Source of the DNA: a virus
Lineage: Duplodnaviria > Heunggongvirae > Uroviricota > Caudoviricetes
Virus record (IMG/VR): IMGVR_UViG_3300006217_000016
Coordinates: 6,503-70,502 of that record
Length of the DNA stretch: 64,000 nucleotides
Direction: 5' to 3' (one strand)
Made by a program: the position numbers and the translations under genes. Within the stretch, counting starts at the first letter, position 1, and each line of letters begins with the position of its first letter. The notes beneath the pieces were generated by a model, which worked only from the letters and a program-made list of their open reading frames with translations, made no database searches and was not told the origin of the DNA. Shown here piece by piece: positions 1-64,000 of this stretch.

Positions 1-198
1 GGTATGCGATTGACCCATGGAAATCGTATCCACAGGATATTCACAGCCAACGACCATCCCGCTCTCTTTTACCTTTTCGACATCAAACTTACTGCCATTG
101 TCAGGCCATACGAGTTTTGCTGTGACCATTCTTTCACCACCTTCAACATAGGCGCGCAATACAAAAGGGCGGGCTTACGCCCGCCCCGTTGCGCTGGA

Positions 199-1794
199 TC
201 AACTTTCGATTGTCTTGAAGAAGATATCGGTTCTGCGGTTCTGCTCTGCATCGGGACCATGCGGGTCAGCGACCATGTTGGAGTTACCATTGCCGACTAC
301 AATGATGCGATTAGCATCAATTCCGTTGGCAACAAGATAATTCTTCACGGTCTTTGCACGTTCCTCAGAGAGCTTAATGCCGCCCTCTGTGTTGTTCACA
401 GAGTTGATATTGCCTTCAATCTGAATAATCGTCCCATCCAAGGTGTTTGCGATCTCAACGAATTCATGGAGAATGGAATCAGTCTCCGCCGTATCCAGGA
501 ACTTTGCGGTATCGGCAACGAAGTTGACCGTTGCGCTCTTGGAGAGCAATGCGGCTGTCTCCTTTGCAATATCACGCTGCTCCTGAGTAATCTCAGAAAC
601 AACCTTGGTGGTAGTCTGCGTATAGTGGTCAGACAGAGCCTTTACATAGCTCATATCAAACAAAGTCGCGCCGAGGTTGCGATCCACACTTTCGCCAATA
701 CTCTCCCAGATGTCGCACATATCCGAATAAATCACGGGGCAATCATTCTCCAGAGAAGCAATGTTATCTGCGTATCCCATCATACCGGCATCGCCACACT
801 GGGAGAGAATATCCTCGTCAGAAGCGTCCGCAAACATGGGCATAACGCTGCGGATATAGTCAAATTCTGTGGTATACATGGTATCCGCCGCTTGGAAGAT
901 ACCATCTGCGAACTTGGAAACGACGTCAGGATGCGCTTCAGCGAAATCGCTTCTAAACACAATGCCATCCATAATCAGCTTGTTGGAGGAGGCTGTGGAG
1001 AACAGGATATGAGAATTGGTGCTGTCCGCCGCGTTTGACAGGAACGGCTGCCAGGTCGCGGCCACATCCAGCTTGCCTGCAAAGAACGCCTGACCGGTGG
1101 CCTCGGCATCGTCCATCAGAATCATATTCTTGATGATCTCCTGCTTTGTGGTGTCAGGCAGATCGGACTTATTGACAAACCACACAACCAGTGTCTGCGC
1201 CTCGCTGAACTTCGGTACGCCAACCTTAGCGTTGGCCAGATCCTCAATGGAGTTAATACCATTCAGAGCAATGATGCCATCACCGCCATCTGAATAGTTG
1301 GTGAAAACTGGCATCACAACATCCAGACCAGCCTCCTTGAACTTGCCGGACAGGAATGCGACACGATTTATAGTATAGCCGGCGGCATTCAGGTCGCCCT
1401 TGATCAGCGCGTTGCTGGAAGAATCAGCGTCATTGATGATGTTGATGTTGACCTTAATACCCAGATTGTCAAAAATTGAACCTGACTTTGTTGTCAAGCC
1501 GCCGTTAGCGTCAATAATCGGCTTCCAACCAATCCACTCGTCCAAGGAGAGGTTGATTGTCGCGTCGCCGGTGCCCGTATGTACTGGCGTTGTTTGATTG
1601 GGAGCAGTGGAAACGCCAGGCGTCTGCGTTGTGCTCGGCTTCGGCGTGTTGGTGTTGTCTGACTGTGACGTGCCGAACAATCCGGGGTCGCGCTCAGAGA
1701 GGTATTGATACCCGAAGAACCCGGCCGTCCCAAGGATGGCAACGATCAGGACGAAGATAACAACACGCCCAGCTTTTGTCAGTCTCAATTTCAT
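199..1794 (-). CDS. Membrane-anchored SsuA/NMT1-like substrate-binding domain fused to a C-terminal OmpA_C peptidoglycan-binding domain
   Basis: N-terminal TM helix. Central region resembles sulfonate/NMT1-type periplasmic binding proteins. C-terminus has the OmpA_C signature (LSEERAKTVKNYLVANGIDANRI...NRRTDIFF). RBS GGAGGAAAG upstream of ATG. Confidence 0.65.
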   Translation of the reverse strand: MKLRLTKAGRVVIFVLIVAILGTAGFFGYQYLSERDPGLFGTSQSDNTNTPKPSTTQTPGVSTAPNQTTPVHTGTGDATINLSLDEWIGWKPIIDANGGLTTKSGSIFDNLGIKVNINIINDADSSSNALIKGDLNAAGYTINRVAFLSGKFKEAGLDVVMPVFTNYSDGGDGIIALNGINSIEDLANAKVGVPKFSEAQTLVVWFVNKSDLPDTTKQEIIKNMILMDDAEATGQAFFAGKLDVAATWQPFLSNAADSTNSHILFSTASSNKLIMDGIVFRSDFAEAHPDVVSKFADGIFQAADTMYTTEFDYIRSVMPMFADASDEDILSQCGDAGMMGYADNIASLENDCPVIYSDMCDIWESIGESVDRNLGATLFDMSYVKALSDHYTQTTTKVVSEITQEQRDIAKETAALLSKSATVNFVADTAKFLDTAETDSILHEFVEIANTLDGTIIQIEGNINSVNNTEGGIKLSEERAKTVKNYLVANGIDANRIIVVGNGNSNMVADPHGPDAEQNRRTDIFFKTIES

Positions 1795-1797
1795 CGT

Positions 1798-2541
1798 TTA
1801 CTTTCCTCCATATTTCTTTTTGAGAGATTCGAGATACTCGTCTCCGCGCATCTGCGCGGCCTTCTGCTCAGCGCGGGCAATCTTGGTGGAAGCGCGGTTC
1901 TCATGGACAATTCGCGCACCATCAACCTCCTTCTGGAGATCCCTCGACTTGTCCATCACAGCGTCAAGCATTCTGGACGTTGCGGTGTCCTTGCGGAGTT
2001 CGTCCAAGTCGCCAAGGAGATCCTTAAGCTGGCCGTTCATCTGGAGCTTTGCAACCGTCTCCTTCTTGACCCGCTTCAGATCTGTGAGCTTCTTCCCACA
2101 CGCAGCGTAGATTTGCCGTGCGTCTGCAACCATAGGTTTCAGCTTCTCTGCGCACTCCTTCTTCCGCTCGATCTCCGAAAGGATTTCGCTCCTTCGAGCG
2201 GAATAGACCTCCGCATCACTGTACTGCCCGCTTTTTACCAGACGCTCGCAGTTTGCCTCCACATCTCGCAGCTCCTTTGTGAGCCTTGCAATCGAATCCT
2301 CTGTACTTTTCAGCTCGCCAGACAGCTTATTGAATGTGGAAGCGGCTTTGTTGTAGTTGTTCTGGGCTTCTTGAATGGCCTGATTGAACACAGCTTCGGC
2401 GCCCTCCGGCGTCTTTGCCGCGTCCTCGACAAACACGTTCAGGAACCCGCCCACCAGAACCTTGATTTTCTTGCGAAACTCAGGGAAGATGAGCAAGGCC
2501 AGAAGAATAATCCCGAGAACAATGCCTAAGATCAGCTTCAT
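1798..2541 (-). CDS. pspA: PspA/IM30 family protein (phage-shock protein A-like)
   Basis: 247 aa. N-terminal TM segment then a long coiled coil with the PspA-like pattern. Sits inside the ABC transporter operon. Confidence 0.65.
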   Translation of the reverse strand: MKLILGIVLGIILLALLIFPEFRKKIKVLVGGFLNVFVEDAAKTPEGAEAVFNQAIQEAQNNYNKAASTFNKLSGELKSTEDSIARLTKELRDVEANCERLVKSGQYSDAEVYSARRSEILSEIERKKECAEKLKPMVADARQIYAACGKKLTDLKRVKKETVAKLQMNGQLKDLLGDLDELRKDTATSRMLDAVMDKSRDLQKEVDGARIVHENRASTKIARAEQKAAQMRGDEYLESLKKKYGGK

Positions 2542-3080
2542 TTGGTTTCCTCCATTCCATTACAAAATTCCACCAGACCGTCAATGACGCTGATCTCGTC
2601 AGAAACGGACTGTTTGGTGGCGTTGATAATTTCCTCGGCCTCCCTGATCTTAATATTCGCGGCCTCAATCGCCTGCTTGAGAGACTCGATGTCCGCATTG
2701 GCCTCGGAGATTTCGGCGTTGCGCTCGCCGACGATTTTGTCACGCGCCGCAGTCAGGGTCTCAATACGCTTTGCGGCGTCGTCCAAAAGATCCTGAACGG
2801 ACTTTCCAGACACCTGGAGAATGCCAGACACAGTTGCCTGCTTCTTGGCGGTCGTCATTTCAGACGGCAGCGTGGCAATGAGCGCCTGGACAGTGAAGAT
2901 AGAGTTGCTCTTATCGCTCAGATCGTTCTGGGCATAAATGTCGCTTACCACGCTCTCTGGAGAACTCACCTCCGCGTCAACATCCGGCAGGTCGCTATCG
3001 ACATTGACAGGCGCTTGATATGTGCTGTCCAGCACCGGAGCTTCGCGCTCAACAAGCCCAATTTTTTCAAATAAATTCAT
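2538..3080 (-). CDS. Coiled-coil hypothetical protein
   Basis: 180-aa ORF, translationally coupled between pspA-like and the ABC ATPase. Confidence 0.45.
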   Translation of the reverse strand: MNLFEKIGLVEREAPVLDSTYQAPVNVDSDLPDVDAEVSSPESVVSDIYAQNDLSDKSNSIFTVQALIATLPSEMTTAKKQATVSGILQVSGKSVQDLLDDAAKRIETLTAARDKIVGERNAEISEANADIESLKQAIEAANIKIREAEEIINATKQSVSDEISVIDGLVEFCNGMEETK

Positions 3081-3733
3081 GTTTCTCCTCCAAGTTTTAT
3101 AATTTTGTCACACATTTTTCGCGCTTCGTCCTCGCTGTGCGTAACCATCACGACGGTGCTGTTTGTTTCCTGATGAATGTCCATAATCAAACGCTGCATC
3201 TTCGCTCTGGTCGCATCATCCAGCGCGGACAGTGGCTCGTCCATAAGCAGATACCGAGGCCGGACAAACAGAACCCTTGCTAACGAAAGGCGCTGCTGCA
3301 TTCCACCGGACAGTTCTGTTGGATACCAATCCATATACTCGCTGAGTCCAACCTGCTCCAAGATTGCCTCTGCAACCGGCTTTAGCTCTTTTCTTTTTCG
3401 CCTCTGCCGTACTGCTATCAGAACATTGTCGATACATGTCAGCCAGTTGAAATTTGTATACCGCTGGTGCATCATATAGATGCCTTTGTCATCGTCAAAT
3501 TGAACGGAACCAGAAAGTGGCTTTATCATTTTGGACACTGTTTTCAGAAGTGTACTTTTGCCGCAACCAGACTTGCCAAGAATACCGTACACGAGGCCAT
3601 CCTCAAACGTCATGCTGATTGGCTCCATTAGAGGCTTTTGATAGCCGATTACCAAATCATTCAAGATTATCATCCAAGTACCTCCATCTGAACACGCGGT
3701 GGATAACCTTGTTCCCGATTTTGTCAAACACAT
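3077..3733 (-). CDS. ABC transporter ATP-binding protein (SsuB/TauB-like)
   Basis: Walker A GKSGCGKST, ABC signature LSGGMQQR, Walker B LLMDEP. Confidence 0.85.
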   Translation of the reverse strand: MCLTKSGTRLSTACSDGGTWMIILNDLVIGYQKPLMEPISMTFEDGLVYGILGKSGCGKSTLLKTVSKMIKPLSGSVQFDDDKGIYMMHQRYTNFNWLTCIDNVLIAVRQRRKRKELKPVAEAILEQVGLSEYMDWYPTELSGGMQQRLSLARVLFVRPRYLLMDEPLSALDDATRAKMQRLIMDIHQETNSTVVMVTHSEDEARKMCDKIIKLGGET

Positions 3734-4403
3734 AGCTGAACAGTACGATCACAATGATTGCAGCAAACACGATTGTCGTTTTACCTCTTGCGGCTCCTAC
3801 ATTTATAATGAATCCAAGACCTCTCTTGGCGTTTGTCGCTTCAACCACAGCAACGTACGTCCATCCGATTCCATACATCATCAGGAAGGAACTCATAATA
3901 GATGGGAGTGCGGCTGGCAGGAGAATTTCCGTAATGATTTCATGCTGGCGCATTCCAATGGACTTCCCTGTATCAATCAAATCCTGTGGAACATCCTCCA
4001 AGCACATGACCGTAGACGGCAGGACATATACGAAGGTGGCCAAAAATAAAAACGAGACCTTCATTGTCTCGTCAATTCCGAACCACAAAATCAGCAGAGG
4101 AGAGAACGCGGTTACAGGTATGTACCGCATGGCAGACACCACTGGCGACACCATGTCTTTCAAGAACTTTACTGAGCAGATCAGCAAGGCGAGCGGAACC
4201 GCTGTTGCCATAGAAAGTAAAGATGCCGCTGTGATTCTGGTAAGAGAATACAGCAGGCCCGGAATGAGCTGCCCTGTTCCGTACAAACCAACCAGTGCTT
4301 TCCATACAGATAGCGGAGACGGAACAAAGAGTGGGATTGTTACCATTGATCCGATCTGCCATACTGCCAAAAGGAGAAGTAATCCGAGGACCTTTTTCAT
4401 GAT
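3657..4403 (-). CDS. ABC transporter permease (SsuC-like); start placed at the internal MKKVLG
   Basis: Multi-TM protein with a binding-protein-dependent permease pattern. The ORF 3657..4454 was trimmed to avoid running into the upstream gene. Confidence 0.7.
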   Translation of the reverse strand: MMKKVLGLLLLLAVWQIGSMVTIPLFVPSPLSVWKALVGLYGTGQLIPGLLYSLTRITAASLLSMATAVPLALLICSVKFLKDMVSPVVSAMRYIPVTAFSPLLILWFGIDETMKVSFLFLATFVYVLPSTVMCLEDVPQDLIDTGKSIGMRQHEIITEILLPAALPSIMSSFLMMYGIGWTYVAVVEATNAKRGLGFIINVGAARGKTTIVFAAIIVIVLFSYVFDKIGNKVIHRVFRWRYLDDNLE

Positions 4404-4407
4404 GCAC

Positions 4408-4989
4408 CTACTCGATCCAACACCATATGGTTTCATCATCAATCCGGATGCCATCCGGATTGTCTCGAATTATCTTCGCCAGCTTATCACATTTCCACAA
4501 GGGGTATGGCTCGGTAATATCAATCCCTACATCATCCATATAGGGAAGCTTCGCGGCATCCCCAGGCTCACGGTATTCTTCATATTCCTCATTACTCTCA
4601 ACCCACACGACATCGAAAAGGAACTTCTCTGTGCTGATATCGACAGTAACGCGGCCTTCCTCCCATCTTCGCGTATCCTCAATGCCTTCTGGAGTAACAG
4701 AGAGCAGTCCCTCGTTTCTATCAACTGCATCGCGGAACTTGATACCATCAAATTTGCCGCTTTTGTCCATACGGATTCTGCTCTTTTCCTCGTCATCGAC
4801 ACCAGCTCCAGTAGCCTGCAGGATTTCGACCGCAACGCGCAGAGGATTGATCTCAGTCCTGTTTTTATAGGCTTCGATGACATTCTCCAGTATTCCGAGC
4901 GAGGAGCTTGTGTAGGCAGACCAGTGATAGTATGCGTTGGCGAGCACTTCGCCGTCATAGCATACCTCAAAGTTCAACCGCTGACCCAT
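4408..4989 (-). CDS. Hypothetical protein
   Basis: 193-aa ORF on the same strand as its neighbours. Confidence 0.45.
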   Translation of the reverse strand: MGQRLNFEVCYDGEVLANAYYHWSAYTSSSLGILENVIEAYKNRTEINPLRVAVEILQATGAGVDDEEKSRIRMDKSGKFDGIKFRDAVDRNEGLLSVTPEGIEDTRRWEEGRVTVDISTEKFLFDVVWVESNEEYEEYREPGDAAKLPYMDDVGIDITEPYPLWKCDKLAKIIRDNPDGIRIDDETIWCWIE

Positions 4990-5006
4990 ACTGTATCCCT
5001 CCCGTC

Positions 5007-5438
5007 TTATGTATATAGATGGTACTTTTTACTGATAGAGTGCGCTGTCTCATCTGGCAGAGGAGCAAACCAGATGCCGGTAAGAGTCGTCCCATCGTCT
5101 TCCTCTGGCGTCAGTTCTGTCAGACACTTATCATAAATCAGCCCGAACCCCACCCCTTCGACCAGACCAAGTTCCTCTGCAACGGTCTTCGCCTTCAACA
5201 GGTGACTTTTGTTTCTGGCCTCACAGATGGTCTTGACAAACGAGCCACAGACATAATCCTCAAAAATTTCCTTATCCACATGAACGGAGCAAGTAACAAA
5301 ATCCATTCCGTCATGTGTGATTTTTCGCCTGAGAAGATGCGTCCAATAGGCTTCAGCACAATGCGATACCTGTGCAGCCAGCTTGCCTGGAGACATGGCA
5401 AGGTCTTTTCGCATAATAAACAGACGTCTGTATCCCAT
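5007..5438 (-). CDS. PTH2-family peptidyl-tRNA hydrolase (archaeal/eukaryotic type)
   Basis: Motif MRKDLAMSPGKLAAQVSHCA is typical of the PTH2 N-terminus. Start taken at the ATG of MGYRR; the true start may be the internal MRKDL. Confidence 0.55.
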   Translation of the reverse strand: MGYRRLFIMRKDLAMSPGKLAAQVSHCAEAYWTHLLRRKITHDGMDFVTCSVHVDKEIFEDYVCGSFVKTICEARNKSHLLKAKTVAEELGLVEGVGFGLIYDKCLTELTPEEDDGTTLTGIWFAPLPDETAHSISKKYHLYT

Positions 5439-5447
5439 TGGCTTCAC

Positions 5448-5951
5448 CTAATTTCTTGATTTCTTGGAACTATGGATTTCTGTGACCTTACCGTTTGCAT
5501 AGTAAATCCTTGCGTCCGGCGTTGTCCAACCGTACTCGTCAGCAAGAAATTGCGCATATTCCTCAATATCAGCAAAACAAATGCTGCCAGTGGCATATAC
5601 ACTACGGTAGAAAATCTTATTCTCAAGCGCTGGCGCGCTGACAACCTGGAACTTTCCATAACGTTTGTTCCATTCTGCAATAGCACTGTCGCGGTCTTCG
5701 CTGCTGGCGCTCACACTGTACCCATTTGTGGCGAATTCCAGAAGATTGATTTCATCCGCATACGGAGTCCAGCGATCTCCGCAGCACGGACAATCAATTC
5801 CATCCGTAACGCCGTTCCAGTAGCATCCAAGATCTTCTGCCTTGGCGATTGCCTCCTCCTCGCTGTTCGCTTCGATGAACAACCGATGACAGACATTATC
5901 GTCCACAATGAACGAACCACCAGAGTTGTTCTGATCAAATTCATAAAACAC
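5448..5951 (-). CDS. Hypothetical protein
   Basis: 167-aa ORF; stop abuts the PTH2 start. Confidence 0.5.
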   Translation of the reverse strand: MFYEFDQNNSGGSFIVDDNVCHRLFIEANSEEEAIAKAEDLGCYWNGVTDGIDCPCCGDRWTPYADEINLLEFATNGYSVSASSEDRDSAIAEWNKRYGKFQVVSAPALENKIFYRSVYATGSICFADIEEYAQFLADEYGWTTPDARIYYANGKVTEIHSSKKSRN

Positions 5952-5962
5952 GATCTCACCTC

Positions 5963-6370
5963 TCAGTCATACCAGCACCGTACCCCATCATCACTGATAT
6001 CGAACTCATCAGCGAAACGGAACATCATAGCAAAGTCAATAATATCCTGCTGACTTGGCGCCGTTTTCTTCCCAACACCCTCAAAAGTAATTCTGAAATC
6101 GTTCCTGTCTGGGCCAATACAGTAACCGTGAACATACCATCCGTCTGTCTCCCGCTTGCGGAGAAACTCAATAATTTCTCCGGCAGTAGGGGAGTCATTC
6201 TGGGAGTCTCTCTTATCAATAACACCAACTTCCTCAAGCTGGTCGATTTGAGAAATCGTAAGTTCGTGGAAACGTCTCAGCCCGCCGCCATATTTCTCGG
6301 ATTTGTAGTCCTCACCAAAAACAATCTGGTCGCGCTGGTCGGCAAGGCTTAATCTGAAAATATCCAACAT
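5963..6370 (-). CDS. Hypothetical protein
   Basis: Start at MLDIF, preceded by AAGGAGG 8 nt upstream. Confidence 0.5.
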   Translation of the reverse strand: MLDIFRLSLADQRDQIVFGEDYKSEKYGGGLRRFHELTISQIDQLEEVGVIDKRDSQNDSPTAGEIIEFLRKRETDGWYVHGYCIGPDRNDFRITFEGVGKKTAPSQQDIIDFAMMFRFADEFDISDDGVRCWYD

Positions 6371-6383
6371 ATGTATGACCTCC

Positions 6384-6956
6384 TTAATACCACTCCCAGT
6401 AGACAAGCGCAGAAGTCTCACTTGGCGCCTCTACAAGAATGTTGTCTTCCGGGAATTCCTTATTGAAAGCCGCAATCTGCTGTTCGTTCAGCACATAGTA
6501 ACCTGTATTCTCAACGGGTTCCGGGATGTTTTTGTGGAACCAGTCTTGAATGTCGTACGCCTTACGCCAGTAACATACCTCATCCCGGTCGCACACATAG
6601 CAGGTTTCCTCGCGGTCAATGGTGTATTTGCTCTCAATCAGCTCATCTGGGATGGTCACATGTTCGCTCGCGCCGTTTTTCTTTCCATAGATGCTTGTGG
6701 CGGAGGAACCGTTGCTGTCGCAACTCCAACCTCCGATATGAGCATCTTCCAGCCCGTAGTCCTCTCCGATCTTCTTCAAATCGTAGTAATGGTTGACAAC
6801 TCGGACTTCCACGCAGTACGGTGCAAGCTGCCGGTACATTGGAGACACGATGTCCTCACTGCTAAGTACAATGCCATCAAGCTCATCTCTGTCATACACT
6901 TTCCCTTTGTCGATAGCCGGTTTTTGGATACGAAACACATTCATATCAAGTCCCAC
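6384..6956 (-). CDS. Hypothetical protein
   Basis: 190 aa. GTG start with GGGAGG 8 nt upstream. Confidence 0.5.
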   Translation of the reverse strand: MGLDMNVFRIQKPAIDKGKVYDRDELDGIVLSSEDIVSPMYRQLAPYCVEVRVVNHYYDLKKIGEDYGLEDAHIGGWSCDSNGSSATSIYGKKNGASEHVTIPDELIESKYTIDREETCYVCDRDEVCYWRKAYDIQDWFHKNIPEPVENTGYYVLNEQQIAAFNKEFPEDNILVEAPSETSALVYWEWY

Positions 6957-7521
6957 GATGATTCCTCCCTTTCGTATTTGTGCGAAAAAAATACCCGAAC
7001 CGCCATGGATTTGGTAGTCCGGGTGCTGTTTCTTATGTTCGGCTGTCTTGTTCAGAGTCAGGGTTTCCTAATTCATTTCAACCAATTTCTTTGCTCATAC
7101 GAGTAAAATTATCTGAAGAGGACGGGTACATCCTCATTATAGAATTGCGTTTTCAAGACGCAGCAATCAAAGATTTTAATTAGAACGGCGTATATGGAGG
7201 CGTGTATCGTGCTCCGCAATGTTCGAGTTGGTGAGTTTTCGAGTAGATGCTTAGAACGCCGTAACGATTTGCGTCAAAAAAAGTACGATGAACAGGTAAC
7301 GCCTACTTTCTTGATATGGATTATCAGTCCACATTTATATATTTCAAGTCCAGACCATTACCTTAAAATGGCGGAATCTTCCTGTTTTTGAAAGATTTCA
7401 TTTGAGTTCTATGGCGCACTCAATTCGCCCCGCAGCACTACACTTCGTCTGTGGCTGAAGCGGTTGAAATTTCATATTCCACTCTGACCCTGAACGAGAC
7501 AGCCGAATGGCTGTCTCATGT

Positions 7522-8160
7522 TTACTCCGCAGGGTGGGCTGCTTCGATAAACTGTGCTACGATATCCTCGAAGGAGTCGTTGACACTGTATTCGGGATCG
7601 TATTCGACAACCAGTTCCACCATCAGCTTGTCGATACTGGTGGAAACCTCGTCAGACTTTGCAACCATGGCACGGCTCGCGTCTCTGACCTTGTTCCGGT
7701 CAAAGTCGATGGTCGTAACCTGCTTGACATCGTAGTTGTACGGGACCTGATTGCCCTCGCCGTTGAACTTGTAGGCGGTTCCACGGATAACGCTCTCGGA
7801 GGGACGCGCCTTGCTCATGTCGGCAAGGACTCCAGCCACCTTTTGGCGAGTTCGATTATTGGCCAGTTCCGCGTCAATGTCGATATCGCTGGTACGCTTT
7901 GCTGCGCTGATGGCGGCCGTGAGCTTCTCCTTCTCCTTCATCAGATGCTCAAGGAAACTCACCAGTTGATTGTTGGTACAGTCGAACGGACGATCAACGA
8001 CCACCTCGACCGTCTCGTCCTCCGCCTCGTGATTTGCCTTCTTACGCAGATGCACCTGCGTCGTCTTTGTGATGTAGTTGCGGTTGCCCAGATACATTGT
8101 GGTGCGGTCAACCATCCGGCTCAGAAAATTCTGATACCGAAAAGCTTCTTTCAGATACAT
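7522..8160 (-). CDS. Hypothetical protein
   Basis: 212 aa. RBS AGAGGAGGAAT upstream. Confidence 0.5.
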   Translation of the reverse strand: MYLKEAFRYQNFLSRMVDRTTMYLGNRNYITKTTQVHLRKKANHEAEDETVEVVVDRPFDCTNNQLVSFLEHLMKEKEKLTAAISAAKRTSDIDIDAELANNRTRQKVAGVLADMSKARPSESVIRGTAYKFNGEGNQVPYNYDVKQVTTIDFDRNKVRDASRAMVAKSDEVSTSIDKLMVELVVEYDPEYSVNDSFEDIVAQFIEAAHPAE

Positions 8161-8164
8161 CCTT

Positions 8165-8485
8165 TTATTCCTCCTCTGTTGTTGGCTGATATAGACCCAT
8201 GCGGATCTCGCTCAACTTGTAATATTCAACCAGCCCGTTGTAGGACTGCACCCCGATTTCATCCGGGTCGGCAACGGTTTGGAAACCTACTAGGAAATCG
8301 CCGTTACCCAGAGGGACGCACTCAATAACGAAGCCATAGTTTGCGCTTGAATCCTCGAACATACTCTCATCCATGAAAGCCTGCTGCTGTTCATATGGCG
8401 TATACACCTTCCGGTACACCCAGAATCGAAAGATGTCGTTCTGGTGAGATCGAAAGAAATCAGATACGGACTGAAATTCAACCAT
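8165..8485 (-). CDS. Hypothetical protein
   Basis: 106 aa. RBS TTGGAGGA upstream. Confidence 0.5.
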   Translation of the reverse strand: MVEFQSVSDFFRSHQNDIFRFWVYRKVYTPYEQQQAFMDESMFEDSSANYGFVIECVPLGNGDFLVGFQTVADPDEIGVQSYNGLVEYYKLSEIRMGLYQPTTEEE

Positions 8486-8927
8486 CCTGCTCTATCCTCC
8501 AATCTTTGTACGGTTCCACGCAACGCCGCAGCTCTTCCTCTATGACCATCTGATGAAACCGCATCCATAAAGGCTCGTCGATATTCTTGTCTCCGTAACC
8601 ACCTCTATACTTTTGGTCGGTTATATCCTGGTCAAGCACGTAAAGCGTTTTCTTGGTCACATGTGGAAGGAAGGGAATGATGAAGTCGATCACAACACCA
8701 GGCATGTATGTCTGGCGGCCGATGGCATACCGAACAGCGCAGTTGAGAATGCAGCCAAAGTTATCATTGTCTGCCCTAATATGCGGAACCATTGGTTTCT
8801 TTGGTGTACTCACAGCTTTATCCCCGTCTGCTTTGGTTTTCGTGCGGCGAGTGCTTTCTGCACACGCTTCTCGCGTACTTCTGGGTTCCAACCGCACTTG
8901 TAGCAGGGTCGAAACTCCCCGGAGCAC
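8478..8927 (-). CDS. Hypothetical protein, start uncertain
   Basis: ORF has an alternative GTG start. An internal ATG at 8792 (MVPHIRADND) is an alternative. A 42-aa CxxC ORF in another frame overlaps the 5' part. Confidence 0.35.
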   Translation of the reverse strand: MLRGVSTLLQVRLEPRSTREACAESTRRTKTKADGDKAVSTPKKPMVPHIRADNDNFGCILNCAVRYAIGRQTYMPGVVIDFIIPFLPHVTKKTLYVLDQDITDQKYRGGYGDKNIDEPLWMRFHQMVIEEELRRCVEPYKDWRIEQDG

Positions 8928-8964
8928 TCAATCATCTTGTTATGTACGCAGTTATTTGATTCCT

Positions 8965-9294
8965 TCATTCATCTACCTCCTCAAACAAGATACAATCCCG
9001 GACAATTCTGCGTTCCCAACTGAGGTCATCAAATGTTGGCCATCTTTTCCAATCGTACTGATCCGTACAGTCGCCGGTTATGTCATAGATATGGCCATCA
9101 ATCCGGCATCCGAAATGGTTGACAGGAGCATCATAGACGATTGCTACATTAGCATCCCACTCATACTGCTTGAAACGTTCGTATAAAATCTTGGCGAACC
9201 AATAGCACGCTCCGCAAGTGAAGATTTTGATGACCTCCTGATACTTCCCGTCGTTGGTAAAGCGAGAAATAAAAGACAAGACCTTTTGTTCCAT
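8965..9294 (-). CDS. Hypothetical protein
   Basis: 109 aa. ATG overlaps the upstream stop (TGATG coupling). Confidence 0.5.
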   Translation of the reverse strand: MEQKVLSFISRFTNDGKYQEVIKIFTCGACYWFAKILYERFKQYEWDANVAIVYDAPVNHFGCRIDGHIYDITGDCTDQYDWKRWPTFDDLSWERRIVRDCILFEEVDE

Positions 9295-9776
9295 CAGAAG
9301 TGATAGTCAACAACGCCGCCCAAATAGTACGTCCCCAGCGGCTCTACCGTGCGCATCCACTGCTGCATTGTATACAGTTCATCTTCATTCCACACATAAA
9401 AGCCGAATTGATCACTGTACGATTTTTTCAGGTCGTACATAGCCGAGTCAAGGCCGCAACAGACGGTTGATTTTGCAACAAATTGATTGAAGTCAATTTT
9501 TGACAGAGCATCGACCGCCTTCTTAAACTTCTCAAAATATTCGTCAAAGTAGTCGCCAATATCAATTTTGAATGTGAGCGTATCGCCGTCTCTGGTACAC
9601 ACCCGGCCGAAACTCGTACTCATCAACCATTCAAGTTCTTCATTGCGGTTCTCGTCGCTAACATCGGAAACATAATCAGCGATGGAACCAGTGAACCACT
9701 CTGGAATAGAATCTGCGCAGATGCGGTCTTCTACATCGACTGGCAAGCTCTCAATTTGAAAAATTCTGCTGTGCAT
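9294..9776 (-). CDS. Hypothetical protein
   Basis: 160 aa. RBS AAGGGTGA upstream. Confidence 0.5.
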   Translation of the reverse strand: MHSRIFQIESLPVDVEDRICADSIPEWFTGSIADYVSDVSDENRNEELEWLMSTSFGRVCTRDGDTLTFKIDIGDYFDEYFEKFKKAVDALSKIDFNQFVAKSTVCCGLDSAMYDLKKSYSDQFGFYVWNEDELYTMQQWMRTVEPLGTYYLGGVVDYHF

Positions 9777-9780
9777 CGTA

Positions 9781-10701
9781 TCACCCTTGTTTCTTCAGAT
9801 ATTGGAACATTTCTGTAATATCGTTTGTAATATCGTGCCGGATGGAGCAACAGGAATTCTTTGCGAATTTCCCCTCGACAGCGTCGATATACATGGAGGC
9901 GGACGTGAACTCTCCATCCATACCGTCGTCCCCCATGTAGAATTCCTTCCACTGATCCTCCGACATCAGCCGCCTTACATCGAGCTGGCGAATAGCAAGA
10001 TTGTCAAAGCTGACTGCTTTGAAGAAGCCATGTTTCACAGCGTCACCCAATGCGTTATAGAGTGCAACCTTTTTAGCCGCGATGTCTTCGCCGTGCCGCT
10101 CCAAGTTGTCCTCGCCGCGCCGGAAATCTTTATACCCGAGAATCAGAATCTTCAGGTTGTGACCAGCCAGCGACCTGAACCCCTTCATCGAAATCATACC
10201 GTTGATGATGTGAATGACAGCATTGGGGTAATACTTAACCATCTCAATAAAGCTGTCTGTGTCTTCCGTCCAGTCCAGATAGGAGATACCAAGCCCATAA
10301 ATTAACCCATGCTCCGTCAGGTATCGGAGCATGGGAAGATTTTTCATGAAATGCGTTTTGTTAACCGTGATATTGGGAATCAGCTTCCGCTCTTTGAGTT
10401 GCTGTAGAAATGGAATCAAATCTGGATGGGCGAGCGGATTGCCGCCGCCAATAGCAAGCTCAGTATAGGGGCGGATAGAATCCAAGAATGGCAGATGCAG
10501 GATGTCTCCATGTCTGCCATCCGGTCTTGAGTCCTCGTGACACATAGCGCATCCCATATCACACTGGTTTGTGATCTTGATGTCAAACGACTCTGGGAAC
10601 TCAGGCTCAAAGAAATCCAGGTCGTTTTCACGAACCTTCGTTCCGTCGCTATAGATTCTCACACGGTAATTCCCGTTGGTGTACTCGCCTAAAATACTCA
10701 C
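9781..10701 (-). CDS. Radical SAM domain protein
   Basis: CxxxCxxC motif (CDMGCAMC) near the N-terminus. GTG start with GGGAGG 9 nt upstream. Confidence 0.6.
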   Translation of the reverse strand: MSILGEYTNGNYRVRIYSDGTKVRENDLDFFEPEFPESFDIKITNQCDMGCAMCHEDSRPDGRHGDILHLPFLDSIRPYTELAIGGGNPLAHPDLIPFLQQLKERKLIPNITVNKTHFMKNLPMLRYLTEHGLIYGLGISYLDWTEDTDSFIEMVKYYPNAVIHIINGMISMKGFRSLAGHNLKILILGYKDFRRGEDNLERHGEDIAAKKVALYNALGDAVKHGFFKAVSFDNLAIRQLDVRRLMSEDQWKEFYMGDDGMDGEFTSASMYIDAVEGKFAKNSCCSIRHDITNDITEMFQYLKKQG

Positions 10702-10719
10702 GAAGGTTCCTCCCTTATC

Positions 10720-11016
10720 TTATCCGTCTCTCCCGTACTCACCAAACGCGACCATCTTGTCTCCACTCGGCGTAGTGAAGTAGTGGGAGTATGATTCCAT
10801 AGAACCCCAGTCACTGTAACCCAAGTGTCGATGATCCTGATATCGGTATTCCTCAGATTCGAGGAGCAGCTTTGAATACGGAACGAGTTTGCCATCGAAG
10901 CAGTCATACATCAGTTCATCCTGCTTGAATTTCTCGTATTCTTCCTGCGTGCAGATAACGATGCTATGCGTGGAGCTGCTGTTTGTTTCAAACACTCCAC
11001 ATCTTACTTGTCTCAT
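10720..11016 (-). CDS. Small protein with N-terminal MRQVR-VFETNSSSTHS motif (paralog A)
   Basis: Start at the internal ATG, preceded by AAAGGAGAG. The first ~20 aa are shared with the gene at 15550..16068. Confidence 0.55.
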   Translation of the reverse strand: MRQVRCGVFETNSSSTHSIVICTQEEYEKFKQDELMYDCFDGKLVPYSKLLLESEEYRYQDHRHLGYSDWGSMESYSHYFTTPSGDKMVAFGEYGRDG

Positions 11017-11038
11017 ACGCTCTCCTTTTTGATTGCGA

Positions 11039-11803
11039 TTAAAACTCACATTTTATAGGCCGCGATGTCACATTCTGAAAGAATGGCATCGGCAGGAGCT
11101 TGTGCAGGTTACGCTCGTTCATGGTCTTGATTTTACTGTCAAGCGAAGGATCTCCTGTTGTACCGACCATGATGTACTTGTCGAGCTGCGCATAGGTAAA
11201 ACCGAGATTGTCCTCGTCACTTTTGCCACACAGGCCGTCAGACGGCGTTTTGTCCACCAGTTCACGCGGAATGGGCAATTCGTACCCGATTTGCAGGACT
11301 TCACTCACCAGGAGACTGGCAAGAGGACTGAAATCTCCCGCACTGTCCCCAAACTTTGTGGAATATCCCACATAATCCTCTGAGCCATTACATGTGTTGG
11401 CTACCCGTCCGCCGTTCGGAAGCGACTGCGCAACCGCATACAGTGTTGCCATGCGGATGCGAGCTGGCAGATTTACCTTCGACTGCTCCGTTACAGGCAT
11501 ATAACCGCGAATTTCCAAAGTCAGACGCTCAATCGCTCCTCCGATATTGATAGTGCAGTGCTCAATGCCAAGCGTCTCCACTACCTTTCGGCTGTCCTTG
11601 ATGTCGTGCTGGACACCATTTGGCATCAAAACACCAAATACGCGGTCTTTGCCGAGCGCCTCAACGCACAGGGCGGCGACAATCGAGCTGTCTTTCCCGC
11701 CAGAAATTCCGACAACCGCACTGCACTCCGGGCCGTTTTCCTGAAAATAATCACGAATCCACTGAACGATTGCGTCTTTTGTGTGTTTTGGGTTTGGAAG
11801 CAT
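11039..11803 (-). CDS. nadE: NH3-dependent NAD+ synthetase
   Basis: PP-loop SGGKDS and overall NadE-like sequence. RBS GAGGGG upstream. Confidence 0.8.
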   Translation of the reverse strand: MLPNPKHTKDAIVQWIRDYFQENGPECSAVVGISGGKDSSIVAALCVEALGKDRVFGVLMPNGVQHDIKDSRKVVETLGIEHCTINIGGAIERLTLEIRGYMPVTEQSKVNLPARIRMATLYAVAQSLPNGGRVANTCNGSEDYVGYSTKFGDSAGDFSPLASLLVSEVLQIGYELPIPRELVDKTPSDGLCGKSDEDNLGFTYAQLDKYIMVGTTGDPSLDSKIKTMNERNLHKLLPMPFFQNVTSRPIKCEF

Positions 11804-11806
11804 AAA

Positions 11807-12246
11807 TTACCCCTCTTTTCTCCATAGTTCTACCGTGTATTGCTGGCCAAGAATCTTCTCAATGATTCCGAACACAACACCCCAGTTGCCTCCACCAAGA
11901 CCACATCCAATCTTGTATGGCATTGCAATCGTCTCGCCAGCAGGAACGATCTGTTTTAATTGGAGTAGACACTTTTCAAAAGCTGCATAGTCTGTGTACT
12001 GCCTTCCGTTATAACCGTACTGGTCTTGAGAAAACAGATTGCAAACAACCTGGGGATCAATATTCTTGCCATCAACAGGTGTGCGCCCTCATCGCACCTG
12101 ACCTTATACCATTTGTAAACTGTGGGGAATTTTGTCCTTATCTGCTTTGCGACGCCGCTTCCCATTTTCCCTTGGCAGTTCACTTGGTGGCAAATATAAT
12201 TTGATTTTGTAGAGAACAGGTCTCCATCAATTATTTTGATAGACAT
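11807..12246 (-). pseudogene. Macro-domain (ADP-ribose binding/processing) gene interrupted by a -1 frameshift near 12078-12081
   Basis: The N-terminal part (GDLFSTKSNYICHQVNCQGKMGSGVAKQIR...YKWYKVRCDEGAH) is in one frame. The C-terminal macro core (VDGKNIDPQVVCNLFSQDQYGYNGRQYTDYAAFEKC...AMPYKIGCGLGGGNWGVVFGIIEKIL...) continues in the -1 frame and stops at 11807-11809, just before the nadE ATG. The 5' ATG overlaps the NAMPT stop (ATGA). Confidence 0.6.
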
Positions 12247-13772
12247 CAAAATTCCCCTCCATGGAGATTCTGCCGAACCTCATCCAAGGTATAAATTTTG
12301 ATGAACTCCCCATTCTTGAAGACCACCCGTAATTCATTGTTCTCTTGAGCCTCAGCCCAAGTTAGGCCATCCTTATAGATGTAGTTATCACCGTTTTTGA
12401 TCACACGGCAGCAACCCCGCTGAGACTTCTTGAAGTGACCAGTGTCGGTCTTGGGATTCTTGAAAATCATGATGGGCTTGCCGTCTGCATCCTCGGCATA
12501 GGTGGCCTTAACGGCGATACCAAAGGTGTCACGGGTGTATGGTGCGTATGTCTTATTGACAACAGAGATACCGGAAACGGGATTGGGTTCACTTCGTTCC
12601 AAAGTCTCCAAGCACTGCATGGAGAAGGAACCGACGCCAAGGGAGACATTGTTAATGGCAAACCCGTTGGATTCCAGAATCTGATAGATTTGCTTGCATC
12701 GCTGGGGAGTAATGCTGTCACCATACAACGCCTTGACGTGCGGATTCAGCACTTTGAACCCCTTGCTGTTCACGGTGCCTCCAAAAATGTCCCACAGCTT
12801 GAACGCAGTCTTGGTCACGACCTCGACGGGGTCTCCACTGTCTCCACGGATAAGCAGACATCCATCGTGTGCCAGAATCTCGTCTTTGAGCTGCGGCAGG
12901 ATGTTGTCTACCAGATTCCAGTAATCGTAGCTGTCACTGACCATGGAGAAGTTCTGGTGAGGGTAAATCTCGGTCAGCAGACGGCGGATATGGGTGACCT
13001 CGTCACCGTCCATAGCGAAGTTGGAACACATCACGCTGTGTTCGGTGGACAAAGCGCCATAGGCTACCGGCTCCTTAGCACAGTCGCAGTGATAGTTGTC
13101 CTCCAGCCACAGGATTGCGGGAACAGTGGCGGTGTTCAGGAAGCTGAGACAGAAAGCGGCAGAACTTTTGGTGGCGCTCTCCACGCTCTCTTGACCACGC
13201 ATGGAAAAATCGCCAAGGAGTCTGGCGCGGACCACGCTGTCATCACAGGTGCGATCTGTAAACTCGTTGACGATTTGGCGGTAGCGATAGCCGACCTCGG
13301 CGGAAACTTGGGTGTGCCACATGGTGCAGGACAGCATGGTCTCAATGGAGTTCACCAGCCACACAAAGTTCGGATGGGTGTTGGAAATCTCAATTTGCGG
13401 CACCTTGATATTGGTACGCACACCCTCCGGCACGGCCCGAATCTCTAGGGGAAGATAGCCCAAGTCATGAAGAGCTTTCAGGCGCTTTTCTCCAACACCA
13501 TCGGTGTTGATGGTGGCGTTGAGAACCCGCTTATACTCGCTGAGGACATCCTCCCAGTCCTCTTGGAAGAAAAAGTGGTTGAAGGCATCAACGAGGTACT
13601 CCTTGATGAACGCCTGGAGGCCAAACATCGTGACCTTATCTGTGTCTCCCAGCCGGGTCATGCGGGGAGTGTAGTAGGAGACCATCTTGGTCAGGGTCTG
13701 CGGATACTGCTCTGCGTGGGCCGTCTTGTAAAAGTCCAGGCAAAGCAGTGGATTGTAGCAACAACCACTCAT
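12246..13772 (-). CDS. nadV: Nicotinamide phosphoribosyltransferase (NAMPT/NadV family). A NARP1-type Namat (NAMPT/PncB homolog) cannot be excluded.
   Basis: The N-terminus aligns well with NAMPT (DFYKTAHAEQYP vs DSYKVTHYKQYP). The C-terminal VFKNGEFIKIYTLDEVRQN also matches. Confidence 0.75.
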   Translation of the reverse strand: MSGCCYNPLLCLDFYKTAHAEQYPQTLTKMVSYYTPRMTRLGDTDKVTMFGLQAFIKEYLVDAFNHFFFQEDWEDVLSEYKRVLNATINTDGVGEKRLKALHDLGYLPLEIRAVPEGVRTNIKVPQIEISNTHPNFVWLVNSIETMLSCTMWHTQVSAEVGYRYRQIVNEFTDRTCDDSVVRARLLGDFSMRGQESVESATKSSAAFCLSFLNTATVPAILWLEDNYHCDCAKEPVAYGALSTEHSVMCSNFAMDGDEVTHIRRLLTEIYPHQNFSMVSDSYDYWNLVDNILPQLKDEILAHDGCLLIRGDSGDPVEVVTKTAFKLWDIFGGTVNSKGFKVLNPHVKALYGDSITPQRCKQIYQILESNGFAINNVSLGVGSFSMQCLETLERSEPNPVSGISVVNKTYAPYTRDTFGIAVKATYAEDADGKPIMIFKNPKTDTGHFKKSQRGCCRVIKNGDNYIYKDGLTWAEAQENNELRVVFKNGEFIKIYTLDEVRQNLHGGEF

Positions 13773-13993
13773 TTCTCATCATCCTCACTTTCAACTTTCT
13801 TTCCCGCATAGTAGATTGCAAATGCAAGAGGAGCCACGATAAACCACAAAGCCATGATCCATATTGGTAGATAGTGCATATCTTCCAGGTCGCTATAGCT
13901 GTTCTTTTTATACATCAGGTAGTAGTAAAAACCGCCAAGAGAAGAACCAATCAGAATGTAAGTGATAACAATTAAAACGATTAGAAACAGCAT
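13769..13993 (-). CDS. Small membrane protein
   Basis: 74 aa with two TM helices. RBS GAGGTGA upstream. ATGA overlap with the NAMPT start. Confidence 0.5.
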   Translation of the reverse strand: MLFLIVLIVITYILIGSSLGGFYYYLMYKKNSYSDLEDMHYLPIWIMALWFIVAPLAFAIYYAGKKVESEDDEK

Positions 13994-14002
13994 ATTGTCA
14001 CC

Positions 14003-14170
14003 TCAATAGTGAATTTTCTGGACATAACCACACTTTTTGCAACGGTATATTTCTGTGTATCCAATAGGCATATCCTGTGGAGCCCACTCAGAATAGTTGG
14101 TTACTCTCGTGATATGTTCCCACTCATGTTTGCAAAACAGCGAGCGGATATAGTTGATAAGCCATCTCAT
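14003..14170 (-). CDS. Small zinc-ribbon-like protein (MRWLINYIRSLFCKHEW...CKKCGYVQKIHY)
   Basis: 55-aa ORF not in the track (under 60 aa). RBS GGAGGTG upstream. Fills the gap between the prs-like and membrane protein genes. Confidence 0.35.
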   Translation of the reverse strand: MRWLINYIRSLFCKHEWEHITRVTNYSEWAPQDMPIGYTEIYRCKKCGYVQKIHY

Positions 14171-14186
14171 CGCGCACCTCCTATGA

Positions 14187-14987
14187 CTACTCTAATACAG
14201 CCACTTTCTCATGTTCACCACGATAGATGCTGTTTGTTGTAAATACTCGTGAAATCTGGCCATCTGTCAACACGGAGCCCTTGAAGATGGTGCTCTCACA
14301 ATGGGACACATACAGAAAAATTTCCTTTGCACCAGCTTCTTTCAGGGCAGCAGCAGTATGGGTAAACGTACCGCCACGGGAGCAAATGTCGTCCACAATA
14401 AGAACATTTCGACCGGCGACCTTCTCACTGTTGGCGAGTTCAAGCCCTTCAATTTTGCCAGTGCGCCAGTCACGGTGCTTGATACCGAACACATACTCCC
14501 GGCCCATCAGGTCGGAGTACCGCTTGGCAGCGCCCTCGTCCGGGTAGCACATCAGAACATCAGTATCGCCTGTATCAGCCATGACACGCTCAATAGCCAG
14601 ACGGATATTGTCCGCAGGCTCCTTCACGCAGATGCGGTCGATAAGCGCTGCCGCCACATTGGAATGTGGATCAAGCACTTCAACCTTACGAAAGTTGAGA
14701 GTGTTAATGAACTCGGCGAACCATTTCAGGGTGAACACCTCGTCGCCGCTCTTGACCCTGTCCATACGAGCATTGGGAATGTACGGCAAAACGAGCTCAA
14801 TATCCACACCCATCCGATTGTTCGCCCGAATGTGATGCACCAAATGCCACAGGAGCATACACTCGTGGTCGCCATCATACCGCCACTCAATACGGAACCA
14901 GACAGCGTCTTTGGTATCAAGGCGGAAGGATGTGGTCCCGTCTGGGAACTGCGTAAAGTTAACAGGGGTTCTGTTCACCAGAATCAT
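14187..14987 (-). CDS. Short ribose-phosphate pyrophosphokinase (Prs)-like enzyme; PRPP synthetase or ADP-ribose pyrophosphokinase (Adps-like)
   Basis: N-terminal Prs domain (FPDGTTSF...PYIPNARMDR). PRTase-type motif VLIVDDICSRGGT. 266 aa, shorter than canonical Prs. Confidence 0.7.
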   Translation of the reverse strand: MILVNRTPVNFTQFPDGTTSFRLDTKDAVWFRIEWRYDGDHECMLLWHLVHHIRANNRMGVDIELVLPYIPNARMDRVKSGDEVFTLKWFAEFINTLNFRKVEVLDPHSNVAAALIDRICVKEPADNIRLAIERVMADTGDTDVLMCYPDEGAAKRYSDLMGREYVFGIKHRDWRTGKIEGLELANSEKVAGRNVLIVDDICSRGGTFTHTAAALKEAGAKEIFLYVSHCESTIFKGSVLTDGQISRVFTTNSIYRGEHEKVAVLE

Positions 14988-14990
14988 GTC

Positions 14991-15539
14991 TTACTCCTCC
15001 CAGTTCTCAATGTTGATTTGACACATCTTCATGGCCTTGAGGGCATTTTCGTGGCTCTCTGGTGTCACGCCAGCGCAGCAAGCGGCATCCACCGTAATTT
15101 TGACTTCCGGCAAAAACGCTTTAAGCAGCAGCGCGTTGGAAATGACACAGATATCGGTGCAGAGGCCGACCAGGACAATCTCGTCAATATGGCTCGACAC
15201 GCTGTTTTTAATGCGCAGGTACTCGCCAAGTTCAATAGAGCCAAACGTTTTCTTTCTGAAAGTAGAAGTCCACTCCTCCTTGTCTACGATTGCATTGAAA
15301 AGCACATCAGGGGCGCACCAGCCCTCGGTCTTATCAATGCAGTGCTCAACGGGGAGCATCTTCCCTTCCTGCGTCTCCAGATAGTCCTTATCGTGGGTAT
15401 CAAAGGTTGCAAGGATCTCGCCGTCAAACTCTTCGGCTTTCGCAACAACCTTCGGCAGAATCGCCTGCGCCTCTTTGGTGCCAAGAGACCCATCAATGAA
15501 ATCGTTTTGCATATCAACAATGACCAATACCTTACTCAT
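14991..15539 (-). CDS. pncA: Nicotinamidase/isochorismatase-family hydrolase (PncA-like)
   Basis: VLVIVDMQNDF and GLCTDICV motifs. Start at the internal ATG with AGGAGG upstream. Confidence 0.7.
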   Translation of the reverse strand: MSKVLVIVDMQNDFIDGSLGTKEAQAILPKVVAKAEEFDGEILATFDTHDKDYLETQEGKMLPVEHCIDKTEGWCAPDVLFNAIVDKEEWTSTFRKKTFGSIELGEYLRIKNSVSSHIDEIVLVGLCTDICVISNALLLKAFLPEVKITVDAACCAGVTPESHENALKAMKMCQINIENWEE

Positions 15540-15549
15540 ATGTACCTCC

Positions 15550-16068
15550 TTAGTTCCCCTTGTAGTAAAATTCGTGCCGGTAATCGACATGGAAATTTTC
15601 CACGCGATCATCGTCAATTTCATCACTTGTTGTTAAAACAACGCTTTTATCGGAGAATAAATAACGGAGCAGCCGCCCGCTGCTCCGAAGTATTCCGTCC
15701 ACGAACCTCAGATGATCGTCCTCACCAGCATGATCGACAAAAGCATTAACGCAATAAACGCCGCTTCCATATCTGTGATAGGTGGCCTTTTCAAACTCAC
15801 ATTGAACACCAACTTTCATCAGTTCTTCCATAATCCATGTCTTTGCGTTCTCTGCCTTTTTCATTTCATAAAGCGACAGGATACTGGAGTATAAATACGC
15901 AGCCTTATCCTCGACTGACCGCAGTTCAGCAGGCTCTCGGCCAAAATCGTCACATCGAAAATACACCTTTTCTGGATATTCTAGTTCAGCCTTCCTGTCC
16001 GTCACAATACAAATACAGTGGGTGCTGCTGGAATTGGTCTCAAACACCGAATTTCGTACTTGCCGCAT
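15550..16068 (-). CDS. Protein with N-terminal MRQVR-VFETNSSSTHC motif (paralog B)
   Basis: Start at the internal ATG, preceded by AAGGAGA. Shares its N-terminal 20 aa with 10720..11016. Confidence 0.55.
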   Translation of the reverse strand: MRQVRNSVFETNSSSTHCICIVTDRKAELEYPEKVYFRCDDFGREPAELRSVEDKAAYLYSSILSLYEMKKAENAKTWIMEELMKVGVQCEFEKATYHRYGSGVYCVNAFVDHAGEDDHLRFVDGILRSSGRLLRYLFSDKSVVLTTSDEIDDDRVENFHVDYRHEFYYKGN

Positions 16069-16240
16069 TGGTTTTCTCCTTAAACTGATATGTTGTTCGT
16101 TCTGTAATCCGTCATTACAGATGTCCAGGTGAGATGTGACTGGACATCTGAATGATGCCAAAGGACTCGCGAGCGGCGCGACTTCGTCGGCGTCAGCCGA
16201 CCTCGTCGCGCTCGCGCAGCGAGGAAACAAACAAATCCAT

Positions 16241-16262
16241 ACTCCGATTAACAATACGGAGT
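16241..16262. repeat. Conserved hairpin repeat, copy A2 (ACTCCG-ATTAACAATA-CGGAGT)
   Basis: Stem carries compensatory changes relative to the other copies. Confidence 0.6.
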
Positions 16263-16449
16263 GCCCGCTTTATGTATTGATTGGTTATAACAGGCGATAT
16301 ACATTACAGAACTGTCGGAATTTTCTTTTTGCAGCCTTGAAGAAGTGACGCCGATGATCCAAGATCCGGGAGGATCGCCCGCGATCCGTACGGATCTTTG
16401 ATCATTCGGAGGAACTTCTTTGAGCGTGTGAACGGTTACCCTTGCGTTT

Positions 16450-16469
16450 CTCTGATTCACAATACAGAG
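16450..16469. repeat. Conserved hairpin repeat, copy A1 (CTCTG-ATTCACAATA-CAGAG)
   Basis: Lies about 45 nt after the stop of the 16516..17130 gene. Confidence 0.6.
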
Positions 16470-16515
16470 TGCCCTATGTACGCAGACTGTGGGCTAATAC
16501 GCTGCAAAATGATTA

Positions 16516-17130
16516 TTACTCCTGGAACCTGTAGTCAACTCTCTCCCAGTTCCCAGGTCTTAGATATGTGATATAGATTTTGTCAAACGCCCAAGAACCG
16601 ACATCTCCCATGCCAGCCTCTCCGCGATAATCTCCGCCTCCCATGCCATTCCCGATGCAAGTGAGAAGCGGAAGCGGGTTGATACACCACACGCCAGACA
16701 TCCCGTATCTGTCGCGGACGGAGTTCCGCCTTATGTATTCCTCTATGTCGATGTAGCACTTTTTCGTTGCATTCACCAGATAGCACCCGGCGCTGTCGAG
16801 ATCGAGCTTATATTGTGGCGTTTCCGGTGAGATATCCTGAACGCTTCTGTATTCACCCCACACGCCGTTATACTTTTCAAGGAAGGCTTCAACACTTGTG
16901 ATATATCCATCACCAAAGTTGCATCCATCCTCCACTGCATCGGTGGCATAGTCTCCCATCCATGCGATACGGGCCGGTCTGTCCTCGATTTCATGCAGCA
17001 CCGCGTTAACAAAGTTATTGCCGATCCATGAGTGCTCCATCAGCTTGAGCCCATTGTCAAATGCGTGAGAATACGCAGACCGTTCCTCTCCGTCTTCAAA
17101 AATCATCAGCGGTCTATAATACTGTCCCAT
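16516..17130 (-). CDS. Hypothetical protein
   Basis: 204 aa. ATGA overlap with the upstream gene. Confidence 0.5.
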   Translation of the reverse strand: MGQYYRPLMIFEDGEERSAYSHAFDNGLKLMEHSWIGNNFVNAVLHEIEDRPARIAWMGDYATDAVEDGCNFGDGYITSVEAFLEKYNGVWGEYRSVQDISPETPQYKLDLDSAGCYLVNATKKCYIDIEEYIRRNSVRDRYGMSGVWCINPLPLLTCIGNGMGGGDYRGEAGMGDVGSWAFDKIYITYLRPGNWERVDYRFQE

Positions 17131-17570
17131 CAGCTCGCCCTCCCAAGCACAGCTATAAAGCTGTCCGTTTCAATATCCTCCTCGATGTCAGCAGGCGCAA
17201 ACCAGTCGTCGGCATCTTCATCGGTGTCTTCTTCAATATCGTCTTCGACATTTTCTTCTTCTTCATCCCACGCTTCGTTTTCGTCCATATGCCGGAGGAC
17301 TTCGTTCTTGTAGTCGTCAAATGAATAATCTGCGTCCTCATATCCGCCATATCCATCCTCGCGGTAGTAATCGCAACGAGTCGGAATGTTCGCCAGAAGG
17401 CCACGGATTTCTTCCCAGTCACGCATATTGCCGATTGTTTCCAGCAGGATTTCATTGAGGTATTCTGCATCATAAACATCGTTGCAGAGATCATCAATTC
17501 CCTCATCAACACAGAAACTGATTAGGTCGCCGAATGAGTTTACACCTTCGATAAATTCCTGACGTGTCAT
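17130..17570 (-). CDS. Acidic small protein P1 of the C-terminal-tail family (ends DSFIAVLGRAS)
   Basis: 146 aa. RBS AAAGGGG upstream. Lies immediately downstream of the tRNA cluster. Confidence 0.5.
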   Translation of the reverse strand: MTRQEFIEGVNSFGDLISFCVDEGIDDLCNDVYDAEYLNEILLETIGNMRDWEEIRGLLANIPTRCDYYREDGYGGYEDADYSFDDYKNEVLRHMDENEAWDEEEENVEDDIEEDTDEDADDWFAPADIEEDIETDSFIAVLGRAS

Positions 17571-17594
17571 GAAGAAGACCCCTTTCTGTTGAAT

Positions 17595-17669
17595 TGGTGA
17601 CCCGGACGGGAGTCGAACCCGCGTTACCAGAGTGAAGGTCTGGTGTCTTAACCGCTTGACTACCGGGCC
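17595..17669 (-). tRNA. tRNA, probably Glu (UUC) with an unusual C33
   Basis: Clean cloverleaf. Acceptor GGCCCGG/CCGGGTC, T-loop TTCGACT, CCA encoded. Anticodon loop CCUUCAC. Confidence 0.6.
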
Positions 17670-17672
17670 GTA

Positions 17673-17748
17673 TGGTCTGAGTGGGGAGGATCGAACTCCC
17701 GGCCTCGTGATCCCAAATCACGCGCTCTGCCAACTGAGCTACACCCAG
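17673..17748 (-). tRNA. tRNA-Pro (UGG)
   Basis: Acceptor CTGGGTG/CACTCAG with C1-G72. D-arm GCTCAGTTGGCAGAGC. Anticodon loop TTTGGGA. CCA encoded. Confidence 0.75.
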
Positions 17749-17851
17749 ATATTGTGCGGGCGGGGATTTTCACCCCGCATAGGTAAGATTATGTACCTGC
17801 TACCGAGCTTGTCGCCCATCGGCTACTTCACCGAACCCAAACAGGAGGACA

Positions 17852-17930
17852 ACGATGGACTCGAACCATTGTCTTACCCTACCTCTCGTTATAGCGTCTA
17901 CCTATTCCGCCACCGCACATTTTGTATTGT
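17852..17930 (-). tRNA. Degenerate tRNA-like remnant (T-loop GGTTCGAGTCC; no consistent acceptor or anticodon arm)
   Basis: T-arm-like sequence found, but hand-folding failed. Adjacent GCGGGG-ATTTTCA-CCCCGC hairpin at 17764-17782. Confidence 0.2.
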
Positions 17931-18039
17931 GTAGCTCTAAAAACAGGACTCCCGCAGGCGAGCGTCCCTGTAAACCTGCTACACTCGGTTTTGAGCGTGC
18001 CCATCCCGCAGGGCGGCGGGGTGCTCCGTGTACTTTGGA

Positions 18040-18074
18040 GCAAAGAAAAAGATCGTGCCGAGAACTACGGCACG
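18040..18074 (-). terminator. Rho-independent terminator just 3' of tRNA-Gly
   Basis: Hairpin CGTGCCG-AGAACTA-CGGCACG followed by a U-run on the minus strand. Confidence 0.55.
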
Positions 18075-18075
18075 C

Positions 18076-18151
18076 TGGAGTGAGAGACGGGACTTGAACC
18101 CGCAGCTTCCGACTTGGAAGGACGGCACTCTGCCAGTTGAGTTACTCCCAC
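18076..18151 (-). tRNA. tRNA-Gly (UCC)
   Basis: Acceptor GTGGGAG/CTCTCAC. D-stem ACTC/GAGT. Anticodon loop CTTCCAA. T-arm GCGGGTTCAAGTCCCGT. CCA encoded. Confidence 0.75.
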
Positions 18152-18154
18152 AGA

Positions 18155-18573
18155 TGGTGGAGCCGGCGGGAATCGAACCCGCGTCCGAAATTCCTACATG
18201 AGCAAGACCTTTTTACGCAATAGGTTTCCTTTTAGGTGGATGCCTTATGGCGGGGCACCAAGATGGAATCCAAATCTACCCCAGGGCGTACCAGTTAAGT
18301 ACACCTCCACCACCTTGTCTTTTTGAACAGATTACAAGGAAAACTGTTTTTCTGGCGTATCCTCGACCGCAGGTACTTACCCAGCCAGAGGTGTACCGTT
18401 TTGGAATCCTGCCGACAGTTAAGCGGCGACCCTCTCTGCCATGAAGGCGGCGAAAGCGGGATGGATCATAACAACACTCATATCATTGTCATTTCATTTT
18501 TTGTTTAGCCTTAAGGCGGTCTCTACCTGCGAATCTTACTCTCTCAGAACCCCGTCGAAACCTTTACGGCCCC
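18155..18573 (-). ncRNA. ssrA: tmRNA (SsrA), about 419 nt
   Basis: 5' end GGGGCCGUAAAGGUUUCGACGGGG and 3' end AUGUAGGAAUUUCGGACGCGGGUUCGAUUCCCGCCGGCUCCACCA are near-identical to bacterial tmRNA termini. An internal frame ends ...AFAAFMAERVAA-UAA (stop near 18419-18421), consistent with a degradation tag. Confidence 0.8.
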
Positions 18574-18603
18574 GTAAAAGAGGCCCGGCGTATAGCCGGG
18601 CCG
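18574..18603 (-). terminator. Hairpin GGCCCGGC-GTATA-GCCGGGCC plus U-run immediately 5' of tmRNA (terminator-like or processing element)
   Basis: Perfect 8-bp stem followed by UCUUUU on the minus strand. Confidence 0.4.
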
Positions 18604-18677
18604 TTCCCCACATTGTTATAGACCGCATGGGTGCGCTGTCTTATTAAATACCATGTTTGCACGTTCCCCTTTCGGGG

Positions 18678-18753
18678 TGGAGCTGGTAACAGGAGTCGAA
18701 CCCGCGACACTCGGAGTACAAAACCGATGCTCTACCAACTGAGCTATACCAGC
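18678..18753 (-). tRNA. tRNA-Thr (UGU)
   Basis: Acceptor GCTGGTA/TACCAGC. D-arm GCTCAGTTGGTAGAGC. Anticodon loop TTTGTAC. CCA encoded. Confidence 0.75.
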
Positions 18754-18756
18754 AAA

Positions 18757-18832
18757 TGGAGCTGATGCACGGACTCGAACCGCGAACCTAAGCTTTACGA
18801 AAGCCTCGCTCTGCCATTAGAGCTACATCAGC
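18757..18832 (-). tRNA. tRNA-Thr (CGU)
   Basis: Acceptor GCTGATG/CATCAGC. Anticodon loop TTCGTAA. T-loop TTCGAGT. CCA encoded. Confidence 0.7.
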
Positions 18833-18836
18833 ATGT

Positions 18837-18911
18837 TGGCTGGGGTGACTGGATTCGAACCAGCGAATGAGGGAGTCAAAGTCCCTTGCCTTGCCGCTTG
18901 GCGACACCCCA
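18837..18911 (-). tRNA. tRNA-Gln (UUG)
   Basis: U1-A72 acceptor (TGGGGTG/CACCCCA). Anticodon loop CTTTGAC. T-loop TTCGAAT. CCA encoded. Confidence 0.7.
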
Positions 18912-18946
18912 ATATTGGGAGCGGTCGAATTGACCGCTCCGTAGGA

Positions 18947-19621
18947 CTATACAAGCATTACCTTATTGTATAAGGCAATGAATTGATCATTCATAATTTT
19001 GTCGATATGGTAGTGTCCAAAATACCAACGTTTGAACTGAAGGTCAACCATAATACGCTCCAGATAGCTTACGAGCGGATCATTTTCATACCAATCTGCA
19101 ATCATGGTCTGAATGCTTCTTGGCGCACAGTGCGTTAACACATAATCAACAGACCATCCGTTGTTATCAAGCGCGTTGATCCCCCGTTCCATCTCTTCCA
19201 TAGATGGCATTTCGTCTTTCCACCAAGAAATATGTTCTGTACGATATTCTTTGTCATGAGATCTTGCACCGCCCATCACAAAGAACCTTTGCCCGTCGAT
19301 GGTCAGAACTTGTCCTCTCTCCAGATGGTAAATATTTGGCGCTATTTCTCGGACTTTACCACCGAACTTATCTTGAAGCGAAAATTTGCGGAGGATATCA
19401 AAATTCTCATGGTTCCCATCGATCCAGAGCGTGGTGAAGTTTTTACCCGCGAGCCATTTTTTCCACCATATCTCTCGTGTAGAACCGTCCCATATGAGCC
19501 CAAAATCCCCACAGACAATTAAATAATCCTTCTTAGTGAGCGATTTTTGCATCGGGAAGTTCTTGACAGACAACTTTTTTATGTCAATGTCCGCATGAGT
19601 ATCCCCTGTCACATAGATCAT
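18947..19621 (-). CDS. Calcineurin-like metallophosphoesterase
   Basis: Motifs VTGDTHAD, VCGDFG, GNHENF. Confidence 0.7.
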   Translation of the reverse strand: MIYVTGDTHADIDIKKLSVKNFPMQKSLTKKDYLIVCGDFGLIWDGSTREIWWKKWLAGKNFTTLWIDGNHENFDILRKFSLQDKFGGKVREIAPNIYHLERGQVLTIDGQRFFVMGGARSHDKEYRTEHISWWKDEMPSMEEMERGINALDNNGWSVDYVLTHCAPRSIQTMIADWYENDPLVSYLERIMVDLQFKRWYFGHYHIDKIMNDQFIALYNKVMLV

Positions 19622-19899
19622 TTTGAACCTCCAAGCATACGCATAAAGCTGTCTTCCTCAATGTCGATGGTTCCTTCTGGTTCATACAGCCTGATCTCAT
19701 TGCGTCCAACATACCATCCAAGTCCATGCTTGCAAGTATGTCCGCAGTCGTGTCCTCTTTGGATGGGCTTACCCCAATTAACACCAATATTATCTGATAC
19801 CCTGCATACTGTGCCAAGGTCGCCTATCTTGATATCAGGATTGCCGTCTGGATGATTACGAATAGCTTCGACACAATCTCCTACTTGAAATTCCATCAC
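19618..19899 (-). CDS. Small protein P2 of the C-terminal-tail family (GHDCxxxC...GWYV core; ends EEDSFMRMLGGSK)
   Basis: Paralogous to P3. Preceded on the sense strand by G8-TGA-CAAAGCGTG. Confidence 0.5.
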   Translation of the reverse strand: MMEFQVGDCVEAIRNHPDGNPDIKIGDLGTVCRVSDNIGVNWGKPIQRGHDCGHTCKHGLGWYVGRNEIRLYEPEGTIDIEEDSFMRMLGGSK

Positions 19900-20191
19900 G
19901 CTTTGTCACCCCCCCCGCACGGAGAGCGACACCAAGGAAGGAGTTCTCGTCGATATCTTCAACATCATCTTCGTACGGCCTGATATATCTCGTATGGACA
20001 TACCACCCGTGGCCGTACTCACAATTTCCGGAGCAATCATGTCCTTCACCTAATTCATTATCCCAATCGACACCAACATGATCTCCGTCAATATCGCACA
20101 CCGTTCCAGTATCGCCAACCATGATATAGTCACTCTCATCTGGGTTGTTGACGATAGCTTCTACTCGATCTCCAATTTGATACCTTGCCAT
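19856..20191 (-). CDS. Small protein P3 (paralog of P2). As sequenced, reads through a G8 tract into P2. A 7-G tract would end it at ...LRAGG-stop.
   Basis: Start placed at MARYQIGDRVEAIV (RBS AAAGGGTGG), homologous to the P2 N-terminus. An alternative upstream ATG at 20269 has no SD. Confidence 0.45.
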   Translation of the reverse strand: MARYQIGDRVEAIVNNPDESDYIMVGDTGTVCDIDGDHVGVDWDNELGEGHDCSGNCEYGHGWYVHTRYIRPYEDDVEDIDENSFLGVALRAGGVTKRDGISSRRLCRSYS

Positions 20192-20644
20192 GGATACCAC
20201 CCTTTCGTGAAAGTCTGGCGCAATACTTAAAACCTGTGTTTTATCCCATACATAATAGCCATACTGCATGGGATGGCAAAAGGACGCTGAACTCGGGATT
20301 TTCCACTACCTCTTATTTCAAATAAATACTCGGATCAGCGTCCTAAAGTCCTTGAAATACGCACTTTGTTGTTTGTGATCTGCATTATATCTCGGCAGGC
20401 TACGAGGAGGGCTCCCTGCATCCGGATACAGCTCCCGGTTACTGCTGTCATCTGGTTTGGAATGATGTCGTGTGTCTGTGGGTTCCTGACATCGGGTGCC
20501 GAACTCCTTGAGTCTCAGTGTGTTGGCGGGTTTGGTGACCTTTGTCCTGATGGCCCCTGTGCGGGTCGGCGCCTGAGCAGGTGGTCGTCGGCTGCCGCGG
20601 GATCTCTGATCGCACGCACTGCGGCCGCCAAGCCGTCATCCTCC

Positions 20645-20681
20645 ACCCAACCATTCGTTACTCTGATTTACAATACAGAGT
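20645..20681. repeat. Conserved hairpin repeat, copy B, with upstream block CCACCCAACCATTCGTT
   Basis: ACTCTG-ATTTACAATA-CAGAGT, about 40 nt after the stop at 20720. Confidence 0.65.
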
Positions 20682-20719
20682 TTAAGTCTTTCGACTTAAA
20701 ATACATCGCAACAACAAAG

Positions 20720-21271
20720 TTATTTTATATGCACAATATATCGCCCGCCGGTCGGCGGCTCTTGCTCAACGACCCGAAAACCAACAGAAGAATACTGATC
20801 CCAAACCTGTCCCCAGTTGATATAGTCGGTCAGCACGTCTTTACTGAGGGTGTCAAGCATCTCGTCTGTAACACCGTGGTCAAACGGCACTTTGAGTTCA
20901 GTCGCCAGATAACAAGCTGCGGTCTCCTTTGCGTTCATCGCCCAATGAAGATCAGATATGTCCTCGAACATAAAATCGTTTTCTTTCAGCTTACGCACAA
21001 ATTCCGGATCGAACAGGTCACCAGAAGACGAAGCTTCCATCAGAACCTTCAAATAATCTTCCGTCATCCCAGGATTTTCGCTGTTGATATCATCCAGTAT
21101 ATCGTTCAATCCACTGATATCGTCGTTTCGGCTGATTGGAATGTTGGGCGTGGTGGACAGAATAATGTAATCATAATGATTCTCTAATTCTGCCCGCAGA
21201 TTACATGGCAGTACAATGACTTTGGATTCGCCGCAATCCAAATCACTGACTTCGACTGCCAGTTGAATCAT
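20720..21271 (-). CDS. Hypothetical protein downstream of the RT
   Basis: Start at MIQLAVEV with RBS GAGGTGG. The ORF extends upstream to 21298. Confidence 0.5.
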   Translation of the reverse strand: MIQLAVEVSDLDCGESKVIVLPCNLRAELENHYDYIILSTTPNIPISRNDDISGLNDILDDINSENPGMTEDYLKVLMEASSSGDLFDPEFVRKLKENDFMFEDISDLHWAMNAKETAACYLATELKVPFDHGVTDEMLDTLSKDVLTDYINWGQVWDQYSSVGFRVVEQEPPTGGRYIVHIK

Positions 21272-21555
21272 ATCAACCACCTCTTTCATGCTTTGCATAA
21301 ACTTTGTAATCTACCATAAGGGATAGGAAGCTGGCCATGGTTTCCTCCAGAGAGGTGAGTCTGGGAATGTCATCTCGTGTGTTCCCGGCTGTCCGAACTG
21401 GTGTCAGGTTTCAGGAATTTTTGTGACGGAGTTCCTGCTGATTTCCTGGCGAAATGTGCAGTTCGGTAATAGTTCCGTTCTTCGTGATGTTGGTAAGGGT
21501 GTTTAGCATCTCCTGCTGCCGTCGCGGCCGGCAGCACTGCGCAGCCTGGCAGGCT

Positions 21556-21598
21556 CCCTTCTCCCAGCCATTCGTTACTCTGATTTACAATACAGAGT
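21556..21598. repeat. Conserved hairpin repeat, copy C, with upstream block CCCTTCTCCCAGCCATTCGTT
   Basis: ACTCTG-ATTTACAATA-CAGAGT, about 45 nt after the RT stop. Confidence 0.65.
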
Positions 21599-21643
21599 GC
21601 CTTTTGAGGAACAAAAGGCTATACATTACAAAATTTTGCTTAT

Positions 21644-22783
21644 TTATGCGGCCAAATCCTCATGGATGGTACGCATTACGTCCGTTTGATATTTTTCGTT
21701 GTTGTACTTGATGACCTCGTCAACATACTTTTCTTCAACCATCCGGTAGTAGTTGATAAGGCCGCGCAAAACCTGAACATCGTGCAGTTCCCAGACAATT
21801 CCGTTCTTACGGTCGAGGATGTAGTTGCTGATCATTGCACGAAAACGCTGCTTGTTCTTGTGACCGATGGTGATCTCATTGTCCTTATTGAGCATGAGCC
21901 CGAGGTTCCAATTACTGCCGGCTCTGGAACCATACCTCGTCTTCTCATCCTTGATCTTGAACGGCGCATGGAAATCATCCAGCGTCTGATTGATGAAGTC
22001 GATGACCTTATTGTAGTCAAACTCTCTCCGGCTTGAAATTAGAGAGTCGTCTGCGTATCTGGTGTAAACGAACGACTGCCCGTTAAAATCACGCAGGGTA
22101 TTGTATACCTTGTGATCAAGGGGGATCATCATCAGATTTGTGAGCATCGGAGAAATCGGCGTGCCCTGCGGCAATCCGCCATGAAGAAAACAGAGGTTGA
22201 GTGCCTTGTCCAGTGCTGCTCTGCCCCGTTCTGACTTGACAATCTCGCTGAACGGGAAAATCAAAGAGAGCGAATACCGAAGGAATACCAGCGTTGTGTC
22301 CCCAAAAAAGTTCGAGAAATCCGTCTTTAAGAACCAATGACTGTCATTCCTCTGGTGACGTTTGATGGCGTCAATGGTGGAACGATTCTTAACATAGGCA
22401 AAGGCGGAGGTGTGGTACAGCGCAAACATCTTGGTCTCAAACAAAGTCTTCAGATTCCGAAGCGCCGTCATCAGTTCTGGCACAGGGGCATTGATCTCAC
22501 GCAGGCCGCCGGACTTCTTCGGAATATGGAATGTGGTATAGAGGGCTTCTCTCGGAACGGCATACAGCTCGGCATTTTGTTCGCAAAAACTCTCCAGAGC
22601 GGAGACCATACCGGCGAAATCGAACCGATCCAGAAACTGTGGCTTGAGTCGCTGTGCGAAATGCGTTCTGGTATTGGTGCTGTTTGAAGTTATCATAGAC
22701 TGCATGTTGACCTCACCAGATATGATTTCCTCAAATGATATCTGATGGTATGCAGGCGATTGCATGACGGTTATGTATGGCAT
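21644..22783 (-). CDS. Reverse transcriptase, retron/group-II-like (QGxxxSP and YADD motifs), 379 aa
   Basis: Motifs IPKKSGGLREINAP (RT1), FLKTDFSNFF (RT3), LPQGTPISP (RT4), YTRYADD (RT5). RBS AGGAGG upstream. Confidence 0.85.
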   Translation of the reverse strand: MPYITVMQSPAYHQISFEEIISGEVNMQSMITSNSTNTRTHFAQRLKPQFLDRFDFAGMVSALESFCEQNAELYAVPREALYTTFHIPKKSGGLREINAPVPELMTALRNLKTLFETKMFALYHTSAFAYVKNRSTIDAIKRHQRNDSHWFLKTDFSNFFGDTTLVFLRYSLSLIFPFSEIVKSERGRAALDKALNLCFLHGGLPQGTPISPMLTNLMMIPLDHKVYNTLRDFNGQSFVYTRYADDSLISSRREFDYNKVIDFINQTLDDFHAPFKIKDEKTRYGSRAGSNWNLGLMLNKDNEITIGHKNKQRFRAMISNYILDRKNGIVWELHDVQVLRGLINYYRMVEEKYVDEVIKYNNEKYQTDVMRTIHEDLAA

Positions 22784-23079
22784 ATTTTTAATACCTCCTG
22801 ATGTCTGTATTCTGGTATACAGTAGGTTGAGGAATTCAGGATGCGATGGGTACTTGAGAGCTGGGACTGAGTGCGGGCTCGGTGGGTAATCTGGTGAGTG
22901 ATTTGCGGCGGTCCGATGGTTCTTGGGGTCGCCATCTGTCTTCCTGTTTGCTGTCCGTCACCTTTCTGGTCGAGATGTCAAGAGTTCTTTGCGTATTTGG
23001 AGCAGTAGAAAACAGTTTATTTATTACCTCTTGACCTCGGTGGCGGGCAGGCGCCTTCAGATTCCGCCTCCGGGCGGGG

Positions 23080-23124
23080 TGTCCCTTCTCCCAGCCATGC
23101 GCAACTCTGATTTACAATACAGAG
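23080..23124. repeat. Conserved hairpin repeat, copy D, with upstream block CCCTTCTCCCAGCCATGCGCA
   Basis: CTCTG-ATTTACAATA-CAGAG in the RT upstream spacer. Confidence 0.65.
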
Positions 23125-23227
23125 CACCCTCAGAATAACTCTGAAAGTAATGCAATACAGACTATATGGAAGGGGCAGCGGCAACCAAAGCCACTGCCCC
23201 TATAGAACTATCGTAAAACGTGATGCC

Positions 23228-23899
23228 TTACACGGCGATCACGTCGAATTCAAAAGCATCCACAAGAATCATCTTGCGGAGTTTCTCGCCCTTCACGAAG
23301 TTGATGAAGTTGGCTACGCCGTAGGCAACGATCGTTCGCACCGTCGGAACAACCGACAGTGTGATATTGCAGGCAGAAACGGGCGTCGCCTCTTTTGCCT
23401 CATCATGAGAGAACGCCATGCTGTCGATAAAGTTCTCCACCATCTTCTTGTCGCTCCAGTCAGCGGCATAGTGCTGGGCGTCCGTCAGCCGCATCCGGAA
23501 GTCGAACATCCCCTTGACGAACGTGTTCTCCTTACAGGAGGTGGCGATCTCCCGGCGGAGGTCAATGTTGTCCACCGCCAGGAACACATAACCGGAGAGA
23601 CGCTGGCCTGTCCAGCCCTCTTTGACCAGCTTCAGATCGGGGGCGCAGTCCGGATTGATCTCGGTGAGATACTCAGCCAAAGCATCAACCTTGGCCTTGC
23701 CGATATCCGTATTCCGGAACATCTGGTTGGCAATGTTGTGGGCTTCTACGGTATCGAAGTCATACAGCGTGATTTTCGTAATGCCGAACCGCACCAGATT
23801 CTCAGCGACCGTGGAACCAATCGCTCCACAGCCGATGATATGAATCCGCGATTCGAGCATATCCGGCTTGAAGAATTCGTAGGACTTCGCCAAATCCAT
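23228..23899 (-). CDS. E1-like ThiF/MoeB-family protein
   Basis: Rossmann motif IHIIGCGAIGSTVAENL followed by YDFDTVEAHNIANQ. RBS AAAGGAGAG. Confidence 0.65.
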   Translation of the reverse strand: MDLAKSYEFFKPDMLESRIHIIGCGAIGSTVAENLVRFGITKITLYDFDTVEAHNIANQMFRNTDIGKAKVDALAEYLTEINPDCAPDLKLVKEGWTGQRLSGYVFLAVDNIDLRREIATSCKENTFVKGMFDFRMRLTDAQHYAADWSDKKMVENFIDSMAFSHDEAKEATPVSACNITLSVVPTVRTIVAYGVANFINFVKGEKLRKMILVDAFEFDVIAV

Positions 23900-23916
23900 T
23901 GTTTGTCTCTCCTTTC

Positions 23917-24789
23917 TTACTGTCCGAGGTATAGGCGGTCATAGGGATCGTCTTCGTCGAATTGGTAGTCGGAAAAGGACCGGCCAATGCCGGTATCACC
24001 TCCGTTTACCTTCGGTTTTGTTTTGACTCCGACGACGCTCGCACCGGCCGTCGCCGCCGGCGTTGTTGTCTGACTGATGGGTGTGACGACCCGCGTCTGC
24101 GTCTGCTGATAGGTTCCCTGAAAACCGGTGACAGGCTTATAGGTTCTGTTGGTGACGATCTCCTTGGCGCTGCTGATGAAAGCCTGAAGATCCACGCCGA
24201 CATCTCCAATATACACATCAACATCTGCCGTGTCGTACAGGGTGTTGTTCTTCAGATCGAAGATGCGGACAAAGTGCTCGTACCGCTTGTTCCAGATCAT
24301 GAAGATGTAGTAGTCGTCATCGGAGATTTGCTCCAGAATCTTCTCCTGGTGAGTTGTGTCCACACCAGAGGGAGACACGCCCATATTGACGTGGCTGTGT
24401 CCTTGCATCCGGATGTTATTGAACACATCATCATCAAAGGAGTAAAGCCACGTCTGGTACGCCTCTTGATCGGTGTTGACCGTTGCGCCGGTAACAACCT
24501 GCGGGTATACCAAAATGTCGGTGATGTGGAAGATGGACGGATCCTGCTCATCACGGTGAACCACGCCGTGCCACGCGACCTCGTCGTTGAACTGCTGAAT
24601 GAGCGAGTTCATCTTGGCGAAGGCAATCGAGGACAGGTAGACAGTTGCCCGGTCGTCATCGCCCTCCCACTTGAACGTCCGGCTGTATTCCAGCTTTCCG
24701 TCAAACATCTTGGTGGACTTCACCTTTGCGATGAACTCCTCCTGAATTTTTTGCAGCAGCTCGTCCGTGAGCTTAATGGGCTTACTCAT
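23917..24789 (-). CDS. JAB/MPN (JAMM) metallopeptidase-domain protein
   Basis: JAMM motif HSHVNMGVSPSGVD (HxHx7Sx2D) with upstream acidic residues. Start at MSKP with AGGAGGAGAG upstream. The longer ORF begins with a K/R-rich stretch. Confidence 0.65.
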   Translation of the reverse strand: MSKPIKLTDELLQKIQEEFIAKVKSTKMFDGKLEYSRTFKWEGDDDRATVYLSSIAFAKMNSLIQQFNDEVAWHGVVHRDEQDPSIFHITDILVYPQVVTGATVNTDQEAYQTWLYSFDDDVFNNIRMQGHSHVNMGVSPSGVDTTHQEKILEQISDDDYYIFMIWNKRYEHFVRIFDLKNNTLYDTADVDVYIGDVGVDLQAFISSAKEIVTNRTYKPVTGFQGTYQQTQTRVVTPISQTTTPAATAGASVVGVKTKPKVNGGDTGIGRSFSDYQFDEDDPYDRLYLGQ

Positions 24790-26275
24790 GGCTCTCCTCC
24801 TGTTCTTTTTCTTTCTTCGCCTTGACATCTTGTTCCTCCAACCACAATACGGCCTCAAACGGCGTCTTGGTCGTACCGTCGGGCATTTCGATTACCTTAC
24901 CGATCCTGTTCGAGAACAGCAACTGCGTCATCTTGCCGGTTGTTGCGCTCTCCTGAACATTGACGCTCTTTGCCGACTGAACACAAGCAGCTACCGCGCC
25001 GACATAATCCCGGTTACGCATAGATTGGCGAATTGTCGCCTCATTTCCACCAAGGCAGTGAAACGCCTGGATGTGCTGGTTCGGCGTGTGATCCATGATG
25101 ATATCCGACGGGAAATCGTATCCGCTAATCCCGGCGTACCTGCCGTTATCGAAGTTCAGCGAATATGCGGCGCAAATGCGAATCTTCATCGTCTCTTTGA
25201 CGAAAATCTCCGTCATCAGACGCTTAATGCGCTCTACCGTCATATTTTCGTTGTCACGATATTCATAGATGTAGCTACGGTTATTCTGAATGACGGACTC
25301 CGCTGCGTCAGGATCGAAGTTTGCAACCGTGGTGGTTACAATGAACTTGATTTCGCCATTGTATACGCTGACCAGATGCAGCGAATTGTTGCATAGGAAG
25401 TAGTCCAAAAGCTCGCTGCTCTCCGCGCCGCCTCCGTGTGTGATTTTATCGACCAGACCGCACTCCTGCGTTCTCAGGTCGTCCATCTGCTGGTAGTAAT
25501 TGGAGAAAGTGCTCTCCAAATCACGCATCCTGCGATCCATATCGTTGATCTGGCTGCGGACGGACTCCAGCTTCCGGCGGTCAAAGTGTGTTTCAAAGCC
25601 GGTCAACTGATTGCGGATAACCTGTGACCGGAAGTCAAACCGCTTGGCGAACTCCTGAATCTTCGTTTCATAGCTGGGGGCGTAACGCTTTGTGAGCGTC
25701 TTGACGATCTCAATCTCCTCGTCAGTCATCGGATTGGACTCGAAGTACCACGGGAAGTAGCGGGAAATCAGAGACTCCAGCATGTGCCACCGCTTCATGT
25801 TCATCTTTTCCGTGAAGATGATGGTGTTGCGGTACTCCTCGTTCACATAGACCTTGGCGCGGAACTTTGCGTCGCTCTCAATCCATGCGGACAGATCCGC
25901 CAGGAGCTTGTATCCAGAGACTGTCTTTGGAACACCTTCAACGAGTTTCTCGAAGCAGGTTGTGTTGCTCTCGTCGCTCCCCTCAAATGAATGGATGAGC
26001 AAAATGCCGGTTGAACCATCCATAATCGGAGTTCGGTTAAAGAAAGCCCTGACGCAGTCTCTCGGAGACGAGCCAGATAACTGCCCGGAACTGTAGTCTG
26101 TGCTTTTATATCGCAGTGTGATTGACTCCTCTTTCGGAACCCTGCTATACAGCAAAGCTCTCAAGGTCGCAACGAACGACTCGTCATTGCGGAACTTATC
26201 TCCGCCGATATTCGGGAATACGGTCGATGCGATCTCATTGGTGAGAGTCAGACCAGTGATTTCTTTTGAGAACAT
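24782..26275 (-). CDS. Large protein with a C-terminal UBC/E2-like signature
   Basis: C-terminal stretch YDFPSDIIMDHTPNQHIQAFHCLGG resembles the UBC HPN...Cys active-site region. RBS AAAAGGAG. Overlaps the JAB start by 8 nt. Confidence 0.45.
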   Translation of the reverse strand: MFSKEITGLTLTNEIASTVFPNIGGDKFRNDESFVATLRALLYSRVPKEESITLRYKSTDYSSGQLSGSSPRDCVRAFFNRTPIMDGSTGILLIHSFEGSDESNTTCFEKLVEGVPKTVSGYKLLADLSAWIESDAKFRAKVYVNEEYRNTIIFTEKMNMKRWHMLESLISRYFPWYFESNPMTDEEIEIVKTLTKRYAPSYETKIQEFAKRFDFRSQVIRNQLTGFETHFDRRKLESVRSQINDMDRRMRDLESTFSNYYQQMDDLRTQECGLVDKITHGGGAESSELLDYFLCNNSLHLVSVYNGEIKFIVTTTVANFDPDAAESVIQNNRSYIYEYRDNENMTVERIKRLMTEIFVKETMKIRICAAYSLNFDNGRYAGISGYDFPSDIIMDHTPNQHIQAFHCLGGNEATIRQSMRNRDYVGAVAACVQSAKSVNVQESATTGKMTQLLFSNRIGKVIEMPDGTTKTPFEAVLWLEEQDVKAKKEKEQEESHE

Positions 26276-26364
26276 AGCCTGCTCCTTTTCTGAAAGATTT
26301 AAGGGCTCCCACCGCTCAGATGGGAGCCCTCGGCCCTATGTATAGGGGACTGCGGTGGGTCTGA

Positions 26365-26619
26365 TCAGGCGTTGTCAGCCTTGACGACGGAGATCAGGAA
26401 GCACTTGTCGTGGCCGGGCTCGCCGGTGTAGCCCATCTCGGCGAAGGTCTGATCCAGCTTGGCACCGGTGACGGTCTCGCCGTCCAGGGACAGCATACCC
26501 ACGGAGTAGTCGATGCCGGTCTCGCCCTGGGTGCTCTCCAGAGCCTGGCGGATGGTGGTGTTGGGGTTCAGGTTGAAACGGGCGCGCTTCAGGTTGTTAC
26601 CGATAGTGACGTTAATCAT
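26365..26619 (-). CDS. Small beta-grasp-like (ThiS/MoaD/Ubl-like) candidate, 84 aa, no terminal GG
   Basis: Length and hydrophobic pattern resemble a beta-grasp fold. Ends KADNA. RBS AAGGAGAA. Confidence 0.35.
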   Translation of the reverse strand: MINVTIGNNLKRARFNLNPNTTIRQALESTQGETGIDYSVGMLSLDGETVTGAKLDQTFAEMGYTGEPGHDKCFLISVVKADNA

Positions 26620-26706
26620 GATTCATTCTCCTTCTTATTCAAAAAATTTTGGGTTGACAGGTTTGTGTTGCCGGGCGGGGATTTCCCCGCCCGGACTTAG
26701 CCATCC

Positions 26707-27108
26707 TTAGATGACGGTGATGTTAGCCATGACCTCGGCGTTCTCAGCCTCGACCTCGGCCAGGGCATCGTCGATGCCGGCCTCCACCTTGTTCAGGCGA
26801 ACCACGGCCTTGCCGACCAGCTTGGCAGCATAGTCGATCACGTTCTCAGTCCCAGCGGGGACGGGAATCGTGATGGTGGCCAGCTTCGCCTCGTCGTGGG
26901 TCTCGGAGGCGAAAGTCGCGCCGTTCTGGTTGATGCTGCCGGCAGCAGCGGCGGTCTCCACGCGGAAGATTTCCTCCTTCTTACCGTTCTCATCGGTCTC
27001 GATGAGACGAAGAGCCTTCGGGCGGTACTCCTCCAGCGTCTTCAGAGCCTTGAGGCTCTTGCCGCTGGTGACGATGATCGCGTCACCAGCAATGGTGATC
27101 TTTGCCAT
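26707..27108 (-). CDS. Hypothetical protein (start at MAKITIAGD)
   Basis: The upstream extension of the ORF would translate the poly-G tract and terminator. RBS AAAGGATG. Confidence 0.45.
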   Translation of the reverse strand: MAKITIAGDAIIVTSGKSLKALKTLEEYRPKALRLIETDENGKKEEIFRVETAAAAGSINQNGATFASETHDEAKLATITIPVPAGTENVIDYAAKLVGKAVVRLNKVEAGIDDALAEVEAENAEVMANITVI

Positions 27109-27221
27109 ACTGATACATCCTTTCTGTTCGGGCTTTGCCCTTAATATGTACCCCGTTTGCTCACCCCCCCCCATCGGGGGCTCCCCAGCCTGAACCACGA
27201 GGAGGTGGGGCCGATCAGGCC

Positions 27222-27254
27222 GCAAAGAACCCCGTAACTTTTCAGCTACGGGGC
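27222..27254 (-). terminator. Rho-independent terminator after P4
   Basis: CCCCGUA-GCUGAAAAGU-UACGGGG hairpin followed by UUCUUU on the minus strand. Confidence 0.6.
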
Positions 27255-27259
27255 TCTTG

Positions 27260-27703
27260 TCAACTTCTGATGATTCGATTGAATGCGTCTTCTGATATTT
27301 CCGGGTTATTGCAGGCCATCCCCTCTGGATGGTATTCAAAGTGGCAGTATGGATACCAGTCGTTATAGTCTCCGGTTCCAACCTCCAAAATGATCTCGTC
27401 AGTTACCTCGTCTTGCATCACCAGGATGTCATTATCGTATCCGCCATCTTCTTCGTTCTTCATGTAACATTTCATGGCCTGCGGCGGAAACGAATATCTC
27501 GGCGGATCATCGGACACAACAAGCTCCCTGCATCTGCTTCTATATCCATCTTCCGGGTCTTCGACAGCCATGTAGTGAACACCGTCAAGCGTAAACTTTA
27601 CGAAGTTGCAATCCTGTGATTCACCCCAACTATCATCCACACATATACGTCCGGTTTCGACACCTGACAGTTTGTGTGTTCCTACCAAATCGGAAAGTTC
27701 CAC
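27260..27703 (-). CDS. Small protein P4 of the C-terminal-tail family (ends ISEDAFNRIIRS)
   Basis: GTG start 7 nt after GGGAGGTGA, which also encodes the IGR-stop of P5. Confidence 0.5.
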   Translation of the reverse strand: MELSDLVGTHKLSGVETGRICVDDSWGESQDCNFVKFTLDGVHYMAVEDPEDGYRSRCRELVVSDDPPRYSFPPQAMKCYMKNEEDGGYDNDILVMQDEVTDEIILEVGTGDYNDWYPYCHFEYHPEGMACNNPEISEDAFNRIIRS

Positions 27704-27707
27704 TTAA

Positions 27708-28022
27708 TCACCTCCCGATGATAGCCGCAAAACTTTCGTCGGAGATGTCCTCTTGCTCTTCCCCATAGAAAGTGCATTTCATGTAGTCGTCCGCATCGTT
27801 CTTTGACCCATATCTCACAGTATCGCCTCTGATATAGTAGCAGAAATTACCACGGTGTTTCTCCCAGTAATTTTTCTTCAGAGGACTCTCGCCGGTCGGG
27901 TATTTGATGCCAAACGCGACTAATATTGCGGCAAATTCACGCTCCAAATCTGCTTCTGGGCAATTTACAGCAACATAGCTGTTTTCTCCCAGCATTGATG
28001 TATCAAATGGCCTGTCCCACAT
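27708..28022 (-). CDS. Small protein P5 (ends ISDESFAAIIGR)
   Basis: RBS GGGAGGT upstream. Paralogous core (KCTFYG) with P6. Confidence 0.5.
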   Translation of the reverse strand: MWDRPFDTSMLGENSYVAVNCPEADLEREFAAILVAFGIKYPTGESPLKKNYWEKHRGNFCYYIRGDTVRYGSKNDADDYMKCTFYGEEQEDISDESFAAIIGR

Positions 28023-28027
28023 TTGTC

Positions 28028-28384
28028 TTACCTCCCTTGATTACCCCCCCCCGCAGAGATAATTGCTTCAAATCCGGCATCGGAGATTTCAAAGTCGGGC
28101 TCCACGCCGTAAAATGTGCATTTGATATAATTTCTGTATGCGCTGTCTGAGTAACATGTTCTGCTCCCATATTTCATTGTTCCTCGCGGTTCAATGCGAT
28201 AACAGGTTTCTTCTCTGTTCTCATGCCAATGAGTTTCTCCAACTGGCTCATCACCATACCATTTTATATCGTTTTCTTCTAAAAACGAAAACAGTTCATC
28301 TACCAAGTCTTTGTCAGGACAATGGATGATGACACCGTTGAATAGCATTGAAATCTCAAGCGGAGTGTCTGGCCAATCTACCAT
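28028..28384 (-). CDS. Small protein P6 (ends ISDAGFEAIISAGGGNQGR; G9 tract in the C-terminal codons)
   Basis: Paralog of P5. Start is 6 nt after G8-TGA of P7. Confidence 0.5.
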   Translation of the reverse strand: MVDWPDTPLEISMLFNGVIIHCPDKDLVDELFSFLEENDIKWYGDEPVGETHWHENREETCYRIEPRGTMKYGSRTCYSDSAYRNYIKCTFYGVEPDFEISDAGFEAIISAGGGNQGR

Positions 28385-28390
28385 TGAGAC

Positions 28391-28636
28391 TCACCCCCCC
28401 CGAGTTAGAATATTGAGCAGAGACTCGAAGTCGGTGTAATCGTAAGGATTGATGGGATGACCATTATACATAGCAAAGAGCACTTTTGCATCGTTGGCTG
28501 GAACAAAATTGCATTCACCATTCCAATCGTCAACGACGCCCTGAAGGTACTTAGCCTGAATCAAGTACGGATCGCCATCTGCGTTTTCAGTGACGACAAC
28601 CGTATCGCTACCAAGCATAACAGTTTTCAGATCCAC
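28391..28636 (-). CDS. Small protein P7 (ends DFESLLNILTRGG-stop; RGG encoded by CGG GGG GGG TGA)
   Basis: GTG start with GGAGGTGA 6 nt upstream. Confidence 0.5.
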   Translation of the reverse strand: MDLKTVMLGSDTVVVTENADGDPYLIQAKYLQGVVDDWNGECNFVPANDAKVLFAMYNGHPINPYDYTDFESLLNILTRGG

Positions 28637-28641
28637 TCATT

Positions 28642-28815
28642 TCACCTCCGTTTTCGTTCTGCCCAATCGTTATTCCATCCACGATGCCGGGTGTTGTACG
28701 ATTGGTGTATGATGACGGATTCAAGCCACCATAACTTATCTCCGATAATGGTAGGCAGAATCATAAATCGGGTCACAATTCTCGTTTCTCCAGCAATCGG
28801 AAAACTCCAAACCAT
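28642..28815 (-). CDS. Small hypothetical protein (57 aa)
   Basis: Internal ATG with AGGAGGTG upstream. The longer ORF 28642..28986 overlaps tRNA-Leu, so it was truncated. Confidence 0.35.
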   Translation of the reverse strand: MVWSFPIAGETRIVTRFMILPTIIGDKLWWLESVIIHQSYNTRHRGWNNDWAERKRR

Positions 28816-28836
28816 GGTTTGCACCTCCTGATATAA

Positions 28837-28922
28837 TGGTGTCGATGATGGGATTTGAACCCATACGGCGTTAGAGCCAACAGGGTTTGAGCCTGTCATG
28901 TCTACTATTCCATCACATCGAC
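28837..28922 (-). tRNA. tRNA-Leu (CAA)
   Basis: Acceptor GTCGATG/CATCGAC. Anticodon loop CTCAAAC. Long variable arm. T-arm ATGGGTTCAAATCCCAT. CCA encoded. Confidence 0.7.
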
Positions 28923-28925
28923 ATA

Positions 28926-29012
28926 TGGTGTGGGCGGCGGGAATTGAACCCGCACATCGAACCCGATATAGAGGCTTAAACTCCATGTGTCTTCCAATTC
29001 CACCACGCCCAC
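28926..29012 (-). tRNA. tRNA-Leu (UAA)
   Basis: Acceptor GTGGGCG/CGCCCAC. Anticodon loop TTTAAGC. Long variable arm. T-arm GCGGGTTCAATTCCCGC. CCA encoded. Confidence 0.7.
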
Positions 29013-29024
29013 AGAAGAGTAATT

Positions 29025-29276
29025 TTATGTTATTCCGTGAGATTGCTCAAACGAAACAAGTTTCTCAATCGCGTCGTCATATGCAGCTCGCGTCTTCTCG
29101 TTATTGGTTCTTGATACAATGCTTCCAAAATACTTTGCAGCAGATTTCAACGCGTCCAAAGTGCGTTTCTCCGCCATGGTTAATCCCATGTGGGCAGCCT
29201 CACATTCCTCAATCGCATCATGGCTCAGAGACTCTTTGCCGCAATGTTCACAGACATACATTTGATACATCCTCAC
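29025..29276 (-). CDS. Small Cys/His-containing protein
   Basis: 83-aa ORF with CEHCG...CEAAH. Confidence 0.45.
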   Translation of the reverse strand: MRMYQMYVCEHCGKESLSHDAIEECEAAHMGLTMAEKRTLDALKSAAKYFGSIVSRTNNEKTRAAYDDAIEKLVSFEQSHGIT

Positions 29277-29289
29277 GATATCCCCTCCA

Positions 29290-29496
29290 TTACCATGGCC
29301 AGTTCATGATGGAATAAAACGTTGCACCACCCAGAAAGAACCAATCTAACAAATCCAAAAGCCTCTTGTATGTTAAATAGTAACTTTCTTTCGACAGAAA
29401 TTGAAGCGCCAAACGCAGCAACGAAAGGATGATAATTGCAGAACAATAAATGAGGAACAATATGCTTTCTTCCATCTTTGGCCGCCTCCTAATCAA
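29290..29496 (-). CDS. Small membrane protein
   Basis: 68 aa, hydrophobic. Confidence 0.4.
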   Translation of the reverse strand: MIRRRPKMEESILFLIYCSAIIILSLLRLALQFLSKESYYLTYKRLLDLLDWFFLGGATFYSIMNWPW

Positions 29497-29590
29497 AGGA
29501 CTGTTTTATTCATCGTGCTCGATATCTGTGGTTACAGCCCAAACCAAGCCTGTCAGGCCAACCAGGAAATAAATGTTTTCTTACTCATTT

Positions 29591-30424
29591 TTATCTCCAG
29601 TTCGTACCAATCCGACCGTCTGGGTGGATTATGATATTGGAGTATCCGGCTCCATAGTCATTCTGGCGTTGCTGCCACATATCTCCAAGTGTTACGCGGG
29701 CGTGCTTTCCATCGTAGTCAAAGGTCGCATAGACAAAGAAGTCACCGATTCTGAATGTATGTACATCAATTTCTTCGTCCTCTTGCAGAGCATTCCAGAT
29801 ATCTACCGGGTAATCCTTCTTCTCAAGCCCGCTAAGGAACCGGAACGAAAAGCTGTCGGCATCTATCTTCATGTAATCTTTGATTGACGAGAGAGACGGA
29901 CTTTCCATCACTGTTTGGACTGTGCAACCGGGAAACCGGGCCGGATTTGCATGGACGAACTCATTGTGGGACAGGTTGATATGAGCCAACCCACTCAGGT
30001 CTGCGTTGAAACCAGCAGTATTGATAGAGCAAAAAACATTGTTGCTATTACACCTGTATGTCTCAGCGATATTCGCAATCTGCTCTGGGTAAAGTCCTGG
30101 TTCTCCACCTGTTATGGTAAGTCTGGCATCTGGATGCTCGCCAAGTACTATTTTCAAAGCCTCGATTTGGGCAGGGAAATTATTGTCGCCCGCCATAGGG
30201 TTTTGCCGCTCCAAACAGAACGGGCAGTTAAAGGGGCACTCTTCCGTTGTAATCAACTGGACATTGATACGGTAGTACAGAGGTCGGCCAAGGGACGTTT
30301 CCACCTTCCTGCTCTGTAATCTATACCGCAGGTCATCCCGCATCTCAGTCCTTATGTCTTCGTAGGAACCAATAAATGGAATTCTGTTCATTTTGCTACT
30401 CACTCGCGCCAACCTCCTTCGCAT
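29591..30424 (-). CDS. Radical SAM domain protein (second copy)
   Basis: CPFNCPFC (CxxxCxxC) and the GGEP motif LTITGGEP. Start ambiguous (30424 or 30391). Confidence 0.6.
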   Translation of the reverse strand: MRRRLARVSSKMNRIPFIGSYEDIRTEMRDDLRYRLQSRKVETSLGRPLYYRINVQLITTEECPFNCPFCLERQNPMAGDNNFPAQIEALKIVLGEHPDARLTITGGEPGLYPEQIANIAETYRCNSNNVFCSINTAGFNADLSGLAHINLSHNEFVHANPARFPGCTVQTVMESPSLSSIKDYMKIDADSFSFRFLSGLEKKDYPVDIWNALQEDEEIDVHTFRIGDFFVYATFDYDGKHARVTLGDMWQQRQNDYGAGYSNIIIHPDGRIGTNWR

Positions 30425-30593
30425 CAAAGAACTATTTGATTGCTGTAACGATAATGAAAAGTATGACTATCGCCAAACACCAGAAGCCTTGTTTTTGGTA
30501 GAGTTTGCGGCAACAAGAACGTTCCTCGACATACCGTTCCCATGCCAAATCAGATACGAAATCTTCTCGTTTCATTCAAGACGCTCCTCTCTC

Positions 30594-31022
30594 TTACCAT
30601 GGAGCGCTTTCCGAAAGCCCAAGGATACAGTATCCATCGGCCAACCCATATTCTTTTGCGTCTTTAAGGATGTACTGAATCATACGGATGGAATACTCTC
30701 CGGTGTATCCGTTGTCAGAGCTCCATTCTCGAAGCACCACAATATCGCCAACCACAAAGTCCCTATCGTTCCTCCGAAGTTCGAAGTTTTTCTCAAAGGA
30801 AAAATATTTCGGAAGAATTTTGAGTTCATGGACTTTTATCGTTTCACCCACAAATCTTGGATTTTCATCATATTTAATTGCGTGACGATCAAAGAACCTT
30901 CCGCTTTCCAGTCCTGGTATACAATCTTTGCATGGGGCTTCCGCTACCGAACAAGAAAAGTGCTTGCAGGAATGGCAAGTACACCGCCTGCCATTGTGGT
31001 AAAAGCTCAGATAATCCATCAT
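30594..31022 (-). CDS. ASCH/DUF3850-like domain protein with an N-terminal Cys-rich segment
   Basis: C-terminal EKNFELRRNDRDFVVGDIVVLREW resembles the DUF3850/ASCH fold. Start at MMDYL with GGAGG upstream. Confidence 0.45.
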   Translation of the reverse strand: MMDYLSFYHNGRRCTCHSCKHFSCSVAEAPCKDCIPGLESGRFFDRHAIKYDENPRFVGETIKVHELKILPKYFSFEKNFELRRNDRDFVVGDIVVLREWSSDNGYTGEYSIRMIQYILKDAKEYGLADGYCILGLSESAPW

Positions 31023-31040
31023 ATTGCCTCCATTCAAAAC

Positions 31041-31238
31041 CTATCGGATTGCCCGTTCATATGACTCTTTATCCAGGAATCTGTCATTATGCCATCCGCG
31101 AATTGTTATGTCTGGCCTCCATTCCTGACGGAGATAAACTGTCTCAAGCCACACAATTTCATGATCGACTTTGACAGGGAAAATTGCAAAACGCTTAATG
31201 AATCGTTCTTCTCCCCAATATGGCATATGGATTCTCAC
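31041..31238 (-). CDS. Hypothetical protein
   Basis: 65-aa ORF. Confidence 0.4.
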   Translation of the reverse strand: MRIHMPYWGEERFIKRFAIFPVKVDHEIVWLETVYLRQEWRPDITIRGWHNDRFLDKESYERAIR

Positions 31239-31267
31239 GTCATCACCCGTCCTAACTAAATTTCATA

Positions 31268-31343
31268 TGGTGGAGATAGTCGGGATCGAACCGGCGACCT
31301 CCTGCTTGCAAGGCAGGCGCTCTCCCATCTGAGCTATATCCCC
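31268..31343 (-). tRNA. tRNA-Ala (UGC)
   Basis: Acceptor GGGGATA/TATCTCC with G3-U70. Anticodon loop CTTGCAA. CCA encoded. Confidence 0.8.
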
Positions 31344-31348
31344 ATATT

Positions 31349-31434
31349 AGAGAGTGGTGGGAATCGAACCCACGCAGCGCATATCCGGTTGACAGGCATG
31401 TATCTGCCCCGCTCTGCCACTGAGCTACACTCTC
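31349..31434 (-). tRNA. Atypical tRNA (anticodon arm folds only with a 6-nt loop GATACA; about 20-nt unstructured variable region)
   Basis: Perfect acceptor GAGAGTG/CACTCTC. D-arm GCTCAGTGGCAGAGC. T-arm GTGGGTTCGATTCCCAC. No CCA. Anticodon not assignable. Confidence 0.45.
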
Positions 31435-31493
31435 ATAGAACCGGCTTTCACGGTGCGTCTATATTGACGCGCTTGAATTTCACACTCACGATG

Positions 31494-32423
31494 TTAGTCG
31501 ATCCCGTCAACACCGACAATAGTGCCGCCAGACGAATTAACCTTGGGGAGAACACCGTTCCACTGCTCATACTTGATCTTTTCAATCAGCTCGGGCGTGA
31601 GAGACTGTGCAATCTGCTGGTTAGCCGCCGCCTCTGCTTCTGCGGCGATCCGAACCACCTCTGCAGCTGCATTGGCCTCAATGATTTCCGTCTCTGCCTG
31701 AATTTCGGCAGCCTCTTTTTCCTTCTGAGCCTGAATCAGAGCAACCTCGCGCTCTTTCTCCGCCTGTACCTTGGCTGTCTGAGCCTCGATATTGGCCAGC
31801 TCCAGCTCCTGCTGGGCGGTAACCTTTTTCTGAATGGCCGCAGCAGTTTCAGCATCAACAGAAATATCGGTGAAGTTCACGGTGTCAATGATGATGCCGT
31901 ACACATCAAATTTCTGTCGCAGGTAGGTATCCAACTCCGCATTGATAGCAGTACGCTTATCACCGAAGATGTCGGTAACGGGATAATTAGCGGAAACCTC
32001 CTGCGTCCAGGCGATGACCTTGGGCTTGATGAATGTGTCCTTGATAGTCTCGCCGGACTTGCCCTTGAATGTGACGAACGTCTGCGCCACACGTGCCTCG
32101 TCAAACCGGTAGGAGAACTCAAGGTTCACACGTACGGTCTTTCCATCGGACGTTGGGATACTGAAACTCTCGTCGTCCTTGGAGTCACCCTTGTCCTCAG
32201 CGGTCAGATAGGACTGCTCAATGCCGATGGAGTATGTAGTGACCTTCTTTGTGGGAGAGACCAGATGCCAGCCCTGGGTCAGAATCTCTCCGTCAACGCC
32301 GCCGTTCATGTTGTAAACCACCCCAACATAGCCGGCAGGCACACGCTCCAGACAGATAACGGCACCAATCAGGCCAAGGATCAGGGCAAGTGCCAGAAGC
32401 AGCGCACCAATTTTACCTTTCAT
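31494..32423 (-). CDS. SPFH/band-7 (stomatin/prohibitin/HflK-like) membrane protein
   Basis: N-terminal TM then an SPFH-like domain and an Ala/Glu/Gln-rich coiled-coil tail. Start at MKGKIG. Confidence 0.7.
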   Translation of the reverse strand: MKGKIGALLLALALILGLIGAVICLERVPAGYVGVVYNMNGGVDGEILTQGWHLVSPTKKVTTYSIGIEQSYLTAEDKGDSKDDESFSIPTSDGKTVRVNLEFSYRFDEARVAQTFVTFKGKSGETIKDTFIKPKVIAWTQEVSANYPVTDIFGDKRTAINAELDTYLRQKFDVYGIIIDTVNFTDISVDAETAAAIQKKVTAQQELELANIEAQTAKVQAEKEREVALIQAQKEKEAAEIQAETEIIEANAAAEVVRIAAEAEAAANQQIAQSLTPELIEKIKYEQWNGVLPKVNSSGGTIVGVDGID

Positions 32424-32601
32424 TCGATGAATCGTCCTCCCATTCTTCAAAGTATTCCTCGGACTCGTCGTCCTCGATTTCTCTTTTTGCATCGTTGAAT
32501 AGGTCTAAAAACCACCCGCCAATGTCTTTGAAGGCAAAGCTCAGGCAGAACCAGACCAGAACCAACACGATAATGACGAGAAGCCAGAAAACAATGTTCA
32601 T
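32413..32601 (-). CDS. Small membrane protein upstream of SPFH (NfeD-like partner?)
   Basis: 62 aa with one TM helix and an acidic tail. Confidence 0.4.
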   Translation of the reverse strand: MNIVFWLLVIIVLVLVWFCLSFAFKDIGGWFLDLFNDAKREIEDDESEEYFEEWEDDSSNER

Positions 32602-32666
32602 ACAGACTCCTCCTTGAATTTCGGATGGGCGGCTTTTAAGAGGAGCCGCCAGAACCTCGCTGGGGA

Positions 32667-33983
32667 TTACTCCGCGTCAGCAACCTCGTCAGCCTCAGTC
32701 TGCTGGACAACCGGAGCCGGAGCAGGAACAGCCGCAGGAGCCTGAAACAGGCCGCCGCCCATCATCTGGCTCAGCATCAGCATCTTCATCATACCGCCGG
32801 ACTCGCCATCGTCATCGCCGCCGGACAGAGCCATCAGCATCAGGGGGTTGATCCCACCGAACAGGCCACCGGTGGGAGCCGCAGCAGCGTTGCCGCCCAT
32901 CATGGTCATCATGGCAACAGTGGTGAACAGATCGTCCTCGCTGTCGGCGTCGCCCATCAGCATCAGGAACATGGGGTTGATGCCCTCAGCACCCTTGCCG
33001 TTCATCATGGTGAACAGAGAAGTGACCTTGGCGTAGGGGCAGTAGCCCATCACGGTGTTGATCTCCTTCACCAGAGTGGCGGTACGGCCACTGTCCAGAG
33101 ACACACCCTTGATGGCACCCGAGTGGGTGATGTTGGTGATGTAGATATACTTTCCGCCGTTGAGAACCACGTCGCCGACGCTGACGTCCTTCACGGGCAT
33201 GACGAAGACCATCTTGTCCAGCGCCTCGGAACCCAGCACCAGATCCATGCAGTTGTTGATGGACTTGCTCTCGGGATCGTAGAAGACATAGTCGCCGTTC
33301 TTGCGCTGGTAGGCGATGTCGCCGGAGATGCTCAGAGCGACGGAGCCGTCATCGATGGCGTGGGGCATGTACTGCTTCAGCATTTTCTTGAAATCAAACT
33401 TCATTTTGGACTTCTTCCTTTCATTCTTTGTTGTAGTGTTGGTCTGGGTGCCGCAGGTGATTCCGCCAGTCACAGTAGGCTGAACAGGAACGCCGGGGAT
33501 GCAGGGAACTGTGGATCTGCAGGCGGGCGCCGTCGTGCGGGTGAACCGCTGGATAGCAGGACCGGCAAAGTCGTTAGCGTGCCAGACCCACATTCCATCG
33601 TCTTCAGCGATGGAGTAACCGGGTTCGCTCCCGAACACGTCCACCACATCCTCCCCAGTGATCGTAACTTCGCGGCCAGCCAGTTCCCGCATCGCAGGGG
33701 CATGAAGGTCGTCGAGGTCAGACCTCACCATAACCTTATCGCCGACATGGTATTTGACAGCAAAACCTGCGAACATTTCGTCGGTCCACCCCCATCCACC
33801 GCAGTCCTCTCGGATATGGTAGCCGTAACAGTCAACTTCTTCGATGGTCACAACTTGACCGCGGAGATGCGTCATTTCGGGCACAACACTATTGTGATGA
33901 CTACCATCATCCATGTAGTACCCGCTGCGCACTTCGAGATCGTCCAACACCTTGACCTTATCCCCCTCTTTGTATTTGGGCAT
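32667..33983 (-). CDS. Composite ORF: two about 70-aa tandem repeats (GDKV...GGWGWTDEMFAG), then after an in-frame internal RBS+ATG near 33405 a domain with a Met/Gly-rich low-complexity tail
   Basis: Single open frame of 438 aa. Internal GAAAGGAAGAAG-N6-ATG (MKFDFKK) suggests a nested second product. Confidence 0.45.
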   Translation of the reverse strand: MPKYKEGDKVKVLDDLEVRSGYYMDDGSHHNSVVPEMTHLRGQVVTIEEVDCYGYHIREDCGGWGWTDEMFAGFAVKYHVGDKVMVRSDLDDLHAPAMRELAGREVTITGEDVVDVFGSEPGYSIAEDDGMWVWHANDFAGPAIQRFTRTTAPACRSTVPCIPGVPVQPTVTGGITCGTQTNTTTKNERKKSKMKFDFKKMLKQYMPHAIDDGSVALSISGDIAYQRKNGDYVFYDPESKSINNCMDLVLGSEALDKMVFVMPVKDVSVGDVVLNGGKYIYITNITHSGAIKGVSLDSGRTATLVKEINTVMGYCPYAKVTSLFTMMNGKGAEGINPMFLMLMGDADSEDDLFTTVAMMTMMGGNAAAAPTGGLFGGINPLMLMALSGGDDDGESGGMMKMLMLSQMMGGGLFQAPAAVPAPAPVVQQTEADEVADAE

Positions 33984-34267
33984 TGACTAAACTCCTTTCC
34001 TTTATGTACTTAGATCAAACGCTCGGGGAGAGCGCTAATCCCAATGGGATTGGCATCGTCAATCGACACCATCAAGTTCGTCCAACGCTTCTTTCATGGT
34101 ATCCGCGCTGAACTGAAAGACACCATCGAGGAAGACCTCAATGTGTCCTCTGACCCATTTGAACTGATACATGAGGCACCTCACTTTCTTCCTCTGGCGA
34201 GTAAAAAAGACACTAACTGTCTCCAGCCAGTGTCTGTCGTTTCCCTATCTACAATAGTACAGAGATT

Positions 34268-34353
34268 CTCTTTAAGGGTAACACCCCTCAAACCATTGCA
34301 AATCAAGGACTTTTTGAGCGTTTTGCCACCTCGATGGTGGCAAGCGATTGCCC
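34268..34353. repeat. Repeat R1 (TACAGAGATTCTCTTTAAGGGTAACACCCCTCAAA ... CCACCTCGATGGTGGCAAG)
   Basis: About 80% identical to R2 at 42106-42200. Confidence 0.55.
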
Positions 34354-34488
34354 ACTCTGCGTTTCTGAACCGGGCTTGTGACCGGCTATGGCCGCATTAG
34401 GCAGGCGGCCCGCTACTTTGCAGGCCGCCTATCGGAAAGGAAAGAACCGCTGGATGTAACCTACGGCATTGGGAAGCGCCTATGGCGC

Positions 34489-34554
34489 TGGCATCGGGAG
34501 TGGGATTTGAACCCACGGACGGTTTCCCGCCTCCAGTCGCTCGGCCACCCCGAC
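34489..34554 (-). ncRNA. 66-nt tRNA-like element: tRNA-Ser-type acceptor, D-arm, T-arm and CCA, with the anticodon arm replaced by a CGG-GAAA-CCG minihelix
   Basis: Sequence GUCGGGGUGGCCGAGCGACUGGAGGCGGGAAACCGUCCGUGGGUUCAAAUCCCACUCCCGAUGCCA. Flanked by hairpins on both sides. Confidence 0.45.
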
Positions 34555-34950
34555 TTAGGGTGGTGGTTTTTGTTCAGGCAGAACCACCAAACTGCTGATA
34601 GGCCGGCATTCAACGGGGAGCACATATGACTCCCCAGGTTGATGTCAAGGTTCGGCAAACCTCCTTTACTCATCGGTAAAGCATGGACTTCACGCCGTCT
34701 GGCAAATCTGCCGGCGGCGCCGTAAAATCTTTCAATTTAATCTTCGATAATCAATCTATTATGAAGATTTGGGCTGGTCGCGTGCTCGATGCAAAACCTT
34801 CCCTCCTTTTCGAGGTTCCGTCCCCGGCGCAATGGGCCCGGTCTACCGCCGGGCGCGGCGGGCATAAATTCTCGGATACCTCCATGAAGATAATATTCAA
34901 ACACTCCTAGGCGTCTTCAGAGTGCAGAATAACGAAATAAAACTACCGTT

Positions 34951-35496
34951 TTAGGTTTCCTGGTCGATGCTATCAGGATCAGGAATGTCTTCCGAACCCT
35001 CATCGGGATCTCCAAACGGGTACTGAACCATCACGCCGTCAACATTGGTTGGGTGTCGGATAGAGAACCCAAAGTTCTCGAACAGGTATTCCTCGACGAT
35101 TGAGGCGATTTCATCAATTTCCTGTGGAGAAATTCCCGCCTTTGCGGGGTCTTCGTCAAGCATGACGGTAAGCATGTCCTCGACGGAACCGATGATTTCA
35201 TTGACCCGTTCTTCATCGCCCGACACATAATCTTCCTCATCATCGTCGGGATAGATATATGTGGAAAGCAAGTTATCATAGGTCTTCTCTGCGTCGAGGT
35301 ACGAATAGGTCTTGACGTTGTGAACCTCCTCGCCGTCAACCTCAACAGAGAAACAGGGGAAACCTCCATCTTCGGCGACATAGATTTCAACGCCTTGATC
35401 TTCATCGCTGGCAATTACCTGATACTCATTTGCCAACGCTTTCCTGTGCTCTGAGAAATATTCCCAAAGCTCATCCACGGTGATGTTTTCTTTCAT
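34951..35496 (-). CDS. Acidic hypothetical protein
   Basis: 181-aa ORF. Confidence 0.5.
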   Translation of the reverse strand: MKENITVDELWEYFSEHRKALANEYQVIASDEDQGVEIYVAEDGGFPCFSVEVDGEEVHNVKTYSYLDAEKTYDNLLSTYIYPDDDEEDYVSGDEERVNEIIGSVEDMLTVMLDEDPAKAGISPQEIDEIASIVEEYLFENFGFSIRHPTNVDGVMVQYPFGDPDEGSEDIPDPDSIDQET

Positions 35497-35508
35497 GACC
35501 TCACCTCT

Positions 35509-35715
35509 TTATACAATCACGATTTTGCGGCTGAACAGAAACCACAGACCGAGTGGGAGCGTGATGAAGATTGCGGTACAGTCCTGGTCTTCAGGTGTTA
35601 CGCCGGTTGAAGCGAGCCAGAAGATGAGACCTGTGATAAGGAGCATAATCAAACCCATGACCCTTTGCTGTGCCATTAGCTTCTGGCGGCGCTGATTTCT
35701 TGTATAAGCTGCCAT
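35509..35715 (-). CDS. Small membrane protein
   Basis: 68 aa with two TM helices. Confidence 0.4.
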   Translation of the reverse strand: MAAYTRNQRRQKLMAQQRVMGLIMLLITGLIFWLASTGVTPEDQDCTAIFITLPLGLWFLFSRKIVIV

Positions 35716-35762
35716 CTAAAACCTCCCTCTCGTTGCGGGTTTCTCACTCTGCATTTCTCATG

Positions 35763-35800
35763 CGGGCTTGTGACCGCCAATGGCTGCATTAAGAAGCCGT
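35763..35800. repeat. About 40-nt repeat GGGCTTGTGACCGCCAATGGCTGCATTAAGAAGCCGTCC (second copy at 34369-34410)
   Basis: Both copies precede a GC hairpin. Confidence 0.45.
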
Positions 35801-35817
35801 CCGGAAATTCTGGACGG
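35786..35817 (-). terminator. Rho-independent terminator downstream of tRNA-Ile
   Basis: CCGUCC-AGAAUUUCC-GGACGG hairpin plus UUCUUAAU on the minus strand. Confidence 0.5.
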
Positions 35818-36042
35818 CGACCCACGCTACTGAGGTTTCTTATTTCGTAAGTGTGCGTGTAGCTTAGTCCGTATCAATTCATAAACTAAACTATCGGATT
35901 TTCCCGACTTTCTACCCACTGCTGGGTCATCCCCTCAGACCAAGGAATGGGGACGCCTCCCAATCCCTTCCGTATCTCGGTACTCTTTTCACGATACGGT
36001 ATGCCGCGTAAAGCCCGTCGCGGTCAGCTTTGCCATGTGGTT

Positions 36043-36115
36043 TAGCGTGGACCGGGCTTGAACCGGCGACACACGGATTATCAATCCGCAGCTCTACCTA
36101 CTGAGCTACCACGCC
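36043..36115 (-). tRNA. tRNA-Ile (GAU)
   Basis: Acceptor GGCGTGG/CCACGCT. D-arm GCTCAGTAGGTAGAGC. Anticodon loop TTGATAA. T-loop TTCAAGC. No CCA encoded. Confidence 0.7.
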
Positions 36116-36167
36116 ATATGCAAACCGAACCTCAAAATCGGTATGAGGATCGGTTTACTAACTGAAA

Positions 36168-36323
36168 TCATGCCGGCTGTTCTTCCACCACATCAGAGAT
36201 GAAAACCCGTCCGCCGACAAGTTCTTTTGCCTGTTCCCATGCTTCTTCGATTTTCAGCGCGAAGACATAACAGACCGGAATATTGGGGTTATACCCATAA
36301 CCGAAAACTGCAAAGCGTTTCAT
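36168..36323 (-). CDS. Small hypothetical protein (51 aa)
   Basis: ATG preceded by AGGGGGA. Not in the track (under 60 aa). Confidence 0.3.
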   Translation of the reverse strand: MKRFAVFGYGYNPNIPVCYVFALKIEEAWEQAKELVGGRVFISDVVEEQPA

Positions 36324-36427
36324 ATCTAATCCCCCTATGCAAATGAACCGCTATGATTTTTACCACGAGGCCAGCCTCCACCTCGTTCAACGCCGCCAAC
36401 CTCCGAACACGGCGCACTGGCCAGATG

Positions 36428-36640
36428 TTACCTTAAAACCCTTCTGGGCATGGATACAGAAGCACCCTCGAATGTGGCGACAACGAGAGAGTGAGTAGCT
36501 GCGATAGCACACCTATCGCAATCCAGATGCAAACCCCTATTGCAGCACACATCGCAGGAGTAAGAGAAATTCTTTCTTGCGTGGCCGATGGATACAGCTT
36601 CATGCTGGAGCTCAACGCCGCGCTGCTCAAACTTGGTCAT
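36428..36640 (-). CDS. Small Cys-rich protein
   Basis: 70 aa. RBS GAGGGTGA upstream. Confidence 0.4.
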   Translation of the reverse strand: MTKFEQRGVELQHEAVSIGHARKNFSYSCDVCCNRGLHLDCDRCAIAATHSLVVATFEGASVSMPRRVLR

Positions 36641-36870
36641 CGTATCACCCTCTCATATTCGATTTTGGTTTGAAACCTGATGGCGGAACAGCATACAGTT
36701 CCATTACCCTCAGCTCAACAGTTCACTTGAAGCAAATCGAGGGAGTTTAGCCTGTGAACCCGGCAACATGGGTGACTCGAACGCGGCCCCTATATGCCTG
36801 TTCCGCCGACCGCCCTATTGGGCGGTTTCGTCGCAATTTTCAGCGACTCGTCAGGGCGGCTATATGCCGA

Positions 36871-37002
36871 CTACTTACTGCCGGAAACCTTCTTGCCCTT
36901 CTTCTTGGGAGCGGGCGGGACATACTTCGGATTAGCGGAGCAATATCTGTTTCCGCAGGGCTTCTCCTGCCCGCATGTCTCCTTACAAGAATAATTCGCC
37001 AT
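36871..37002 (-). CDS. 43-aa basic Cys-rich peptide (MANYSCKETCGQEKPCGNRYC...KKKGKK)
   Basis: Internal ATG with GGAGGAAATCT immediately upstream. The longer ORF lacks an RBS. Confidence 0.35.
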   Translation of the reverse strand: MANYSCKETCGQEKPCGNRYCSANPKYVPPAPKKKGKKVSGSK

Positions 37003-37171
37003 AGATTTCCTCCGTTCATTTTTTGATTTGTGAACCTCAGCAGACAGTATTCCATCCGCGGACGGGCAAAAGCCCGTTTCGCCGTCATTACGGCTCATCA
37101 GCGCGGCTATCAAATGGGCATAAAAAAGACCCTCTGGGTCGAAACCTCAGAGAGTCCTTTTATACGCCTGT

Positions 37172-37510
37172 TCAGTTGTCGTCGAAAACGCCTTTCACCG
37201 TCATCGAAGCCCTTAGACCGCCATTGTTCAATGGAACCAGCTCGAAGGTATTGCACTTGCTCAAAGCGTCTCTCAGCATAGAAACCTTTTCTCCTTCCAA
37301 GTGGATGTCAGGAATCTCAATCGAAACGCTCCCAGAAGTGAACGTCGGGTATAGCTTCAAGGTCGCCGCCGCTCCAATGATGTCGGAAACCTCATTGTAA
37401 ACGGATTTCAAAACCTCATACTGACCATCGTTCACAGTGCATTTGTCCGAAGGGCCGTCCCTTACGGCAGCCACAAGCAGAGCCTCGAAGATGTGCTCAA
37501 ACTGGTACAA
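37172..37510 (-). CDS. Hypothetical protein
   Basis: 112-aa ORF. Confidence 0.45.
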   Translation of the reverse strand: MYQFEHIFEALLVAAVRDGPSDKCTVNDGQYEVLKSVYNEVSDIIGAAATLKLYPTFTSGSVSIEIPDIHLEGEKVSMLRDALSKCNTFELVPLNNGGLRASMTVKGVFDDN

Positions 37511-37602
37511 TCCATCACGCTCCTTGCCTAAAGTTTAAGCCAATTATACCATCAGCAGAATTGATTTGCAATCAGAAACCTCACCAGAGCAGAGCCAAAA
37601 AC

Positions 37603-37989
37603 CTAACCCTGGCTTACAACATACGGCGGATGACTCAGCTCAAGGATCACATAGCCGGAGTATTCTGTTTTCAAAATCACATCATCCAGGATGGTGTCGG
37701 GCGTCCCGTTACAATCCCACAAGAGAATCTCGGCAATATCGCCGGTACACCAATCCTCACAGCCAGCGAATTGCCAACGAAAACCTACAGCGTCCACGAG
37801 ATAAACCGTATCCGCTTCATAATCCAAGGACACCACCTCAGCAGTCCTCAGATGGTAGGCCGAAACGTCAGGCGTTTCGATTGACAGACCTCCCAGAATG
37901 GGACCGATAGCAAACGCGGTGGAACCTATCGCCATCAGGGATACGGCCATCACGACCGCAGAGATGAGAACCGTCAAACGTTTTCTCAT
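37603..37989 (-). CDS. Secreted/lipoprotein-like hypothetical protein
   Basis: Start at MRKRLTVL with AGGAGGAGG upstream. N-terminal signal peptide. Confidence 0.5.
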   Translation of the reverse strand: MRKRLTVLISAVVMAVSLMAIGSTAFAIGPILGGLSIETPDVSAYHLRTAEVVSLDYEADTVYLVDAVGFRWQFAGCEDWCTGDIAEILLWDCNGTPDTILDDVILKTEYSGYVILELSHPPYVVSQG

Positions 37990-38126
37990 ACAAAACCTCC
38001 TCCTGGCCTTCAGGCCGTAAGTCAAAACCTTTTGCCCTCTCTGCGTTTACACGGACTTGAGACCGTTAGCGGACAACGTCCGCCAGTCGCATTAGGCGCG
38101 GAGGTAAAACCTCCGCTGTGCCGCAA

Positions 38127-38990
38127 TCAGGCGGCGGCAGGAGCCTTCTCGGCGGTCATCGGCTCAGGAGTGGAAACCTCAGCCGCCTTGGACTTCTTGG
38201 CGCGGGTCTTGGAACCCGTTTTGGCCTTGGGCGCAGAACCCTTCTCATCCTTGGGCTCGGTGGCGGCGGCACCGTTGCGCTTGTAATCCACGCCGTAGAC
38301 ACCCTTGGTAACGATGCGGTAGAAAACGTCGCCCATCAAGGACATCAGGATGGTGTGCTTGGAACACTGAACCCGCAGGGCGGCGCGGTTGTTGCGCTTG
38401 GTGTAACAGGACATCACATAGCCCAGGTCGTGGCCGTTGACCTTGCCCTCACCGGGGGAAAGCATGTCCAAAACCCGTTGCATATGCTTGACGACCTGGG
38501 TGTCGCTGGTGGGTGTCTTGCCCAACTGGATTTCAGACGCCAACTTGTCCATGTTGTAGGAGTCATCAATCCGCTTCATCTCAGCGGCGGTAACTCCGAT
38601 GGTCTCGGCGACGCGGAGCGTCAGCCGCTTGTTGAGAGCCTGAAGCTCATAGAACCAGCCCAGGTCGAACCCCTTGACCTCGCAGAACTTCTTAAGGTCG
38701 ATTTGAACGGTGCGCTCGGCCTTCTCAACGCCGGTCATGCGGCCCTCGTCGGTGGTCTTCTTGTGGCCGATGGTGGTGAAGTGGTGAAGCTCGATGGCCT
38801 GGTGGGTGTCCAGAAGCCCGGCGAACACCTCGGACTCGCGCAAGGAGCGATACTCCTTCTCGATGTTGACGAGCTCAGCCAGCTTGCCCTCAACGTCGGC
38901 GTTCGTTCCCTTGGCGCAAGCCTGGTTGACCTCGGCGATCTTCGCCTCGTAATCCTTCAGCAGCTCTGCCTTACGATTTTTCGTTGCCAT
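38127..38990 (-). CDS. Hypothetical protein with Lys/Ala/Pro-rich histone-H1-like C-terminal tail (possible DNA-binding)
   Basis: 287 aa. Tail ...KGSAPKAKTGSKTRAKKSKAAEV... Confidence 0.5.
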   Translation of the reverse strand: MATKNRKAELLKDYEAKIAEVNQACAKGTNADVEGKLAELVNIEKEYRSLRESEVFAGLLDTHQAIELHHFTTIGHKKTTDEGRMTGVEKAERTVQIDLKKFCEVKGFDLGWFYELQALNKRLTLRVAETIGVTAAEMKRIDDSYNMDKLASEIQLGKTPTSDTQVVKHMQRVLDMLSPGEGKVNGHDLGYVMSCYTKRNNRAALRVQCSKHTILMSLMGDVFYRIVTKGVYGVDYKRNGAAATEPKDEKGSAPKAKTGSKTRAKKSKAAEVSTPEPMTAEKAPAAA

Positions 38991-39754
38991 AACGTAACCT
39001 CCTAATAAGATTTTCTATGGGCAAGCCCATAATGAAGCCCTGGAACGAAGCCGCTCCAGGGCTCGATATAGGTTTGCACTCCCTCTGGTGACTTCTGCTC
39101 TGCGCTCAAGTCCACGGGACGTAAAGACGCCCGCACCACTTGTCGCAGTATTCACCGAAGTGCGCGGCATTTCAACCGCTCACCATTGGGAGAGAAAAAT
39201 TCACGTTATCATGCTATCAAATCCACTCCGGCCAACTATTCCGCTCGCTGTACTAACTCCCTTAGAGCCTTCCGGCGGCGATGTGCCACGCAACGCGCAA
39301 CCCTCCTTGAGAACTGCGACGCCTTTTAAGCATAGTCACAAAGCTGCTTTATAGCTGAGCCATCCTGAACCGTCAAGCACTTATCCACCCACACGTTTCC
39401 ATCACGTTTGCAGTTGGAGCGGAACCAACTGATTGCCGAGAACTCAATACTGCCCGCGTTCAGTACCCGCGCACTGGGAGCCTAACTCTCCCAATTTTTG
39501 GCTGGCCTTCTCTTGGGACGGTTGGAGCCGTCACATGTTGCAAGAGTACACTTCTTCTGCTGGCAGAAGTACCCCTTGAGCGAGCGTGTGATGCCCTCAA
39601 GGTGGCGCGTGGTATACCCCTCTGCATTTGCACAGGCTTGGGACTGTCCAGACAAGTGTAACTTGCCCGGGCTGCATTGGTATACCGCCGGGGGTGGGCG
39701 CGTGGTGTGGCGCGTGGGGTGTGGGGCGGGGTGTGCTTTTGTTCCCCCGTATAT

Positions 39755-39782
39755 ATGCACACGGCTGTCACCCCCCCCCCCC
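39755..39782. repeat. Direct repeat DR-L (ATGCACACGGCTGTCAC + C12) flanking the sigma-like gene
   Basis: Matches DR-R at 40759-40783. Confidence 0.55.
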
Positions 39783-39791
39783 GGAAAAGGG

Positions 39792-39828
39792 CATAAAAAG
39801 AGCGGGGCGGCCCGTGTAGCCGCCCCGC
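39792..39828 (-). terminator. Rho-independent terminator of the sigma-like gene
   Basis: GC-rich hairpin GCGGGGCGGCUACACGGGCCGCCCCGC then UCUUUUUAU on the minus strand, directly after the stop at 39845. Confidence 0.6.
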
Positions 39829-39844
39829 CGTTATGGGGGTGTGT

Positions 39845-40627
39845 TTACTTCTGGTTCTTGTTCATGCCGCCGCGCTTCCGCATGGTTGCCAGCGTTTCCG
39901 CGATATCGTCCGGGGTGTACCCAGCCGCCGCGAAAATTGCGCCGTCCTTGTCCAGTTCAACCGCCTTTTTCAGTACCCAAAAGTAGGCTTTTGCAAGGTT
40001 TTTGTAAACATTCTGGCGCGCTTTTCCTGTCTTTTCGGCGATATCCGCCGCGCTCATTTCCTGTTGATAGGACAGGGTGAACACTTCGACTTGAGCCGGG
40101 GAAAGCGTGGGGGCGGTTGCGTCAATGGCGCGGGCAATCAGACGGTCAAGGGCGGGGCATGTGGCGCGGGGGTAACGGGGCTGGACGTTGCACGCAACCC
40201 AGCCGGGGGTATACTCTTTCTCACTGTTGCGGTTTTGCTTCTGCTGATATGCGCGGATAGCGGAGAAAGCCGCGCTTTTCACCTGGTACATGTCCGCGCC
40301 GGGGTTGTCCGTCAGTGTGGCGATAATGGCAACGGTGGCTATGCTGGTGTAGTCCTCTTTATCCCACTGGCTGCGGTTGATGGGGTTCATCACGGCGTAG
40401 TTGTTCCGCCTCTCCCAGTTCTCGACGCTGGCAAGGGTGAATTTCGCCATATCTTGAATGGCTTCGGGGTTCTCCATGTCTACAAGGGGGTAAATGCGGA
40501 CGGTGGCGCGGGGGTACTTCTCATTAGCCGCCGTTACGGCGTCCTGAAGGGTTCCAGCGGTGAGAATTTCAAGGGCTTTTGCTGTCTTGTTTTCGCGGTC
40601 GATTGCACAAATTTGATACTTTTTCAT
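39845..40627 (-). CDS. Divergent sigma-70-family region-4-containing protein (putative phage sigma or transcription factor)
   Basis: C-terminal LSPAQVEVFTLSYQQEMSAADIAEKTGKARQNVYKNLAKA resembles a sigma region 4 HTH. RBS AGGGAG upstream. Confidence 0.45.
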   Translation of the reverse strand: MKKYQICAIDRENKTAKALEILTAGTLQDAVTAANEKYPRATVRIYPLVDMENPEAIQDMAKFTLASVENWERRNNYAVMNPINRSQWDKEDYTSIATVAIIATLTDNPGADMYQVKSAAFSAIRAYQQKQNRNSEKEYTPGWVACNVQPRYPRATCPALDRLIARAIDATAPTLSPAQVEVFTLSYQQEMSAADIAEKTGKARQNVYKNLAKAYFWVLKKAVELDKDGAIFAAAGYTPDDIAETLATMRKRGGMNKNQK

Positions 40628-40699
40628 GGTTTTACTCCCTGTTTCACCGATAGATTAGCGGGGACGGTTGCCGCCGCGCCCCGTTGCGGTGATATGGAT

Positions 40700-40728
40700 A
40701 ATATACACCCCCGATTAAAGATTGTCAA
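40700..40728 (-). promoter_or_regulatory. Near-consensus sigma70 promoter for the sigma-like gene (TTGACA-N17-TATATT)
   Basis: Read on the minus strand: TTGACAATCTTTAATCGGGGGTGTATATT. Confidence 0.6.
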
Positions 40729-40758
40729 CACTTTTTTTTGAGGGGGTGTCAACAATGC

Positions 40759-40783
40759 TATGCACACGCTTGTCACCCCCCCC
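40759..40783. repeat. Direct repeat DR-R (TATGCACACGCTTGTCAC + C8)
   Basis: Matches DR-L. Lies within the divergent promoter region together with TGTCAAC/TGTCACC iteron-like motifs. Confidence 0.55.
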
Positions 40784-41110
40784 GGCGCGGTGTGTGTGCC
40801 GCCGGCCCGGCGTGGTGTCTATGTCACCTTTTCGCGCTATGTCCCATAGAGGGGGCTTGTTTTCCATATTTTGACGAAACGCCCCCGCAGCCCAGGCGCC
40901 CAGTTGGCTCATCTCCCATGGGTCACCAAAAAACTCACTCCGACCACAACACCTTGCGCCACAACACTCACAGCCGTTTTATCATCGGGGAGAATGTGTT
41001 GCTCACGCCATTCTTTATAAAGGATCGTCACAGATGATAAAACGGCGTCTCGCCAAAGTAGCTTGAAACGTGACTTTAAGGAGACAGATAATTTTCTCCG
41101 AAATTTGTGC

Positions 41111-41138
41111 TTGACATCTGGGGCGATTATGCTATAAT
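41111..41138 (+). promoter_or_regulatory. Consensus sigma70 promoter for the recombinase arm (TTGACA-N16-TATAAT)
   Basis: TTGACATCTGGGGCGATTATGCTATAAT, about 50 nt upstream of the int ATG, with RBS AGAGGGAGG. Confidence 0.7.
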
Positions 41139-41187
41139 AGTATCATAGTCAACAATCTTTTTTGAAGTATAGAGGGAGGCACCGTTC

Positions 41188-42021
41188 ATGGGCAAGGTTA
41201 TCAATGTAGACTTCACAGCGCGGAGTGCAGACGCAAACGCAGACGCAGTCATCGACGTTAAGGCAGTAGCTCAGTCCCGGAGGTTGCTCCAGGCTGGCCT
41301 GATCGCGCCGGCTGTCGAGGATACCAGTTACGAAGTAGCGGGGGAACATGCAAGCGAACCTATCAAGAACGTAGATGACATCTACGCCGTGTCTGAGTGG
41401 TTCATCACCAGAGGCCGGTATCGCGACAACATGCTCTTCATCGTTGGCATCAACTTCGGCCTGCGAGTCAGCGACCTGCTGACGCTGCGGTTCTCCCACC
41501 TGATCGACGAACAGTTCAGGTTCAAGACCACGTTCCCCATTCTGGAGAAGAAGACCCGGAACACCAGGAAGGTGAAGCGCAACCGCTACATCACCATCAA
41601 CGATGCCGTGGTGGATGCAGTCACGCTCTATCTGGAGAACACACCAGGCGTCAAGCTCAGCGACTTCATGTTCCGTGGTGAGAGCAACCGGTGCGGCAAG
41701 GACAACAACAAGGCCATGAGCCGGAAGTCTGCCGACCGGATCTTGAAGGAAGTCGGTGAGGCGCTCGGCCTCGGCATCCACATTGCTACCCACACGCTGC
41801 GCAAGACGTTCGCCTATCACCAGATGGTAATGAGCAACAACGACCCGCGCAAGCTCCTGCTTCTGCAGAAGATGTTCGGACACAGCACGTCCGCCCAGAC
41901 GCTCGACTACATCGGTATCACTGGTGAGGAGATCGAGGAGGCGTACATGCAGCTCAACCTGGGCGGGCGCCGCTCGCTCCGGCTGATGGACAGCACCATC
42001 GTGGAGCAGCCGGCAGGCTGA
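41188..42021 (+). CDS. Tyrosine recombinase/integrase (phage integrase family)
   Basis: Box I GLRVSDLLTLRFSHL. Box II HTLRKTFA...FGHSTSAQTLDYIGIT with the catalytic Tyr. Confidence 0.8.
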   Translation: MGKVINVDFTARSADANADAVIDVKAVAQSRRLLQAGLIAPAVEDTSYEVAGEHASEPIKNVDDIYAVSEWFITRGRYRDNMLFIVGINFGLRVSDLLTLRFSHLIDEQFRFKTTFPILEKKTRNTRKVKRNRYITINDAVVDAVTLYLENTPGVKLSDFMFRGESNRCGKDNNKAMSRKSADRILKEVGEALGLGIHIATHTLRKTFAYHQMVMSNNDPRKLLLLQKMFGHSTSAQTLDYIGITGEEIEEAYMQLNLGGRRSLRLMDSTIVEQPAG

Positions 42022-42105
42022 TGCGCCACCTGCACCTTGACAACAGAATAGGATACTACAGTCCTTAGCTCCCTCGTTTGAAGGCTCTATAGCTACAAGT
42101 GTTCC

Positions 42106-42200
42106 TACAGAGATTCTCTTTAAGGGTTACCCCCTGAAATAATCCATTTCAAGGGCCGAAATTTTCGTTTTACCACCTGGGTGGTGGTAAACGGTGGTAA
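42106..42200. repeat. Repeat R2 (TACAGAGATTCTCTTTAAGGGTTACCCCCTGAAA ... CCACCTGGGTGGTGGTAAACGGTGGTAAAGG)
   Basis: Second copy of R1. Lies immediately upstream of the gene at 42215. Confidence 0.55.
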
Positions 42201-42214
42201 AGGAGGTTTTGCTT

Positions 42215-42595
42215 ATGAGTGTGAACTGGAAGATGGACGAGACAGCGCTGGGCCGCGAGACGTTCGCCGAGGACTTCGACGACTACGGGCGCGGGGAAGA
42301 CCACAAGGTTTCTATCGGCGACGAGGTCGAAGCCACAGACAAATACGGGCGTACCCACGCCGGGGTGGTGGTGGGGATCATCCGCGACATCAACCGCGAG
42401 CCGGTATGTTATAAGGTATGGAATGAGGAGCTGGACGACTTCGATTTCATCCAGGCGTCAGACAACATCCTGTGTGAGCCGTGCGGCTCGTCGCAGTGGT
42501 CGCTGGAGCGCATCGGGTATGTGCAGCATGGGAACGATGCAGACCGGTGCTGGTTCTACCTGAACAAGCGGACGGGGGATGTGATCTATTGGTAA
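42215..42595 (+). CDS. Hypothetical protein
   Basis: ATG with AGGAGG 8 nt upstream. The track ORF starts earlier at an alternative codon. Confidence 0.5.
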   Translation: MSVNWKMDETALGRETFAEDFDDYGRGEDHKVSIGDEVEATDKYGRTHAGVVVGIIRDINREPVCYKVWNEELDDFDFIQASDNILCEPCGSSQWSLERIGYVQHGNDADRCWFYLNKRTGDVIYW

Positions 42596-42612
42596 AGGTA
42601 TGTGACGCCATC

Positions 42613-43815
42613 ATGGGAACCGGCAAGAGTTCCGCAGCCATTACATACATGAACGACCACCCCGAGAAGAAGTTCATCTACATCACACCATACCTTGAAG
42701 AAGCGACACGCATCGCCACATCATGTTCCCGGCTCCACTTCTTCGAGCCCAAGAAGAAAACGGAGTTCAATGGGTCAAAGACCCTACATACGATTGACCT
42801 CGTGAAGCGAGGGGAGAACATCGCTACCACCCATCAGGCGTTCCGGTTCTATCCACAGGAGCTTCTGGAACTGGTGAGTGGGCAGGGCTACACGTTAATC
42901 ATCGACGAGAACGTAGACGTGCTGGAAACGCTGGACGAAGACCCGGCAGATATCCAGATGGCTATCGACGCCGGGTACATTTCCGAAATCAGACCGGACG
43001 TTTTCCACCTCGTCAAAGACGTATACGATGGGAAGACGCACCGGGATCTGTTCCGAGTCCTGCGGACACGCGACCTGATTCGGATGACTGGCGAGTCCAA
43101 GGAGTCTTTCTTCTACTGGCAGCTCCCGCCTGAACTCATCACCTCGTTCGACGAGGTATACATCCTGACGTACCTGTTTGAGGGACAGAGCCTGCACCAC
43201 TTCCTCGAAATGTACGACATCCCATACCAGTTCGTTGGGGTGGAGAAAACGGGCGACAGCGAGTTTAGGTTCAGCAGCTCGACAGAATACGTGCCGGACT
43301 ACGTCCATAACATCCACGACATGATTGAGATCGTGGACGACCCCAAGCTGAATGATGTCGGGGAGGACGACTTCTCCCTGTCCATGAGCTGGTTCGACAA
43401 GGAGAGTTCTGACACATCCAGGTTGAAGAACAACCTTTATAATTTCTTCCGCTATATGTGCGGGGCAGAGGCCGCAGACAGAATGTGGTCTACATATCGT
43501 GACGCGAAGTCGAAGATCCAAGGCAAGGGATACACCAACGGGTTTATTCCGTTCAACAAGAAAGCGACGAATGAATATAGGAATCGCACCGCCGTTGCGT
43601 ACTGCGTCAACCTATATATGAACGTCGGACAAAAACTGTTCTACCAAAACAACGGCGTGGAGGTAGACGAGGACGCATACGCCTTATCCATTATGGTACA
43701 GTGGATTTGGCGAAGCGCAATCCGTGATGGGCAGAAGATCGTACTGTATGTTCCAAGCAAACGGATGCGCGGTCTGCTTACCAACTGGATGGAGGAGGTG
43801 AGCAGACGTGGATAA
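42613..43815 (+). CDS. P-loop NTPase (Walker A GTGKSS, Walker B LIIDEN), function unknown
   Basis: Start at MGTGKSS with AAAGG upstream. The longer ORF overlaps the previous gene. Confidence 0.55.
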   Translation: MGTGKSSAAITYMNDHPEKKFIYITPYLEEATRIATSCSRLHFFEPKKKTEFNGSKTLHTIDLVKRGENIATTHQAFRFYPQELLELVSGQGYTLIIDENVDVLETLDEDPADIQMAIDAGYISEIRPDVFHLVKDVYDGKTHRDLFRVLRTRDLIRMTGESKESFFYWQLPPELITSFDEVYILTYLFEGQSLHHFLEMYDIPYQFVGVEKTGDSEFRFSSSTEYVPDYVHNIHDMIEIVDDPKLNDVGEDDFSLSMSWFDKESSDTSRLKNNLYNFFRYMCGAEAADRMWSTYRDAKSKIQGKGYTNGFIPFNKKATNEYRNRTAVAYCVNLYMNVGQKLFYQNNGVEVDEDAYALSIMVQWIWRSAIRDGQKIVLYVPSKRMRGLLTNWMEEVSRRG

Positions 43816-43981
43816 GTGTGACAGATGTTTATGGGCAGGGTGCTGTCGTACAGCCATGGATGGATGCCCGGACTTTACAACGGTGGACGAGAACGAATAC
43901 ATCGAGGAGTTCCACAGGGTTCGGTCAGAGGAACTGCTTCCGTATTGGATGATATATATCGGACAATACAGCGACGACTAA
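43808..43981 (+). CDS. Small Cys-rich protein (57 aa; alternative frame to track ORF 43825..44019)
   Basis: GTG start 10 nt after GGAGGAGG. Protein-like sequence ...ENEYIEEFHRVRSEELLPYWMIYIGQYSDD. The two overlapping frames cannot both be real. Confidence 0.25.
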   Translation: MDKCDRCLWAGCCRTAMDGCPDFTTVDENEYIEEFHRVRSEELLPYWMIYIGQYSDD

Positions 43982-44015
43982 TTTTTTTAGCGTATCAACA
44001 ATTTTATTTGAGGCG

Positions 44016-46781
44016 GTGAGCATTATTTCCAAACAACAGTCTTGCCAGAAGTTTATCCTCAAACTTCATAGCGCACGCTTACGCAAGGCAAGGTGGAATT
44101 TGACGCTCCCTATCTCCGAGGCGCGGAGAAACGATGAAGTCATTTCCCTCAGCGACAGCCAGATGCTGCGCTTCATCGATAAGCTGAATGGCATCGAGAA
44201 CGCAGACGCGATTGCGAAAGAGATTAAGAGCGAAATAAAAATGCTCAGAAAACAAATAAATTCTCTACAAAATCGCAAGAAAATTAAAAGTTTATACGAG
44301 AAATTAGATGAAATACAATACAAACCAGATTACATGTGTTTGATCATCGACAAAGAGAAAGACTATTGGAGAGCTTGCAAGGGCTTCAAGATCAACGGGG
44401 TGAAGTACGTTAGGCTGCTGGGTACCAACGGCGGCATCAAGAACTCGACCATCGTGTTCGTCAGCGATAGGATGGCGCCTGAGCTGCGCCGGCGTATTGA
44501 CAACGGGAGGGACAAGAGCAAGGAGCTGGTACCGGCCAAGCTGGAAGCGTATCAGGCGCTGGCCTGCAGCGGCTCCATCCCGGTGTCCTACCCCAACGGC
44601 ATCGCCGTGGTCGAGGACTGCGTGACGCACTTCAAGTCCGACGTCATCAACATCGAGGACTCGGACGGTGAACCGAAGATGTGGTTCCAGGCCGGGGCGG
44701 ATGTGGAGCTCGACGAGTCGGACGGGTACGGCATCATGCTCCCGTCTCTGGCGAGAAGGTGGTCGGAAGAACTTCAGCTCGACTACATGGTAAGCGGAGT
44801 CAACACCCGTCTGTCCTTTGAGAAGGGGATGGTCTTCACCTTCGACTTCCTGGAGTTTGCCGACGAGGTGGCCGGCACCCGCATCATCAAAGATGCGTGG
44901 GGTAACGATGTGGATCTCTCAAACGTGGAGCTGATACTCACCACGTCCATGGTCAAGCTGTGGGACAGCTACGCGAGCTGTGAGGACTACCTGCGCAACT
45001 GCAAGGAGAACGGGTATACCTTCGGCATCACAAAGTCCTGCCCAAAGGTTTTGGAGAATGAGCGCAGTACCAACTACCAGTTCCTCCAGGTGTACGACCT
45101 GGACGACGCACAGGTCGAGCAGCTCATCCAGCCGACCATGCAGGAGATCCACGACATCCTGGCGCTCGACTGGAGGAAGGCCGCTCTGTTCCTCAAGGGC
45201 GTAGGGCTGAACGAGGAGAACATCGACTTCATCGAGTCGGACTTCGCGAAGGCCATCATGGTGGAGCCCAGGATGATGGACGACCCATTCGTCACGAAGA
45301 AGATCTACGGTATGATAAAGAAGCGCATCATCGACGCGAAGATCGGCGTCATCAAAGTGCGCGGCAACTACTCCATCATCTCCGGCGACCCATACGCGCT
45401 GTGTCAGAGCATCTTCGGTCTGGAAGTCACCGGGCTGCTGAAGGCCGGCGAGATCTACAACAAGTATTGGTTAGACCACGGTGTAGACAACGTGGTGTGC
45501 TTCCGCGCTCCTATGACCTGTGCCAACAACGTAATCAAGATGCACGTCAACGGAAGTGAGGAGGCACAGCACTGGTACAGATATATGGTGTCATGTTCGC
45601 TGCTGAATGCCTGGGACACCACGGCGGCTGCGCTGAACGGCGCGGACAAAGACGGTGATCTGATTTTCACAACGGACAATGAGATACTGGTGTCGTGCCA
45701 CAGGCAGCTCCCCGCGCTCATGTGTGCCCAGAGGAAAGCGACGAAGTGCGTGCCGACGCAGGAGGACATCATCAACTCGAACATCGCCAGTTTCGGCGAT
45801 GACATCGGGAAGATCACGAACCACATCACATCTATGTTCGATGTGATATCCATGTATGAGAAGGGCAGCCCGGAGTACGAGGCGCTCGACTACCGTATCA
45901 AGTGTGGGCAGAAGTTCCAGCAGGACTCCATCGACCGGGCCAAGGGCATCATCTCAAAGCCAATGCCAAAGAGCTGGTATGACAGGGCGTATGTCAGGAA
46001 CGCATATGGCGACGATGAAGAGAAGGTACAGTTCGCCATGAAGATCGTTGCGGACAAGAAGCCATACTTCATGCGGTACATCTACCCGACGCTGATGCGC
46101 CAGTACACTACATACGTTTCCAACACCAACAAGAAGGCGCTTCGCGAGTTCCGCCTGACCATTGACGAGCTGATAGAGAAGGAGCGCGCAGGCGGTCTGT
46201 CTGACGAAGAACGGGAGTTCCTACACTACTATCGTATCAAGACGCCGGTGGGAGTACATGACTGTGTGATGAACAGAATATGCCGGCGCTTCGAGGACGA
46301 GTTCGATGGGTACATCACCCGCCACAACTCCGACGTCGAGTTCGACTATACGATTATGAAGAGCGGCGTGGAGTATACACAGACCCAGTACAACGCAATC
46401 CTTCGGTTGTACGAAGCGTACAACAAGCGGATGCAGGACTATATGCAGTACGCAAAGAAGGAGCGCCTGGATGAAGACGAGAACATGAACCACAGGTACG
46501 TTATGGTTCAGGACTTCCGCAGAGAGTGCCAGATTGTTTGCTCCAATAAAAGTCAGTTGTGTGACATACTGTTGGATATATGTTATCAGAAAGAAGGGTC
46601 AAAGCAGTTTGTCTGGGACATGGCAAGCGATGAAATCATCGACGCTTTGGTCAGGAACAACGGCGGCTATATTTCCTTCCCTGCCCGCGACGACAACGGA
46701 GACGTTTTGTTTGGCGGCGAACGGTTCTCGTTCGCAAGAAAGCAGATTGGAGGGGAAGCAGATGAATATAGTGCTGAATGA
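44016..46781 (+). CDS. Large protein with a beta-prime-like double-psi beta-barrel catalytic motif: candidate YonO-like single-subunit two-barrel RNA polymerase
   Basis: VVCFRAPMTCANNVIKMHV ... ALNGADKDGDLIFTT parallels RNAP beta-prime NRAPTLHRL ... AYNADFDGDQMAVH. 921 aa. GTG start. Confidence 0.5.
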   Translation: MSIISKQQSCQKFILKLHSARLRKARWNLTLPISEARRNDEVISLSDSQMLRFIDKLNGIENADAIAKEIKSEIKMLRKQINSLQNRKKIKSLYEKLDEIQYKPDYMCLIIDKEKDYWRACKGFKINGVKYVRLLGTNGGIKNSTIVFVSDRMAPELRRRIDNGRDKSKELVPAKLEAYQALACSGSIPVSYPNGIAVVEDCVTHFKSDVINIEDSDGEPKMWFQAGADVELDESDGYGIMLPSLARRWSEELQLDYMVSGVNTRLSFEKGMVFTFDFLEFADEVAGTRIIKDAWGNDVDLSNVELILTTSMVKLWDSYASCEDYLRNCKENGYTFGITKSCPKVLENERSTNYQFLQVYDLDDAQVEQLIQPTMQEIHDILALDWRKAALFLKGVGLNEENIDFIESDFAKAIMVEPRMMDDPFVTKKIYGMIKKRIIDAKIGVIKVRGNYSIISGDPYALCQSIFGLEVTGLLKAGEIYNKYWLDHGVDNVVCFRAPMTCANNVIKMHVNGSEEAQHWYRYMVSCSLLNAWDTTAAALNGADKDGDLIFTTDNEILVSCHRQLPALMCAQRKATKCVPTQEDIINSNIASFGDDIGKITNHITSMFDVISMYEKGSPEYEALDYRIKCGQKFQQDSIDRAKGIISKPMPKSWYDRAYVRNAYGDDEEKVQFAMKIVADKKPYFMRYIYPTLMRQYTTYVSNTNKKALREFRLTIDELIEKERAGGLSDEEREFLHYYRIKTPVGVHDCVMNRICRRFEDEFDGYITRHNSDVEFDYTIMKSGVEYTQTQYNAILRLYEAYNKRMQDYMQYAKKERLDEDENMNHRYVMVQDFRRECQIVCSNKSQLCDILLDICYQKEGSKQFVWDMASDEIIDALVRNNGGYISFPARDDNGDVLFGGERFSFARKQIGGEADEYSAE

Positions 46782-47547
46782 GTCGGAGTATGTGGAGGGA
46801 ATCCTCCGTGACCATCAACTCGGGCCGAAGCCTACGGAGACTCTGGTGCGTGTGGCTCGGTACTATTCGACGGTAGATATGATGAAGAAGTCAGACGTAC
46901 GCGCCGAGCTTGAGAAGTTCATGCTCCGGTGCGACCCATCCATCAACTTGGTCAAGTGGCAGGACACGTTGGACAGAATCATCAAGGCCGCCGGCAAGTA
47001 TCCGATGGTCGATATCGAGAGCGTCCCTATCACCGAGAAAGAGATTGCCCTGTGCGACGGCCTGTCCAAGGATACCAAGCGGCGCGACCTCTCGATGTAT
47101 AAGAGCTTCTCGGATAAGCCGATGCGCCGCCTGCTGTTCACCCTGATTTGTCTGGCGAAATACTCGGACCTTGTGAACAGTAAGAACGGCGGGTGGGTCA
47201 ACCGGACAGACAAAGAGATCTTCAAGCTGGCTAACGTGGTCACGCCGGTCAAGCGCCAGTCCCTCATGTTGAACGACCTGCGTGAGATGGGACATATCAA
47301 GTTCAGCAGGAAGGTGGACAACGTGAACATCAACGTCCAGTGCCTTGACCCGGGTGGCGCGGTGGCGCTTGAGATTCGTGACTTCCGCAACCTTGGCTAT
47401 CAGTACATGCGCCATTGCGGAGAGGCATACATAGAGTGCGAACAATGCGGTCTGGTAATCAAGCAGCGCAACAATTCACAGAAATATTGCCCCGACTGTG
47501 CCATCGACGTGAACAGGCAAAGGTCTATTGATAGACGGAAAAGTTGA
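46762..47547 (+). CDS. Hypothetical protein with C-terminal zinc ribbon (CEQCG...CPDC)
   Basis: ATG with GGAGGGGAAG upstream, overlapping the end of the 921-aa gene. Confidence 0.5.
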   Translation: MNIVLNESEYVEGILRDHQLGPKPTETLVRVARYYSTVDMMKKSDVRAELEKFMLRCDPSINLVKWQDTLDRIIKAAGKYPMVDIESVPITEKEIALCDGLSKDTKRRDLSMYKSFSDKPMRRLLFTLICLAKYSDLVNSKNGGWVNRTDKEIFKLANVVTPVKRQSLMLNDLREMGHIKFSRKVDNVNINVQCLDPGGAVALEIRDFRNLGYQYMRHCGEAYIECEQCGLVIKQRNNSQKYCPDCAIDVNRQRSIDRRKS

Positions 47548-47577
47548 ACTTTTTTGAATATGTTTGAAACAGAAACA

Positions 47578-47630
47578 GCCTGTAAGTATTCAGTCCAAGA
47601 TACTTACAGGCTACTGTGCAGTATTTCTAT
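47578..47630 (+). terminator. Rho-independent terminator (13-bp perfect stem AGCCTGTAAGTAT/ATACTTACAGGCT)
   Basis: Hairpin followed by a T-rich stretch after the stop at 47547. Confidence 0.6.
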
Positions 47631-47867
47631 ATATAGAGAGAAAAGGCATAGAAAAATCACATTATATACTATAGGTTGAAAGGGTGTTCATTTTTGGTTG
47701 CTATCAGCGCACGAGAAAAACAGATCATTGCGGAGAGATGTCCGATGGTGCATATCCGTCGGACGGTCAAACAGAAGAGTAACAGGCATCGGTACTACAT
47801 GGAAGAGAGCAGGGAAGCCATGCGTATTCTGAGGTCGCTCCGCAGGTCGGCATAAGAGGAGGACTAT

Positions 47868-49070
47868 ATGGACAAGCTGACGAAGAGGCCAAACGAAACA
47901 GATTTGGCGTATCATAAGCGTCTGATCTATGGGAAGTTGGTCGATGGGACGCTTGCCGACGAGGACTACTCAGAACTGGCGCCATATGTCTATGGTAGAG
48001 AATACAGTACGGATGTTGCACGCAGGATGATGTACGGCAGCAAGAGAACGCTTGAGCTGTTAAGCGAGAGCGCCGAGCAGTCTATCACATCCGACGATAT
48101 CCTGAGCGAGCTGGACGCGAAGAGGATTGAGCTGCAGAAGGACAAGCAGAAGATGCTTGACCAGAGGTCTGCGCTCAACAAACTGATCCGTGAACGCGCA
48201 CGTCAGGAAGAGATCAATGAAATCCTGATGAGCGCGGTGGAGAGGGGTAATCTTCCATCGCTTGATTACCATGGCCCGAGTGAGGGTGTCACATTGTCAT
48301 CCGACAACGATATCCTGGTAAGTCTCAATGACATTCACTATGGGGCGAAGGTGAACAACTATTGGAACAAGTACGACTCCGATATCTGTCGCGATATGAT
48401 GCGCCGGTATCTTGACCGTATCATTGAGATCGGTCGTTTACATAGGAGCGAGAATTGCATCGTGTGGGAGAATGGAGACGCGATCTCCGGCAACATCCAC
48501 TACTCGATTGCAGTGACCAACAAAGAGAACGTAATACAGCAGGTCATTGGTGTGTCTGAGCTGATTGCAGAGTTCCTTGCTGAACTGAGCAAACACTTTG
48601 CCAGTGTGCAGTTTGTGAGTGTGTCAGGCAATCACTCCAGACTTGACGTGAAAGACCGTGCCTTACAGTCTGAGCGCATGGACGATCTGGTGGAATGGTA
48701 TCTGGCTGCACGCCTGCAGAACTTTGACAACGTCTTGATTGGCGTTGGCGAGAAGGTAGACGCCACCATGTATCTGATTGATGTGCGTGGTAAGACGTAC
48801 TGTGGTATCCACGGTGATTACGACGGAAGTGCCACGAAGGTGCAGGCGCTTCAGACAATGGCTCGCAGGCCGCTGTACGCGGTTCTGAGCGGGCATCTTC
48901 ACCACAACATGATGGATGAAGTCCAGGGGATCAAGACGGTCATGGCCGGCAGCTTCCTCGGGATGGATGATTTTTGTGTCAGTAAACGAATATACGGCCG
49001 CCCGGAGCAGATGGTATGTATCTGCGACAACAGCGGCATCAGGTGTTCGTACAATATTGATCTCAGCTAA
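47868..49070 (+). CDS. Calcineurin-like metallophosphoesterase (SbcD-like phosphoesterase domain with an N-terminal extension)
   Basis: Motifs SLNDIHYG, SGNHS, GHLHHN. RBS AGAGGAGG. Confidence 0.65.
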   Translation: MDKLTKRPNETDLAYHKRLIYGKLVDGTLADEDYSELAPYVYGREYSTDVARRMMYGSKRTLELLSESAEQSITSDDILSELDAKRIELQKDKQKMLDQRSALNKLIRERARQEEINEILMSAVERGNLPSLDYHGPSEGVTLSSDNDILVSLNDIHYGAKVNNYWNKYDSDICRDMMRRYLDRIIEIGRLHRSENCIVWENGDAISGNIHYSIAVTNKENVIQQVIGVSELIAEFLAELSKHFASVQFVSVSGNHSRLDVKDRALQSERMDDLVEWYLAARLQNFDNVLIGVGEKVDATMYLIDVRGKTYCGIHGDYDGSATKVQALQTMARRPLYAVLSGHLHHNMMDEVQGIKTVMAGSFLGMDDFCVSKRIYGRPEQMVCICDNSGIRCSYNIDLS

Positions 49071-49076
49071 AGCGAC

Positions 49077-49110
49077 CGGGAGGGGTGAACAGCCCCTCCC
49101 GCTATTTTTT
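49077..49110 (+). terminator. Rho-independent terminator (CGGGAGGGG-TGAACAG-CCCCTCCCG then ATTTTTTAT)
   Basis: Perfect GC stem followed by a T-run after the stop at 49070. Confidence 0.7.
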
Positions 49111-49114
49111 ATAT

Positions 49115-49188
49115 CGCAGGATCGTCTAAAGGTAGGATATTTGGTTCATGCCCAAAAGATTAGAGTTCGACTCTCTATCCTGCAACCA
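49115..49188 (+). tRNA. tRNA-Met (CAU), possibly initiator-like (C1-A72 mismatch)
   Basis: Acceptor CGCAGGA/TCCTGCA. Anticodon arm TTTGG-TTCATGC-CCAAA. T-arm TAGAGTTCGACTCTCTA. CCA encoded. D-arm is poor. Confidence 0.45.
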
Positions 49189-49217
49189 CAACTATTTTTG
49201 ATTGAAAGGGTGAACAT

Positions 49218-49508
49218 ATGGTAACAAGGGACGAGTTCATCGAGCGCCTGTCGCAGAAGGGTTATACCAAGCGCGACGCCGGCATCGTGATGGACGATTT
49301 TATCAGAACATTGGAGGAGGCTCTGGTCGGCGGCGAATCCGTAATGTTCCACGGGTTCGGGACATTTGAAATCCGTGAGCGCGCCGAGCGTGAGAGCTCC
49401 AATCCACAGACGAAGGAACGAATTGTAATCCCCTCTTATCGTGCCGCGCACTTCACGCCGGGCAAGAAGCTGAAGCGTGAAATCAAAGAGGGCTTGGTTC
49501 GGGATTGA
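49218..49508 (+). CDS. HU/IHF-family DNA-binding protein
   Basis: GFGTFEIRERAERESSNPQTKERIVIPSYRAAHFTPGKKLK matches the HU beta-arm region. Confidence 0.8.
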   Translation: MVTRDEFIERLSQKGYTKRDAGIVMDDFIRTLEEALVGGESVMFHGFGTFEIRERAERESSNPQTKERIVIPSYRAAHFTPGKKLKREIKEGLVRD

Positions 49509-49519
49509 GGTGATACGCA

Positions 49520-50581
49520 ATGCCGAAGCAGAGTAAGATTGCAAGCACAAGGCCAAACGCGGCGGCTCCGGTTAAACAAGGCCCGGATCGGTTTTACTGT
49601 ACCAGGTGTGAGCGTTCGTTCACAAAGCAGAAGAGTAACTTCCCTGGTTCGCAGAGTCCGCTGTGGAGGAACAACAACGGGTATATACCTGTGTGCCGGC
49701 ATTGCGTCGATGAAATATATAATCATTATAAGGAGACGCTGGGCGACGAGAAGGCCGCCATCCGGCGTATATGCCTGAAGTTCGATATCTACTGGAGCGA
49801 GAAGATCTACAAGATGTTGGTTAAGACTTGCACTACGAACTCTCGCGTCTTGAGCTACATAAGCAAGTCGAACCTGTACCAGTTTGTCGGGAAGACATTT
49901 GACGACACACTGGACGAAGAATATGCGGCGGAAGCAGATAAGACCGCTTGGCAGCTCCGGCAAGGCGATGCCGACAGTTATGTGGATGGTCAGGATGATC
50001 CATCCATAGAACAGATAGACCAGGAAGTCATTGACTTCTGGGGACCCGGTATGACGCCAACCATGTATATGGAGTTGGAGCAGCGCAAGGTTTATTGGAT
50101 GAGCCACTTGCCTGCCGGCGTTGAAGTCGGTATCGGGCTTGAGGCTTTGATCCGCCAGATCTGCAGTATGGAGGTTGATATCAACCGAGACCGTGCTGCG
50201 GGTAAGTCGGTTGATAAGGCGGTCGGTACACTGAACACTTTGATCGGGAGCGCTATGCTCAAGCCGAGCCAGAAATCTGACAGTTCGGACAGCTCCCTGG
50301 AGAAGACTCCGTTCGGAGTGTGGATCAAGAAGTGGGAAGATAAGAGACCGATCCCAGAGCCCGACCCGGATATGAAGGATGTAGATGGTATCGTCAGATA
50401 CGTTGAGATCTGGATGAAGGGGCATCTGTCAAAGATGCTTGGGCTCAAGAACGCATACTCTGCTCTGTACGATAAAGAGATTGCGAAGAAGCGCGTGGAG
50501 CGCCCAGAGTTTGACGACGAGGATGACGAGACCTTCTTCTCTGACGTGTTCGGAGAGGAGGGTCAGGATGACGAGAGCTGA
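49520..50581 (+). CDS. Zinc-ribbon protein upstream of the large terminase (candidate small terminase subunit/DNA-binding protein)
   Basis: Position immediately 5' of TerL with an overlapping stop. CTRCERSF...CRHC motifs. RBS GAGGTGA. Confidence 0.3.
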   Translation: MPKQSKIASTRPNAAAPVKQGPDRFYCTRCERSFTKQKSNFPGSQSPLWRNNNGYIPVCRHCVDEIYNHYKETLGDEKAAIRRICLKFDIYWSEKIYKMLVKTCTTNSRVLSYISKSNLYQFVGKTFDDTLDEEYAAEADKTAWQLRQGDADSYVDGQDDPSIEQIDQEVIDFWGPGMTPTMYMELEQRKVYWMSHLPAGVEVGIGLEALIRQICSMEVDINRDRAAGKSVDKAVGTLNTLIGSAMLKPSQKSDSSDSSLEKTPFGVWIKKWEDKRPIPEPDPDMKDVDGIVRYVEIWMKGHLSKMLGLKNAYSALYDKEIAKKRVERPEFDDEDDETFFSDVFGEEGQDDES

Positions 50582-52313
50582 GAAAATCATGCAAGGCGCA
50601 GCGGTGTACTGCGCCTTTTATCGTGCAAATCCAGCGAGGTTTGCCAAAGACTATCTGCATCTTGACCTGAGACTCTTCCAGAAGATCGTCATCACGATGA
50701 TGATCCTATGCTCGAACGCTGTGTTCATCGGCGCTCGTGGTATTGGTAAGACATTCATCAGCGCGGTGTTCTGTGTTATCCGCTGTATCCTGTGGCCCGG
50801 TACCAAGGTGTGTATTGCATCAGGCACGAGGGGACAGGCCATCAATGTCTTGGAAAAGATTATGTTGGAACTCAAACCAAACTCACCGGAGTTGGCTGCT
50901 GAGATCGACATGAAAGAAACCAAGATAAACGGTACGGACGCGAAGATCGTTTTCCTGAACGGGTCATATATCAAGGTCGTCACCGCGTCCGACTCCAGCC
51001 GTGGTAACCGCGCAAACGTTCTAATCCTTGATGAGTTCCGTCTGATCTCCAAGGATGTCATTGATACGATTCTGCGCAAGTTCCTGACACAGCGGCGTAT
51101 GCCAAAGTATGAGGAGCTGACCAAGGCGGAGCGCCGTGCGGAGTATGACAAAGAAAAGAACATGACCGCGTACCTGAGTTCTGCGTATTACTCCGACCAC
51201 TGGAGTTATACAAAGTGCCAGGATACGTTCAAGGCCATGCTGGATGAATCGAAGTCTCAGTTTGTGTGCAGCCTTCCATATCAGCTTTCTATCGAGGAAG
51301 GCTTGCTGGATGCTGATACTGTTCTGGACGAAATGTCGGAGACAGACTTCTCTGATATCAAGTTCTCCATGGAGTATGAGGCGCTGTTCTACGGCAGCTC
51401 TGAGGATGCGTTCTTTGATTTCGCATCTGTCTCCAAGAACCGGCGTATCAAGTACCCTATGTTCCCGGACAGGTCATCCGGGAAACTTATGTCCAACGCG
51501 AACATCAGCATACCCCCAAAGAGACCTGGCGAGAAACGTATCCTCTCTGTCGATATCGCTCTGATGAAGAGCAAGAAGAGAAAGAAGAAAAACGACGCCA
51601 CGGCAATCTTTGTGAATCAGATGCTGCCAACAAAGGCAGGCAGGTATGTGAGTAACATCGTGTACGCCGATGGCAATGAGGGTATGCACACTGCAGACCA
51701 GGCATTGCTCGTCCGCAAGTTGTTCGACGAGTATGAATGCGACTATCTGGTTATCGACGCGAACGGCGTAGGCGCCGGCGTTGCTGACCTGCTGCTCCGC
51801 GATATACCAGACCCGGTGACCGGAGATATCTACCCGGCTATATCATGCTGCAACAACCAGGACATGGCAGACCGGTGTATATCAAAAGACGCCAAGAAAG
51901 TAATCTGGGCAATCAAGGCAACGTCGAAGTTTAACTCCGACATTGCGTATCTTCTGCGCGAGGGGTTCAGCAGCGGCCGCGTTCGTCTTCTGGACACAGA
52001 GATCAACGGCGAGACGAGTATGAATGAGCTGCGCGGATATTCGTCACTCAACCCGTCTGAGCGCACGTTTATGTCTCTGCCGTATGTCCACACCACTCTT
52101 CTGATCGACGAGCTGACAAAGCTCCAGCATGAAGAGAAGGATGGGCTCGTCAGAGTATACGAGCGCTCCGGGAAGCGCAAGGATAGATACTCCAGTCTGG
52201 CATATAACTACTGGGTCGCCTGCCAAGTCGAGACAAAGATCCGTAAGCGGAGTGTGTCGGCACAGTCAGGGAGCGGCCCTCAGTTTATGTTCCGGGCACC
52301 AAAAGTCAAGTAA
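50568..52313 (+). CDS. terL: Terminase large subunit
   Basis: Walker A GARGIGKT, Walker B LILDEF, and a C-terminal nuclease-like region. Start at MTRAEK with GGAGAGGAGGG upstream. Confidence 0.75.
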   Translation: MTRAEKIMQGAAVYCAFYRANPARFAKDYLHLDLRLFQKIVITMMILCSNAVFIGARGIGKTFISAVFCVIRCILWPGTKVCIASGTRGQAINVLEKIMLELKPNSPELAAEIDMKETKINGTDAKIVFLNGSYIKVVTASDSSRGNRANVLILDEFRLISKDVIDTILRKFLTQRRMPKYEELTKAERRAEYDKEKNMTAYLSSAYYSDHWSYTKCQDTFKAMLDESKSQFVCSLPYQLSIEEGLLDADTVLDEMSETDFSDIKFSMEYEALFYGSSEDAFFDFASVSKNRRIKYPMFPDRSSGKLMSNANISIPPKRPGEKRILSVDIALMKSKKRKKKNDATAIFVNQMLPTKAGRYVSNIVYADGNEGMHTADQALLVRKLFDEYECDYLVIDANGVGAGVADLLLRDIPDPVTGDIYPAISCCNNQDMADRCISKDAKKVIWAIKATSKFNSDIAYLLREGFSSGRVRLLDTEINGETSMNELRGYSSLNPSERTFMSLPYVHTTLLIDELTKLQHEEKDGLVRVYERSGKRKDRYSSLAYNYWVACQVETKIRKRSVSAQSGSGPQFMFRAPKVK

Positions 52314-52322
52314 AGGAGGTGA

Positions 52323-53849
52323 ATGAGTTTGGCAAGAAAAATTGTCGATACAAGCGAAGACAAGACAGAAGTATATAAGGAACCGTTGTCGTTTGACGCG
52401 GATGGTTTGATTCGTATCCCGCAAAGGTTCGCGGCGCTCAATCGTTTGATTATGCGGGACTTGAATGGCAGGCTGCGCAGTCCTACCTTCTATAAATACA
52501 CGAAGGATCAGATTTCACAGTACCTGTCTAACCCATATCGCTACCAGAAGAATCTGCGTAACGCAGCGATCTATCTGTATGCGGCGAGTTCCCATTTCCG
52601 CCGTTTGATCCAGTATTTTGTTGCCCTGTCCGATTTGGCATATGTCGTGTCTCCGTATCGGATCGATACGAGTACGGCGAAGCAATCCATGCTGAGGAAA
52701 CAGTACAAGCGTACTCTCAACATGCTTTCGGCTATGGACATCAAGAACCAGTTCCCGAAGATCCTCACGGTATGTTTGCGCGAGGATGTCTTCTTCGGAA
52801 CAATGTGGGTCACCAACGACAACATCACGATCCAGCAGCTCCCGTCTGACTTCTGCGAAATCGCAGTCGTTGAGGGGAACGTGCCAAATGTGTCATTCAA
52901 CTTCTCGTATTTTGACACGAACCATCAGTATCTTGAGATGTATCCGAAGGAGTTCCAGGATAAGTACGAGCTGTATAAGAGTGACATGACGAAGATGAAG
53001 TGGCAGGAACTTGACGCACCCAACTCATTTGCCGTGAAGTGTAACAACGATATCCTCGACTACGCGATCCCCCCGTTCGTAGGTATCTTCCGTGAGATCT
53101 ACGACCTGGAGGATTACCGAAGCCTGAAGATGACCAAGACAGAACTGGAGAACTATGCGCTCCTGGTCATGAAACTTGGTATCAATAAAGAAGGCGAGTG
53201 GGAGATGGACTTCGACAAGGCGCGAGATTTCTACTCCAACCTTGCTGACGTACTCCCGGAGGAAGTCGGTGCAGTTCTGTCACCAATGCCGATTGATAAG
53301 ATCGGCTTTGAGAAATCGAACACCAGAGACACAGACACAATCGCTGAGGCGGAACAGAATCTGTTTACTGCTGCCGGTGTATCTACTCTCCTGTTCAATA
53401 ATGACAAGGCTTCCAGTAATGCCCTGCTGCTTTCCATCAAGGCAGACCAGGCGCTTACATATGGCATCGTCAAGAGCATTGAGGAAGTGGTCAACCGTTT
53501 CATTCACAGCTACCCGTACGGGAAAAACTTCAGAGTGACTTTCCTGGATTGTTCTCCATATAACCGCAAAGAAATGGGAGAGCAGTATTTGAAAGCGGCG
53601 CAGTATGGGTTCCCGACTCTGTCATACTTCTGCGCATCGCAGGGGTTGTCGCAGGCAGACATGGACGGCATGGACTTCCTGGAGAACGAGATTCTCAAGT
53701 TGAAGGATCGGTTCAGGCCATTGCTGAGTTCTGCCACCGTCAGCTCCGCAGACGGCGCCGGCAGGCCAACAAAGGATGACGGCGACCTATCGGATTCTGG
53801 CGAGTCATCCAGAGAGCATGACGACGGGGACGACAGCCAGCTTGAATGA
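52323..53849 (+). CDS. Portal protein (by position and size)
   Basis: 508 aa immediately after TerL. RBS AAAGGAGG. Acidic C-terminus. Confidence 0.55.
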   Translation: MSLARKIVDTSEDKTEVYKEPLSFDADGLIRIPQRFAALNRLIMRDLNGRLRSPTFYKYTKDQISQYLSNPYRYQKNLRNAAIYLYAASSHFRRLIQYFVALSDLAYVVSPYRIDTSTAKQSMLRKQYKRTLNMLSAMDIKNQFPKILTVCLREDVFFGTMWVTNDNITIQQLPSDFCEIAVVEGNVPNVSFNFSYFDTNHQYLEMYPKEFQDKYELYKSDMTKMKWQELDAPNSFAVKCNNDILDYAIPPFVGIFREIYDLEDYRSLKMTKTELENYALLVMKLGINKEGEWEMDFDKARDFYSNLADVLPEEVGAVLSPMPIDKIGFEKSNTRDTDTIAEAEQNLFTAAGVSTLLFNNDKASSNALLLSIKADQALTYGIVKSIEEVVNRFIHSYPYGKNFRVTFLDCSPYNRKEMGEQYLKAAQYGFPTLSYFCASQGLSQADMDGMDFLENEILKLKDRFRPLLSSATVSSADGAGRPTKDDGDLSDSGESSREHDDGDDSQLE

Positions 53850-53863
53850 AAGGAAGATACGGA

Positions 53864-54055
53864 ATGAACTTTATATATGTAATGAGTGTGAAGGACAAGA
53901 ACAAGATGGTGTCCCTTGGGTATGACCTGATCAGGGAGGACACCAGGAACAGCATGTGGGTATTCAAGAATAAGGACACAACCACATTTGCCTGCGAGGA
54001 TGAGATATCCGGCGCGGGCATTAAATTTGTGCTTTCCAACACGCTCACATTCTGA
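53864..54055 (+). CDS. Small hypothetical protein
   Basis: ATG preceded by AAAGGAAG. Confidence 0.3.
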   Translation: MNFIYVMSVKDKNKMVSLGYDLIREDTRNSMWVFKNKDTTTFACEDEISGAGIKFVLSNTLTF

Positions 54056-54083
54056 AGCAGCAAAGAGCTGCGTTGGGAGGTAG

Positions 54084-64000: not shown

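Follow-up and report, generated by a model that had tools for sequence, protein, structure and literature searches.

The 134–150 kb element analysed here, a temperate SPbeta-like siphophage of gut Clostridia (Oscillospiraceae-type hosts), carries a complete tmRNA gene and, at a distance from it, a gene that can be assigned to the PTH2-type peptidyl-tRNA hydrolases. Sequence and structure comparison established the identities, structures and conservation of the two genes, the reading frame of the tmRNA tag and the phage context. Probably the two are best explained as independent genes that keep translation running, alongside 12 tRNAs. Other large phages have already been described that combine a tmRNA, tRNAs and a Pth, and the finding is well supported but fairly ordinary.

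Phage context

All coordinates refer to a 64-kb stretch of the element (the window). The phage origin that had been predicted for this DNA was borne out by terminase, capsid and tail genes of the SPbeta type. The terminase is 43% identical to YonF of Bacillus phage SPbeta, the capsid and tail proteins match the YonB, YonD, YomW, YomV, YomU and YomN families and the genome sizes are similar; to our knowledge, SPbeta itself has neither a tmRNA nor a tRNA array. An integrase gene and prophage copies mark the phage as temperate, and related elements integrated in bacterial contigs of 256–581 kb point to clostridial hosts. The GC content of the phage is ∼50%.

The tmRNA and PTH2 genes share a long leftward accessory region with an NAD+ salvage/reconstitution block, part of which is a pair of PRPS-like and NAMPT-like genes that resembles NARP1. 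Lar-type restriction alleviation is encoded just outside the window. Neither the window nor 10-kb flanks yielded an SmpB, so that a host SmpB partner would be needed.

PTH2 gene

The open reading frame at 5007..5438 (− strand) gives 143 residues from an ATG codon, or 146 from an upstream GTG at 5447; public gene calls have the 143-residue form with PF01981. Its predicted identity as a PTH2-type hydrolase was upheld by Pfam (PF01981, 47.5 bits against a cut-off of 23), by the predicted fold and by the catalytic motifs. The AlphaFold (AF2) model (pLDDT 89.1) folds as PTH2, and in a search of the PDB with this model all of the best 13 matches were Pth2, with TM-scores of 0.76–0.84 for the crystal-structure targets. 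Across 37 homologues there is no variation at K19 in GK-LAAQV-H or at D103 in D-K-C-L-T-E. Judged from model and motifs, the PTH2 fold is real.

The fold is that of archaeal and eukaryotic Pth2 (PF01981; PDB entries 1wn2, 3erj, 1xty and, for human Bit1, 1q7s; target TM-score ∼0.8), with which the N-terminal R-x-D-L-x-x-x-x-G-K-[LI]-A-A-Q-V-x-H and the D-x-x-x-T-[EQ] motifs are shared. In contrast to these proteins, to which it is 19–28% identical, the phage PTH2 has an insertion of ∼25 residues after the second helix and an invariant Cys at the Gly position of the canonical D-A-G-x-T (D-x-G-x-T), and its gene is carried by clostridial phages and prophages. The description of PTH2 as normally archaeal or eukaryotic was therefore half right: more than 1500 homologues (39–92% identity) were found in gut metagenomes and Clostridia prophages. 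Their retention, while the neighbouring genes are not conserved (30 PTH2 loci), argues for selection on the PTH2 gene itself. A tblastn search of deposited phage genomes with PTH2 gave no match, and the PHROG family that it matches (1866) is labelled 'unknown function'.

The original prediction had joined tmRNA and PTH2 into one translation-rescue toolkit, and this part was not supported. The genes are 12.7 kb apart, with ∼20 genes between them (the NAD+ salvage block included), and searches of the related loci (30 with ARAGORN, six of those with Rfam) turned up no tmRNA closer than 10 kb to PTH2. A linked toolkit is not shown because PTH2 is widely spread among unconserved neighbours; the linkage is weak, and relative to the tmRNA the distribution of PTH2 is that of a separate, widely spread accessory gene. 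The tmRNA is embedded in a tRNA array in every family contig, and relatives carry 18–34 tRNAs. A PTH2 homologue lies inside a 34-tRNA array in one related locus (L036) and near tRNAs in three others (L005, L007 and L024).

As a mobile, strongly conserved accessory gene, PTH2 would also suit an account that overlaps with the sustained-translation reading and in which host immunity is the selective agent. The tmRNA would then free ribosomes that had stalled through the action of mRNA- or tRNA-cutting defence RNases, PTH2 would remove the N-acetyl or other blocking groups that GNAT-type toxins put on aminoacyl-tRNAs, and the phage tRNAs would replace host tRNAs cut by anticodon nucleases. Bacterial Pth detoxifies TacT-acetylated tRNA (PMC4942678, PMC9241777), phage tRNAs can provide escape from tRNA-targeting defences (PMC10264068), and the NARP1-like block in the accessory region and the Lar-type function just past the window fit the same picture. 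However, nearness to anti-defence genes is circumstantial, the analysis identified neither a defence system nor a toxin target, and the papers searched gave no link of phage Pth to anti-defence. Adaptation to tRNA-targeting or translation-stalling defences, as originally suggested, is plausible, but we assign it a rather low probability as the main explanation.

tRNA genes

Twelve tRNA genes were called in the window by ARAGORN and Rfam. The prediction of at least 12 thus holds for the window but not for the span to which it had been applied (5007–18911), which contains six. These six flank the tmRNA, three on each side, in the order Gln, Thr, Thr, tmRNA, Gly, Pro, Glu (17595–18911), which bears out the proposed position of the tmRNA inside a tRNA cluster. 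Upstream of it on the − strand are tRNA-Gln(UUG) (18837–18911), tRNA-Thr(CGU) (18757–18832) and tRNA-Thr(UGU) (18678–18753), with Rfam tRNA scores of 57.8–64.8 bits; their order is common to the related contigs L014 and L016. The conserved spacer that follows (18574..18677, − strand) contains a promoter-like AAGACA-16-TATAAC and then a GC-rich hairpin and U-run stopping 8 nt short of the tmRNA 5′ end, with a terminator-like match at 18602–18582 directly 5′ of the tmRNA. L014 keeps this block, with a tRNA-Ser(GCU) inserted between hairpin and tmRNA. On the other side, tRNA-Gly(UCC) (18076–18151, − strand) is separated from tRNA-Pro(UGG) (17673–17748) and tRNA-Glu(UUC) (17595–17669), both also on the − strand, by a 327-nt spacer (17749–18075, − strand) with a broken tRNA-Leu-like element, for which no tRNA call was obtained even in intron mode. 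L014 lacks this spacer and has 24 nt at the same place.

The remaining six tRNA genes lie at 28.8–49.2 kb. tRNA-Leu(CAA) and tRNA-Leu(UAA) (28837..29012), tRNA-Ala(UGC) and an aberrant 86-nt class-II tRNA (31268..31434) and tRNA-Ile(GAU) (36042..36116) are on the − strand, and tRNA-Met(CAU) (49115..49188) is on the + strand. The class-II tRNA (31349–31434) has an abnormal 8-nt anticodon loop, AUACAUGC. By our own reading of its acceptor stem, which has a C1:A72 mismatch, the tRNA-Met(CAU) may be initiator-like.

In the classical account of phage tRNA arrays, the tRNAs, and indirectly the rescue genes, would offset a poor fit of phage codon usage to the tRNA pool of the host; the phage (∼50% GC) may differ from its hosts in composition, and the large tRNA sets of the relatives would agree with this. 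Comparison of phage codon usage with the tRNA set gave no support for the suggested mismatch, phage usage alone not being decisive. GC3 is 0.64 over the 63 ORFs analysed, yet the phage tRNAs are mostly U34 species that match A-ending codons of minority use (shares of GGA 16%, CAA 21%, UUA 3% and UUG 14%); tRNA-Leu(UAA) is encoded although UUA makes up just this 3% of Leu codons. U34 tRNAs are, moreover, general decoders and not rare-codon specialists, and we hold codon compensation to be unlikely.

tmRNA gene and tag

A one-piece tmRNA (ssrA) gene of 419 nt with an encoded CCA occupies 18155..18573 (− strand). ARAGORN called exactly these coordinates, and Rfam RF00023 matched over the full model (1–374) with 96.1 bits (gathering score 47, E = 3e-36). 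The termini proved canonical, with the 3′ CGGCTCC pairing with the 5′ GGGGCCG and giving G3:U70. A 419-nt tmRNA with canonical termini had been predicted at this position, and the covariance model agrees along its whole length. The family comprised seven sequences of 417–427 nt from viral and metagenomic contigs of up to 141 kb, the six relatives scoring 90.6–97.9 bits with RF00023. In their alignment 12 base pairs show double compensatory changes, the acceptor stem (with G3:U), the T arm and the CCA are invariant and the long helix 2 is retained with compensatory changes; the posterior probability of the Rfam alignment is low in the middle of the molecule, and the pseudoknots are putative. 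The tmRNA is real and complete. ARAGORN misses it in five of the seven family members and misreads the tag in the other two.

Comparison of the seven sequences, the route that had been proposed for finding the tag frame, placed the tag ORF at 18419..18493 (− strand), where AAU GAC AAU GAU ... GUC GCC GCU UAA encodes NDNDMSVVMIHPAFAAFMAERVAA*. This 75-nt ORF aligns without gaps, with variable columns distributed 7/5/13 over the three codon positions (2/0/8 in a 16-codon core) and nine codon columns showing synonymous variation only. Several 'synonymous' C/U changes also maintain G:U or G:C pairing in a predicted hairpin, which makes structure a partial confounder of the coding signal. The stop (UAA, 18421–18419) lies within a small hairpin and is kept across the family as TAA or TGA, and the frame aligns with short-type phage tmRNA tags (DNDYFENYLAA) and with canonical ANDD... 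tags. From these comparisons the tag reads as (A)NDNDMSVVMIHPAFAAFMAERVAA*, a long tag of 24 codons that is not initiated by Ala. The resume codon is not GCN and would be AAU (18493) or GAC (18490); the exact start is uncertain because an in-frame UGA (UUA in L014) sits at the canonical GCA resume position. The tag given by the standard software (ARAGORN), AVEDTPEKQFSL* at 18332..18370 (− strand), was rejected as wrong: in L016, which is 99% identical, a 1-nt insertion shifts its frame, among relatives it measures 39, 40 or 41 nt, and its stop is not conserved.

The tag is about twice the usual length, and the whole family strictly conserves the additional segment MIHPAFAAF[MV]AER, whereas the tags of short-type relatives and of a bacterial-type tmRNA with the same 5′ end have 10–11 codons. 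The tmRNA might serve phage regulation or host takeover and not generic rescue: the long tag could lead to another protein fate, stalled ribosomes could be sensed for a lysis–lysogeny decision in this temperate phage, or the RNA could compete with the host tmRNA for SmpB. Earlier papers have put forward such roles for phage tmRNAs (PMC7162821, PMC9004378), and titration of SmpB has been suggested for a TLD-only one (PMC4131195). However, the V-A-A terminus resembles the usual ssrA degron, and with this ordinary hydrophobic-A-A end kept, normal proteolysis is simplest; there is no sequence sign of a dedicated adaptor or protease. Some bacteria also have long tmRNA tags, and a regulatory role seems distinctly improbable.

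Integration into ssrA, with the 3′ end of that gene carried in the phage, is common among temperate phages, and the sole matches among 50 697 phage records were such 35–45-nt 3′ ssrA fragments, with no full-length relative. A functionless host ssrA or attP-type fragment acquired by imprecise excision or misassembly is nevertheless largely refuted and highly improbable. The tmRNA is full length, with more than 18 kb of phage DNA on either side and a distance of 23 kb to the integrase; at least four independent assemblies have it in identical form, and in seven contigs it shows compensatory changes and an intact tag ORF. Nor is it a freshly captured host gene, as its 5′-end plus PK1 pattern did not occur in the genomes of 185 579 species, each represented once.

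Proposed function

In the sustained-translation reading, the tmRNA would be co-transcribed and processed together with the array tRNAs, charged with alanine by host AlaRS via the G3:U70 pair and brought by host SmpB and EF-Tu to ribosomes stalled on truncated mRNAs. Translation would resume on its 24-codon frame (AAU or GAC ... UAA), the nascent chain would receive the tag (A)NDNDMSVVMIHPAFAAFMAERVAA and the ribosome would be freed (we infer the fate of the tagged proteins); this is in keeping with the presumed role of phage tmRNAs (PMC9004378, PMC7162821, PMC4131195). PTH2 would act as an esterase on peptidyl-tRNA off the ribosome or on split 50S subunits, possibly also on N-acyl-aminoacyl-tRNA, and would return tRNA to the pool. 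In B. subtilis, Pth frees RQC nascent chains according to work cited in PMC11317155. Together, tRNAs, tmRNA and PTH2 may sustain translation during infection, as mRNA decay and overload make stalled complexes. Counted against this explanation were the non-GCN resume codon, the low-probability middle of the Rfam alignment, the overlap of coding and structural signal in the tag, the terminator-like hairpin 5′ of the tmRNA, the Cys-for-Gly exchange and insertion in PTH2 and the weak linkage.

Comparison with known systems

Complete tmRNA genes occur in 402 of 18 146 sequenced phage genomes (∼2.3%; PMC9004378), and phage tmRNAs are also listed in PMC4131195 and PMC7162821. Mycobacteriophage Bxz1 (cluster C1), Bacillus phage G and huge phages likewise have a complete ssrA among many phage tRNA genes, with presumed reliance on the rescue machinery of the cell. 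The present tmRNA differs in belonging to an SPbeta-like temperate siphophage lineage of gut Clostridia, in its length (417–427 nt in the family) and in its 24-codon tag, which would start from Asn or Asp and not from Ala. Sinorhizobium phage AP-J-162 carries tRNAs, a tmRNA and a peptidyl-tRNA hydrolase, read as translation support, and phage CBB also encodes Pth (PMC11242549, PMC5259590). The same three ingredients are thus found per genome in AP-J-162, the likeness being the presence of Pth, whatever its type. These phages are lytic jumbo myophages of Proteobacteria (350–470 kb), whereas the phage described here is temperate, ∼140 kb in size and associated with Firmicutes.

Identity and origin of the tmRNA

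The tmRNA gene (18155–18573, minus strand, 419 nt) was given the same coordinates by ARAGORN and by an Rfam covariance search, in which RF00023 was matched from end to end (model positions 1–374 of 374, 96.1 bits against a gathering threshold of 47, E = 3.2e-36); the tmRNA with canonical termini of the original prediction is thus borne out, including by the covariance model. The posterior probability of the Rfam alignment is low in the central part, where pseudoknots are expected. When IMG/VR and metagenome contigs were searched by pattern, six more tmRNAs of this long type were obtained (417–427 nt; L016, L014, L042, L053, L060 and L062, the L numbers designating related loci and contigs from these sources), all scoring 90.6–97.9 bits with RF00023. 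Some of the contigs bearing long-type tmRNAs are viral, with lengths of up to 138 kb.

The acceptor stem (5′ GGGGCCG, 3′ CGGCUCC) consists of 7 bp and includes G3:U70, the identity element for AlaRS. In the family alignment (A3) the pairs formed by positions 1–7 with 420–426 are invariant, G3:U among them, and neither the T arm (GCGGG/CCCGC) nor the encoded 3′ CCA shows any variation. Consensus folding of the seven sequences with RNAalifold kept the acceptor stem, the T arm and the long helix 2, with 12 pairs changed on both sides and compensatory changes in several internal helices; the PK1 region was returned as two small hairpins by this program, which cannot model pseudoknots.

A pattern built from the 5′ end and PK1 of the window tmRNA gave no match in 185,579 species represented by a single genome each, so that no host donor can be named, and identical copies of the gene were found in at least four independent assemblies. 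The tmRNA is on these grounds regarded as a resident phage gene, and the same two results largely exclude both a recently captured host ssrA and an attP fragment as its origin. Searches of deposited phage genomes for near and distant DNA matches returned no relative of the locus, the sole matches being 35–45 nt ssrA 3′ fragments from enterobacterial prophages. An exact 25-mer from the tag/helix 5 region had zero matches in IMG/VR, a 24-mer from the tag insertion matched a single metagenome contig (L016) and the two proteins adjoining the tmRNA array (18947–19621 and 16516–17130) retrieved no relatives when used as IMG/VR probes. A tblastn search of the window with the SmpB sequences of E. coli and B. 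subtilis as queries detected no SmpB-like ORF (best E = 1.2), and no SmpB was found in the 10 kb flanks on either side, beyond which lies ∼60 kb of phage genome.

Tag reading frame

A conserved tag ORF occupies gene positions 81–155 (window 18493–18419) and comprises 24 codons followed by an in-frame stop. The encoded peptide is NDNDMSVVMIHPAFAAFMAERVAA in the window and L016, NNNTETITMIHPAFAAFVAERVAA in L014, NDNSETVVMIHPAFAAFVAERVAA in L042 and NDNTETVIMIHPAFAAFMAERIAA in L053, L060 and L062, in each case ending at the stop codon. The 75 nt of the ORF align free of gaps in the seven sequences; elsewhere indels are common, and 161 of the 430 alignment columns are variable overall. Variable columns within the ORF are distributed 7/5/13 over codon positions 1/2/3 (2/0/8 in the 16-codon core) and nine codon columns contain synonymous changes only, some of the C/U ‘synonymous’ changes also preserving a predicted hairpin within the ORF. 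The position of the stop, TAA or TGA, is kept and is placed in a small hairpin, and the C-terminus reads [VI]-A-A-stop in all seven sequences, which is the usual ssrA-type ending. The middle segment, MIHPAFAAF[MV]AER, is strictly conserved and phage-specific, and the whole tag is twice the normal length.

The start of the ORF aligns with the tag DNDYFENYLAA (gene position 84–85) assigned by ARAGORN to the short-type tmRNAs of two other phage contigs (L015 and L050), and likewise with A-N-D-D tags in tmRNAs from other viral contigs. Where canonical tags resume at GCA, the window, L042 and L053 have UGA and L014 has UUA. Comparison with related tmRNAs, the route proposed originally for finding the tag frame and the resume codon, fixes the frame by its conservation in seven sequences; the candidate resume codons are AAU and GAC, neither of them GCN.

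The frame called by ARAGORN was rejected. The tag reported by ARAGORN (gene positions 204–242; AVEDTPEKQFSL in the window) lies in a stretch that is frameshifted by a 1 nt insertion in the 99%-identical L016, where ARAGORN calls a longer peptide differing from that of the window; indels are present in other relatives and the stop is not conserved. A short alternative frame (MTMI-stop in the window) is open in the relatives too, is variable in length and does not end in A-A, and was on these grounds not favoured. The tag reading frame given by standard software is hereby corrected for the long-type family.

tmRNA family and tRNA arrays

Five of the seven long-type tmRNAs (L014, L042, L053, L060 and L062) are missed by ARAGORN despite Rfam scores of 90–94 bits, and a census of phage tmRNAs that relies on ARAGORN only will give too low a count for this family. 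Every member is embedded in a tRNA array, with six tRNAs in the window and in L016, seven in L014 and 18 each in L042, L060 and L062. L014 is syntenic with the window, the synteny extending through the downstream NAD genes. The order along transcription in the window (17595–18911) is Gln, Thr(CGU), Thr(UGU), tmRNA, Gly, Pro, Glu. Besides the single tmRNA, ARAGORN found 12 tRNA genes in the window, all of them confirmed by the Rfam tRNA model, and the remaining six are located at 28.8, 31.3, 36.0 and 49.1 kb; the figure of at least 12 tRNAs originally attached to 5007–18911 is therefore correct for the whole window, but only six fall within that span.

A ROOL RNA (RF03087, 294–379 bits) adjoins the tmRNA in the tRNA arrays of five related phage contigs (L053:9400–9988, L060:2520–3108, L062:904–1492, L050:4478–5073 and L042:4853–5307); Rfam returned no ROOL match at the gathering threshold in the window. 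Ahead of the window tmRNA (18574–18640, minus strand) there is a promoter-like element, AAGACA-16-TATAAC, and then a GC-rich hairpin with a U-run, 8 nt short of the tmRNA 5′ end. The same block is conserved at L014:1700–1780, where it precedes a tRNA-Ser(GCU) inserted ahead of the tmRNA. The hairpin and U-run, terminator-like in structure, separate the promoter-like element from the RNA genes.

The PTH2 homologue

The ORF at 5007–5438 (minus strand) encodes 143 residues from an ATG, or 146 with an upstream GTG. It matches PF01981 over profile positions 4–115 of 115 (47.5 bits, cutoff 23, E = 2.4e-12), and its sequence also matches archaeal Pth2 and human Bit1 chains. The AF2 model (pLDDT 89.1, pTM 0.83) was compared with the PDB using Foldseek; ranks 1–13 were all Pth2 (3erj, 1q7s, 1wn2, 1rlk, 2zv3, 1xty and 1rzw; probability 1.00), with target TM-scores of 0.76–0.84 against Pth2 crystal structures. 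The model is confident and Pth2 entries take all of the first 13 ranks, and the protein is therefore predicted to fold as PTH2; together with the Pfam score above the cutoff this upholds the peptidyl-tRNA hydrolase assignment made from the sequence.

A collection of 5.8 billion proteins contained 1,567 homologues, and PF01981 was present on 120 of the 120 matches listed. K19 (in S-P-G-K-L-A-A-Q) and D103, C105, T107 and E108 (in I-Y-D-K-C-L-T-E) are invariant in an alignment of 37 homologues, and the motifs around K19 and D103 align with G-K-[LI]-A-A-Q and D-x-G-x-T-[EQ] of the Pth2 structures 1wn2, 1rlk and 3erj. By analogy with Sulfolobus Pth2, we take K19 and D103 to be the catalytic Lys and Asp; Fromant and coworkers reportedly identified K18 and D86 as catalytic in the S. 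solfataricus enzyme in 2005. In contrast to canonical Pth2, the window protein carries an insertion of ∼25 residues, and in its family an invariant Cys replaces the Gly of D-x-G-x-T. No match was obtained by tblastn against deposited phage genomes. The fold and the intact catalytic motifs provide a predicted functional label for a phage family with over 1,500 members, listed as being of ‘unknown function’ (PHROG 1866).

A longer variant (∼190 residues, 41% identity) is encoded at L039:10001–10567 and L040:2559–3125, on contigs that binning assigned to Methanobrevibacter MAGs, and also on two viral contigs of 107–161 kb (L009 and L010); these contigs may be archaeal viruses or binning errors.

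Linkage of PTH2 and the tmRNA

On the strand that they share, PTH2 follows the tmRNA at a distance of 12.7 kb, with ∼20 ORFs between them. No other translation or tRNA-repair gene was found in this interval using Pfam and PHROG, and the same searches of ∼40 neighbouring ORFs yielded no further gene of this kind (RtcB, CCA-adding enzyme, ArfB or release factors). At the 30 PTH2 loci compared, the gene itself is retained (39–73% identity), whereas virtually no gene that neighbours it in the window was found nearby; PTH2 thus behaves as an independently selected, mobile accessory gene. Four of these loci have tRNAs within 10 kb of PTH2; the 10 kb flanks yielded no tmRNA, but would miss one spaced at 12.7 kb as in the window. 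The tmRNA and PTH2 thus belong to one genome and to one accessory region of it, which is as far as the notion of a rescue toolkit holds; the 30 loci do not show them to form a physically or evolutionarily linked module. On one Acetatifactor-binned contig (L036:5142–10930) a PTH2 homologue (10001–10435) is set between the tRNA-His and tRNA-Trp genes of a 34-tRNA array.

The PTH2–tmRNA interval also holds an NAD+ salvage or reconstitution block (11039–15626, minus strand), syntenic in L014, with genes for an NAD synthase (11039–11803) and for NAMPT/NAPRTase-like (12246–13772), PRPS-like (14187–14987) and isochorismatase/nicotinamidase-like (14991–15626) proteins, all on the minus strand. The PRPS-like and NAMPT-like genes lie close together and resemble the pair (Adps and Namat, with ADPR-PP specificity) of the phage anti-defence pathway NARP1.

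Phage element and hosts

The region is phage DNA throughout. PHROG families are matched all along the window, among them a tyrosine integrase (41188–42021), and a 624-residue protein (50439–52313) is 43% identical to the SPβ terminase YonF over 90% of its length. The likeness to SPβ extends to a syntenic structural block, which matches the YonB, YonD_N, YomW, YomV, YomU and YomN Pfam families. The window genes recur on metagenomic contigs of 134–150 kb, and 328 blocks of the assembly collection contain the capsid protein without any change; the sole named sample containing it looks like a pig-gut metagenome. PTH2-bearing relatives were found in Clostridia MAGs and one isolate (Dysosmobacter, Angelakisella, Oscillospiraceae and Ruminococcaceae), some of them inside bacterial contigs of 256–581 kb, i.e. 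as prophages. A reverse transcriptase-like ORF of 379 residues (21644–22783, minus strand; PHROG 2825 ‘polymerase’ and PHROG 1423 ‘reverse transcriptase’) possibly belongs to a diversity-generating retroelement.

Proposed function

The best-supported reading is generic translation maintenance by the tmRNA and PTH2, all steps of which we infer. The tmRNA would be processed together with the tRNAs of its array and charged by the host AlaRS. Together with host SmpB it would free ribosomes stalled on truncated mRNAs, with the addition of a tag of 24–25 residues ending in V-A-A, and PTH2 would recycle tRNA out of dropped-off peptidyl-tRNA. In Firmicutes PTH2 might additionally act on RQC intermediates, which is conceivable because bacterial Pth is described as freeing Ala-tailed chains there (Svetlov et al., as cited in PMC11317155).

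A role in counter-defence, in which these genes would answer GNAT toxins, anticodon nucleases and mRNA interferases, is compatible with the data. The products of GNAT toxins are detoxifiable by Pth (PMC4942678, PMC9241777) and phage tRNAs can evade defences directed at tRNAs (PMC10264068). The literature searched contained no link between phage Pth and anti-defence. If PTH2 and the tmRNA do counter translation-targeting defences, they would be handy, small and testable candidate genes. We consider it improbable that the phage tmRNA differs from host function, with a degron or signal of its own that sends rescued chains to another fate than host-tagged ones, or a tuned balance of tagging against tag-less release, that PTH2 forms a second, independent arm clearing peptidyl-tRNA or toxin-modified aminoacyl-tRNA, and that the two together are a countermeasure against translation-targeting immunity in gut Clostridia; that the phage might write its own degron or signal is suggested by the doubled tag, its conserved middle and the non-Ala start after an in-frame UGA at the canonical resume position. 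Compensation of codon mismatch by the phage tRNAs, also raised in the original prediction, finds no support in the phage’s own usage (GC3 of 0.64, the tRNAs mostly reading minority A-ending codons), the comparison being one with phage usage alone.

The combination of tRNAs, tmRNA and Pth has already been described in other large phages. Complete tmRNA genes are carried by Bxz1-group mycobacteriophages and Bacillus phage G (PMC4131195), and by huge phages together with SmpB (PMC7162821); tmRNA genes were found in 402 of 18,146 phage genomes (PMC9004378), phage CBB encodes a Pth (PMC5259590) and a jumbo phage has 66 tRNAs, a tmRNA and peptidyl-tRNA hydrolases (PMC11242549). Particular to the present case are the phage lineage and host group, the long, non-Ala-initiated and mis-annotated tag and the large unannotated PTH2 subfamily, and phage-borne ribosome rescue is extended to abundant uncultured temperate SPβ-like phages of gut Clostridia. 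The original observation is largely confirmed and its interpretation is partly supported.

Atypical tRNA genes

The anticodon loop of an 86 nt tRNA (31349–31434, minus strand; Rfam 46 bits) is 8 nt long, AUACAUGC, for which ARAGORN gives ‘acat’; the variable arm is long and CCA is not encoded. In the variable and T arms this tRNA shares 93% identity with the tRNA-Tyr(GUA) of L060 and L062, whereas the other three arms (acceptor, D and anticodon) are different. The gene may represent a four-base decoder, or else a tRNA that has decayed.

The spacer between tRNA-Gly and tRNA-Pro (17749–18075, minus strand) measures 327 nt, compared with 24 nt at the same place in L014. It begins with a terminator-like hairpin and its final ∼175 nt resemble a class II tRNA, with UGUGCGG/CCGCACA acceptor pairing, a tRNA-Leu-like D arm and a T arm, and ∼110 nt in place of the anticodon and variable arms. 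The element is called by neither ARAGORN nor Rfam. An intron-containing tRNA was rejected, as the intron mode of ARAGORN returned nothing at normal thresholds (and implausible calls only at lowered ones) and there was no Rfam match.

The tRNA-Met(CAU) (49115–49188) is solitary on the plus strand amid replication and structural genes. Its acceptor stem is topped by a C1:A72 mismatch, the hallmark of bacterial initiator tRNA, but the base of its anticodon stem has no more than two G-C pairs.

Follow-up and report, generated by a model that had tools for sequence, protein, structure and literature searches.

A phage NAD+ reconstitution cassette of the Adps/Namat type predicted to proceed through nicotinate

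Several phage pathways that restore NAD+ have been described. NARP1, known from Bacillus phage SPbetaL1 and Escherichia phage Bas63 (Osterman et al., bioRxiv 10.1101/2024.02.11.579819), combines an Adps-family kinase with a Namat-family transferase and dispenses with an adenylyltransferase; structures of Namat are available (9W5W/9W5X; PMC12774641). NARP1-AP of Vibrio phage Gary (Adps-Adpp-Namat; bioRxiv 10.64898/2026.01.28.702374) carries a macro-domain gene within the operon. NARP2 of Vibrio phage KVP40 relies on Nampt and Nmnat, and NARP3 of phage Bas30 (PnuC + NadR) imports, phosphorylates and adenylates nicotinamide riboside (PMC13464706). Related bacterial routes include Preiss-Handler salvage (PncA-PncB-NadD-NadE) and the prs-nadV operons controlled by NrtR, an ADPR-responsive NAD regulator; the 2008 survey that described them contains no prs-pncA-nadV-nadE operon (PMC2330246).

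The window analyzed here, a stretch of 64,000 nucleotides, comes from a human-gut phage genome of ~141 kb. Its minus strand carries, from 16068 down to 10720, a tightly packed series of genes: a motif gene (flankB, 15550-16068), a PncA-type nicotinamidase (14991-15539), a Prs-like protein (14187-14987), two small ORFs, a NAMPT-like transferase (12246-13772), a split macro-domain gene (11807-12246), NadE (11039-11803) and a second motif gene (flankA, 10720-11016). The five NAD-metabolic genes that the initial annotation had listed between 11039 and 15539 were all recovered, within a single co-directional cassette. Its reading of the cassette as a phage NAD+ reconstitution module is borne out by homology to validated Adps and Namat, and the choice it had left undecided, between the NampT/Nmnat and Adps/Namat types, is settled in favor of the latter by HMM scores and comparison with solved relatives.

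The Prs-like protein (266 aa; Pribosyltran/ribP_PPkin) scores 251 bits on an HMM trained solely on Adps from canonical NARP1 loci and is 37% identical to the biochemically characterized SPbetaL1 Adps (E 2e-50), whose active-site Lys162 is conserved as Lys170. It falls below every Prs equivalog cut-off in NCBIfam (99.8 bits on TIGR01251, cut-off 113), and B. subtilis Prs matches it at only 50.5 bits. The transferase (508 aa; NAPRTase + NAMPT_N; NF006629, 451.8 bits) finds its best solved relative in SPbetaL1 Namat (9W5X, 404.9 bits; 42-45% identity), compared with 182 bits for Xcc Nampt and about 146-150 bits for human NAMPT. Since the transferase is nearest to Namat and its partner is close to Adps while failing the Prs cut-offs, the pair evidently belongs, by homology, to the Adps/Namat (NARP1) type and not to NampT/Nmnat. 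As in SPbetaL1 and Bas63, kinase and then transferase lie on one strand. The resemblance to NARP2 is limited to a NAMPT-family enzyme that would restore NAD+, as the window has neither an Nmnat nor a Nudix gene and its transferase is far nearer to Namat and has an Adps partner; NARP3 would share the counter-defence outcome but uses unrelated proteins and chemistry.

Unlike canonical NARP1, this pair is joined by PncA and NadE, which act first and last in Preiss-Handler salvage; in place of PncB and NadD, the cassette has the Namat-like enzyme and Adps. The PncA protein (182 aa; Pfam Isochorismatase, 5.5e-21) is most similar among solved structures to the P. horikoshii pyrazinamidase/nicotinamidase 1ILW, and alignment with it reveals that every catalytic residue (Asp9/Lys96/Cys131) and every metal ligand (Asp47/His49/His66) is kept; the enzyme is predicted to turn nicotinamide into nicotinate and NH3. 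The NadE protein (254 aa; Pfam NAD_synthase, 5.7e-52) is a single-domain NH3-dependent NAD+ synthetase by family assignment (174.7 bits on TIGR00552, cut-off 63.65). Its closest solved relatives are 2E18 (5e-35) and 3FIU (2e-34), the latter a Francisella synthetase that prefers NaMN; because NadE is as near to 3FIU as to conventional short NAD synthetases, homology does not fix its substrate.

Taken together, the cassette is on balance probably a NARP1 member that rebuilds NAD+ via nicotinate, using PncA, Adps, a Namat-like enzyme and NadE in a deamidated variant of the pathway. NAD+-depleting defences (TIR, SIR2, SEFIR) would cleave NAD+ into ADP-ribose and nicotinamide. PncA would then deamidate nicotinamide to nicotinate, Adps would pyrophosphorylate ADPR to ADPR-PP, the Namat-like enzyme, having lost Asp215 to Ala and gained Ser242, would join nicotinate and ADPR-PP into deamido-NAD (NaAD), and NadE would amidate NaAD to NAD+. 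The transferase is thus expected to yield NaAD, and not NAD+ as in SPbetaL1. We infer all substrates and products of the variant transferase, as well as the anti-defence role. The four enzymes would close the loop from ADPR and nicotinamide to NAD+ without an adenylyltransferase; a crude regular-expression search across the whole window returned no NMNAT-type motif, in agreement with the initial annotation, which had recognized none. The deamidated route would cost one extra ATP relative to canonical NARP1, and its advantages might include compatibility with Preiss-Handler-type hosts, intracellular trapping of charged nicotinate or an irreversible last step. In the literature searched, we found no description of this nicotinate-type variant, which is common to many Clostridia.

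The transferase pocket differs from that of Namat at two positions. In the Namat-nicotinamide crystal structure, Asp215 is the sole residue hydrogen-bonding nicotinamide, with Ala242 forming part of the pocket wall (PMC12774641); the equivalent Asp219 of human NAMPT sets substrate specificity (PMC7096376, PMC9322656). In the window transferase, Ala215 replaces this Asp and Ser242 replaces Ala, and the Namat motif GTDT reads NTAT (alignments A1, A2). The residues for ring stacking and ribose-phosphate binding are retained (Asp13, Tyr15, Phe189, Arg192, His245, Arg309, Asp311), as are the catalytic His, Arg306, Asp308, stacking Phe189/Tyr15 and SCL Arg40 of SPbetaL1 Namat. The two substitutions, together with gene linkage, point to nicotinate specificity, and we predict that the enzyme acts as a nicotinate ADP-ribose transferase. 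The adenine selectivity clamp counts against this reading: in the same alignments, GSFSMQ[CLETLERSEPNPVSGISVVNKTYAPY]TRD stands opposite Namat GSFTYQYNTRD, and throughout the window's subclade the clamp helix is non-canonical, with 35 residues instead of 11 (an insertion of 24) and loss of the aromatic at motif position 7.

The pocket substitutions covary with gene content. A set of 198 loci, made up of the window and 197 viral loci, was grouped into 117 clusters at 95% identity. Position 215 is Asp in 68 and Glu in 6 of the 74 canonical clusters, and neither residue occurs there in the other 43, which are of the Ala/Ser type. Five positions show no overlap whatsoever between the two groups, and they include D215 to A/S and A242 to S. 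PncA, NadE and Adps lie within ~7 kb of the transferase in 39/43 Ala/Ser-type clusters, whereas PncA or NadE accompanies the Asp/Glu type in 0/74. This linkage persists to ~31% identity within the clade and through at least four different gene orders. A single bipartition sets the Ala/Ser group apart in the tree, so the covariation may stem from one maintained ancestral event and not from many independent ones. The best 80 bacterial hits, mostly from Clostridia, all combine Ala215 with Ser242, with no Asp or Glu at position 215; all three partner genes are present in 63 of these loci, and NrtR adjoins 54, as it does the prs-nadV operons. In the viral set of 198 loci, which includes the window, NrtR is never adjacent. 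Many Clostridia carry the same four-gene set as a chromosomal operon, usually beside NrtR, and the phage cassette is therefore most likely a host recycling pathway, captured or shared, that is put to use in counter-defence. The initial annotation had missed the Asp215Ala/Ala242Ser variant, its constant linkage to PncA and NadE and the wide occurrence of the same cassette in Clostridia chromosomes.

Two other routes could account for the same enzymes. In a PRPP-based salvage of the Preiss-Handler type, phage and Clostridial alike, the Prs-like protein would make PRPP, the transferase would work as a nicotinate phosphoribosyltransferase yielding NaMN, host NadD would adenylate NaMN and NadE would complete the route, with PncA feeding in nicotinamide. 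This route is unlikely but deserves serious consideration: the loss of Asp215 and the linkage to PncA and NadE fit nicotinate use equally well, the clamp is remodelled in the window's subclade, SPbetaL1 Namat accepts PRPP in vitro, and mutations in its clamp lower the use of ADPR-PP and not of PRPP. To our knowledge, NadD is also nearly universal in hosts. Against it stand the Adps-family scores of the Prs-like protein and the preprint's Prs-type control reaction, in which SPbetaL1 Adps yielded no product. Moreover, Ala215 occurs together with a full canonical clamp (GSYTYQYNTRD / GAYTYQYVTRD) in 11 bacterial loci, mostly from Clostridium and its close relatives, and in phage Phass-1, which supports ADPR-PP as the donor. 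A PRPP route would additionally make the cassette dependent on a host enzyme and would leave without a role the macro or HAD-like phosphatase that frequently occupies a slot parallel to that of Adpp.

Less probable still is an ordinary NARP1, in which nicotinamide and ADPR-PP would give NAD+ directly, PncA and NadE would be auxiliary to the host Preiss-Handler pathway and Asp215Ala would be functionally silent. The clear homology of the pair to validated NARP1 would suit this explanation, as would reports that gut jumbo phages carry various genes for NAD synthesis, nadE and pncA among them (PMC11662467). It is difficult to reconcile with the loss of the only residue that hydrogen-bonds nicotinamide, with the strict partition of position 215 (Asp/Glu in 74/74 canonical clusters, 0/43 Ala/Ser clusters and 0/80 bacterial loci) or with an all-or-none PncA/NadE association that outlasts gene-order shuffling.

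The macro-domain gene (Macro, 9e-6) would be the counterpart of NARP1-AP Adpp, which converts ADPR-1''-phosphate to ADPR, and has recently been inactivated in this phage lineage. Its intact 170-aa homolog (P0001/L206, 90% identical) belongs to the phage "phosphatase" macro family phrog_335 (8.7e-41) and is 30% identical to a macro gene adjoining an Adps-like gene in Vibrio phage 184E37-3b. Unlike Adpp, which is encoded between Adps and Namat, the window gene lies between the transferase and NadE, and it is dead; its place is taken in sister phages by a HAD-like (DxDxT) protein or left empty. The initial annotation had placed a frame change without a homopolymer near 12078-12081 and allowed for a pseudogene, a sequencing error or a programmed shift. 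The -1 switch was confirmed, as was the lack of a homopolymer at the site, and DNA alignment with the intact homolog sets the junction exactly at 12080|12079, within that interval: codons 1-56 start at 12246, and the remainder, in the -1 frame, ends at 11807. Relative to that homolog, a 73-nt gap removes EKDRLGLSRSPLLGQVQVVYKEDY, that is, 24 codons including the conserved LLGxxQxV strand, which aligns in every relative compared, although a few have other residues for Leu-Gly. The protein therefore could not be restored by a ribosomal shift. Eight assemblies (L198-L205), from eight different samples and the JGI, ENA and Logan pipelines, share the allele at 447/447 nt, which argues against sequencing error. 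Of the three options, only the pseudogene stands, and we regard the gene as a true pseudogene on the evidence of these alignments. The probability that it is really intact or expressed by programmed -1 frameshifting is close to negligible, even though the frame past the junction remains open and shows good conservation (dN/dS of 0.066-0.08 against the intact homolog, the same as NadE) and, 25 nt further downstream, there is a C4 run with AGG after it. The junction itself has no slippery heptamer, relatives' macro genes align uninterrupted over the matched stretch and mostly over the whole protein, and no intact allele at ≥90% identity was found among 5.8 billion proteins.

The cassette is bracketed, as previously noted, by two genes with a common N-terminal motif, and flankA and flankB hold the only two copies of the VFETNSSSTHS-type motif in the window. 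FlankB (172 aa) has the conserved N-terminus MRQVRNSVFETNSSSTHC; flankA (98 aa), whose start lies 22 nt past the NadE stop codon, shares with it the N-terminal 41 residues (MRQVRCGVFETNSSSTHS...), including MRQVRxxVFETNSSSTH, at 51% identity (E 6e-10), and is unrelated beyond. Both are old paralogs of the uncharacterized phage family phrog_28997, which flankA matches over residues 3-25 only (E 3.7e-5). The earlier suggestion that they form the duplicated border of a mobile module did not hold up and is highly improbable. Both paralogs do bracket the cassette in the window and in L004, L206 (~90% identical in the macro gene) has flankA and ends short of the flankB position, and cassette gene order and accessory content differ among phages. 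Nevertheless, the shared DNA is only ~70% identical, with synonymous codon changes (e.g., AGCAGCTCC vs TCCAGCAGC), so the two are better explained as old genes conserved at the protein level than as recombination repeats. The flank genes are missing from more than 100 cassette-bearing loci, L004 being the only other IMG/VR locus with both so placed, and phrog_28997 members are also encoded at sites away from the cassette, either alone or as tandem copies, as well as in canonical NARP1 phages (L105, L108, L134, L140, L161). With respect to the p146 gene, the position of the cassette does not change among related phages (L003, L004, L018, L027), and no related genome was found in which the cassette is missing and a single hybrid motif gene marks the empty site.

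The two small ORFs, which have no NAD link and were not mentioned in the initial annotation, occupy a variable spacer between the Prs-like and NAMPT-like genes. The first (14003-14170, 55 aa) is Cys-rich (CxxC...CxxC), matches only PHROGs of unknown function and is present in L003 and L207 only, other relatives having a different spacer. The second (13769-13993, 74 aa) is hydrophobic, gave no match in family searches including Pfam, NCBIfam and PHROGs, and shares 4 nt with the beginning of the transferase gene.

NAD+ depletion ranks among the commonest bacterial anti-phage strategies, and the phage answers to it known to us are NARP1 (Adps plus Namat), NARP1-AP (which adds the macro-domain phosphatase Adpp), NARP2 (Nampt plus Nmnat) and NARP3. 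Our analysis raises, at roughly even chances, a further possibility: that a NAMPT-like transferase carrying Ala215 and Ser242 (SPbetaL1 Namat numbering) is an unrecognised nicotinate ADP-ribose transferase and that, with PncA, Adps and NadE as its partners, it would add a fourth route of NAD+ reconstitution. This route would exist in gut Clostridia as an NrtR-controlled operon recycling ADP-ribose and nicotinamide, and in phages as a captured counter-defence against NAD+-depleting immunity, with a macro-domain or HAD-like phosphatase as an optional component.

The NAD gene cluster described in the initial annotation was recovered, at the coordinates given there, by ORF calling and by Pfam and NCBIfam, which uphold all five NAD-related assignments. 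It lies within nine co-directional minus-strand ORFs at 10720-16068, which are spaced by at most 22 nt or overlap slightly. These are the ORF flankB (15550-16068), a PncA-type isochorismatase-family protein (14991-15539), the Prs-like protein or Adps (14187-14987), two small ORFs (14003-14170 and 13769-13993), the NAMPT-like transferase (12246-13772), a macro-domain gene in two frames (12246-11807; Pfam Macro, 9e-6 on the joined sequence), NadE (11039-11803) and the ORF flankA (10720-11016). The cassette genes read normally under table 11, and a promoter and terminator scan returned weak consensus matches only. The window is phage DNA, with a large terminase (50439-52313), 12 tRNAs and one tmRNA; over 12.7 kb it matches a contig of 141.5 kb from JGI metagenome 3300006131 with 100% identity, and a megablast search of cultured phages with the 7-kb region gave no match. 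The phage probably infects an Oscillospiraceae-like bacterium of the Clostridia.

The choice between Prs and Adps, and between NampT and Namat, had been left to profile comparison, which favors Adps and Namat. The Prs-like protein scores 251.4 bits on an HMM built solely from the 75 Adps sequences of canonical NARP1 loci, is 37% identical to SPbetaL1 Adps, and has a lysine (Lys170) aligned with the active-site Lys162. It reaches 99.8 bits on TIGR01251, under the cut-off of 113, falls far below the cut-offs of all NCBIfam Prs equivalogs, and scores 50.5 bits against B. subtilis Prs. These comparisons place it in the Adps clade, not among bacterial Prs, and ADPR is its predicted substrate. Similarly, the best solved relative of the transferase is SPbetaL1 Namat (9W5X; E 4e-120, 404.9 bits), versus 182 bits for the Xanthomonas (Xcc) Nampt and about 146-150 bits for human NAMPT. 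In tblastn searches of cultured phages, both proteins match adjacent SPbetaL1 genes, which are the biochemically defined Adps and Namat (bioRxiv 10.1101/2024.02.11.579819). The Adps gene lies 415 nt upstream of the transferase on the same strand, with the two small ORFs in between, and this linkage recurs in 112 related loci. The Nmnat partner is a gene of NARP2, but Pfam and NCBIfam find no such domain in the cluster and the window contains no (H/T)xGH NMNAT motif, in agreement with the initial annotation, which had recognised none. Because of the Namat best match, the Adps similarity and HMM score, the failed Prs cut-offs and the absence of Nmnat, we assign the pair on sequence grounds to the NARP1 (Adps/Namat) type and not to NARP2 (NampT/Nmnat).

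The transferase nevertheless has an altered nicotinamide pocket. Crystal structures of Namat show Phe189 and Tyr15' sandwiching the nicotinamide, Asp215 hydrogen-bonding its amide, and Ala242 lining the pocket (PMC12774641); in human NAMPT, the equivalent of Asp215, Asp219, sets substrate specificity (PMC7096376, PMC9322656). The window's protein has NTAT in place of the Namat GTDT motif, so that Ala215 replaces the nicotinamide-bonding Asp215, and Ser242 replaces Ala242, with the stacking and ribose-phosphate residues kept. The catalytic core (Asp13, Tyr15, Phe189, Arg192, the catalytic His, Arg306 and Asp308) forms invariant columns in both transferase alignments. Khan et al. in 2006 reportedly observed that a D219S mutant of human NAMPT gains the use of nicotinate. 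The sequence evidence argues for nicotinate instead of nicotinamide as the substrate.

The selectivity clamp, whose helix grips the adenine of ADPR-PP, is also modified. This helix has 11 residues in all canonical Namats versus 35 in the window, where the motif reads GSFSMQC, a 24-residue insertion, then YAPYTRD; it retains an aromatic residue at position 3 but not at position 7. In the clamp loop, an Arg aligns with the stacking residue Arg40, a position where Arg, Lys or Tyr is expected. Clamp-helix insertions of variable length characterize the Ala/Ser group, save for Phage Phass-1 and eleven bacterial loci, mostly of Clostridium and close relatives, which combine a canonical clamp motif with Ala215. 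In some relatives (L086-L090, L034/L093, L104 and L116), the transferase matches as two same-frame pieces about 265 nt apart (about 7940-8210 in L086); this gap may be an in-frame insertion or an intron, and Rfam returned no intron-like RNA and no family match for it.

The pocket change covaries with gene content. We gathered from IMG/VR the 34 and 80 loci closest to the window transferase and the 80 closest to SPbetaL1 Namat, used HMMs to annotate the flanking genes, and clustered the transferases at 95% identity. Where position 215 is acidic (74 clusters; Asp in 68, Glu in 6), both PncA and NadE are missing from the surrounding 7 kb or so in every case. The remaining 43 clusters have Ala or Ser and never Asp or Glu, and 39 of them carry PncA, NadE and Adps together; the four exceptions miss one or both of PncA and NadE, or Adps. 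At five alignment positions the two groups do not overlap at all, and these include D215 to A/S and A242 to S. Since the whole Ala/Ser group falls on one side of a single bipartition in the tree, the loss of Asp215 may have been one ancestral change. The linkage to PncA and NadE within this group is maintained down to about 31% identity and across at least four gene orders. A subgroup arranged as PncA-transferase-NadE (L092, L094-L096, L098, L101 and L102) has only a distant Prs-like gene (27% identity), 2.3 kb downstream, and its kinase partner may differ.

The same signature appears in bacterial genomes. In a scan of one genome per species, the best 80 loci (48-84% identity to the window transferase) come mostly from Lachnospiraceae, Oscillospiraceae, Ruminococcus and Clostridium, and all 80 have Ala215 and Ser242. 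PncA, Adps and NadE are all present in 63 of these 80 (for example, L279:5636-10126). An NrtR gene adjoins the cassette in 54 of them but in no member of the 198-locus viral set, which includes the window; NrtR is a Nudix-related repressor of NAD genes that is released by ADP-ribose (PMC2330246). For instance, Clostridium intestinale DSM 6191 has an Adps-PncA-transferase-NadE-NrtR operon amid housekeeping genes, and Dysosmobacter segnis encodes a transferase 77% identical to the window's in prophage-like surroundings. The 2008 survey that described prs-nadV operons did not describe the four-gene form with PncA and NadE (PMC2330246). In many Clostridia, the four-gene cassette thus forms a chromosomal operon, and the bacterial loci, their NrtR genes and their operon contexts lead us to read the phage cassette as a mobile version of it.

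These genes suggest a deamidated variant of NARP1. PncA would convert nicotinamide to nicotinate; Adps would convert ADPR to ADPR-PP; the Ala215/Ser242 transferase would join nicotinate and ADPR-PP to form NaAD; and NadE would amidate NaAD to NAD+. The loop would thereby return two products of immune NADases to NAD+ without an adenylyltransferase, and its closure from ADPR and nicotinamide in four steps would account for the consistent linkage of precisely these four genes. PncA aligned with 1ILW conserves all six residues of the Asp-Lys-Cys triad and the Asp/His/His metal site, and NadE scores 174.7 bits on TIGR00552 (cut-off 63.65), its top solved relatives 2E18 and 3FIU having nearly equal scores. 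All substrates of the variant enzyme are predictions, and we hold only moderate confidence in the mechanism, tilted in its favor, because the clamp of the window's subclade is atypical and the case is built from sequence comparison. A literature search found no paper tying NARP1 to nicotinamidase, NAD synthetase, nicotinate or NaAD, and NARP3 consists of PnuC and NadR (PMC13464706).

The main rival is a PRPP-based, Preiss-Handler-like route, which would accommodate the nicotinate signature of the transferase equally. However, it fits neither the Adps membership of the Prs-like protein, nor the adenine clamp kept in part of the clade, nor the phosphatase slot, and we regard it as unlikely.

Recent work identifies the macro genes inside NARP1 operons as encoding ADPR-1''-phosphate phosphatases (Adpp), which let NARP1 defeat the aRES defence in the extended pathway NARP1-AP (bioRxiv 10.64898/2026.01.28.702374). 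The window's macro gene lies between the transferase and NadE but, unlike the intact, translatable Adpp gene of NARP1-AP, has a 73-nt deletion and a frameshift and lacks a conserved strand. Its closest intact homolog, P0001 from the relative locus L206, has 170 aa, is 90% identical over aligned columns, matches phrog_335 'phosphatase' (8.7e-41), and shares 30% identity (E 3e-9) with a macro gene adjoining an Adps-like gene in Vibrio phage 184E37-3b. In the DNA alignment with L206, the 73 nt are missing from the window between 12080 and 12079, and the lost stretch codes for EKDRLGLSRSPLLGQVQVVYKEDY. It includes the LLGxxQxV strand, which could be aligned in all relatives examined, although a few have other residues for Leu-Gly. 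Of the three readings initially entertained, that of a true pseudogene holds. Sequencing error is rejected because eight assemblies of separate samples and sources, which elsewhere differ from the window by 0-15 substitutions, share the deleted allele at 447/447 nt, and a programmed shift is rejected because the junction GCGCACA/CCTGTT is a deletion scar. The junction has no slippery heptamer, and the macro genes of relatives align without a frame break. An alternative site at the C4 run (12052-12055), where a single base might be lost or the P site might slip ahead of a rare AGG codon, would give a plausible LLMARILIP strand; it was rejected, as L206 reveals the 73-nt deletion. Between the two macro remnants and the intact gene, dN/dS comes to 0.07-0.08, equal to that of NadE, and the loss is therefore recent. 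Such a dead gene offers a clean natural example of the loss of an accessory anti-defence function.

The slot varies among sister phages: some have an intact macro gene there, others a HAD-like DxDxT protein, and others no gene, a variation that fits an optional accessory function. The small HAD-like protein (L001:9555-9974 and L025:9482-9865, for example) occurs in 18 viral clusters, 7 of the 43 Ala/Ser and 11 of the 74 canonical NARP1 clusters. It matches only PDB 2OBB (E 4e-4) and phrog_1238, with no match in Pfam, and is a candidate alternative ADPR-1''-phosphate phosphatase.

The two VFETNSSSTHS-motif genes had been proposed as a duplicated border of a mobile module, which their divergence speaks against. 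flankA and flankB have only their first 41 residues in common, and their DNA is about 70% identical, with synonymous differences. Both belong to phrog_28997, a family annotated without function whose members occur away from the cassette, singly or in tandem, in other phages, canonical NARP1 phages included. Both genes are in place only in L004, among the IMG/VR loci, and, as far as that locus extends, in L206, which has flankA and ends short of the flankB position. Structural comparison of a confident AlphaFold2 model of flankB gave no informative neighbor. The two genes are old paralogs and do not mark the borders of a module.

The variant is broadly distributed in gut phages and Clostridia, and it goes beyond plain NARP1 in that a specific enzymatic prediction is attached. 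If the deamidated route is true, it would give NAD biochemistry a new reaction as well as a further entry point into NaAD, and would explain the widespread 'prs-nadV'-like operons of gut Clostridia, which current metabolic reconstructions treat as rare NadV salvage. It would also present a counter-defence module as a captured host housekeeping operon, and its signature (Ala or Ser for Asp215 and Ser for Ala242, with PncA and NadE close by) could serve to annotate the hundreds of loci, in phages and bacteria, that currently bear the label NAMPT or Prs.

Other features of the window deserve mention. Downstream of the cassette, sister phages also keep a radical-SAM-like Fe-S protein (9781-10701, minus strand; phrog_16999, CxxxCxxC motif) and a YunG-like phage protein (8965-9294, minus strand; PF24591). 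The closest named phage with the cassette, Phass-1 (L001, OQ749652.1), belongs to a 'code 15' clade and has the suppressor tRNA Sup-CTA; no suppressor tRNA was found in the window. The tmRNA gene (18155-18573, minus strand; Rfam RF00023, 96 bits), with the tag peptide AVEDTPEKQFSL, lies within a phage tRNA cluster (17595-18911), and an 86-nt tRNA (31349-31434, minus strand; Rfam tRNA, 46 bits) is given the four-base anticodon 'acat' and no amino acid by ARAGORN. A reverse transcriptase (21644-22783, minus strand; RVT_1, 3e-17) lies upstream of a 921-aa protein (44016-46781, plus strand) that matches the Pfam RdRP family PF05183 (6e-11) and may be a YonO-like single-subunit RNA polymerase.

Follow-up and report, generated by a model that had tools for sequence, protein, structure and literature searches.

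Seven small proteins (P1 to P7) encoded on the minus strand of a phage DNA window, the whole 64-kb stretch that was analysed, carry a common C-terminal tail whose core is specific, strictly C-terminal, conserved and modular. These tails most likely represent a shared docking or targeting peptide for a putative common receptor. The terminal GG, GR and EV residues beyond the core are not a conserved motif; they are the next gene's Shine-Dalgarno (SD) sequence, GGAGGTG, translated in its three frames. The preliminary description thus picked the wrong part of the tail, since the conserved core sits upstream of the glycine-rich end.

A common tail on unrelated proteins

The open reading frames and C-terminal sequences of P1 to P7 were confirmed in the window at the following positions:

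17130-17570, minus strand: P1, 146 aa, net charge -41; conserved N-terminal domain, then acidic linker, then tail
17145-17177, minus strand: P1 tail core DIETDSFIAVL, then GRAS and stop
19618-19899, minus strand: P2, 93 aa; CAP-Gly-like/SH3-like barrel, then tail
19633-19665, minus strand: P2 tail core DIEEDSFMRML, then GGSK and stop
19856-20191, minus strand: P3, paralogue of P2
19925-19957, minus strand: P3 tail core DIDENSFLGVA, then LRAGG and a frame-dependent extension
27260-27703, minus strand: P4, 147 aa; all-beta domain of a large family (1042 representatives), then tail
27269-27301, minus strand: P4 tail core EISEDAFNRII, then RS and stop; no glycine and no overlapping SD
27708-28022, minus strand: P5, 104 aa
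27717-27749, minus strand: P5 tail core DISDESFAAII, then GR and stop, encoded by GGGAGGTGA, the SD of P4
28028-28384, minus strand: P6, 118 aa, paralogue of P5
28058-28090, minus strand: P6 tail core EISDAGFEAII, then SAGGGNQGR and stop; the final GR is the GGGAGG SD of P5
28391-28636, minus strand: P7, 81 aa
28406-28444, minus strand: P7 tail YDYTDFESLLNIL, then TRGG and stop

All seven proteins are small and acidic, and their genes lie in the non-structural arm. They had been described as seven paralogues. In an all-against-all BLASTP comparison this held only for the pairs P2-P3 (E 4e-27) and P5-P6 (E 7e-19); the remaining similarity was restricted to the 11-12-residue tail. P1 to P7 make up five unrelated families of small acidic proteins from an uncultured gut phage. 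The tail itself is common to all seven, as had been claimed, but its conserved part is longer and lies further upstream than in that account. The shared module consists of an acidic linker and, after it, [D/E]-I-x-[D/E]-x-x-F-x-x-[IVM]-[IL], and across the window tails its 11 residues are spelled tightly, as [DE]-I-[SDE]-[DE]-x-[SAG]-F-x-x-[IVM]-[IL], in five families. A regular expression built from these same tails gave 39 matches in a six-frame search of 438 kb, all of which (39/39) lay 2-28 residues before a stop codon; internal or wrong-frame matches were absent (0/39). For a relaxed motif, 10 window C-termini were observed while 4 were expected, only a ~2.5-fold enrichment. A pattern of this kind, an acidic stretch and then an amphipathic helix, is of low complexity, which counts against the docking interpretation.

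The core was kept in homologues at 35-50% identity. Homologues of P6 retain PDFEISDAGFEAIIS despite body identity dropping to about 46-62%, and CAP-Gly-like homologues (36-51% identity) retain [IV]-D-[DE]-x-x-[FLM]-x-x-[ILF]-[ILF], with 0-8 variable residues after it. The P1 family consists of a conserved domain, an acidic linker of varying length, and a conserved EEDIETxSFMAVLGRAS at the C-terminus. Tail residues are the same across families while their codons differ; thus, the tail acts at the protein level and not at the RNA level. Among the 150 best matches of P4, the tail was present in only ~8-10; since the tail-less majority end 0-10 residues after ...PENMxCN, the tail is an add-on. In AF2 models of P2 and P4, the tail forms a short helix outside the folded domain, and a beta-grasp fold was not seen in either predicted structure. 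The P2 helix (residues 82-89, pLDDT ~57) stands behind a linker with pLDDT ~60, while the P4 helix (residues 138-146) has a pLDDT of ~93, and may therefore rest against its own domain instead of a partner.

Shine-Dalgarno imprint and G-tract polymorphism

In the window, all genes with GG in their last six residues overlap a strong SD hexamer (6/6), and three of the six have no tail, ending in KKYGGK, KLGGET and LHGGEF. In P1, the terminal GRAS and stop are encoded by the SD of the next gene, GGGAGGG, and the stop overlaps the start of that gene (TGATG). The GG of P2 is the GGAGGT SD of a metallophosphatase gene (18947-19621), and P5 ends, exactly as first described, in an SD plus stop. In relatives, GG comes from GGAGGGG or GGAGGTGGG, terminal GR from GGGAGGTGA, and terminal (Q/R)EVV from (A/G)GGAGGTGG. 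The terminal R/G-G-G that had been made part of the motif is not conserved in the orthologues of the related phage L009 (...IILAGRGS, ...IIMPRS, ...IILPTKE, ...IIENAV, ...ILGVAV) or in P2/P3 homologues (...SHIAR, ...LQSAR, ...LKE, ...REVV, ...VVRK), and most orthologous tails lack GG. Translational coupling to the following gene is the rule among tailed genes, though not for P4, which has no coupled gene downstream.

At three sites, the terminal sequence is a G homopolymer; these and two elements downstream of P4 are as follows:

19909-19916, minus strand: G8 tract (P3 site), SD-like, then TGA; 6 nt before the GTG and 9 nt before the ATG of P2
28044-28052, minus strand: G9 tract (P6 site), in the last codons of P6
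28394-28401, minus strand: G8 tract (P7 site), then TGA in frame; the ATG of P6 follows 6 nt on, so that the tract acts as the SD of P6
~27226-27254: terminator-like hairpin after P4
27147-27223, minus strand: conserved candidate HDV-like self-cleaving ribozyme

The tracts had been described as fused to stop codons. They are present at all three sites, but the in-frame CGGGGGGGGTGA is confined to P7, the TGA of P3 and the TAA of P6 being out of frame after the tract. P3 does read through its G8 tract into P2, as previously noted. At the position of the P6 tract, L009 carries GGGGAGGGG. Three further G tracts of at least 8 lie on the same strand away from gene ends (27164-27172, 39771-39782 and 40776-40783), the first of them, an intergenic G9 tract, within stem P4 of the ribozyme (CCCCC-GAU-GGGGG). 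There are five copies of the exact 9-mer GGGGGGTGA, every one on the minus strand, against a chance expectation of about 0.5 by our own estimate.

The G tracts at the three gene-end sites are SD-derived homopolymers and are hypervariable. Length variants of otherwise identical proteins came from hundreds of contigs of many sources. Among the cluster members listed, the P3 site had G7 in at least 21 contigs, G8 in at least 53, G9 in at least 94, G10 in at least 2, G11 in at least 2 and G12 in at least 3; the P7 site had G6 in 32, G7 in 10, G8 in 34 and G9 in 14; and the P6 site had G7 in at least 24, G8 in at least 18, G9 in at least 36 and G10 in at least 7. P5, which has no homopolymer, showed one C-terminus across 232 contigs. 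Some of the length variation between assemblies could be technical. At every tract length the core stays intact, and only the residues beyond it and the stop position differ. Slipped-strand variation, as proposed earlier, is thus borne out as a G6-G12 length polymorphism, but not as on/off switching of the tailed proteins, because the tracts lie after the conserved core.

The neighbouring island and comparable systems

The tailed genes flank a conserved island, and all of them (7/7) lie within 6 kb of it:

21644-27102, minus strand: conserved island
21644-22783, minus strand: retron-type RT
23228-23899, minus strand: ThiF-type E1 (PF00899, E 1.6e-26)
23917-24789, minus strand: JAB-like protein
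24782-26275, minus strand: 497-aa protein
26365-26619, minus strand: putative Ubl
26707-27102, minus strand: 131-aa protein

Cap2-type profiles match the E1 across its Rossmann part. The putative Ubl ends in a conserved ...VVKADNA and not in GG, and profile searches of the island returned no match supporting a Ubl or an E2. Tailed genes are also found inside diverged islands of relatives, between JAB and E1 (L022, L026) or between E1 and RT (L010-L021, L023, L019, L027). In L025, tailed genes are numerous, but its 11 kb contain no island. The association may simply reflect synteny in a single phage clade.

Several known systems resemble parts of this arrangement. In SSB (acidic tip DDDIPF/DDDLPF) and the T7 gp2.5 and gp4 tails, a folded domain is followed by a variable disordered linker and an acidic-aromatic C-terminal docking motif, and the P1 family has exactly this layout. 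However, SSB is one protein with many partners, whereas here many unrelated proteins carry one tip; moreover, the SSB aromatic is the last residue and its carboxylate is read, while here 6-13 residues come after F and the motif continues as a helix. The beta-sliding-clamp motif QL[SD]LF is likewise a short, often C-terminal peptide on unrelated proteins that compete for one hub, and the L024 and L025 tails (...IDSLF..., ...VEDLFGG and ...SIDDLF at the C-terminus) match its [SD]-L-F part. The tails were not classed as clamp-binding motifs: they have no glutamine, and, judged by eye, the F of the window tails takes the fourth-residue position while the fifth is unconserved (I, M, L, A, N, E). 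Cargo-targeting peptides (encapsulin cargo-loading, microcompartment encapsulation, T4 capsid-targeting) are portable and bring unrelated proteins into one compartment by a terminal peptide on a flexible linker, as the tails might; those of microcompartments are short amphipathic helices. Their sequence patterns differ, no link to a shell, encapsulin or capsid was found here, and the tailed genes belong to the non-structural arm.

CBASS type II, with Cap2 (E1-E2) and Cap3 (JAB), sets a precedent for an E1/JAB pair acting on a non-Ubl C-terminus, that of the CD-NTase, and adjacent E1 and JAB-like genes occur in the phage as well; unlike in CBASS, the extreme C-terminus of the phage tails is unconserved, it is the internal helix that is conserved, and no E2 was confirmed. 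CAP-Gly domains (p150Glued, CLIP-170, EB1) read EEY/F C-termini, and the dynactin CAP-Gly was the best structural and profile match of P2/P3, if a marginal one (Foldseek E 6e-3; HMM E 0.04). CLIP-170 further combines CAP-Gly domains with an acidic-aromatic tail of its own. In P2/P3, however, a conserved G-H-D-C replaces the GKNDG peptide-binding motif, and the phage tails have no aromatic at the end. Finally, homopolymeric contingency loci share with the phage sites G tracts of at least 8 that differ in length between otherwise identical sequences. The phage tracts lie in last codons or the next gene's SD rather than in a 5' coding region or promoter, and so, unlike contingency loci, cannot switch the carrier protein off.

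Alternative explanations and proposed model

The tails had been likened to Ubl precursors, with GG and a short extension trimmed by the neighbouring JAB and then adenylated or conjugated by the ThiF-type E1, as in CBASS Cap2/Cap3. Both enzymes adjoin the tailed genes, such genes occur inside diverged islands, and nearly all tract lengths leave ...GG plus a variable extension, as expected of a precursor trimmed after GG. We nevertheless consider this highly improbable: GG is missing from most orthologous tails and also from P4, P5 and P1, SD overlap fully accounts for it where present, P7 in its G6 form is left with a single G, and conservation is seen not at the terminus but in a helix that lies 2-13 residues before it. 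Nor do the P2 and P4 folds, the conserved ...KADNA end of the island's small protein, or the profile searches for Ubl and E2 fit it. A C-terminal degron, whereby a host or phage protease or adaptor would read the acidic-aromatic-aliphatic peptide for timed clearance, would be a special case of a shared receptor. All seven proteins being small, acidic and from the non-structural arm is consistent with it, the phage has a tmRNA, and by eye the composition resembles ssrA-type tags, which contain acidic residues or N, an aromatic and an aliphatic pair. But ClpX-type recognition requires the terminal carboxylate in register, whereas 0-17 variable residues follow the hydrophobic pair here, and no protease gene was found in the scanned parts of the window; we regard a degron as unlikely.

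It is quite unlikely that each tail is instead a structural element of its own protein, such as a capping or auto-inhibitory helix, with family likeness due to convergence or an inherited duplicated 3' cassette and with no common partner. The confidently modelled P4 helix and the DNA shared by the P1 and P2 tails (GACAGCTTTAT...TGCTTGG) point that way; against it, the majority of the 150 best matches to P4 fold with no tail, the P2 tail follows a flexible linker and is modelled at low confidence, linker length varies in P1, and five separate packing solutions are hard to square with one 11-residue pattern on five unrelated folds. That the tail is a protein-level shadow of an mRNA signal for initiation of the next gene (GA-rich, then U-rich, then SD) is hardly credible. 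The acidic codons are GA-rich, U is second in all hydrophobic codons, and coupling is frequent, but residues are kept while codon choice differs between families, and tailed proteins of 253-274 aa, as well as P4 and its L009 orthologue (despite a terminator downstream and an absent SD), retain the core without a coupled downstream gene. The G tracts may also act as contingency switches, slippage resetting the upstream stop and SD length and so stochastically tuning translation of P2, P6 or P5; this is possible if doubtful, and it complements the docking model rather than competing with it. Length polymorphism is wide at the three sites and nil at the end of P5, which has no homopolymer; two of the tracts are 6 nt upstream of a start codon, and one length class in three runs the upstream ORF 17-60 nt past the downstream start, the others stopping just before it or on it. 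However, the relatives L001 and L009 have no homopolymers (GGAGGGG, GGGGAGGGG), the actual SD of P5 lies 20 nt downstream of the P6 G9 tract, and the polymorphism may be neutral or partly technical.

On balance, we lean towards a two-layer model that combines a portable docking or targeting tail with an SD imprint; the evidence thus favours the class of explanation, a shared degron or targeting signal, that the preliminary description had offered as its alternative. In the mRNA layer, the residues after the helix (GG, GR, RGG; EVV in relatives) are the coupled downstream gene's SD in the frame of the upstream gene. Three SD-like sites have turned into readily slipping G8-G9 homopolymers in this lineage, and slippage alters only the handful of residues beyond GG and the point at which the upstream ribosome terminates with respect to the next start. 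In the protein layer, an acidic, probably flexible linker leads into a two-turn amphipathic helix, with D/E at -4 to -2 and F (or L/M) at 0, while positions -5, +3 and +4 are hydrophobic. As a short linear motif, it is portable and C-terminal; at least five unrelated small acidic accessory proteins of this phage have acquired it, as have further families in related phages. As the receptor we would prefer a component of the adjacent retron-RT/ThiF-E1/JAB island, then the CAP-Gly-like P2/P3 proteins themselves, and then a host hub or protease. We infer that the tail may tether its carriers to one common receptor or route them to one fate.

Shared C-terminal tails on small proteins of unrelated families

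The seven small minus-strand genes P1 to P7 (17130-17570, 19618-19899, 19856-20191, 27260-27703, 27708-28022, 28028-28384 and 28391-28636), their C-termini and the three G tracts at the ends of P3, P6 and P7 (19909-19916, 28044-28052 and 28394-28401) all agreed with the preliminary description. Its statement that the seven proteins are paralogues was not borne out. An all-against-all BLASTP comparison paired only P2 with P3 (E = 4e-27) and P5 with P6 (E = 7e-19), while all other alignments among the seven were confined to the last 11–18 residues. All seven proteins are acidic, with net charges of -5 to -41. They do share a tail, but the conserved element extends over more residues than the motif first proposed and is set further back from the C-terminus: [DE]-I-[SDE]-[DE]-x-[SAG]-F-x-x-[IVM]-[IL], with a looser version in P7 (Y-D-Y-T-D-F-E-S-L-L).

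A regular expression for this extended motif, built from the very tails that it scores, returned 39 matches in six frames of the window and all fetched loci (438 kb). All 39 preceded a stop by 2–28 residues and were in frame with the gene. A much looser pattern was enriched only about 2.5-fold at C-termini (10 observed, 4 expected); therefore, specificity resides in the extended motif. The tail is a real observation and exceeds chance.

The tail is attached to different domains in different families. Across P6 homologues whose identity ranges from 100% to about 46%, PDFEISDAGFEAIIS is nearly unchanged and is followed by variable ends (AGG, AWGG, AAGN, AGGGNQGR or AGGVIKGGKTNVGQAI). In the P2/P3 family, 20 homologues (36–51% identity) all end with [IV]-D-[DE]-x-x-[FLM]-x-x-[ILF]-[ILF] and 0–8 unconserved residues. 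The P1 family comprises a conserved domain of ~100 residues, an acidic linker variable in length and sequence, and a near-invariant end, EEDIETxSFMAVLGRAS, an arrangement that matches a tethered linear motif. The P4 family is large (1042 cluster representatives at E ≤ 0.001), and most of its 150 best matches end 0–10 residues past the last motif of the domain (...PENMxCN). A tail was present in only ~8–10 of these 150, for example ITDEEFERLLFS, NTDDVMQLLM, VSEEELLSLLS and EFDESKFNNLI. Since so few of these matches carry it, the tail was added in particular phage lineages and is not part of the fold. Related phages have runs of 7–10 consecutive small ORFs ending in ...IDSLFQEVV, ...AMNALFREVV, ...VEDLFGG, ...IESLFEAR or ...SIDDLF, as well as a tailed DUF6273 protein (...EFESNFALLLSL) and a tailed DUF551 protein (...FEMFEAIFE). 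At lower stringency, two further candidates were found in the window.

Candidate further tailed genes
7522-8160, minus strand, ending in ...EYSVNDSFEDIVAQFIEAAHPAE
2538-3080, minus strand, ending in ...SDEISVIDGLVEFCNGMEETK

The AlphaFold2 model of P2 comprises a small barrel (pLDDT >90), a linker (~60) and a helix, EDSFMRML (~57). Its top Foldseek match was a dynactin CAP-Gly domain (2hl5_C, E = 6e-3, probability 1.0), a marginal hit, and a P2/P3 profile searched against the PDB again found dynactin CAP-Gly marginally (E = 0.04). The P2/P3 family and the dynactin domain have the pattern C-E-x-GHG-[IW]-[FY]-V...I..ED in common; however, the family has GHDC where CAP-Gly domains have their GKNDG motif. 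Pfam gave only SH3_13 and SH3_12 for P2 and P3. The family conserves His and Cys residues (GHDC...C...GHGW), and its genes form tandem arrays of three to five; in one case two domains are fused.

P2/P3-family genes (small barrel)
19618-20191, minus strand, window
13498-14034, related locus L009
330-1212, related locus L024
2-1353, related locus L025

The P4 model has an all-beta domain of 133 residues followed by a helix at 138–146, and Foldseek searches against the PDB and BFVD matched it to uncharacterised viral proteins only, with no beta-grasp match. For P1 to P7, Pfam, PHROGs, NCBIfam and PADLOC returned only uncharacterised families and weak SH3 matches.

Could the tail be a by-product of RNA-level signals at gene junctions? 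The core residues are the same across families while their codons differ, and P4 and its L009 orthologue retain the core in front of a terminator hairpin with no coupled gene. Taken together, conservation, modularity, codon differences and the uncoupled P4 exclude an origin at the RNA level alone. The tails have the features of a tethered docking motif: they are short, conserved and terminal, sit on unrelated domains behind a variable linker, and occur in only part of a family. A shared targeting signal, which the preliminary description had raised as an alternative, is the best-supported class of explanation, and the tail is a candidate receptor-binding peptide.

Several known peptide classes were compared with the tails by eye and rejected. 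The beta-clamp motif Q-L-[SD]-L-F did not fit, the tails having no Q and a variable residue after F; those of L024 and L025 match the clamp consensus only at ...[SD]LF. Homologues carry L or M at the aromatic position of LIR/AIM or SIM motifs, and UIM was likewise rejected. The tails are acidic, unlike a MinD-type membrane helix; they have no signal peptide, as Arbitrium/Phr-type signalling peptides would; and the F-to-stop distance ranges between 6 and 13 residues, which speaks against a SecM-like arrest peptide. A literature search for a common C-terminal motif in phage accessory proteins, or for phage clamp binders, found nothing matching.

Glycine ends, ribosome-binding sites and G tracts

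The terminal glycines had been likened to those of precursors of ubiquitin-like (Ubl) proteins. GG occurs within the last six residues of 6 of the 87 window genes, and in all six it overlaps a strong Shine-Dalgarno (SD) hexamer. Three of the six are tail-less (KKYGGK, KLGGET and LHGGEF); the tail-less genes whose ..GG.. end overlies an SD are 1798-2541, 3077-3733 and 12246-13772. In the tails, the SD of the next gene encodes GR in P1 (GGGAGGG), GG in P2 (GGAGGT), the final GR in P6 (GGGAGG) and the GR end of P5 (GGGAGGTGA), while in P3 and P7 a G8TGA sequence is located 6 nt upstream of the next start codon. A G-rich motif 5–10 nt before the next start thus encodes the terminal residues, and we infer that G-U wobbles still allow G8UGA to pair with the anti-SD. 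That a G tract with its in-frame stop forms the tail end was correct for P7 (CGGGGGGGGTGA in frame) and not for the others. P4, which has no coupled downstream gene, ends in RS ahead of a hairpin and shows no such imprint.

Relatives use all three frames of GGAGGTG, which give GG, GR-stop or EVV. The GG frame yields ...FGGV and ...GIGGG (from GGAGGGG and GGAGGTGGG), ends in ...GR are also seen, and the EV frame yields ...QEVV, ...REVV and ...QEVIT (from (A/G)GGAGGTGG and GGAGGTGAT). Orthologous tails in L009 end in AGRGS, MPRS, LPTKE, ENAV and GVAV, and other homologous tails in SHIAR, LKE, REVV and VVRK. Because homologous ends vary and the GG is explained by the SD, there is no conserved terminal GG, the feature that resembled a Ubl precursor. 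With P2 SH3-like or CAP-Gly-like and P4 giving no beta-grasp match, the Ubl-precursor reading is unsupported. The conserved last residue expected of a substrate in a CBASS-type (Cap2/Cap3) system is absent as well: the tail ends differ among members of a family, among families and among tract lengths. A C-terminal GG, GR or EV in tight Firmicute-type operons can therefore merely be the next gene's ribosome-binding site.

Six G runs of at least 8 bases were found in the window, all on the minus strand, and the only sequence common to all six is G(n)T(G/A)A. Three of them are not at gene ends, and two of these, in non-coding DNA, share G(n)TGACA(A)GC(C)GTGTGCATA.

Non-coding G tracts
39771-39782, minus strand, G12, after a strong terminator hairpin and near a twister-P1 match
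40776-40783, minus strand, G8, ~50 nt upstream of a TTGACA-17-TATATT promoter

The homopolymers at gene ends look like SD-type sequences that have lost their A, because SD-type sequences occupy the corresponding sites in L009 (GGGGAGGGG at the P6 tract) and in L001 (GGAGG-type sequences at equivalent gene ends). Tract-length differences were visible between near-identical relatives, and the variants counted below come from Logan, ENA, JGI and NCBI records.

Contigs by tract length, counted as cluster members of exactly these proteins among the members listed (partial for P3 and P6)
P3 end: G7 (AGG) 21; G8 (AGGVTKRDG..., window form) 53; G9 (AGGGDKA) 94; G10 2; G11 2; G12 3
P6 end: G7 24; G8 18; G9 36; G10 7
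P7 end: G6 32; G7 10; G8 (RGG) 34; G9 14

The P5 end, GGGAGGTGA, had a single C-terminus in 232 contigs, and this invariance serves as an internal control against general assembly noise. We read the variation from G6 to G12 as real hypermutability at the level of assemblies. The suggested slipped-strand variation therefore stands as to tract length; the change, however, falls after the functional core. No on/off switching by frameshift was found: all tract lengths observed leave the protein complete and its tail core intact. Tract length alters only the residues after GG (0, 3–4 or 14–20) and the position of the upstream stop. This stop falls shortly ahead of the following start codon, directly on it (TGATG, in the G9 form of the P3/P2 junction) or 17–60 nt past it. 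It is plausible that slippage would have a stochastic effect on how P2, P6 and P5 are translationally coupled. That slippage fuses P3 to P2 was rejected, as the P2 frame meets a TGA immediately behind the tract. Gene junctions with homopolymer SDs have so far been little described as a site of hypermutable tracts.

Gene cargo and ribozyme candidates of the phage

A near-identity search of the window against deposited phages gave no match. Gut-type metagenomes contained relatives, as did MAGs labelled Eubacteriales and Acutalibacteraceae, and a Firmicute host fits the strong GGAGG-type SDs. Genes lie on the minus strand from 1 to ~41 kb, a structural-looking arm lies on the plus strand from ~41 kb, and divergent sigma-70-like promoters are located near 40.7–41.1 kb. 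The minus-strand arm, an arm of auxiliary and probably counter-defence genes, encodes two radical-SAM proteins, a PTH2 peptidyl-tRNA hydrolase and an NAD-related cluster (11039-15626), presumably an NAD+-restoring counter-defence set. The window also has 12 tRNA genes, one with an odd four-base anticodon call, and a tmRNA, whose tag as predicted by ARAGORN (AVEDTPEKQFSL) is atypical. An unusual cargo for a phage is located at 199-4454.

Features of the minus-strand arm
199-4454, minus strand, OmpA-domain/NMT1-like, PspA/IM30-like, ABC-transporter ATPase and permease component
5007-5447, PTH2
11039-11803, minus strand, NAD synthase
12246-13772, minus strand, NAMPT/NAPRTase homologue
14187-14987, minus strand, PRPP-synthetase-like protein
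14991-15626, minus strand, isochorismatase-family protein, possibly nicotinamidase
17595-18911, 28837-29012 and 31268-31434, tRNA genes
18155-18573, minus strand, tmRNA (96 bits)

Two ribozyme candidates were found.

Ribozyme candidates
27147-27223, minus strand, HDV-like self-cleaving ribozyme candidate, between the P4 terminator and the first island gene
39614-39683, minus strand, type-P1 twister match (57.4 bits, gathering score 67.2, local E = 9e-12), inside predicted ORF 39460-39771

The HDV-like candidate scored 34.8 bits in Rfam, below the gathering score of 50 (E = 9e-4 for the local stretch), and nothing in relatives reached the gathering score. An HDV-like element is present upstream of the gene for a 131-aa protein in every lineage fetched, with nested P1/P1.1/P2/P3/P4 stems. 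A hand-made structural alignment of ten sequences revealed compensatory changes in stems P1 (GCCUGA/UCAGGC, GCCCAC/GUGGGC, GCUCAC/GUGAGC, GCCCAU/AUGGGU), P2 (CCCC/GGGG, UCCC/GGGA, CUCC/GGAG), P3 (ACC/GGU, GCC/GGC) and P4. L3 is nearly invariant, UCC(U/C)CG(U/C), while stem P4 is variable; in the window's lineage it is formed by the intergenic G9 tract 27164-27172 (CCCCC-GAU-GGGGG). Relatives carry RAGATH-4, RAGATH-16, RAGATH-36, drum and skipping-rope RNAs.

The flanked island and candidate readers of the tail

The seven tailed genes flank a six-gene island.

Island
21644-27102, minus strand, 131-aa protein, 84-aa putative Ubl, 497-aa protein, JAB-like protein, ThiF-type E1 and retron-type RT, with a non-coding gap between the last two

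Profile matches in the island were PF00899 (ThiF E1, E = 1.6e-26), NF038233 (E = 2e-51) and PADLOC RT_II-A (E = 6e-47). The JAB-like protein matched weakly in PADLOC (E = 0.0045), with HSHx7SxxD seen by eye. The 497-aa protein has a PNxHIx5CLG motif, by eye in the alignment, and the island's small protein has a conserved end, ...VVKADNA. No profile supported the labels Ubl and E2; relaxed searches of Pfam for Ubl, E2 and JAB gave no usable match, and neither the putative Ubl nor the 497-aa protein matched a PDB entry by sequence. No library searched names this gene combination, and a literature search for a phage Ubl/E1/JAB system found nothing matching. The island is conserved to 26–35% identity in at least 20 loci; it is present in the window, L001, L002-L006, L009-L024, L026 and L027, and several relatives have a tRNA gene between the small protein and the ~500-aa gene. 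JAB-like proteins (23917-24789, minus strand, and orthologues) end in a different acidic-aromatic tail of their own (...DEDDPYDRLYLGQ, ...DDDDSVYTYGGYSDQYLGGE, ...DDDPYDYDDLYGLYMRS).

Tailed genes also occur inside the island. L022 has two tailed ORFs between JAB and E1 (...VDEEMLMNCLLL and ...DSDVFFELFNAIG...), L026 has a P1 homologue there (...ELEFEQLISSAV), and L010-L021, L019, L023 and L027 have a tailed protein of 253–274 aa between E1 and RT (...TDAELFELLGVAQP). L025 has many tails and no island within its 11 kb. The gene neighbourhood is suggestive of the island as the reader of the tail, with shared ancestry as a confounder. The P2/P3 proteins are a second possible reader: acidic-aromatic C-termini are what CAP-Gly domains read, although the P2/P3 matches to such domains are marginal and GHDC replaces GKNDG. 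A host hub or protease is a third possible reader. A bolder and rather improbable reading is that the phage's own conjugation-like machinery (ThiF-E1, JAB, the 497-aa and 131-aa proteins, with the retron-type RT coupled) reads the tail as a viral address label. The island would recognise the acidic-F-x-x-I-I helix and so act on an exchangeable set of small counter-defence proteins by recruiting, modifying or releasing them, and the hypermutable G-tract junctions would vary which of these are made. In a related version of this proposal, the CAP-Gly-like P2/P3 proteins would be the tail readers, in parallel to eukaryotic CAP-Gly/EEY-F networks.

If one peptide does have one partner, the tail would provide a sequence handle for functionally linked sets of small proteins in gut metagenomes, where small tailed phage proteins, probably counter-defence, are at present without annotation. 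It would also be a bait for the common receptor of unrelated accessory proteins and an entry to the function of the conserved phage-borne retron-RT/E1/JAB island. Given the motif, how modularly it has spread and which genes accompany it, the tail is a worthwhile and tractable target.

Follow-up and report, generated by a model that had tools for sequence, protein, structure and literature searches.

Why would a phage carry, close together on one strand, the parts of a ubiquitin-like (Ubl) conjugation pathway and a reverse transcriptase (RT), and do the two work together? The question is raised by the window, a 64,000-nucleotide stretch of viral DNA whose phage character, assumed in an earlier sequence-only reading, is borne out by matches to terminase, portal and exonuclease PHROGs and by 12 tRNAs and a tmRNA. 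The five open reading frames singled out in that reading are all present on the minus strand at the positions below, and p133, absent from its list, is a sixth conserved gene. The resulting island (p133, an 84-aa Ubl-fold protein, a 497-aa protein, a JAB peptidase, a 223-aa ThiF-type E1 and a 379-aa RT) is located in an accessory region, with terminase and portal encoded on the other strand; clusters of tRNA genes and genes for radical SAM proteins are found nearby. Its features are as follows:

26707 to 27108, minus strand: p133, which opens the cassette; 133 aa, fold unknown (ORF; in 90 of 103 related loci)
26365 to 26619, minus strand: ubiquitin-like protein of 84 aa (beta-grasp), its conserved C terminus reading ...VVKADNA
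24782 to 26275, minus strand: 497-aa protein, candidate E2-like/UBC-RWD-like
23917 to 24789, minus strand: JAMM/MPN+ (JAB) metallopeptidase, 290 aa from ATG (invariant motif, RPN11 match)
23228 to 23899, minus strand: E1 adenylating enzyme of the ThiF type, a minimal single domain of 223 aa with a conserved Cys177 (Pfam ThiF)
22803 to 23162, minus strand: ncRNA unit U1, retron msr/msd-like (folding, covariation, position)
21644 to 22783, minus strand: retron-type RT, 379 aa, YADD active site (RVT_1, NCBIfam, PADLOC)
21299 to 21636, minus strand: ncRNA unit U2, a U1 paralogue (folding, CM match)
20720 to 21271, minus strand: p192, probably 183 aa from an internal ATG, between U2 and U3 (ORF)
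20363 to 20720, minus strand: ncRNA unit U3, the third paralogue (closing stem, CM match)
16099 to 16509, minus strand: shorter ncRNA units U4 (about 16327-16509) and U5 (about 16099-16312), boundaries approximate (pattern and CM matches)

The order Ubl, E2 slot, JAB, E1 is seen in the window and in about 180 related loci and, as had been claimed, is that of the bacterial BilABCD genes (Ubl, E2, JAB and E1; PMC10557695). The start of the JAB gene overlaps the stop of the 497-aa gene by 8 nt, and its product indeed has the complete active site of a JAMM/MPN peptidase: in the motif E70...H131-S-H133-x7-S141-x2-D144, E70, H131-S-H133, S141 and D144 are invariant in 88 of 88 homologues. Its profile matches RPN11 (E=0.0027), the PADLOC JAB model matches at 0.0039, and two members of the family match Prok-JAB. 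The assignment of the E1 likewise holds (Pfam ThiF, 1.6e-26). This enzyme is a single ThiF domain without a separate Cys domain; its S-A-C177 motif is conserved in 78 homologues, and PADLOC models of Cap2-type E1-E2 proteins match it to 1e-20, over the Rossmann part only (~70 residues). The 84-aa protein is, by its predicted fold, a ubiquitin-like beta-grasp modifier: the top structural match of its model is BilA, and BilA, ubiquitin and SUMO rank first. Its conserved end reads ...K-A-D-N-A, Gly-Gly being present in only a few homologues, and beyond this end the homologues carry variable, non-conserved tails. Tails of the form acidic-SF-xxx-LGG, sought with a regular expression, occur on neighbouring small proteins in few other loci. 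The p133 gene lies directly upstream of the Ubl gene in the 90 loci that have it; its product has no match in Pfam, NCBIfam, PADLOC, PHROGs or PDB, and, tested as a second beta-grasp protein, it shows no relation to the Ubl by hhalign.

The E2-like nature proposed for the 497-aa protein stands only in part. The protein comprises an N-terminal a/b domain, a helix of ~55 residues and a C-terminal a/b domain with an invariant P398-N399-x-H401...C407. In its favor are the invariant Cys and its distance of 8 from N399, which equals that between Asn and Cys in the HPN...C motif of E2s (N77 and C85 in UbcH5); against it, no profile test and no Foldseek search returned UBC. The family is large (2431 representatives at 50% identity) and without annotation, and a deep profile search with it provided no bridge to a known fold, the best 150 matches all being full-length members. 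A search of IMG/VR with the single sequence gave no match, its relatives there being recovered by alignment-based search, while nucleotide and protein searches of GenBank phages yielded one relative only, the unannotated MT835544.1. On its motif, the C-terminal domain is a candidate E2-like/UBC-RWD-like domain.

Of the earlier description of the RT as retron- or group II-type, the first half survives and the second does not, the NCBIfam model for retron St85 scoring 175 bits and that for group II 81 bits. The protein matches RVT_1 (Pfam, 2.6e-17) and the PADLOC retron model RT_II-A (6e-47), and its best NCBIfam and PADLOC matches are all retron RTs, although it falls below the NCBIfam cut-off of each named retron family (235 bits for St85). 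The family conserves YTRYADD and, at the putative place of motif 7, where retrons have the "VTG" signature, N-x-I-T-x-G (ITIG in the window). Judged by these profiles, it is a retron-type RT and not that of a group II intron. No neighbor has a PADLOC match to a retron effector of known type (types I-XIII).

The RNAs around the RT agree with this assignment. A conserved hairpin noted in the RT leader is real (23104-23124) but also occurs outside the leader, as part of a repeated msr/msd-like ncRNA of about 300-360 nt, three copies of which flank the RT, with two more 4 kb away. U1 runs through a1, a G, hairpin 1, hairpin 2, a TAACGAATGG-like box, a variable region and a2, and ends 20 nt before the RT start codon; its folding z is -2.4, and its closing stem is GUCUGUAUU/GAAUACAGAC. 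U2 begins 8 nt past the RT stop codon (folding z = -3.5; closing stem AAAUUUUGUAAU/AUUACAAAGUUU; CM match of 61.5 bits), and U3 (closing stem CUUUGUUGUUG/CAAACAACAAAG; CM match of 52.6 bits) is followed by a terminator-like hairpin at about 20285-20330. For U4 and U5, pattern and CM matches lie at 16449-16469 and 16241-16261, closing stems are proposed, and one related locus, L001, has the same two extra copies. The p192 gene between U2 and U3 has no family match in Pfam, NCBIfam, PADLOC or PHROGs and, being present in only 5 of 103 loci, the closest relatives, is no conserved part of the island.

Across the relatives the ncRNA is present in one to five copies. In almost every locus one copy precedes the RT by 250-345 nt, and in most another lies 37-75 nt past the RT stop; all 146 CM matches are on the gene strand and between ThiF and the end of the locus. 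Hairpin 2 covaries, with 100% of cells paired, double changes in 6 of 8 pairs and a score reached by none of 500 shuffles. An a1/a2 helix is present in 14 of 14 diverse units, and cognate arms form longer helices than non-cognate ones (9.3 vs 7.1 bp, p=1.5e-29). A G directly follows a1, the 5' arm, in 77 of 84 units, which marks by position a putative 2'-5' branch. The layout recurs in a second phage clade, and Rfam has no family for these units. We first took the repeated hairpin of 21 nt for a promoter or terminator of the phage but rejected this: in every locus its copies are confined to the surroundings of the RT, it covaries as a hairpin, and it sits in units closed by unit-specific long-range helices; sigma-70 and terminator scans stayed at background level. 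The ncRNAs thus have the layout of retron msr/msd: a1 and a2 pair to close the unit, a G follows directly on a1, and two small hairpins and a variable template region lie between the arms.

Do cassette and RT then belong together? Comparison across loci supports the proposal that they do. Among the loci found via the 497-aa protein that have enough sequence, the RT follows ThiF on the same strand in 84 of 86, and a reciprocal search starting from the RT recovers the cassette in 79 of 80, the exception being a truncated locus. This linkage holds down to 24-27% identity of the 497-aa protein. The six genes are kept in 90-103 of 103 loci; other neighbors in the window recur in at most 38, and the immediate ones in 2-8. 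The RT is not, on the other hand, "fused" to the cassette or "directly abutting" it, as had been stated: a structured RNA of ~360 nt always intervenes, mostly along with one to several genes. A strong GC-rich hairpin lies 3' of ThiF and the RNA unit starts afresh; because of this hairpin the Ubl cassette and the RT unit are probably separate transcripts. The loci all derive from large, mutually related gut phages of the Clostridia type, so that their co-inheritance could still reflect lineage history. Near-universal retention of the island within the lineage argues against casual defense cargo. Four of the six proteins have no family in PHROGs, none of whose cultured phages carries the island.

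From the joint inheritance of the six genes and the RNA amid changing surroundings, we infer that they may work as one system: a conserved phage island in which a Bil-ordered Ubl cassette stands in the place of a retron effector. We consider the chances of this evenly balanced. It is somewhat unlikely that a Ubl cassette and a separate retron merely share one conserved accessory slot, with no biochemical link and with another nearby gene, or none, as the retron effector. Consistent with such a division are the hairpin after ThiF, the variable genes that most loci have between ThiF and the RT unit (e.g., a DUF6273-like gene of 265-300 aa), the origin of all examples in related phages, and L072, which carries the cassette without an adjacent RT. 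However, no other neighbor gene is kept as the RT is, the reciprocal search returns the cassette almost without fail, and the inserted and downstream genes, such as p192, are too poorly conserved for a retron effector. Against joint action we retain the inserted genes and two loci, L072 and L097, with no RT within 3.9-5.9 kb; against the Ubl part, the lack of profile or Foldseek support for the E2, the lack of a Gly-Gly end in the Ubl and the minimal E1; and against the retron part, the I-T-x-G at the putative place of VTG and the multiple ncRNA copies.

Other readings concern one half of the island each. The 497-aa protein might be no E2 but a scaffold or target, within an E1, JAB and Ubl system of another kind, e.g., one of non-protein linkage or of direct transfer from E1 to target. 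The missing UBC support, weak Foldseek matches to nucleotidyltransferases, and an Asn-Ala rather than Gly-Gly end of the Ubl are in line with this, as is the action of the E1-like MccB on a C-terminal Asn; we hold it to be improbable. A sulfur-carrier pathway of the ThiF/MoeB/TtuC type, for cofactor synthesis or thiolation of phage tRNAs without protein conjugation, is suggested by the best NCBIfam names for the E1, ThiF and MoeB, and by the neighboring tRNA clusters and radical SAM genes. It is rendered very improbable by an E1 below all NCBIfam cut-offs (best model 79 vs 159 bits) and matched in its Rossmann part only, a carrier end of Asn-Ala without C-terminal Gly-Gly, a Ubl model nearest to BilA, ubiquitin and SUMO, and the absence of ThiG, ThiH, MoaE, rhodanese and PP-loop partners among the neighbors scanned. 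It is barely conceivable that the RT is that of a group II intron or of a diversity-generating retroelement (DGR): its RVT_1 domain and weak group II maturase match (81 bits) would allow it, but the cut-off is 300 bits, retron models score twice as high, Rfam scans returned no intron RNA at the gathering score or at E up to 10, a search for a DGR template/variable repeat pair found none, and the flanking RNAs have the retron layout.

In the favored reading, the JAB peptidase would process a precursor of the Ubl modifier down to the conserved ...DNA (or ...DGG) end, the single-domain E1 with its conserved Cys177 would adenylate the modifier, and Cys407 of the 497-aa protein would then receive it. 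The C-terminal domain of the 497-aa protein would act as the E2, and its N-terminal domain and coiled coil may choose the target; p133 could be an accessory factor or the substrate. The RT would copy each variable region into branched msDNA, and the Ubl cassette would fill the slot normally held by a retron effector, the RT-msDNA complex either gating the conjugation machinery or being its partner. Most likely, the island has a role in phage-host or phage-phage conflict, as either defense against rivals or counter-defense against the host. More tentatively, retron msDNA and Ubl conjugation could be mechanistically coupled, and the island would then be a phage-borne system of a new class, with a core function widespread in a large group of gut phages: for example, the RT-msDNA complex, with up to five template variants, might activate or steer a Ubl ligase, or the Ubl might become linked to that complex or to host defense proteins that it recognizes.

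The architecture had been called non-standard, and it is absent from PADLOC, NCBIfam, PHROGs and the literature searched: work on retrons with ThiF, phage-encoded Ubl systems, PRTRC and phage retrons does not describe it. The ThiF genes of Xanthomonas jumbo phages and Dulem virus 41 are in other contexts, with no annotated RT. With BilABCD (Types I and II) the island shares the gene order with a Cys-bearing "E2" slot, the complete JAMM site, a Ubl with BilA as the best structural match of its predicted model, and, in that Ubl, a conserved end followed by non-conserved residues; in BilA the extra residues are trimmed by BilC (PMC10557695), and similar cleavage may occur here. In contrast, sequence profiles relate neither the Ubl nor the E2-slot protein nor the JAB to Bil; the E1 is a 223-aa single ThiF domain rather than tandem IAD+AAD with a mobile Cys domain; the E2-slot protein, at 497 aa, has an additional N-terminal domain and coiled coil; the Ubl ends in ...DNA where that of Bil has a universally conserved C-terminal Gly; p133 is added; and the island is phage-encoded, always beside a retron-type RT, whereas Bil resides in bacterial defense islands.

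Measured against retrons (criteria of PMC8632793), the nearest being type II-A / the St85 family, the island has a retron-clade RT with YADD and, just upstream on the same strand, an ncRNA with an a1/a2 helix, a G after a1 and msr-like hairpins. It differs in its sub-threshold RT (175 vs 235 bits) with I-T-x-G at the putative motif 7, its lack of an effector of known type, its behavior as a core gene set of the sampled large, virulent-looking or temperate phages, and the number of its ncRNAs, with one to five paralogues around the RT where retrons have a single one. Multiple ncRNA copies are, to our knowledge, not a retron feature. The PRTRC cassette (ParB-related, ThiF-related) of plasmids and ICEs is likewise a mobile-element set of unknown function with a ThiF-type E1 and small partners, but the island E1 scores 35.6 bits on PRTRC_ThiF against a cut-off of 144.75, its other proteins match none of PRTRC A-F, and it has no ParB; we know of no RT in PRTRC. 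CBASS Cap2/Cap3 resembles it in the E1 Rossmann part and JAB partner, yet the island lacks an E1-E2 fusion, a CD-NTase and an effector, and the Cap2 match spans only ~70 residues. Lambdoid and T1 phages also encode a beta-grasp protein, the tail-assembly Ubl TAPI, with the JAB of TAPK (PMC1779556), but these lack E1 and E2-like proteins and are located in tail modules, whereas the island occupies an accessory region.

Phage-defense research took up bacterial Ubl conjugation (Bil, Cap2, Bub) and retrons only recently, and has so far studied both as host weapons. The island places versions of both in a phage, where they form a block that hundreds of divergent genomes have retained. Should its halves work together, it would be the first case of a retron whose effector conjugates proteins, and of a bacterial-type Ubl system in a virus; even if they act separately, the unannotated Ubl cassette and the retron RNAs in multiple copies each merit description. 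The 223-aa minimal E1, the modifier ending in Asn-Ala and its Cys-bearing 497-aa partner offer experimental handles, and an RT with several natural template RNAs may interest retron-based genome editing. As a separate observation, the accessory genes around the island include an NAD+ salvage set, which we take to be possible phage counter-defense genes.

Every open reading frame named in the sequence-only reading was recovered in place on the minus strand: those for the 84-aa ubiquitin-like protein (Ubl), the 497-aa protein, the JAB peptidase, the ThiF-type E1 and the reverse transcriptase (RT). An additional gene, encoding the 133-aa protein p133 (26707-27108), stands first in the set; no relatives of known function could be detected for it. 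The 497-aa and JAB genes overlap by 8 nt, and a gap of 17 nt separates JAB from ThiF.

Pfam places the 223-aa protein among the ThiF-family adenylating enzymes (1.6e-26); it has the GxGxxG loop, a conserved S-A-C177 and no second domain. All named NCBIfam models, ThiF, MoeB, TcdA, PRTRC_ThiF and the 6A-MBL Cap2-like one among them, match only its Rossmann part and score far under their cut-offs. The 290-aa JAB protein by itself has no Pfam match; a profile of 12 members matches the proteasomal deubiquitinase RPN11 across the catalytic core (E=0.0027), and E70, H131-S-H133, S141 and D144, which as read from sequence make up a complete JAMM motif, are kept in 88/88 family sequences. The Ubl matched no family. 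Its confident model (pLDDT 87; 16-sequence alignment) comprises two strands, a helix, two strands, a short helix, a strand and a floppy tail, and its best-conserved part is the C terminus, ...V-V-K-A-D-N-A. In ~15% of the homologues this end is followed by one to six more, unrelated residues, such as the KDDDIA tail in L003, and in a few the end is ...D-G-G with two residues after it. A fixed end with disposable extra residues is common to this protein and BilA, in which they are trimmed by the JAB enzyme BilC (PMC10557695).

Among the cassette assignments, that of the 497-aa protein is the least secure. Its family, with 2431 representatives at 50% identity, is wholly without annotation. In the confident model (pLDDT 91) two alpha/beta domains, N-terminal and C-terminal, stand on either side of a ~55-residue helix. 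The C-terminal one runs from a helix through two strands, a helical insert and two further strands to a P398-N399-x-H401 loop, C407 and three helices; the loop motif and C407 are invariant. For the UBC-like C terminus proposed earlier speak this order of elements and the Asn-to-Cys spacing of eight residues, both as in E2 enzymes (N77 and C85 of UbcH5); homology searches do not bear it out: Pfam with all 54 members, a profile search of the PDB and hhalign against three E2s returned nothing, and Foldseek of the model against the PDB nothing significant. Because all these searches came back empty, we treat the protein as a candidate E2-like protein and do not call it an E2. Among the top Foldseek matches, all non-significant, are several to alarmone synthetases and nucleotidyltransferases of the Pol-beta type (TUT7, Trf4, Tailor, URT1, OAS3, RelQ-like; E 0.4-1), which may come from the N-terminal domain.

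The RT had been read as retron/group II-like. Its best matches are retron RT models (NCBIfam St85 family, 175 bits; PADLOC RT_II-A, 6e-47), with the group II maturase model at 81 bits versus a cut-off of 300, and Rfam returned neither an intron nor any other known RNA; of the two readings, the retron type is the one supported. The conserved hairpin noted upstream of the RT is likewise present (CTCTG-TATTGTAAAT-CAGAG, 23104-23124), but it is not single, there being five copies on the minus strand of the window, in the following paralogous units:

22803-23162, minus strand: unit U1, ending 20 nt before the RT start
21299-21636, minus strand: unit U2
20363-20720, minus strand: unit U3
16099-16509: units U4 and U5, two shorter retron-like units at a distance of 4 kb from the RT; they occupy the gap that separates 15550-16254 from 16516-17130

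The ORF at 15550-16254 is probably annotated with the wrong start, a TTG that overlaps one of the shorter units.

In 19 copies from six phages the hairpin consists of 5 bp and then 3 bp, separated by a bulged base and capped by a triloop, with all cells paired and both sides changing in six of the eight pairs. With a covariance model, 146 copies were found in 66 sources, every one of them on the gene strand and between the ThiF end and the locus end. Their positions are regular: the RT start is preceded by a copy at 250-345 nt, the RT stop is followed by one at 37-75 nt, and often there is a third ~285 nt beyond the second. Each lies within a unit of ~270-360 nt built on a common plan. It opens with a 5' arm of 9-15 nt that terminates in ...TGTAAT, followed by a G and some five bases. 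Next come a hairpin that varies but shows compensatory changes, the conserved hairpin and a TAAC(G/A)A-T-G box, and a 150-250 nt variable region then leads to a 3' arm that is the complement of the 5' arm. Free-energy folding recovered the closing helix in 14/14 diverse units, and the 5' arm forms 9.3 contiguous Watson-Crick pairs with its own 3' region versus 7.1 with those of other units (p=1.5e-29); a G directly follows it in 77 of 84 units. Retron msr/msd RNAs are recognized by a1/a2 repeats, msr hairpins and a G where priming takes place (PMC8632793), and at the level of sequence the units have this layout. The island differs from textbook retrons in that its RNA can be multi-copy and its RT appears to read I-T-x-G where they have VTG in motif 7. 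In a second phage clade (MT835544-like, 140-150 kb) the RT is preceded by the same RNA layout, often in that single copy, indicating that the constant element is one upstream RNA and that copies beyond it are clade-specific.

With the 497-aa family as query, searches yielded 79 viral and 16 MAG loci, the latter mostly labelled Oscillospiraceae or other Clostridia, and these add to a first eight loci. The order p133, Ubl, 497-aa protein, JAB, ThiF is constant across them, and an RT lies on the same strand as ThiF, 129-2314 nt away, in 84 of the 86 loci with at least 3.5 kb beyond ThiF. The exceptions are the loci L072 and L097; since an RNA-unit match sits at the very end of L097, its RT may lie just beyond. 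A reverse search from the most distant RT gave 80 loci of another clade, with ThiF in all 80 and the 497-aa and JAB genes in 79, the sole miss having only 1.4 kb of upstream sequence. The link persists to 24-27% identity of the 497-aa protein. No other neighbour in the window occurs in more than 38 of 103 loci, and those immediately adjacent are found in 2-8. The association of cassette and RT unit exceeds general synteny, yet it is seen within one broad phage lineage. Unrelated genes are frequently inserted between ThiF and the RNA-RT unit, so that the two halves do not form one tight operon. On balance, we put at about even the chances that cassette and RT unit constitute a single system; that they are independent neighbours seems less likely.

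From sequence and models we read a beta-grasp modifier whose end is conserved, an E1 of the adenylating kind, a JAMM peptidase that looks active, a partner protein in which one Cys is invariant, an RT of the retron clade and RNAs laid out like those of retrons. In a single system of these parts, JAB would trim the modifier, which would be activated by the E1, held on Cys177, handed to Cys407 of the 497-aa protein and passed to targets chosen by the N-terminal domain of that protein or by p133. The RT would copy branched msDNA from each RNA. Retron RT-msDNA complexes regulate or partner their effectors, and here the complex might be a regulator or partner of the conjugation machinery.

The window is a phage genome fragment, with terminase large subunit, portal and exonuclease on the plus strand from ~42 kb, and it encodes 12 tRNAs and a tmRNA. 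From 1 to 41 kb the minus strand bears what look like accessory genes, among them those for NAMPT, NAD synthase, PspA, radical SAM proteins, a Band7 protein and proteins resembling PRPP synthetase and a sigma factor.

11039-11803, 12246-13772, 14187-14987, minus strand: clustered NAD synthase, nicotinamide phosphoribosyltransferase and PRPP-synthetase-like protein
18155-18573 and 17595-18911, 28837-29012, 31268-31434, 36042-36116, 49115-49188: tmRNA and tRNA sites

The clustered genes are an NAD+ salvage set, of a kind that phages use against NAD-depleting defences. This accessory setting fits a conflict function, and the retention of the island in nearly all members argues against casual defence cargo.

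The cassette may be likened to BilABCD in working and gene order, from which it differs in E1 architecture, Gly end and sequence. The RT unit, retron-like in its RNA and RT clade and by analogy in its working, matches no named retron type and comes with no known effector. Comparisons with PRTRC, Cap2/Cap3, sulfur-carrier pathways, group II introns and DGRs placed the island in none of them, and the literature searched neither links retrons with ThiF/E1 nor reports an E1-JAB-Ubl set like this one encoded by a phage. We file the island as a variant of kinds already known, itself new; that the combination of retron-type RT and Ubl cassette represents a new class of system is a substantial possibility, though less likely than not.

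ThiF-type genes 28-31% identical to the window E1 occur in two phage loci, of Xanthomonas phage PhiXhv-12 (143445-144128) and Dulem virus 41, where they lie in replication-gene regions, beside small ORFs and the gene for a large hypothetical protein, and no RT is annotated. They may represent additional E1 systems of phages. The tmRNA tag of the window is AVEDTPEKQFSL, and ARAGORN called one tRNA, at 31349-31434, with a four-base anticodon (acat). Some cargo is unusual in a phage:

3657-4454, 1798-2541, 31494-32492, 39845-40627, 9781-10701, 29591-30427: ABC-transporter permease domain, PspA/IM30-like, SPFH/Band7, sigma-70 region 4 and two radical SAM proteins

One locus (L003) has a phage integrase gene (1596-2417) 7.5 kb from the island, and another copy (L089) lies in a Eubacteriales MAG contig of 358,930 bp, hinting that some island-bearing members are temperate. 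Several small proteins encoded on either side of the island, of which some are SH3-like in part, have similar acidic tails at their ends (such as ...EEDSFMRMLGGSK, ...DESFAAIIGR, ...DAGFEAIISAGGGNQGR):

17130-17570, 19618-20269, 27260-28384, minus strand: acidic-tailed small proteins

The counterpart in L072 (11372-13014) is ...ELDSFFGDFGGE, and in three loci (L013, L079, L089) a homologue of one such protein is placed between JAB and ThiF. The tails may represent a common motif for docking or processing, or the proteins could even be substrates of the cassette.
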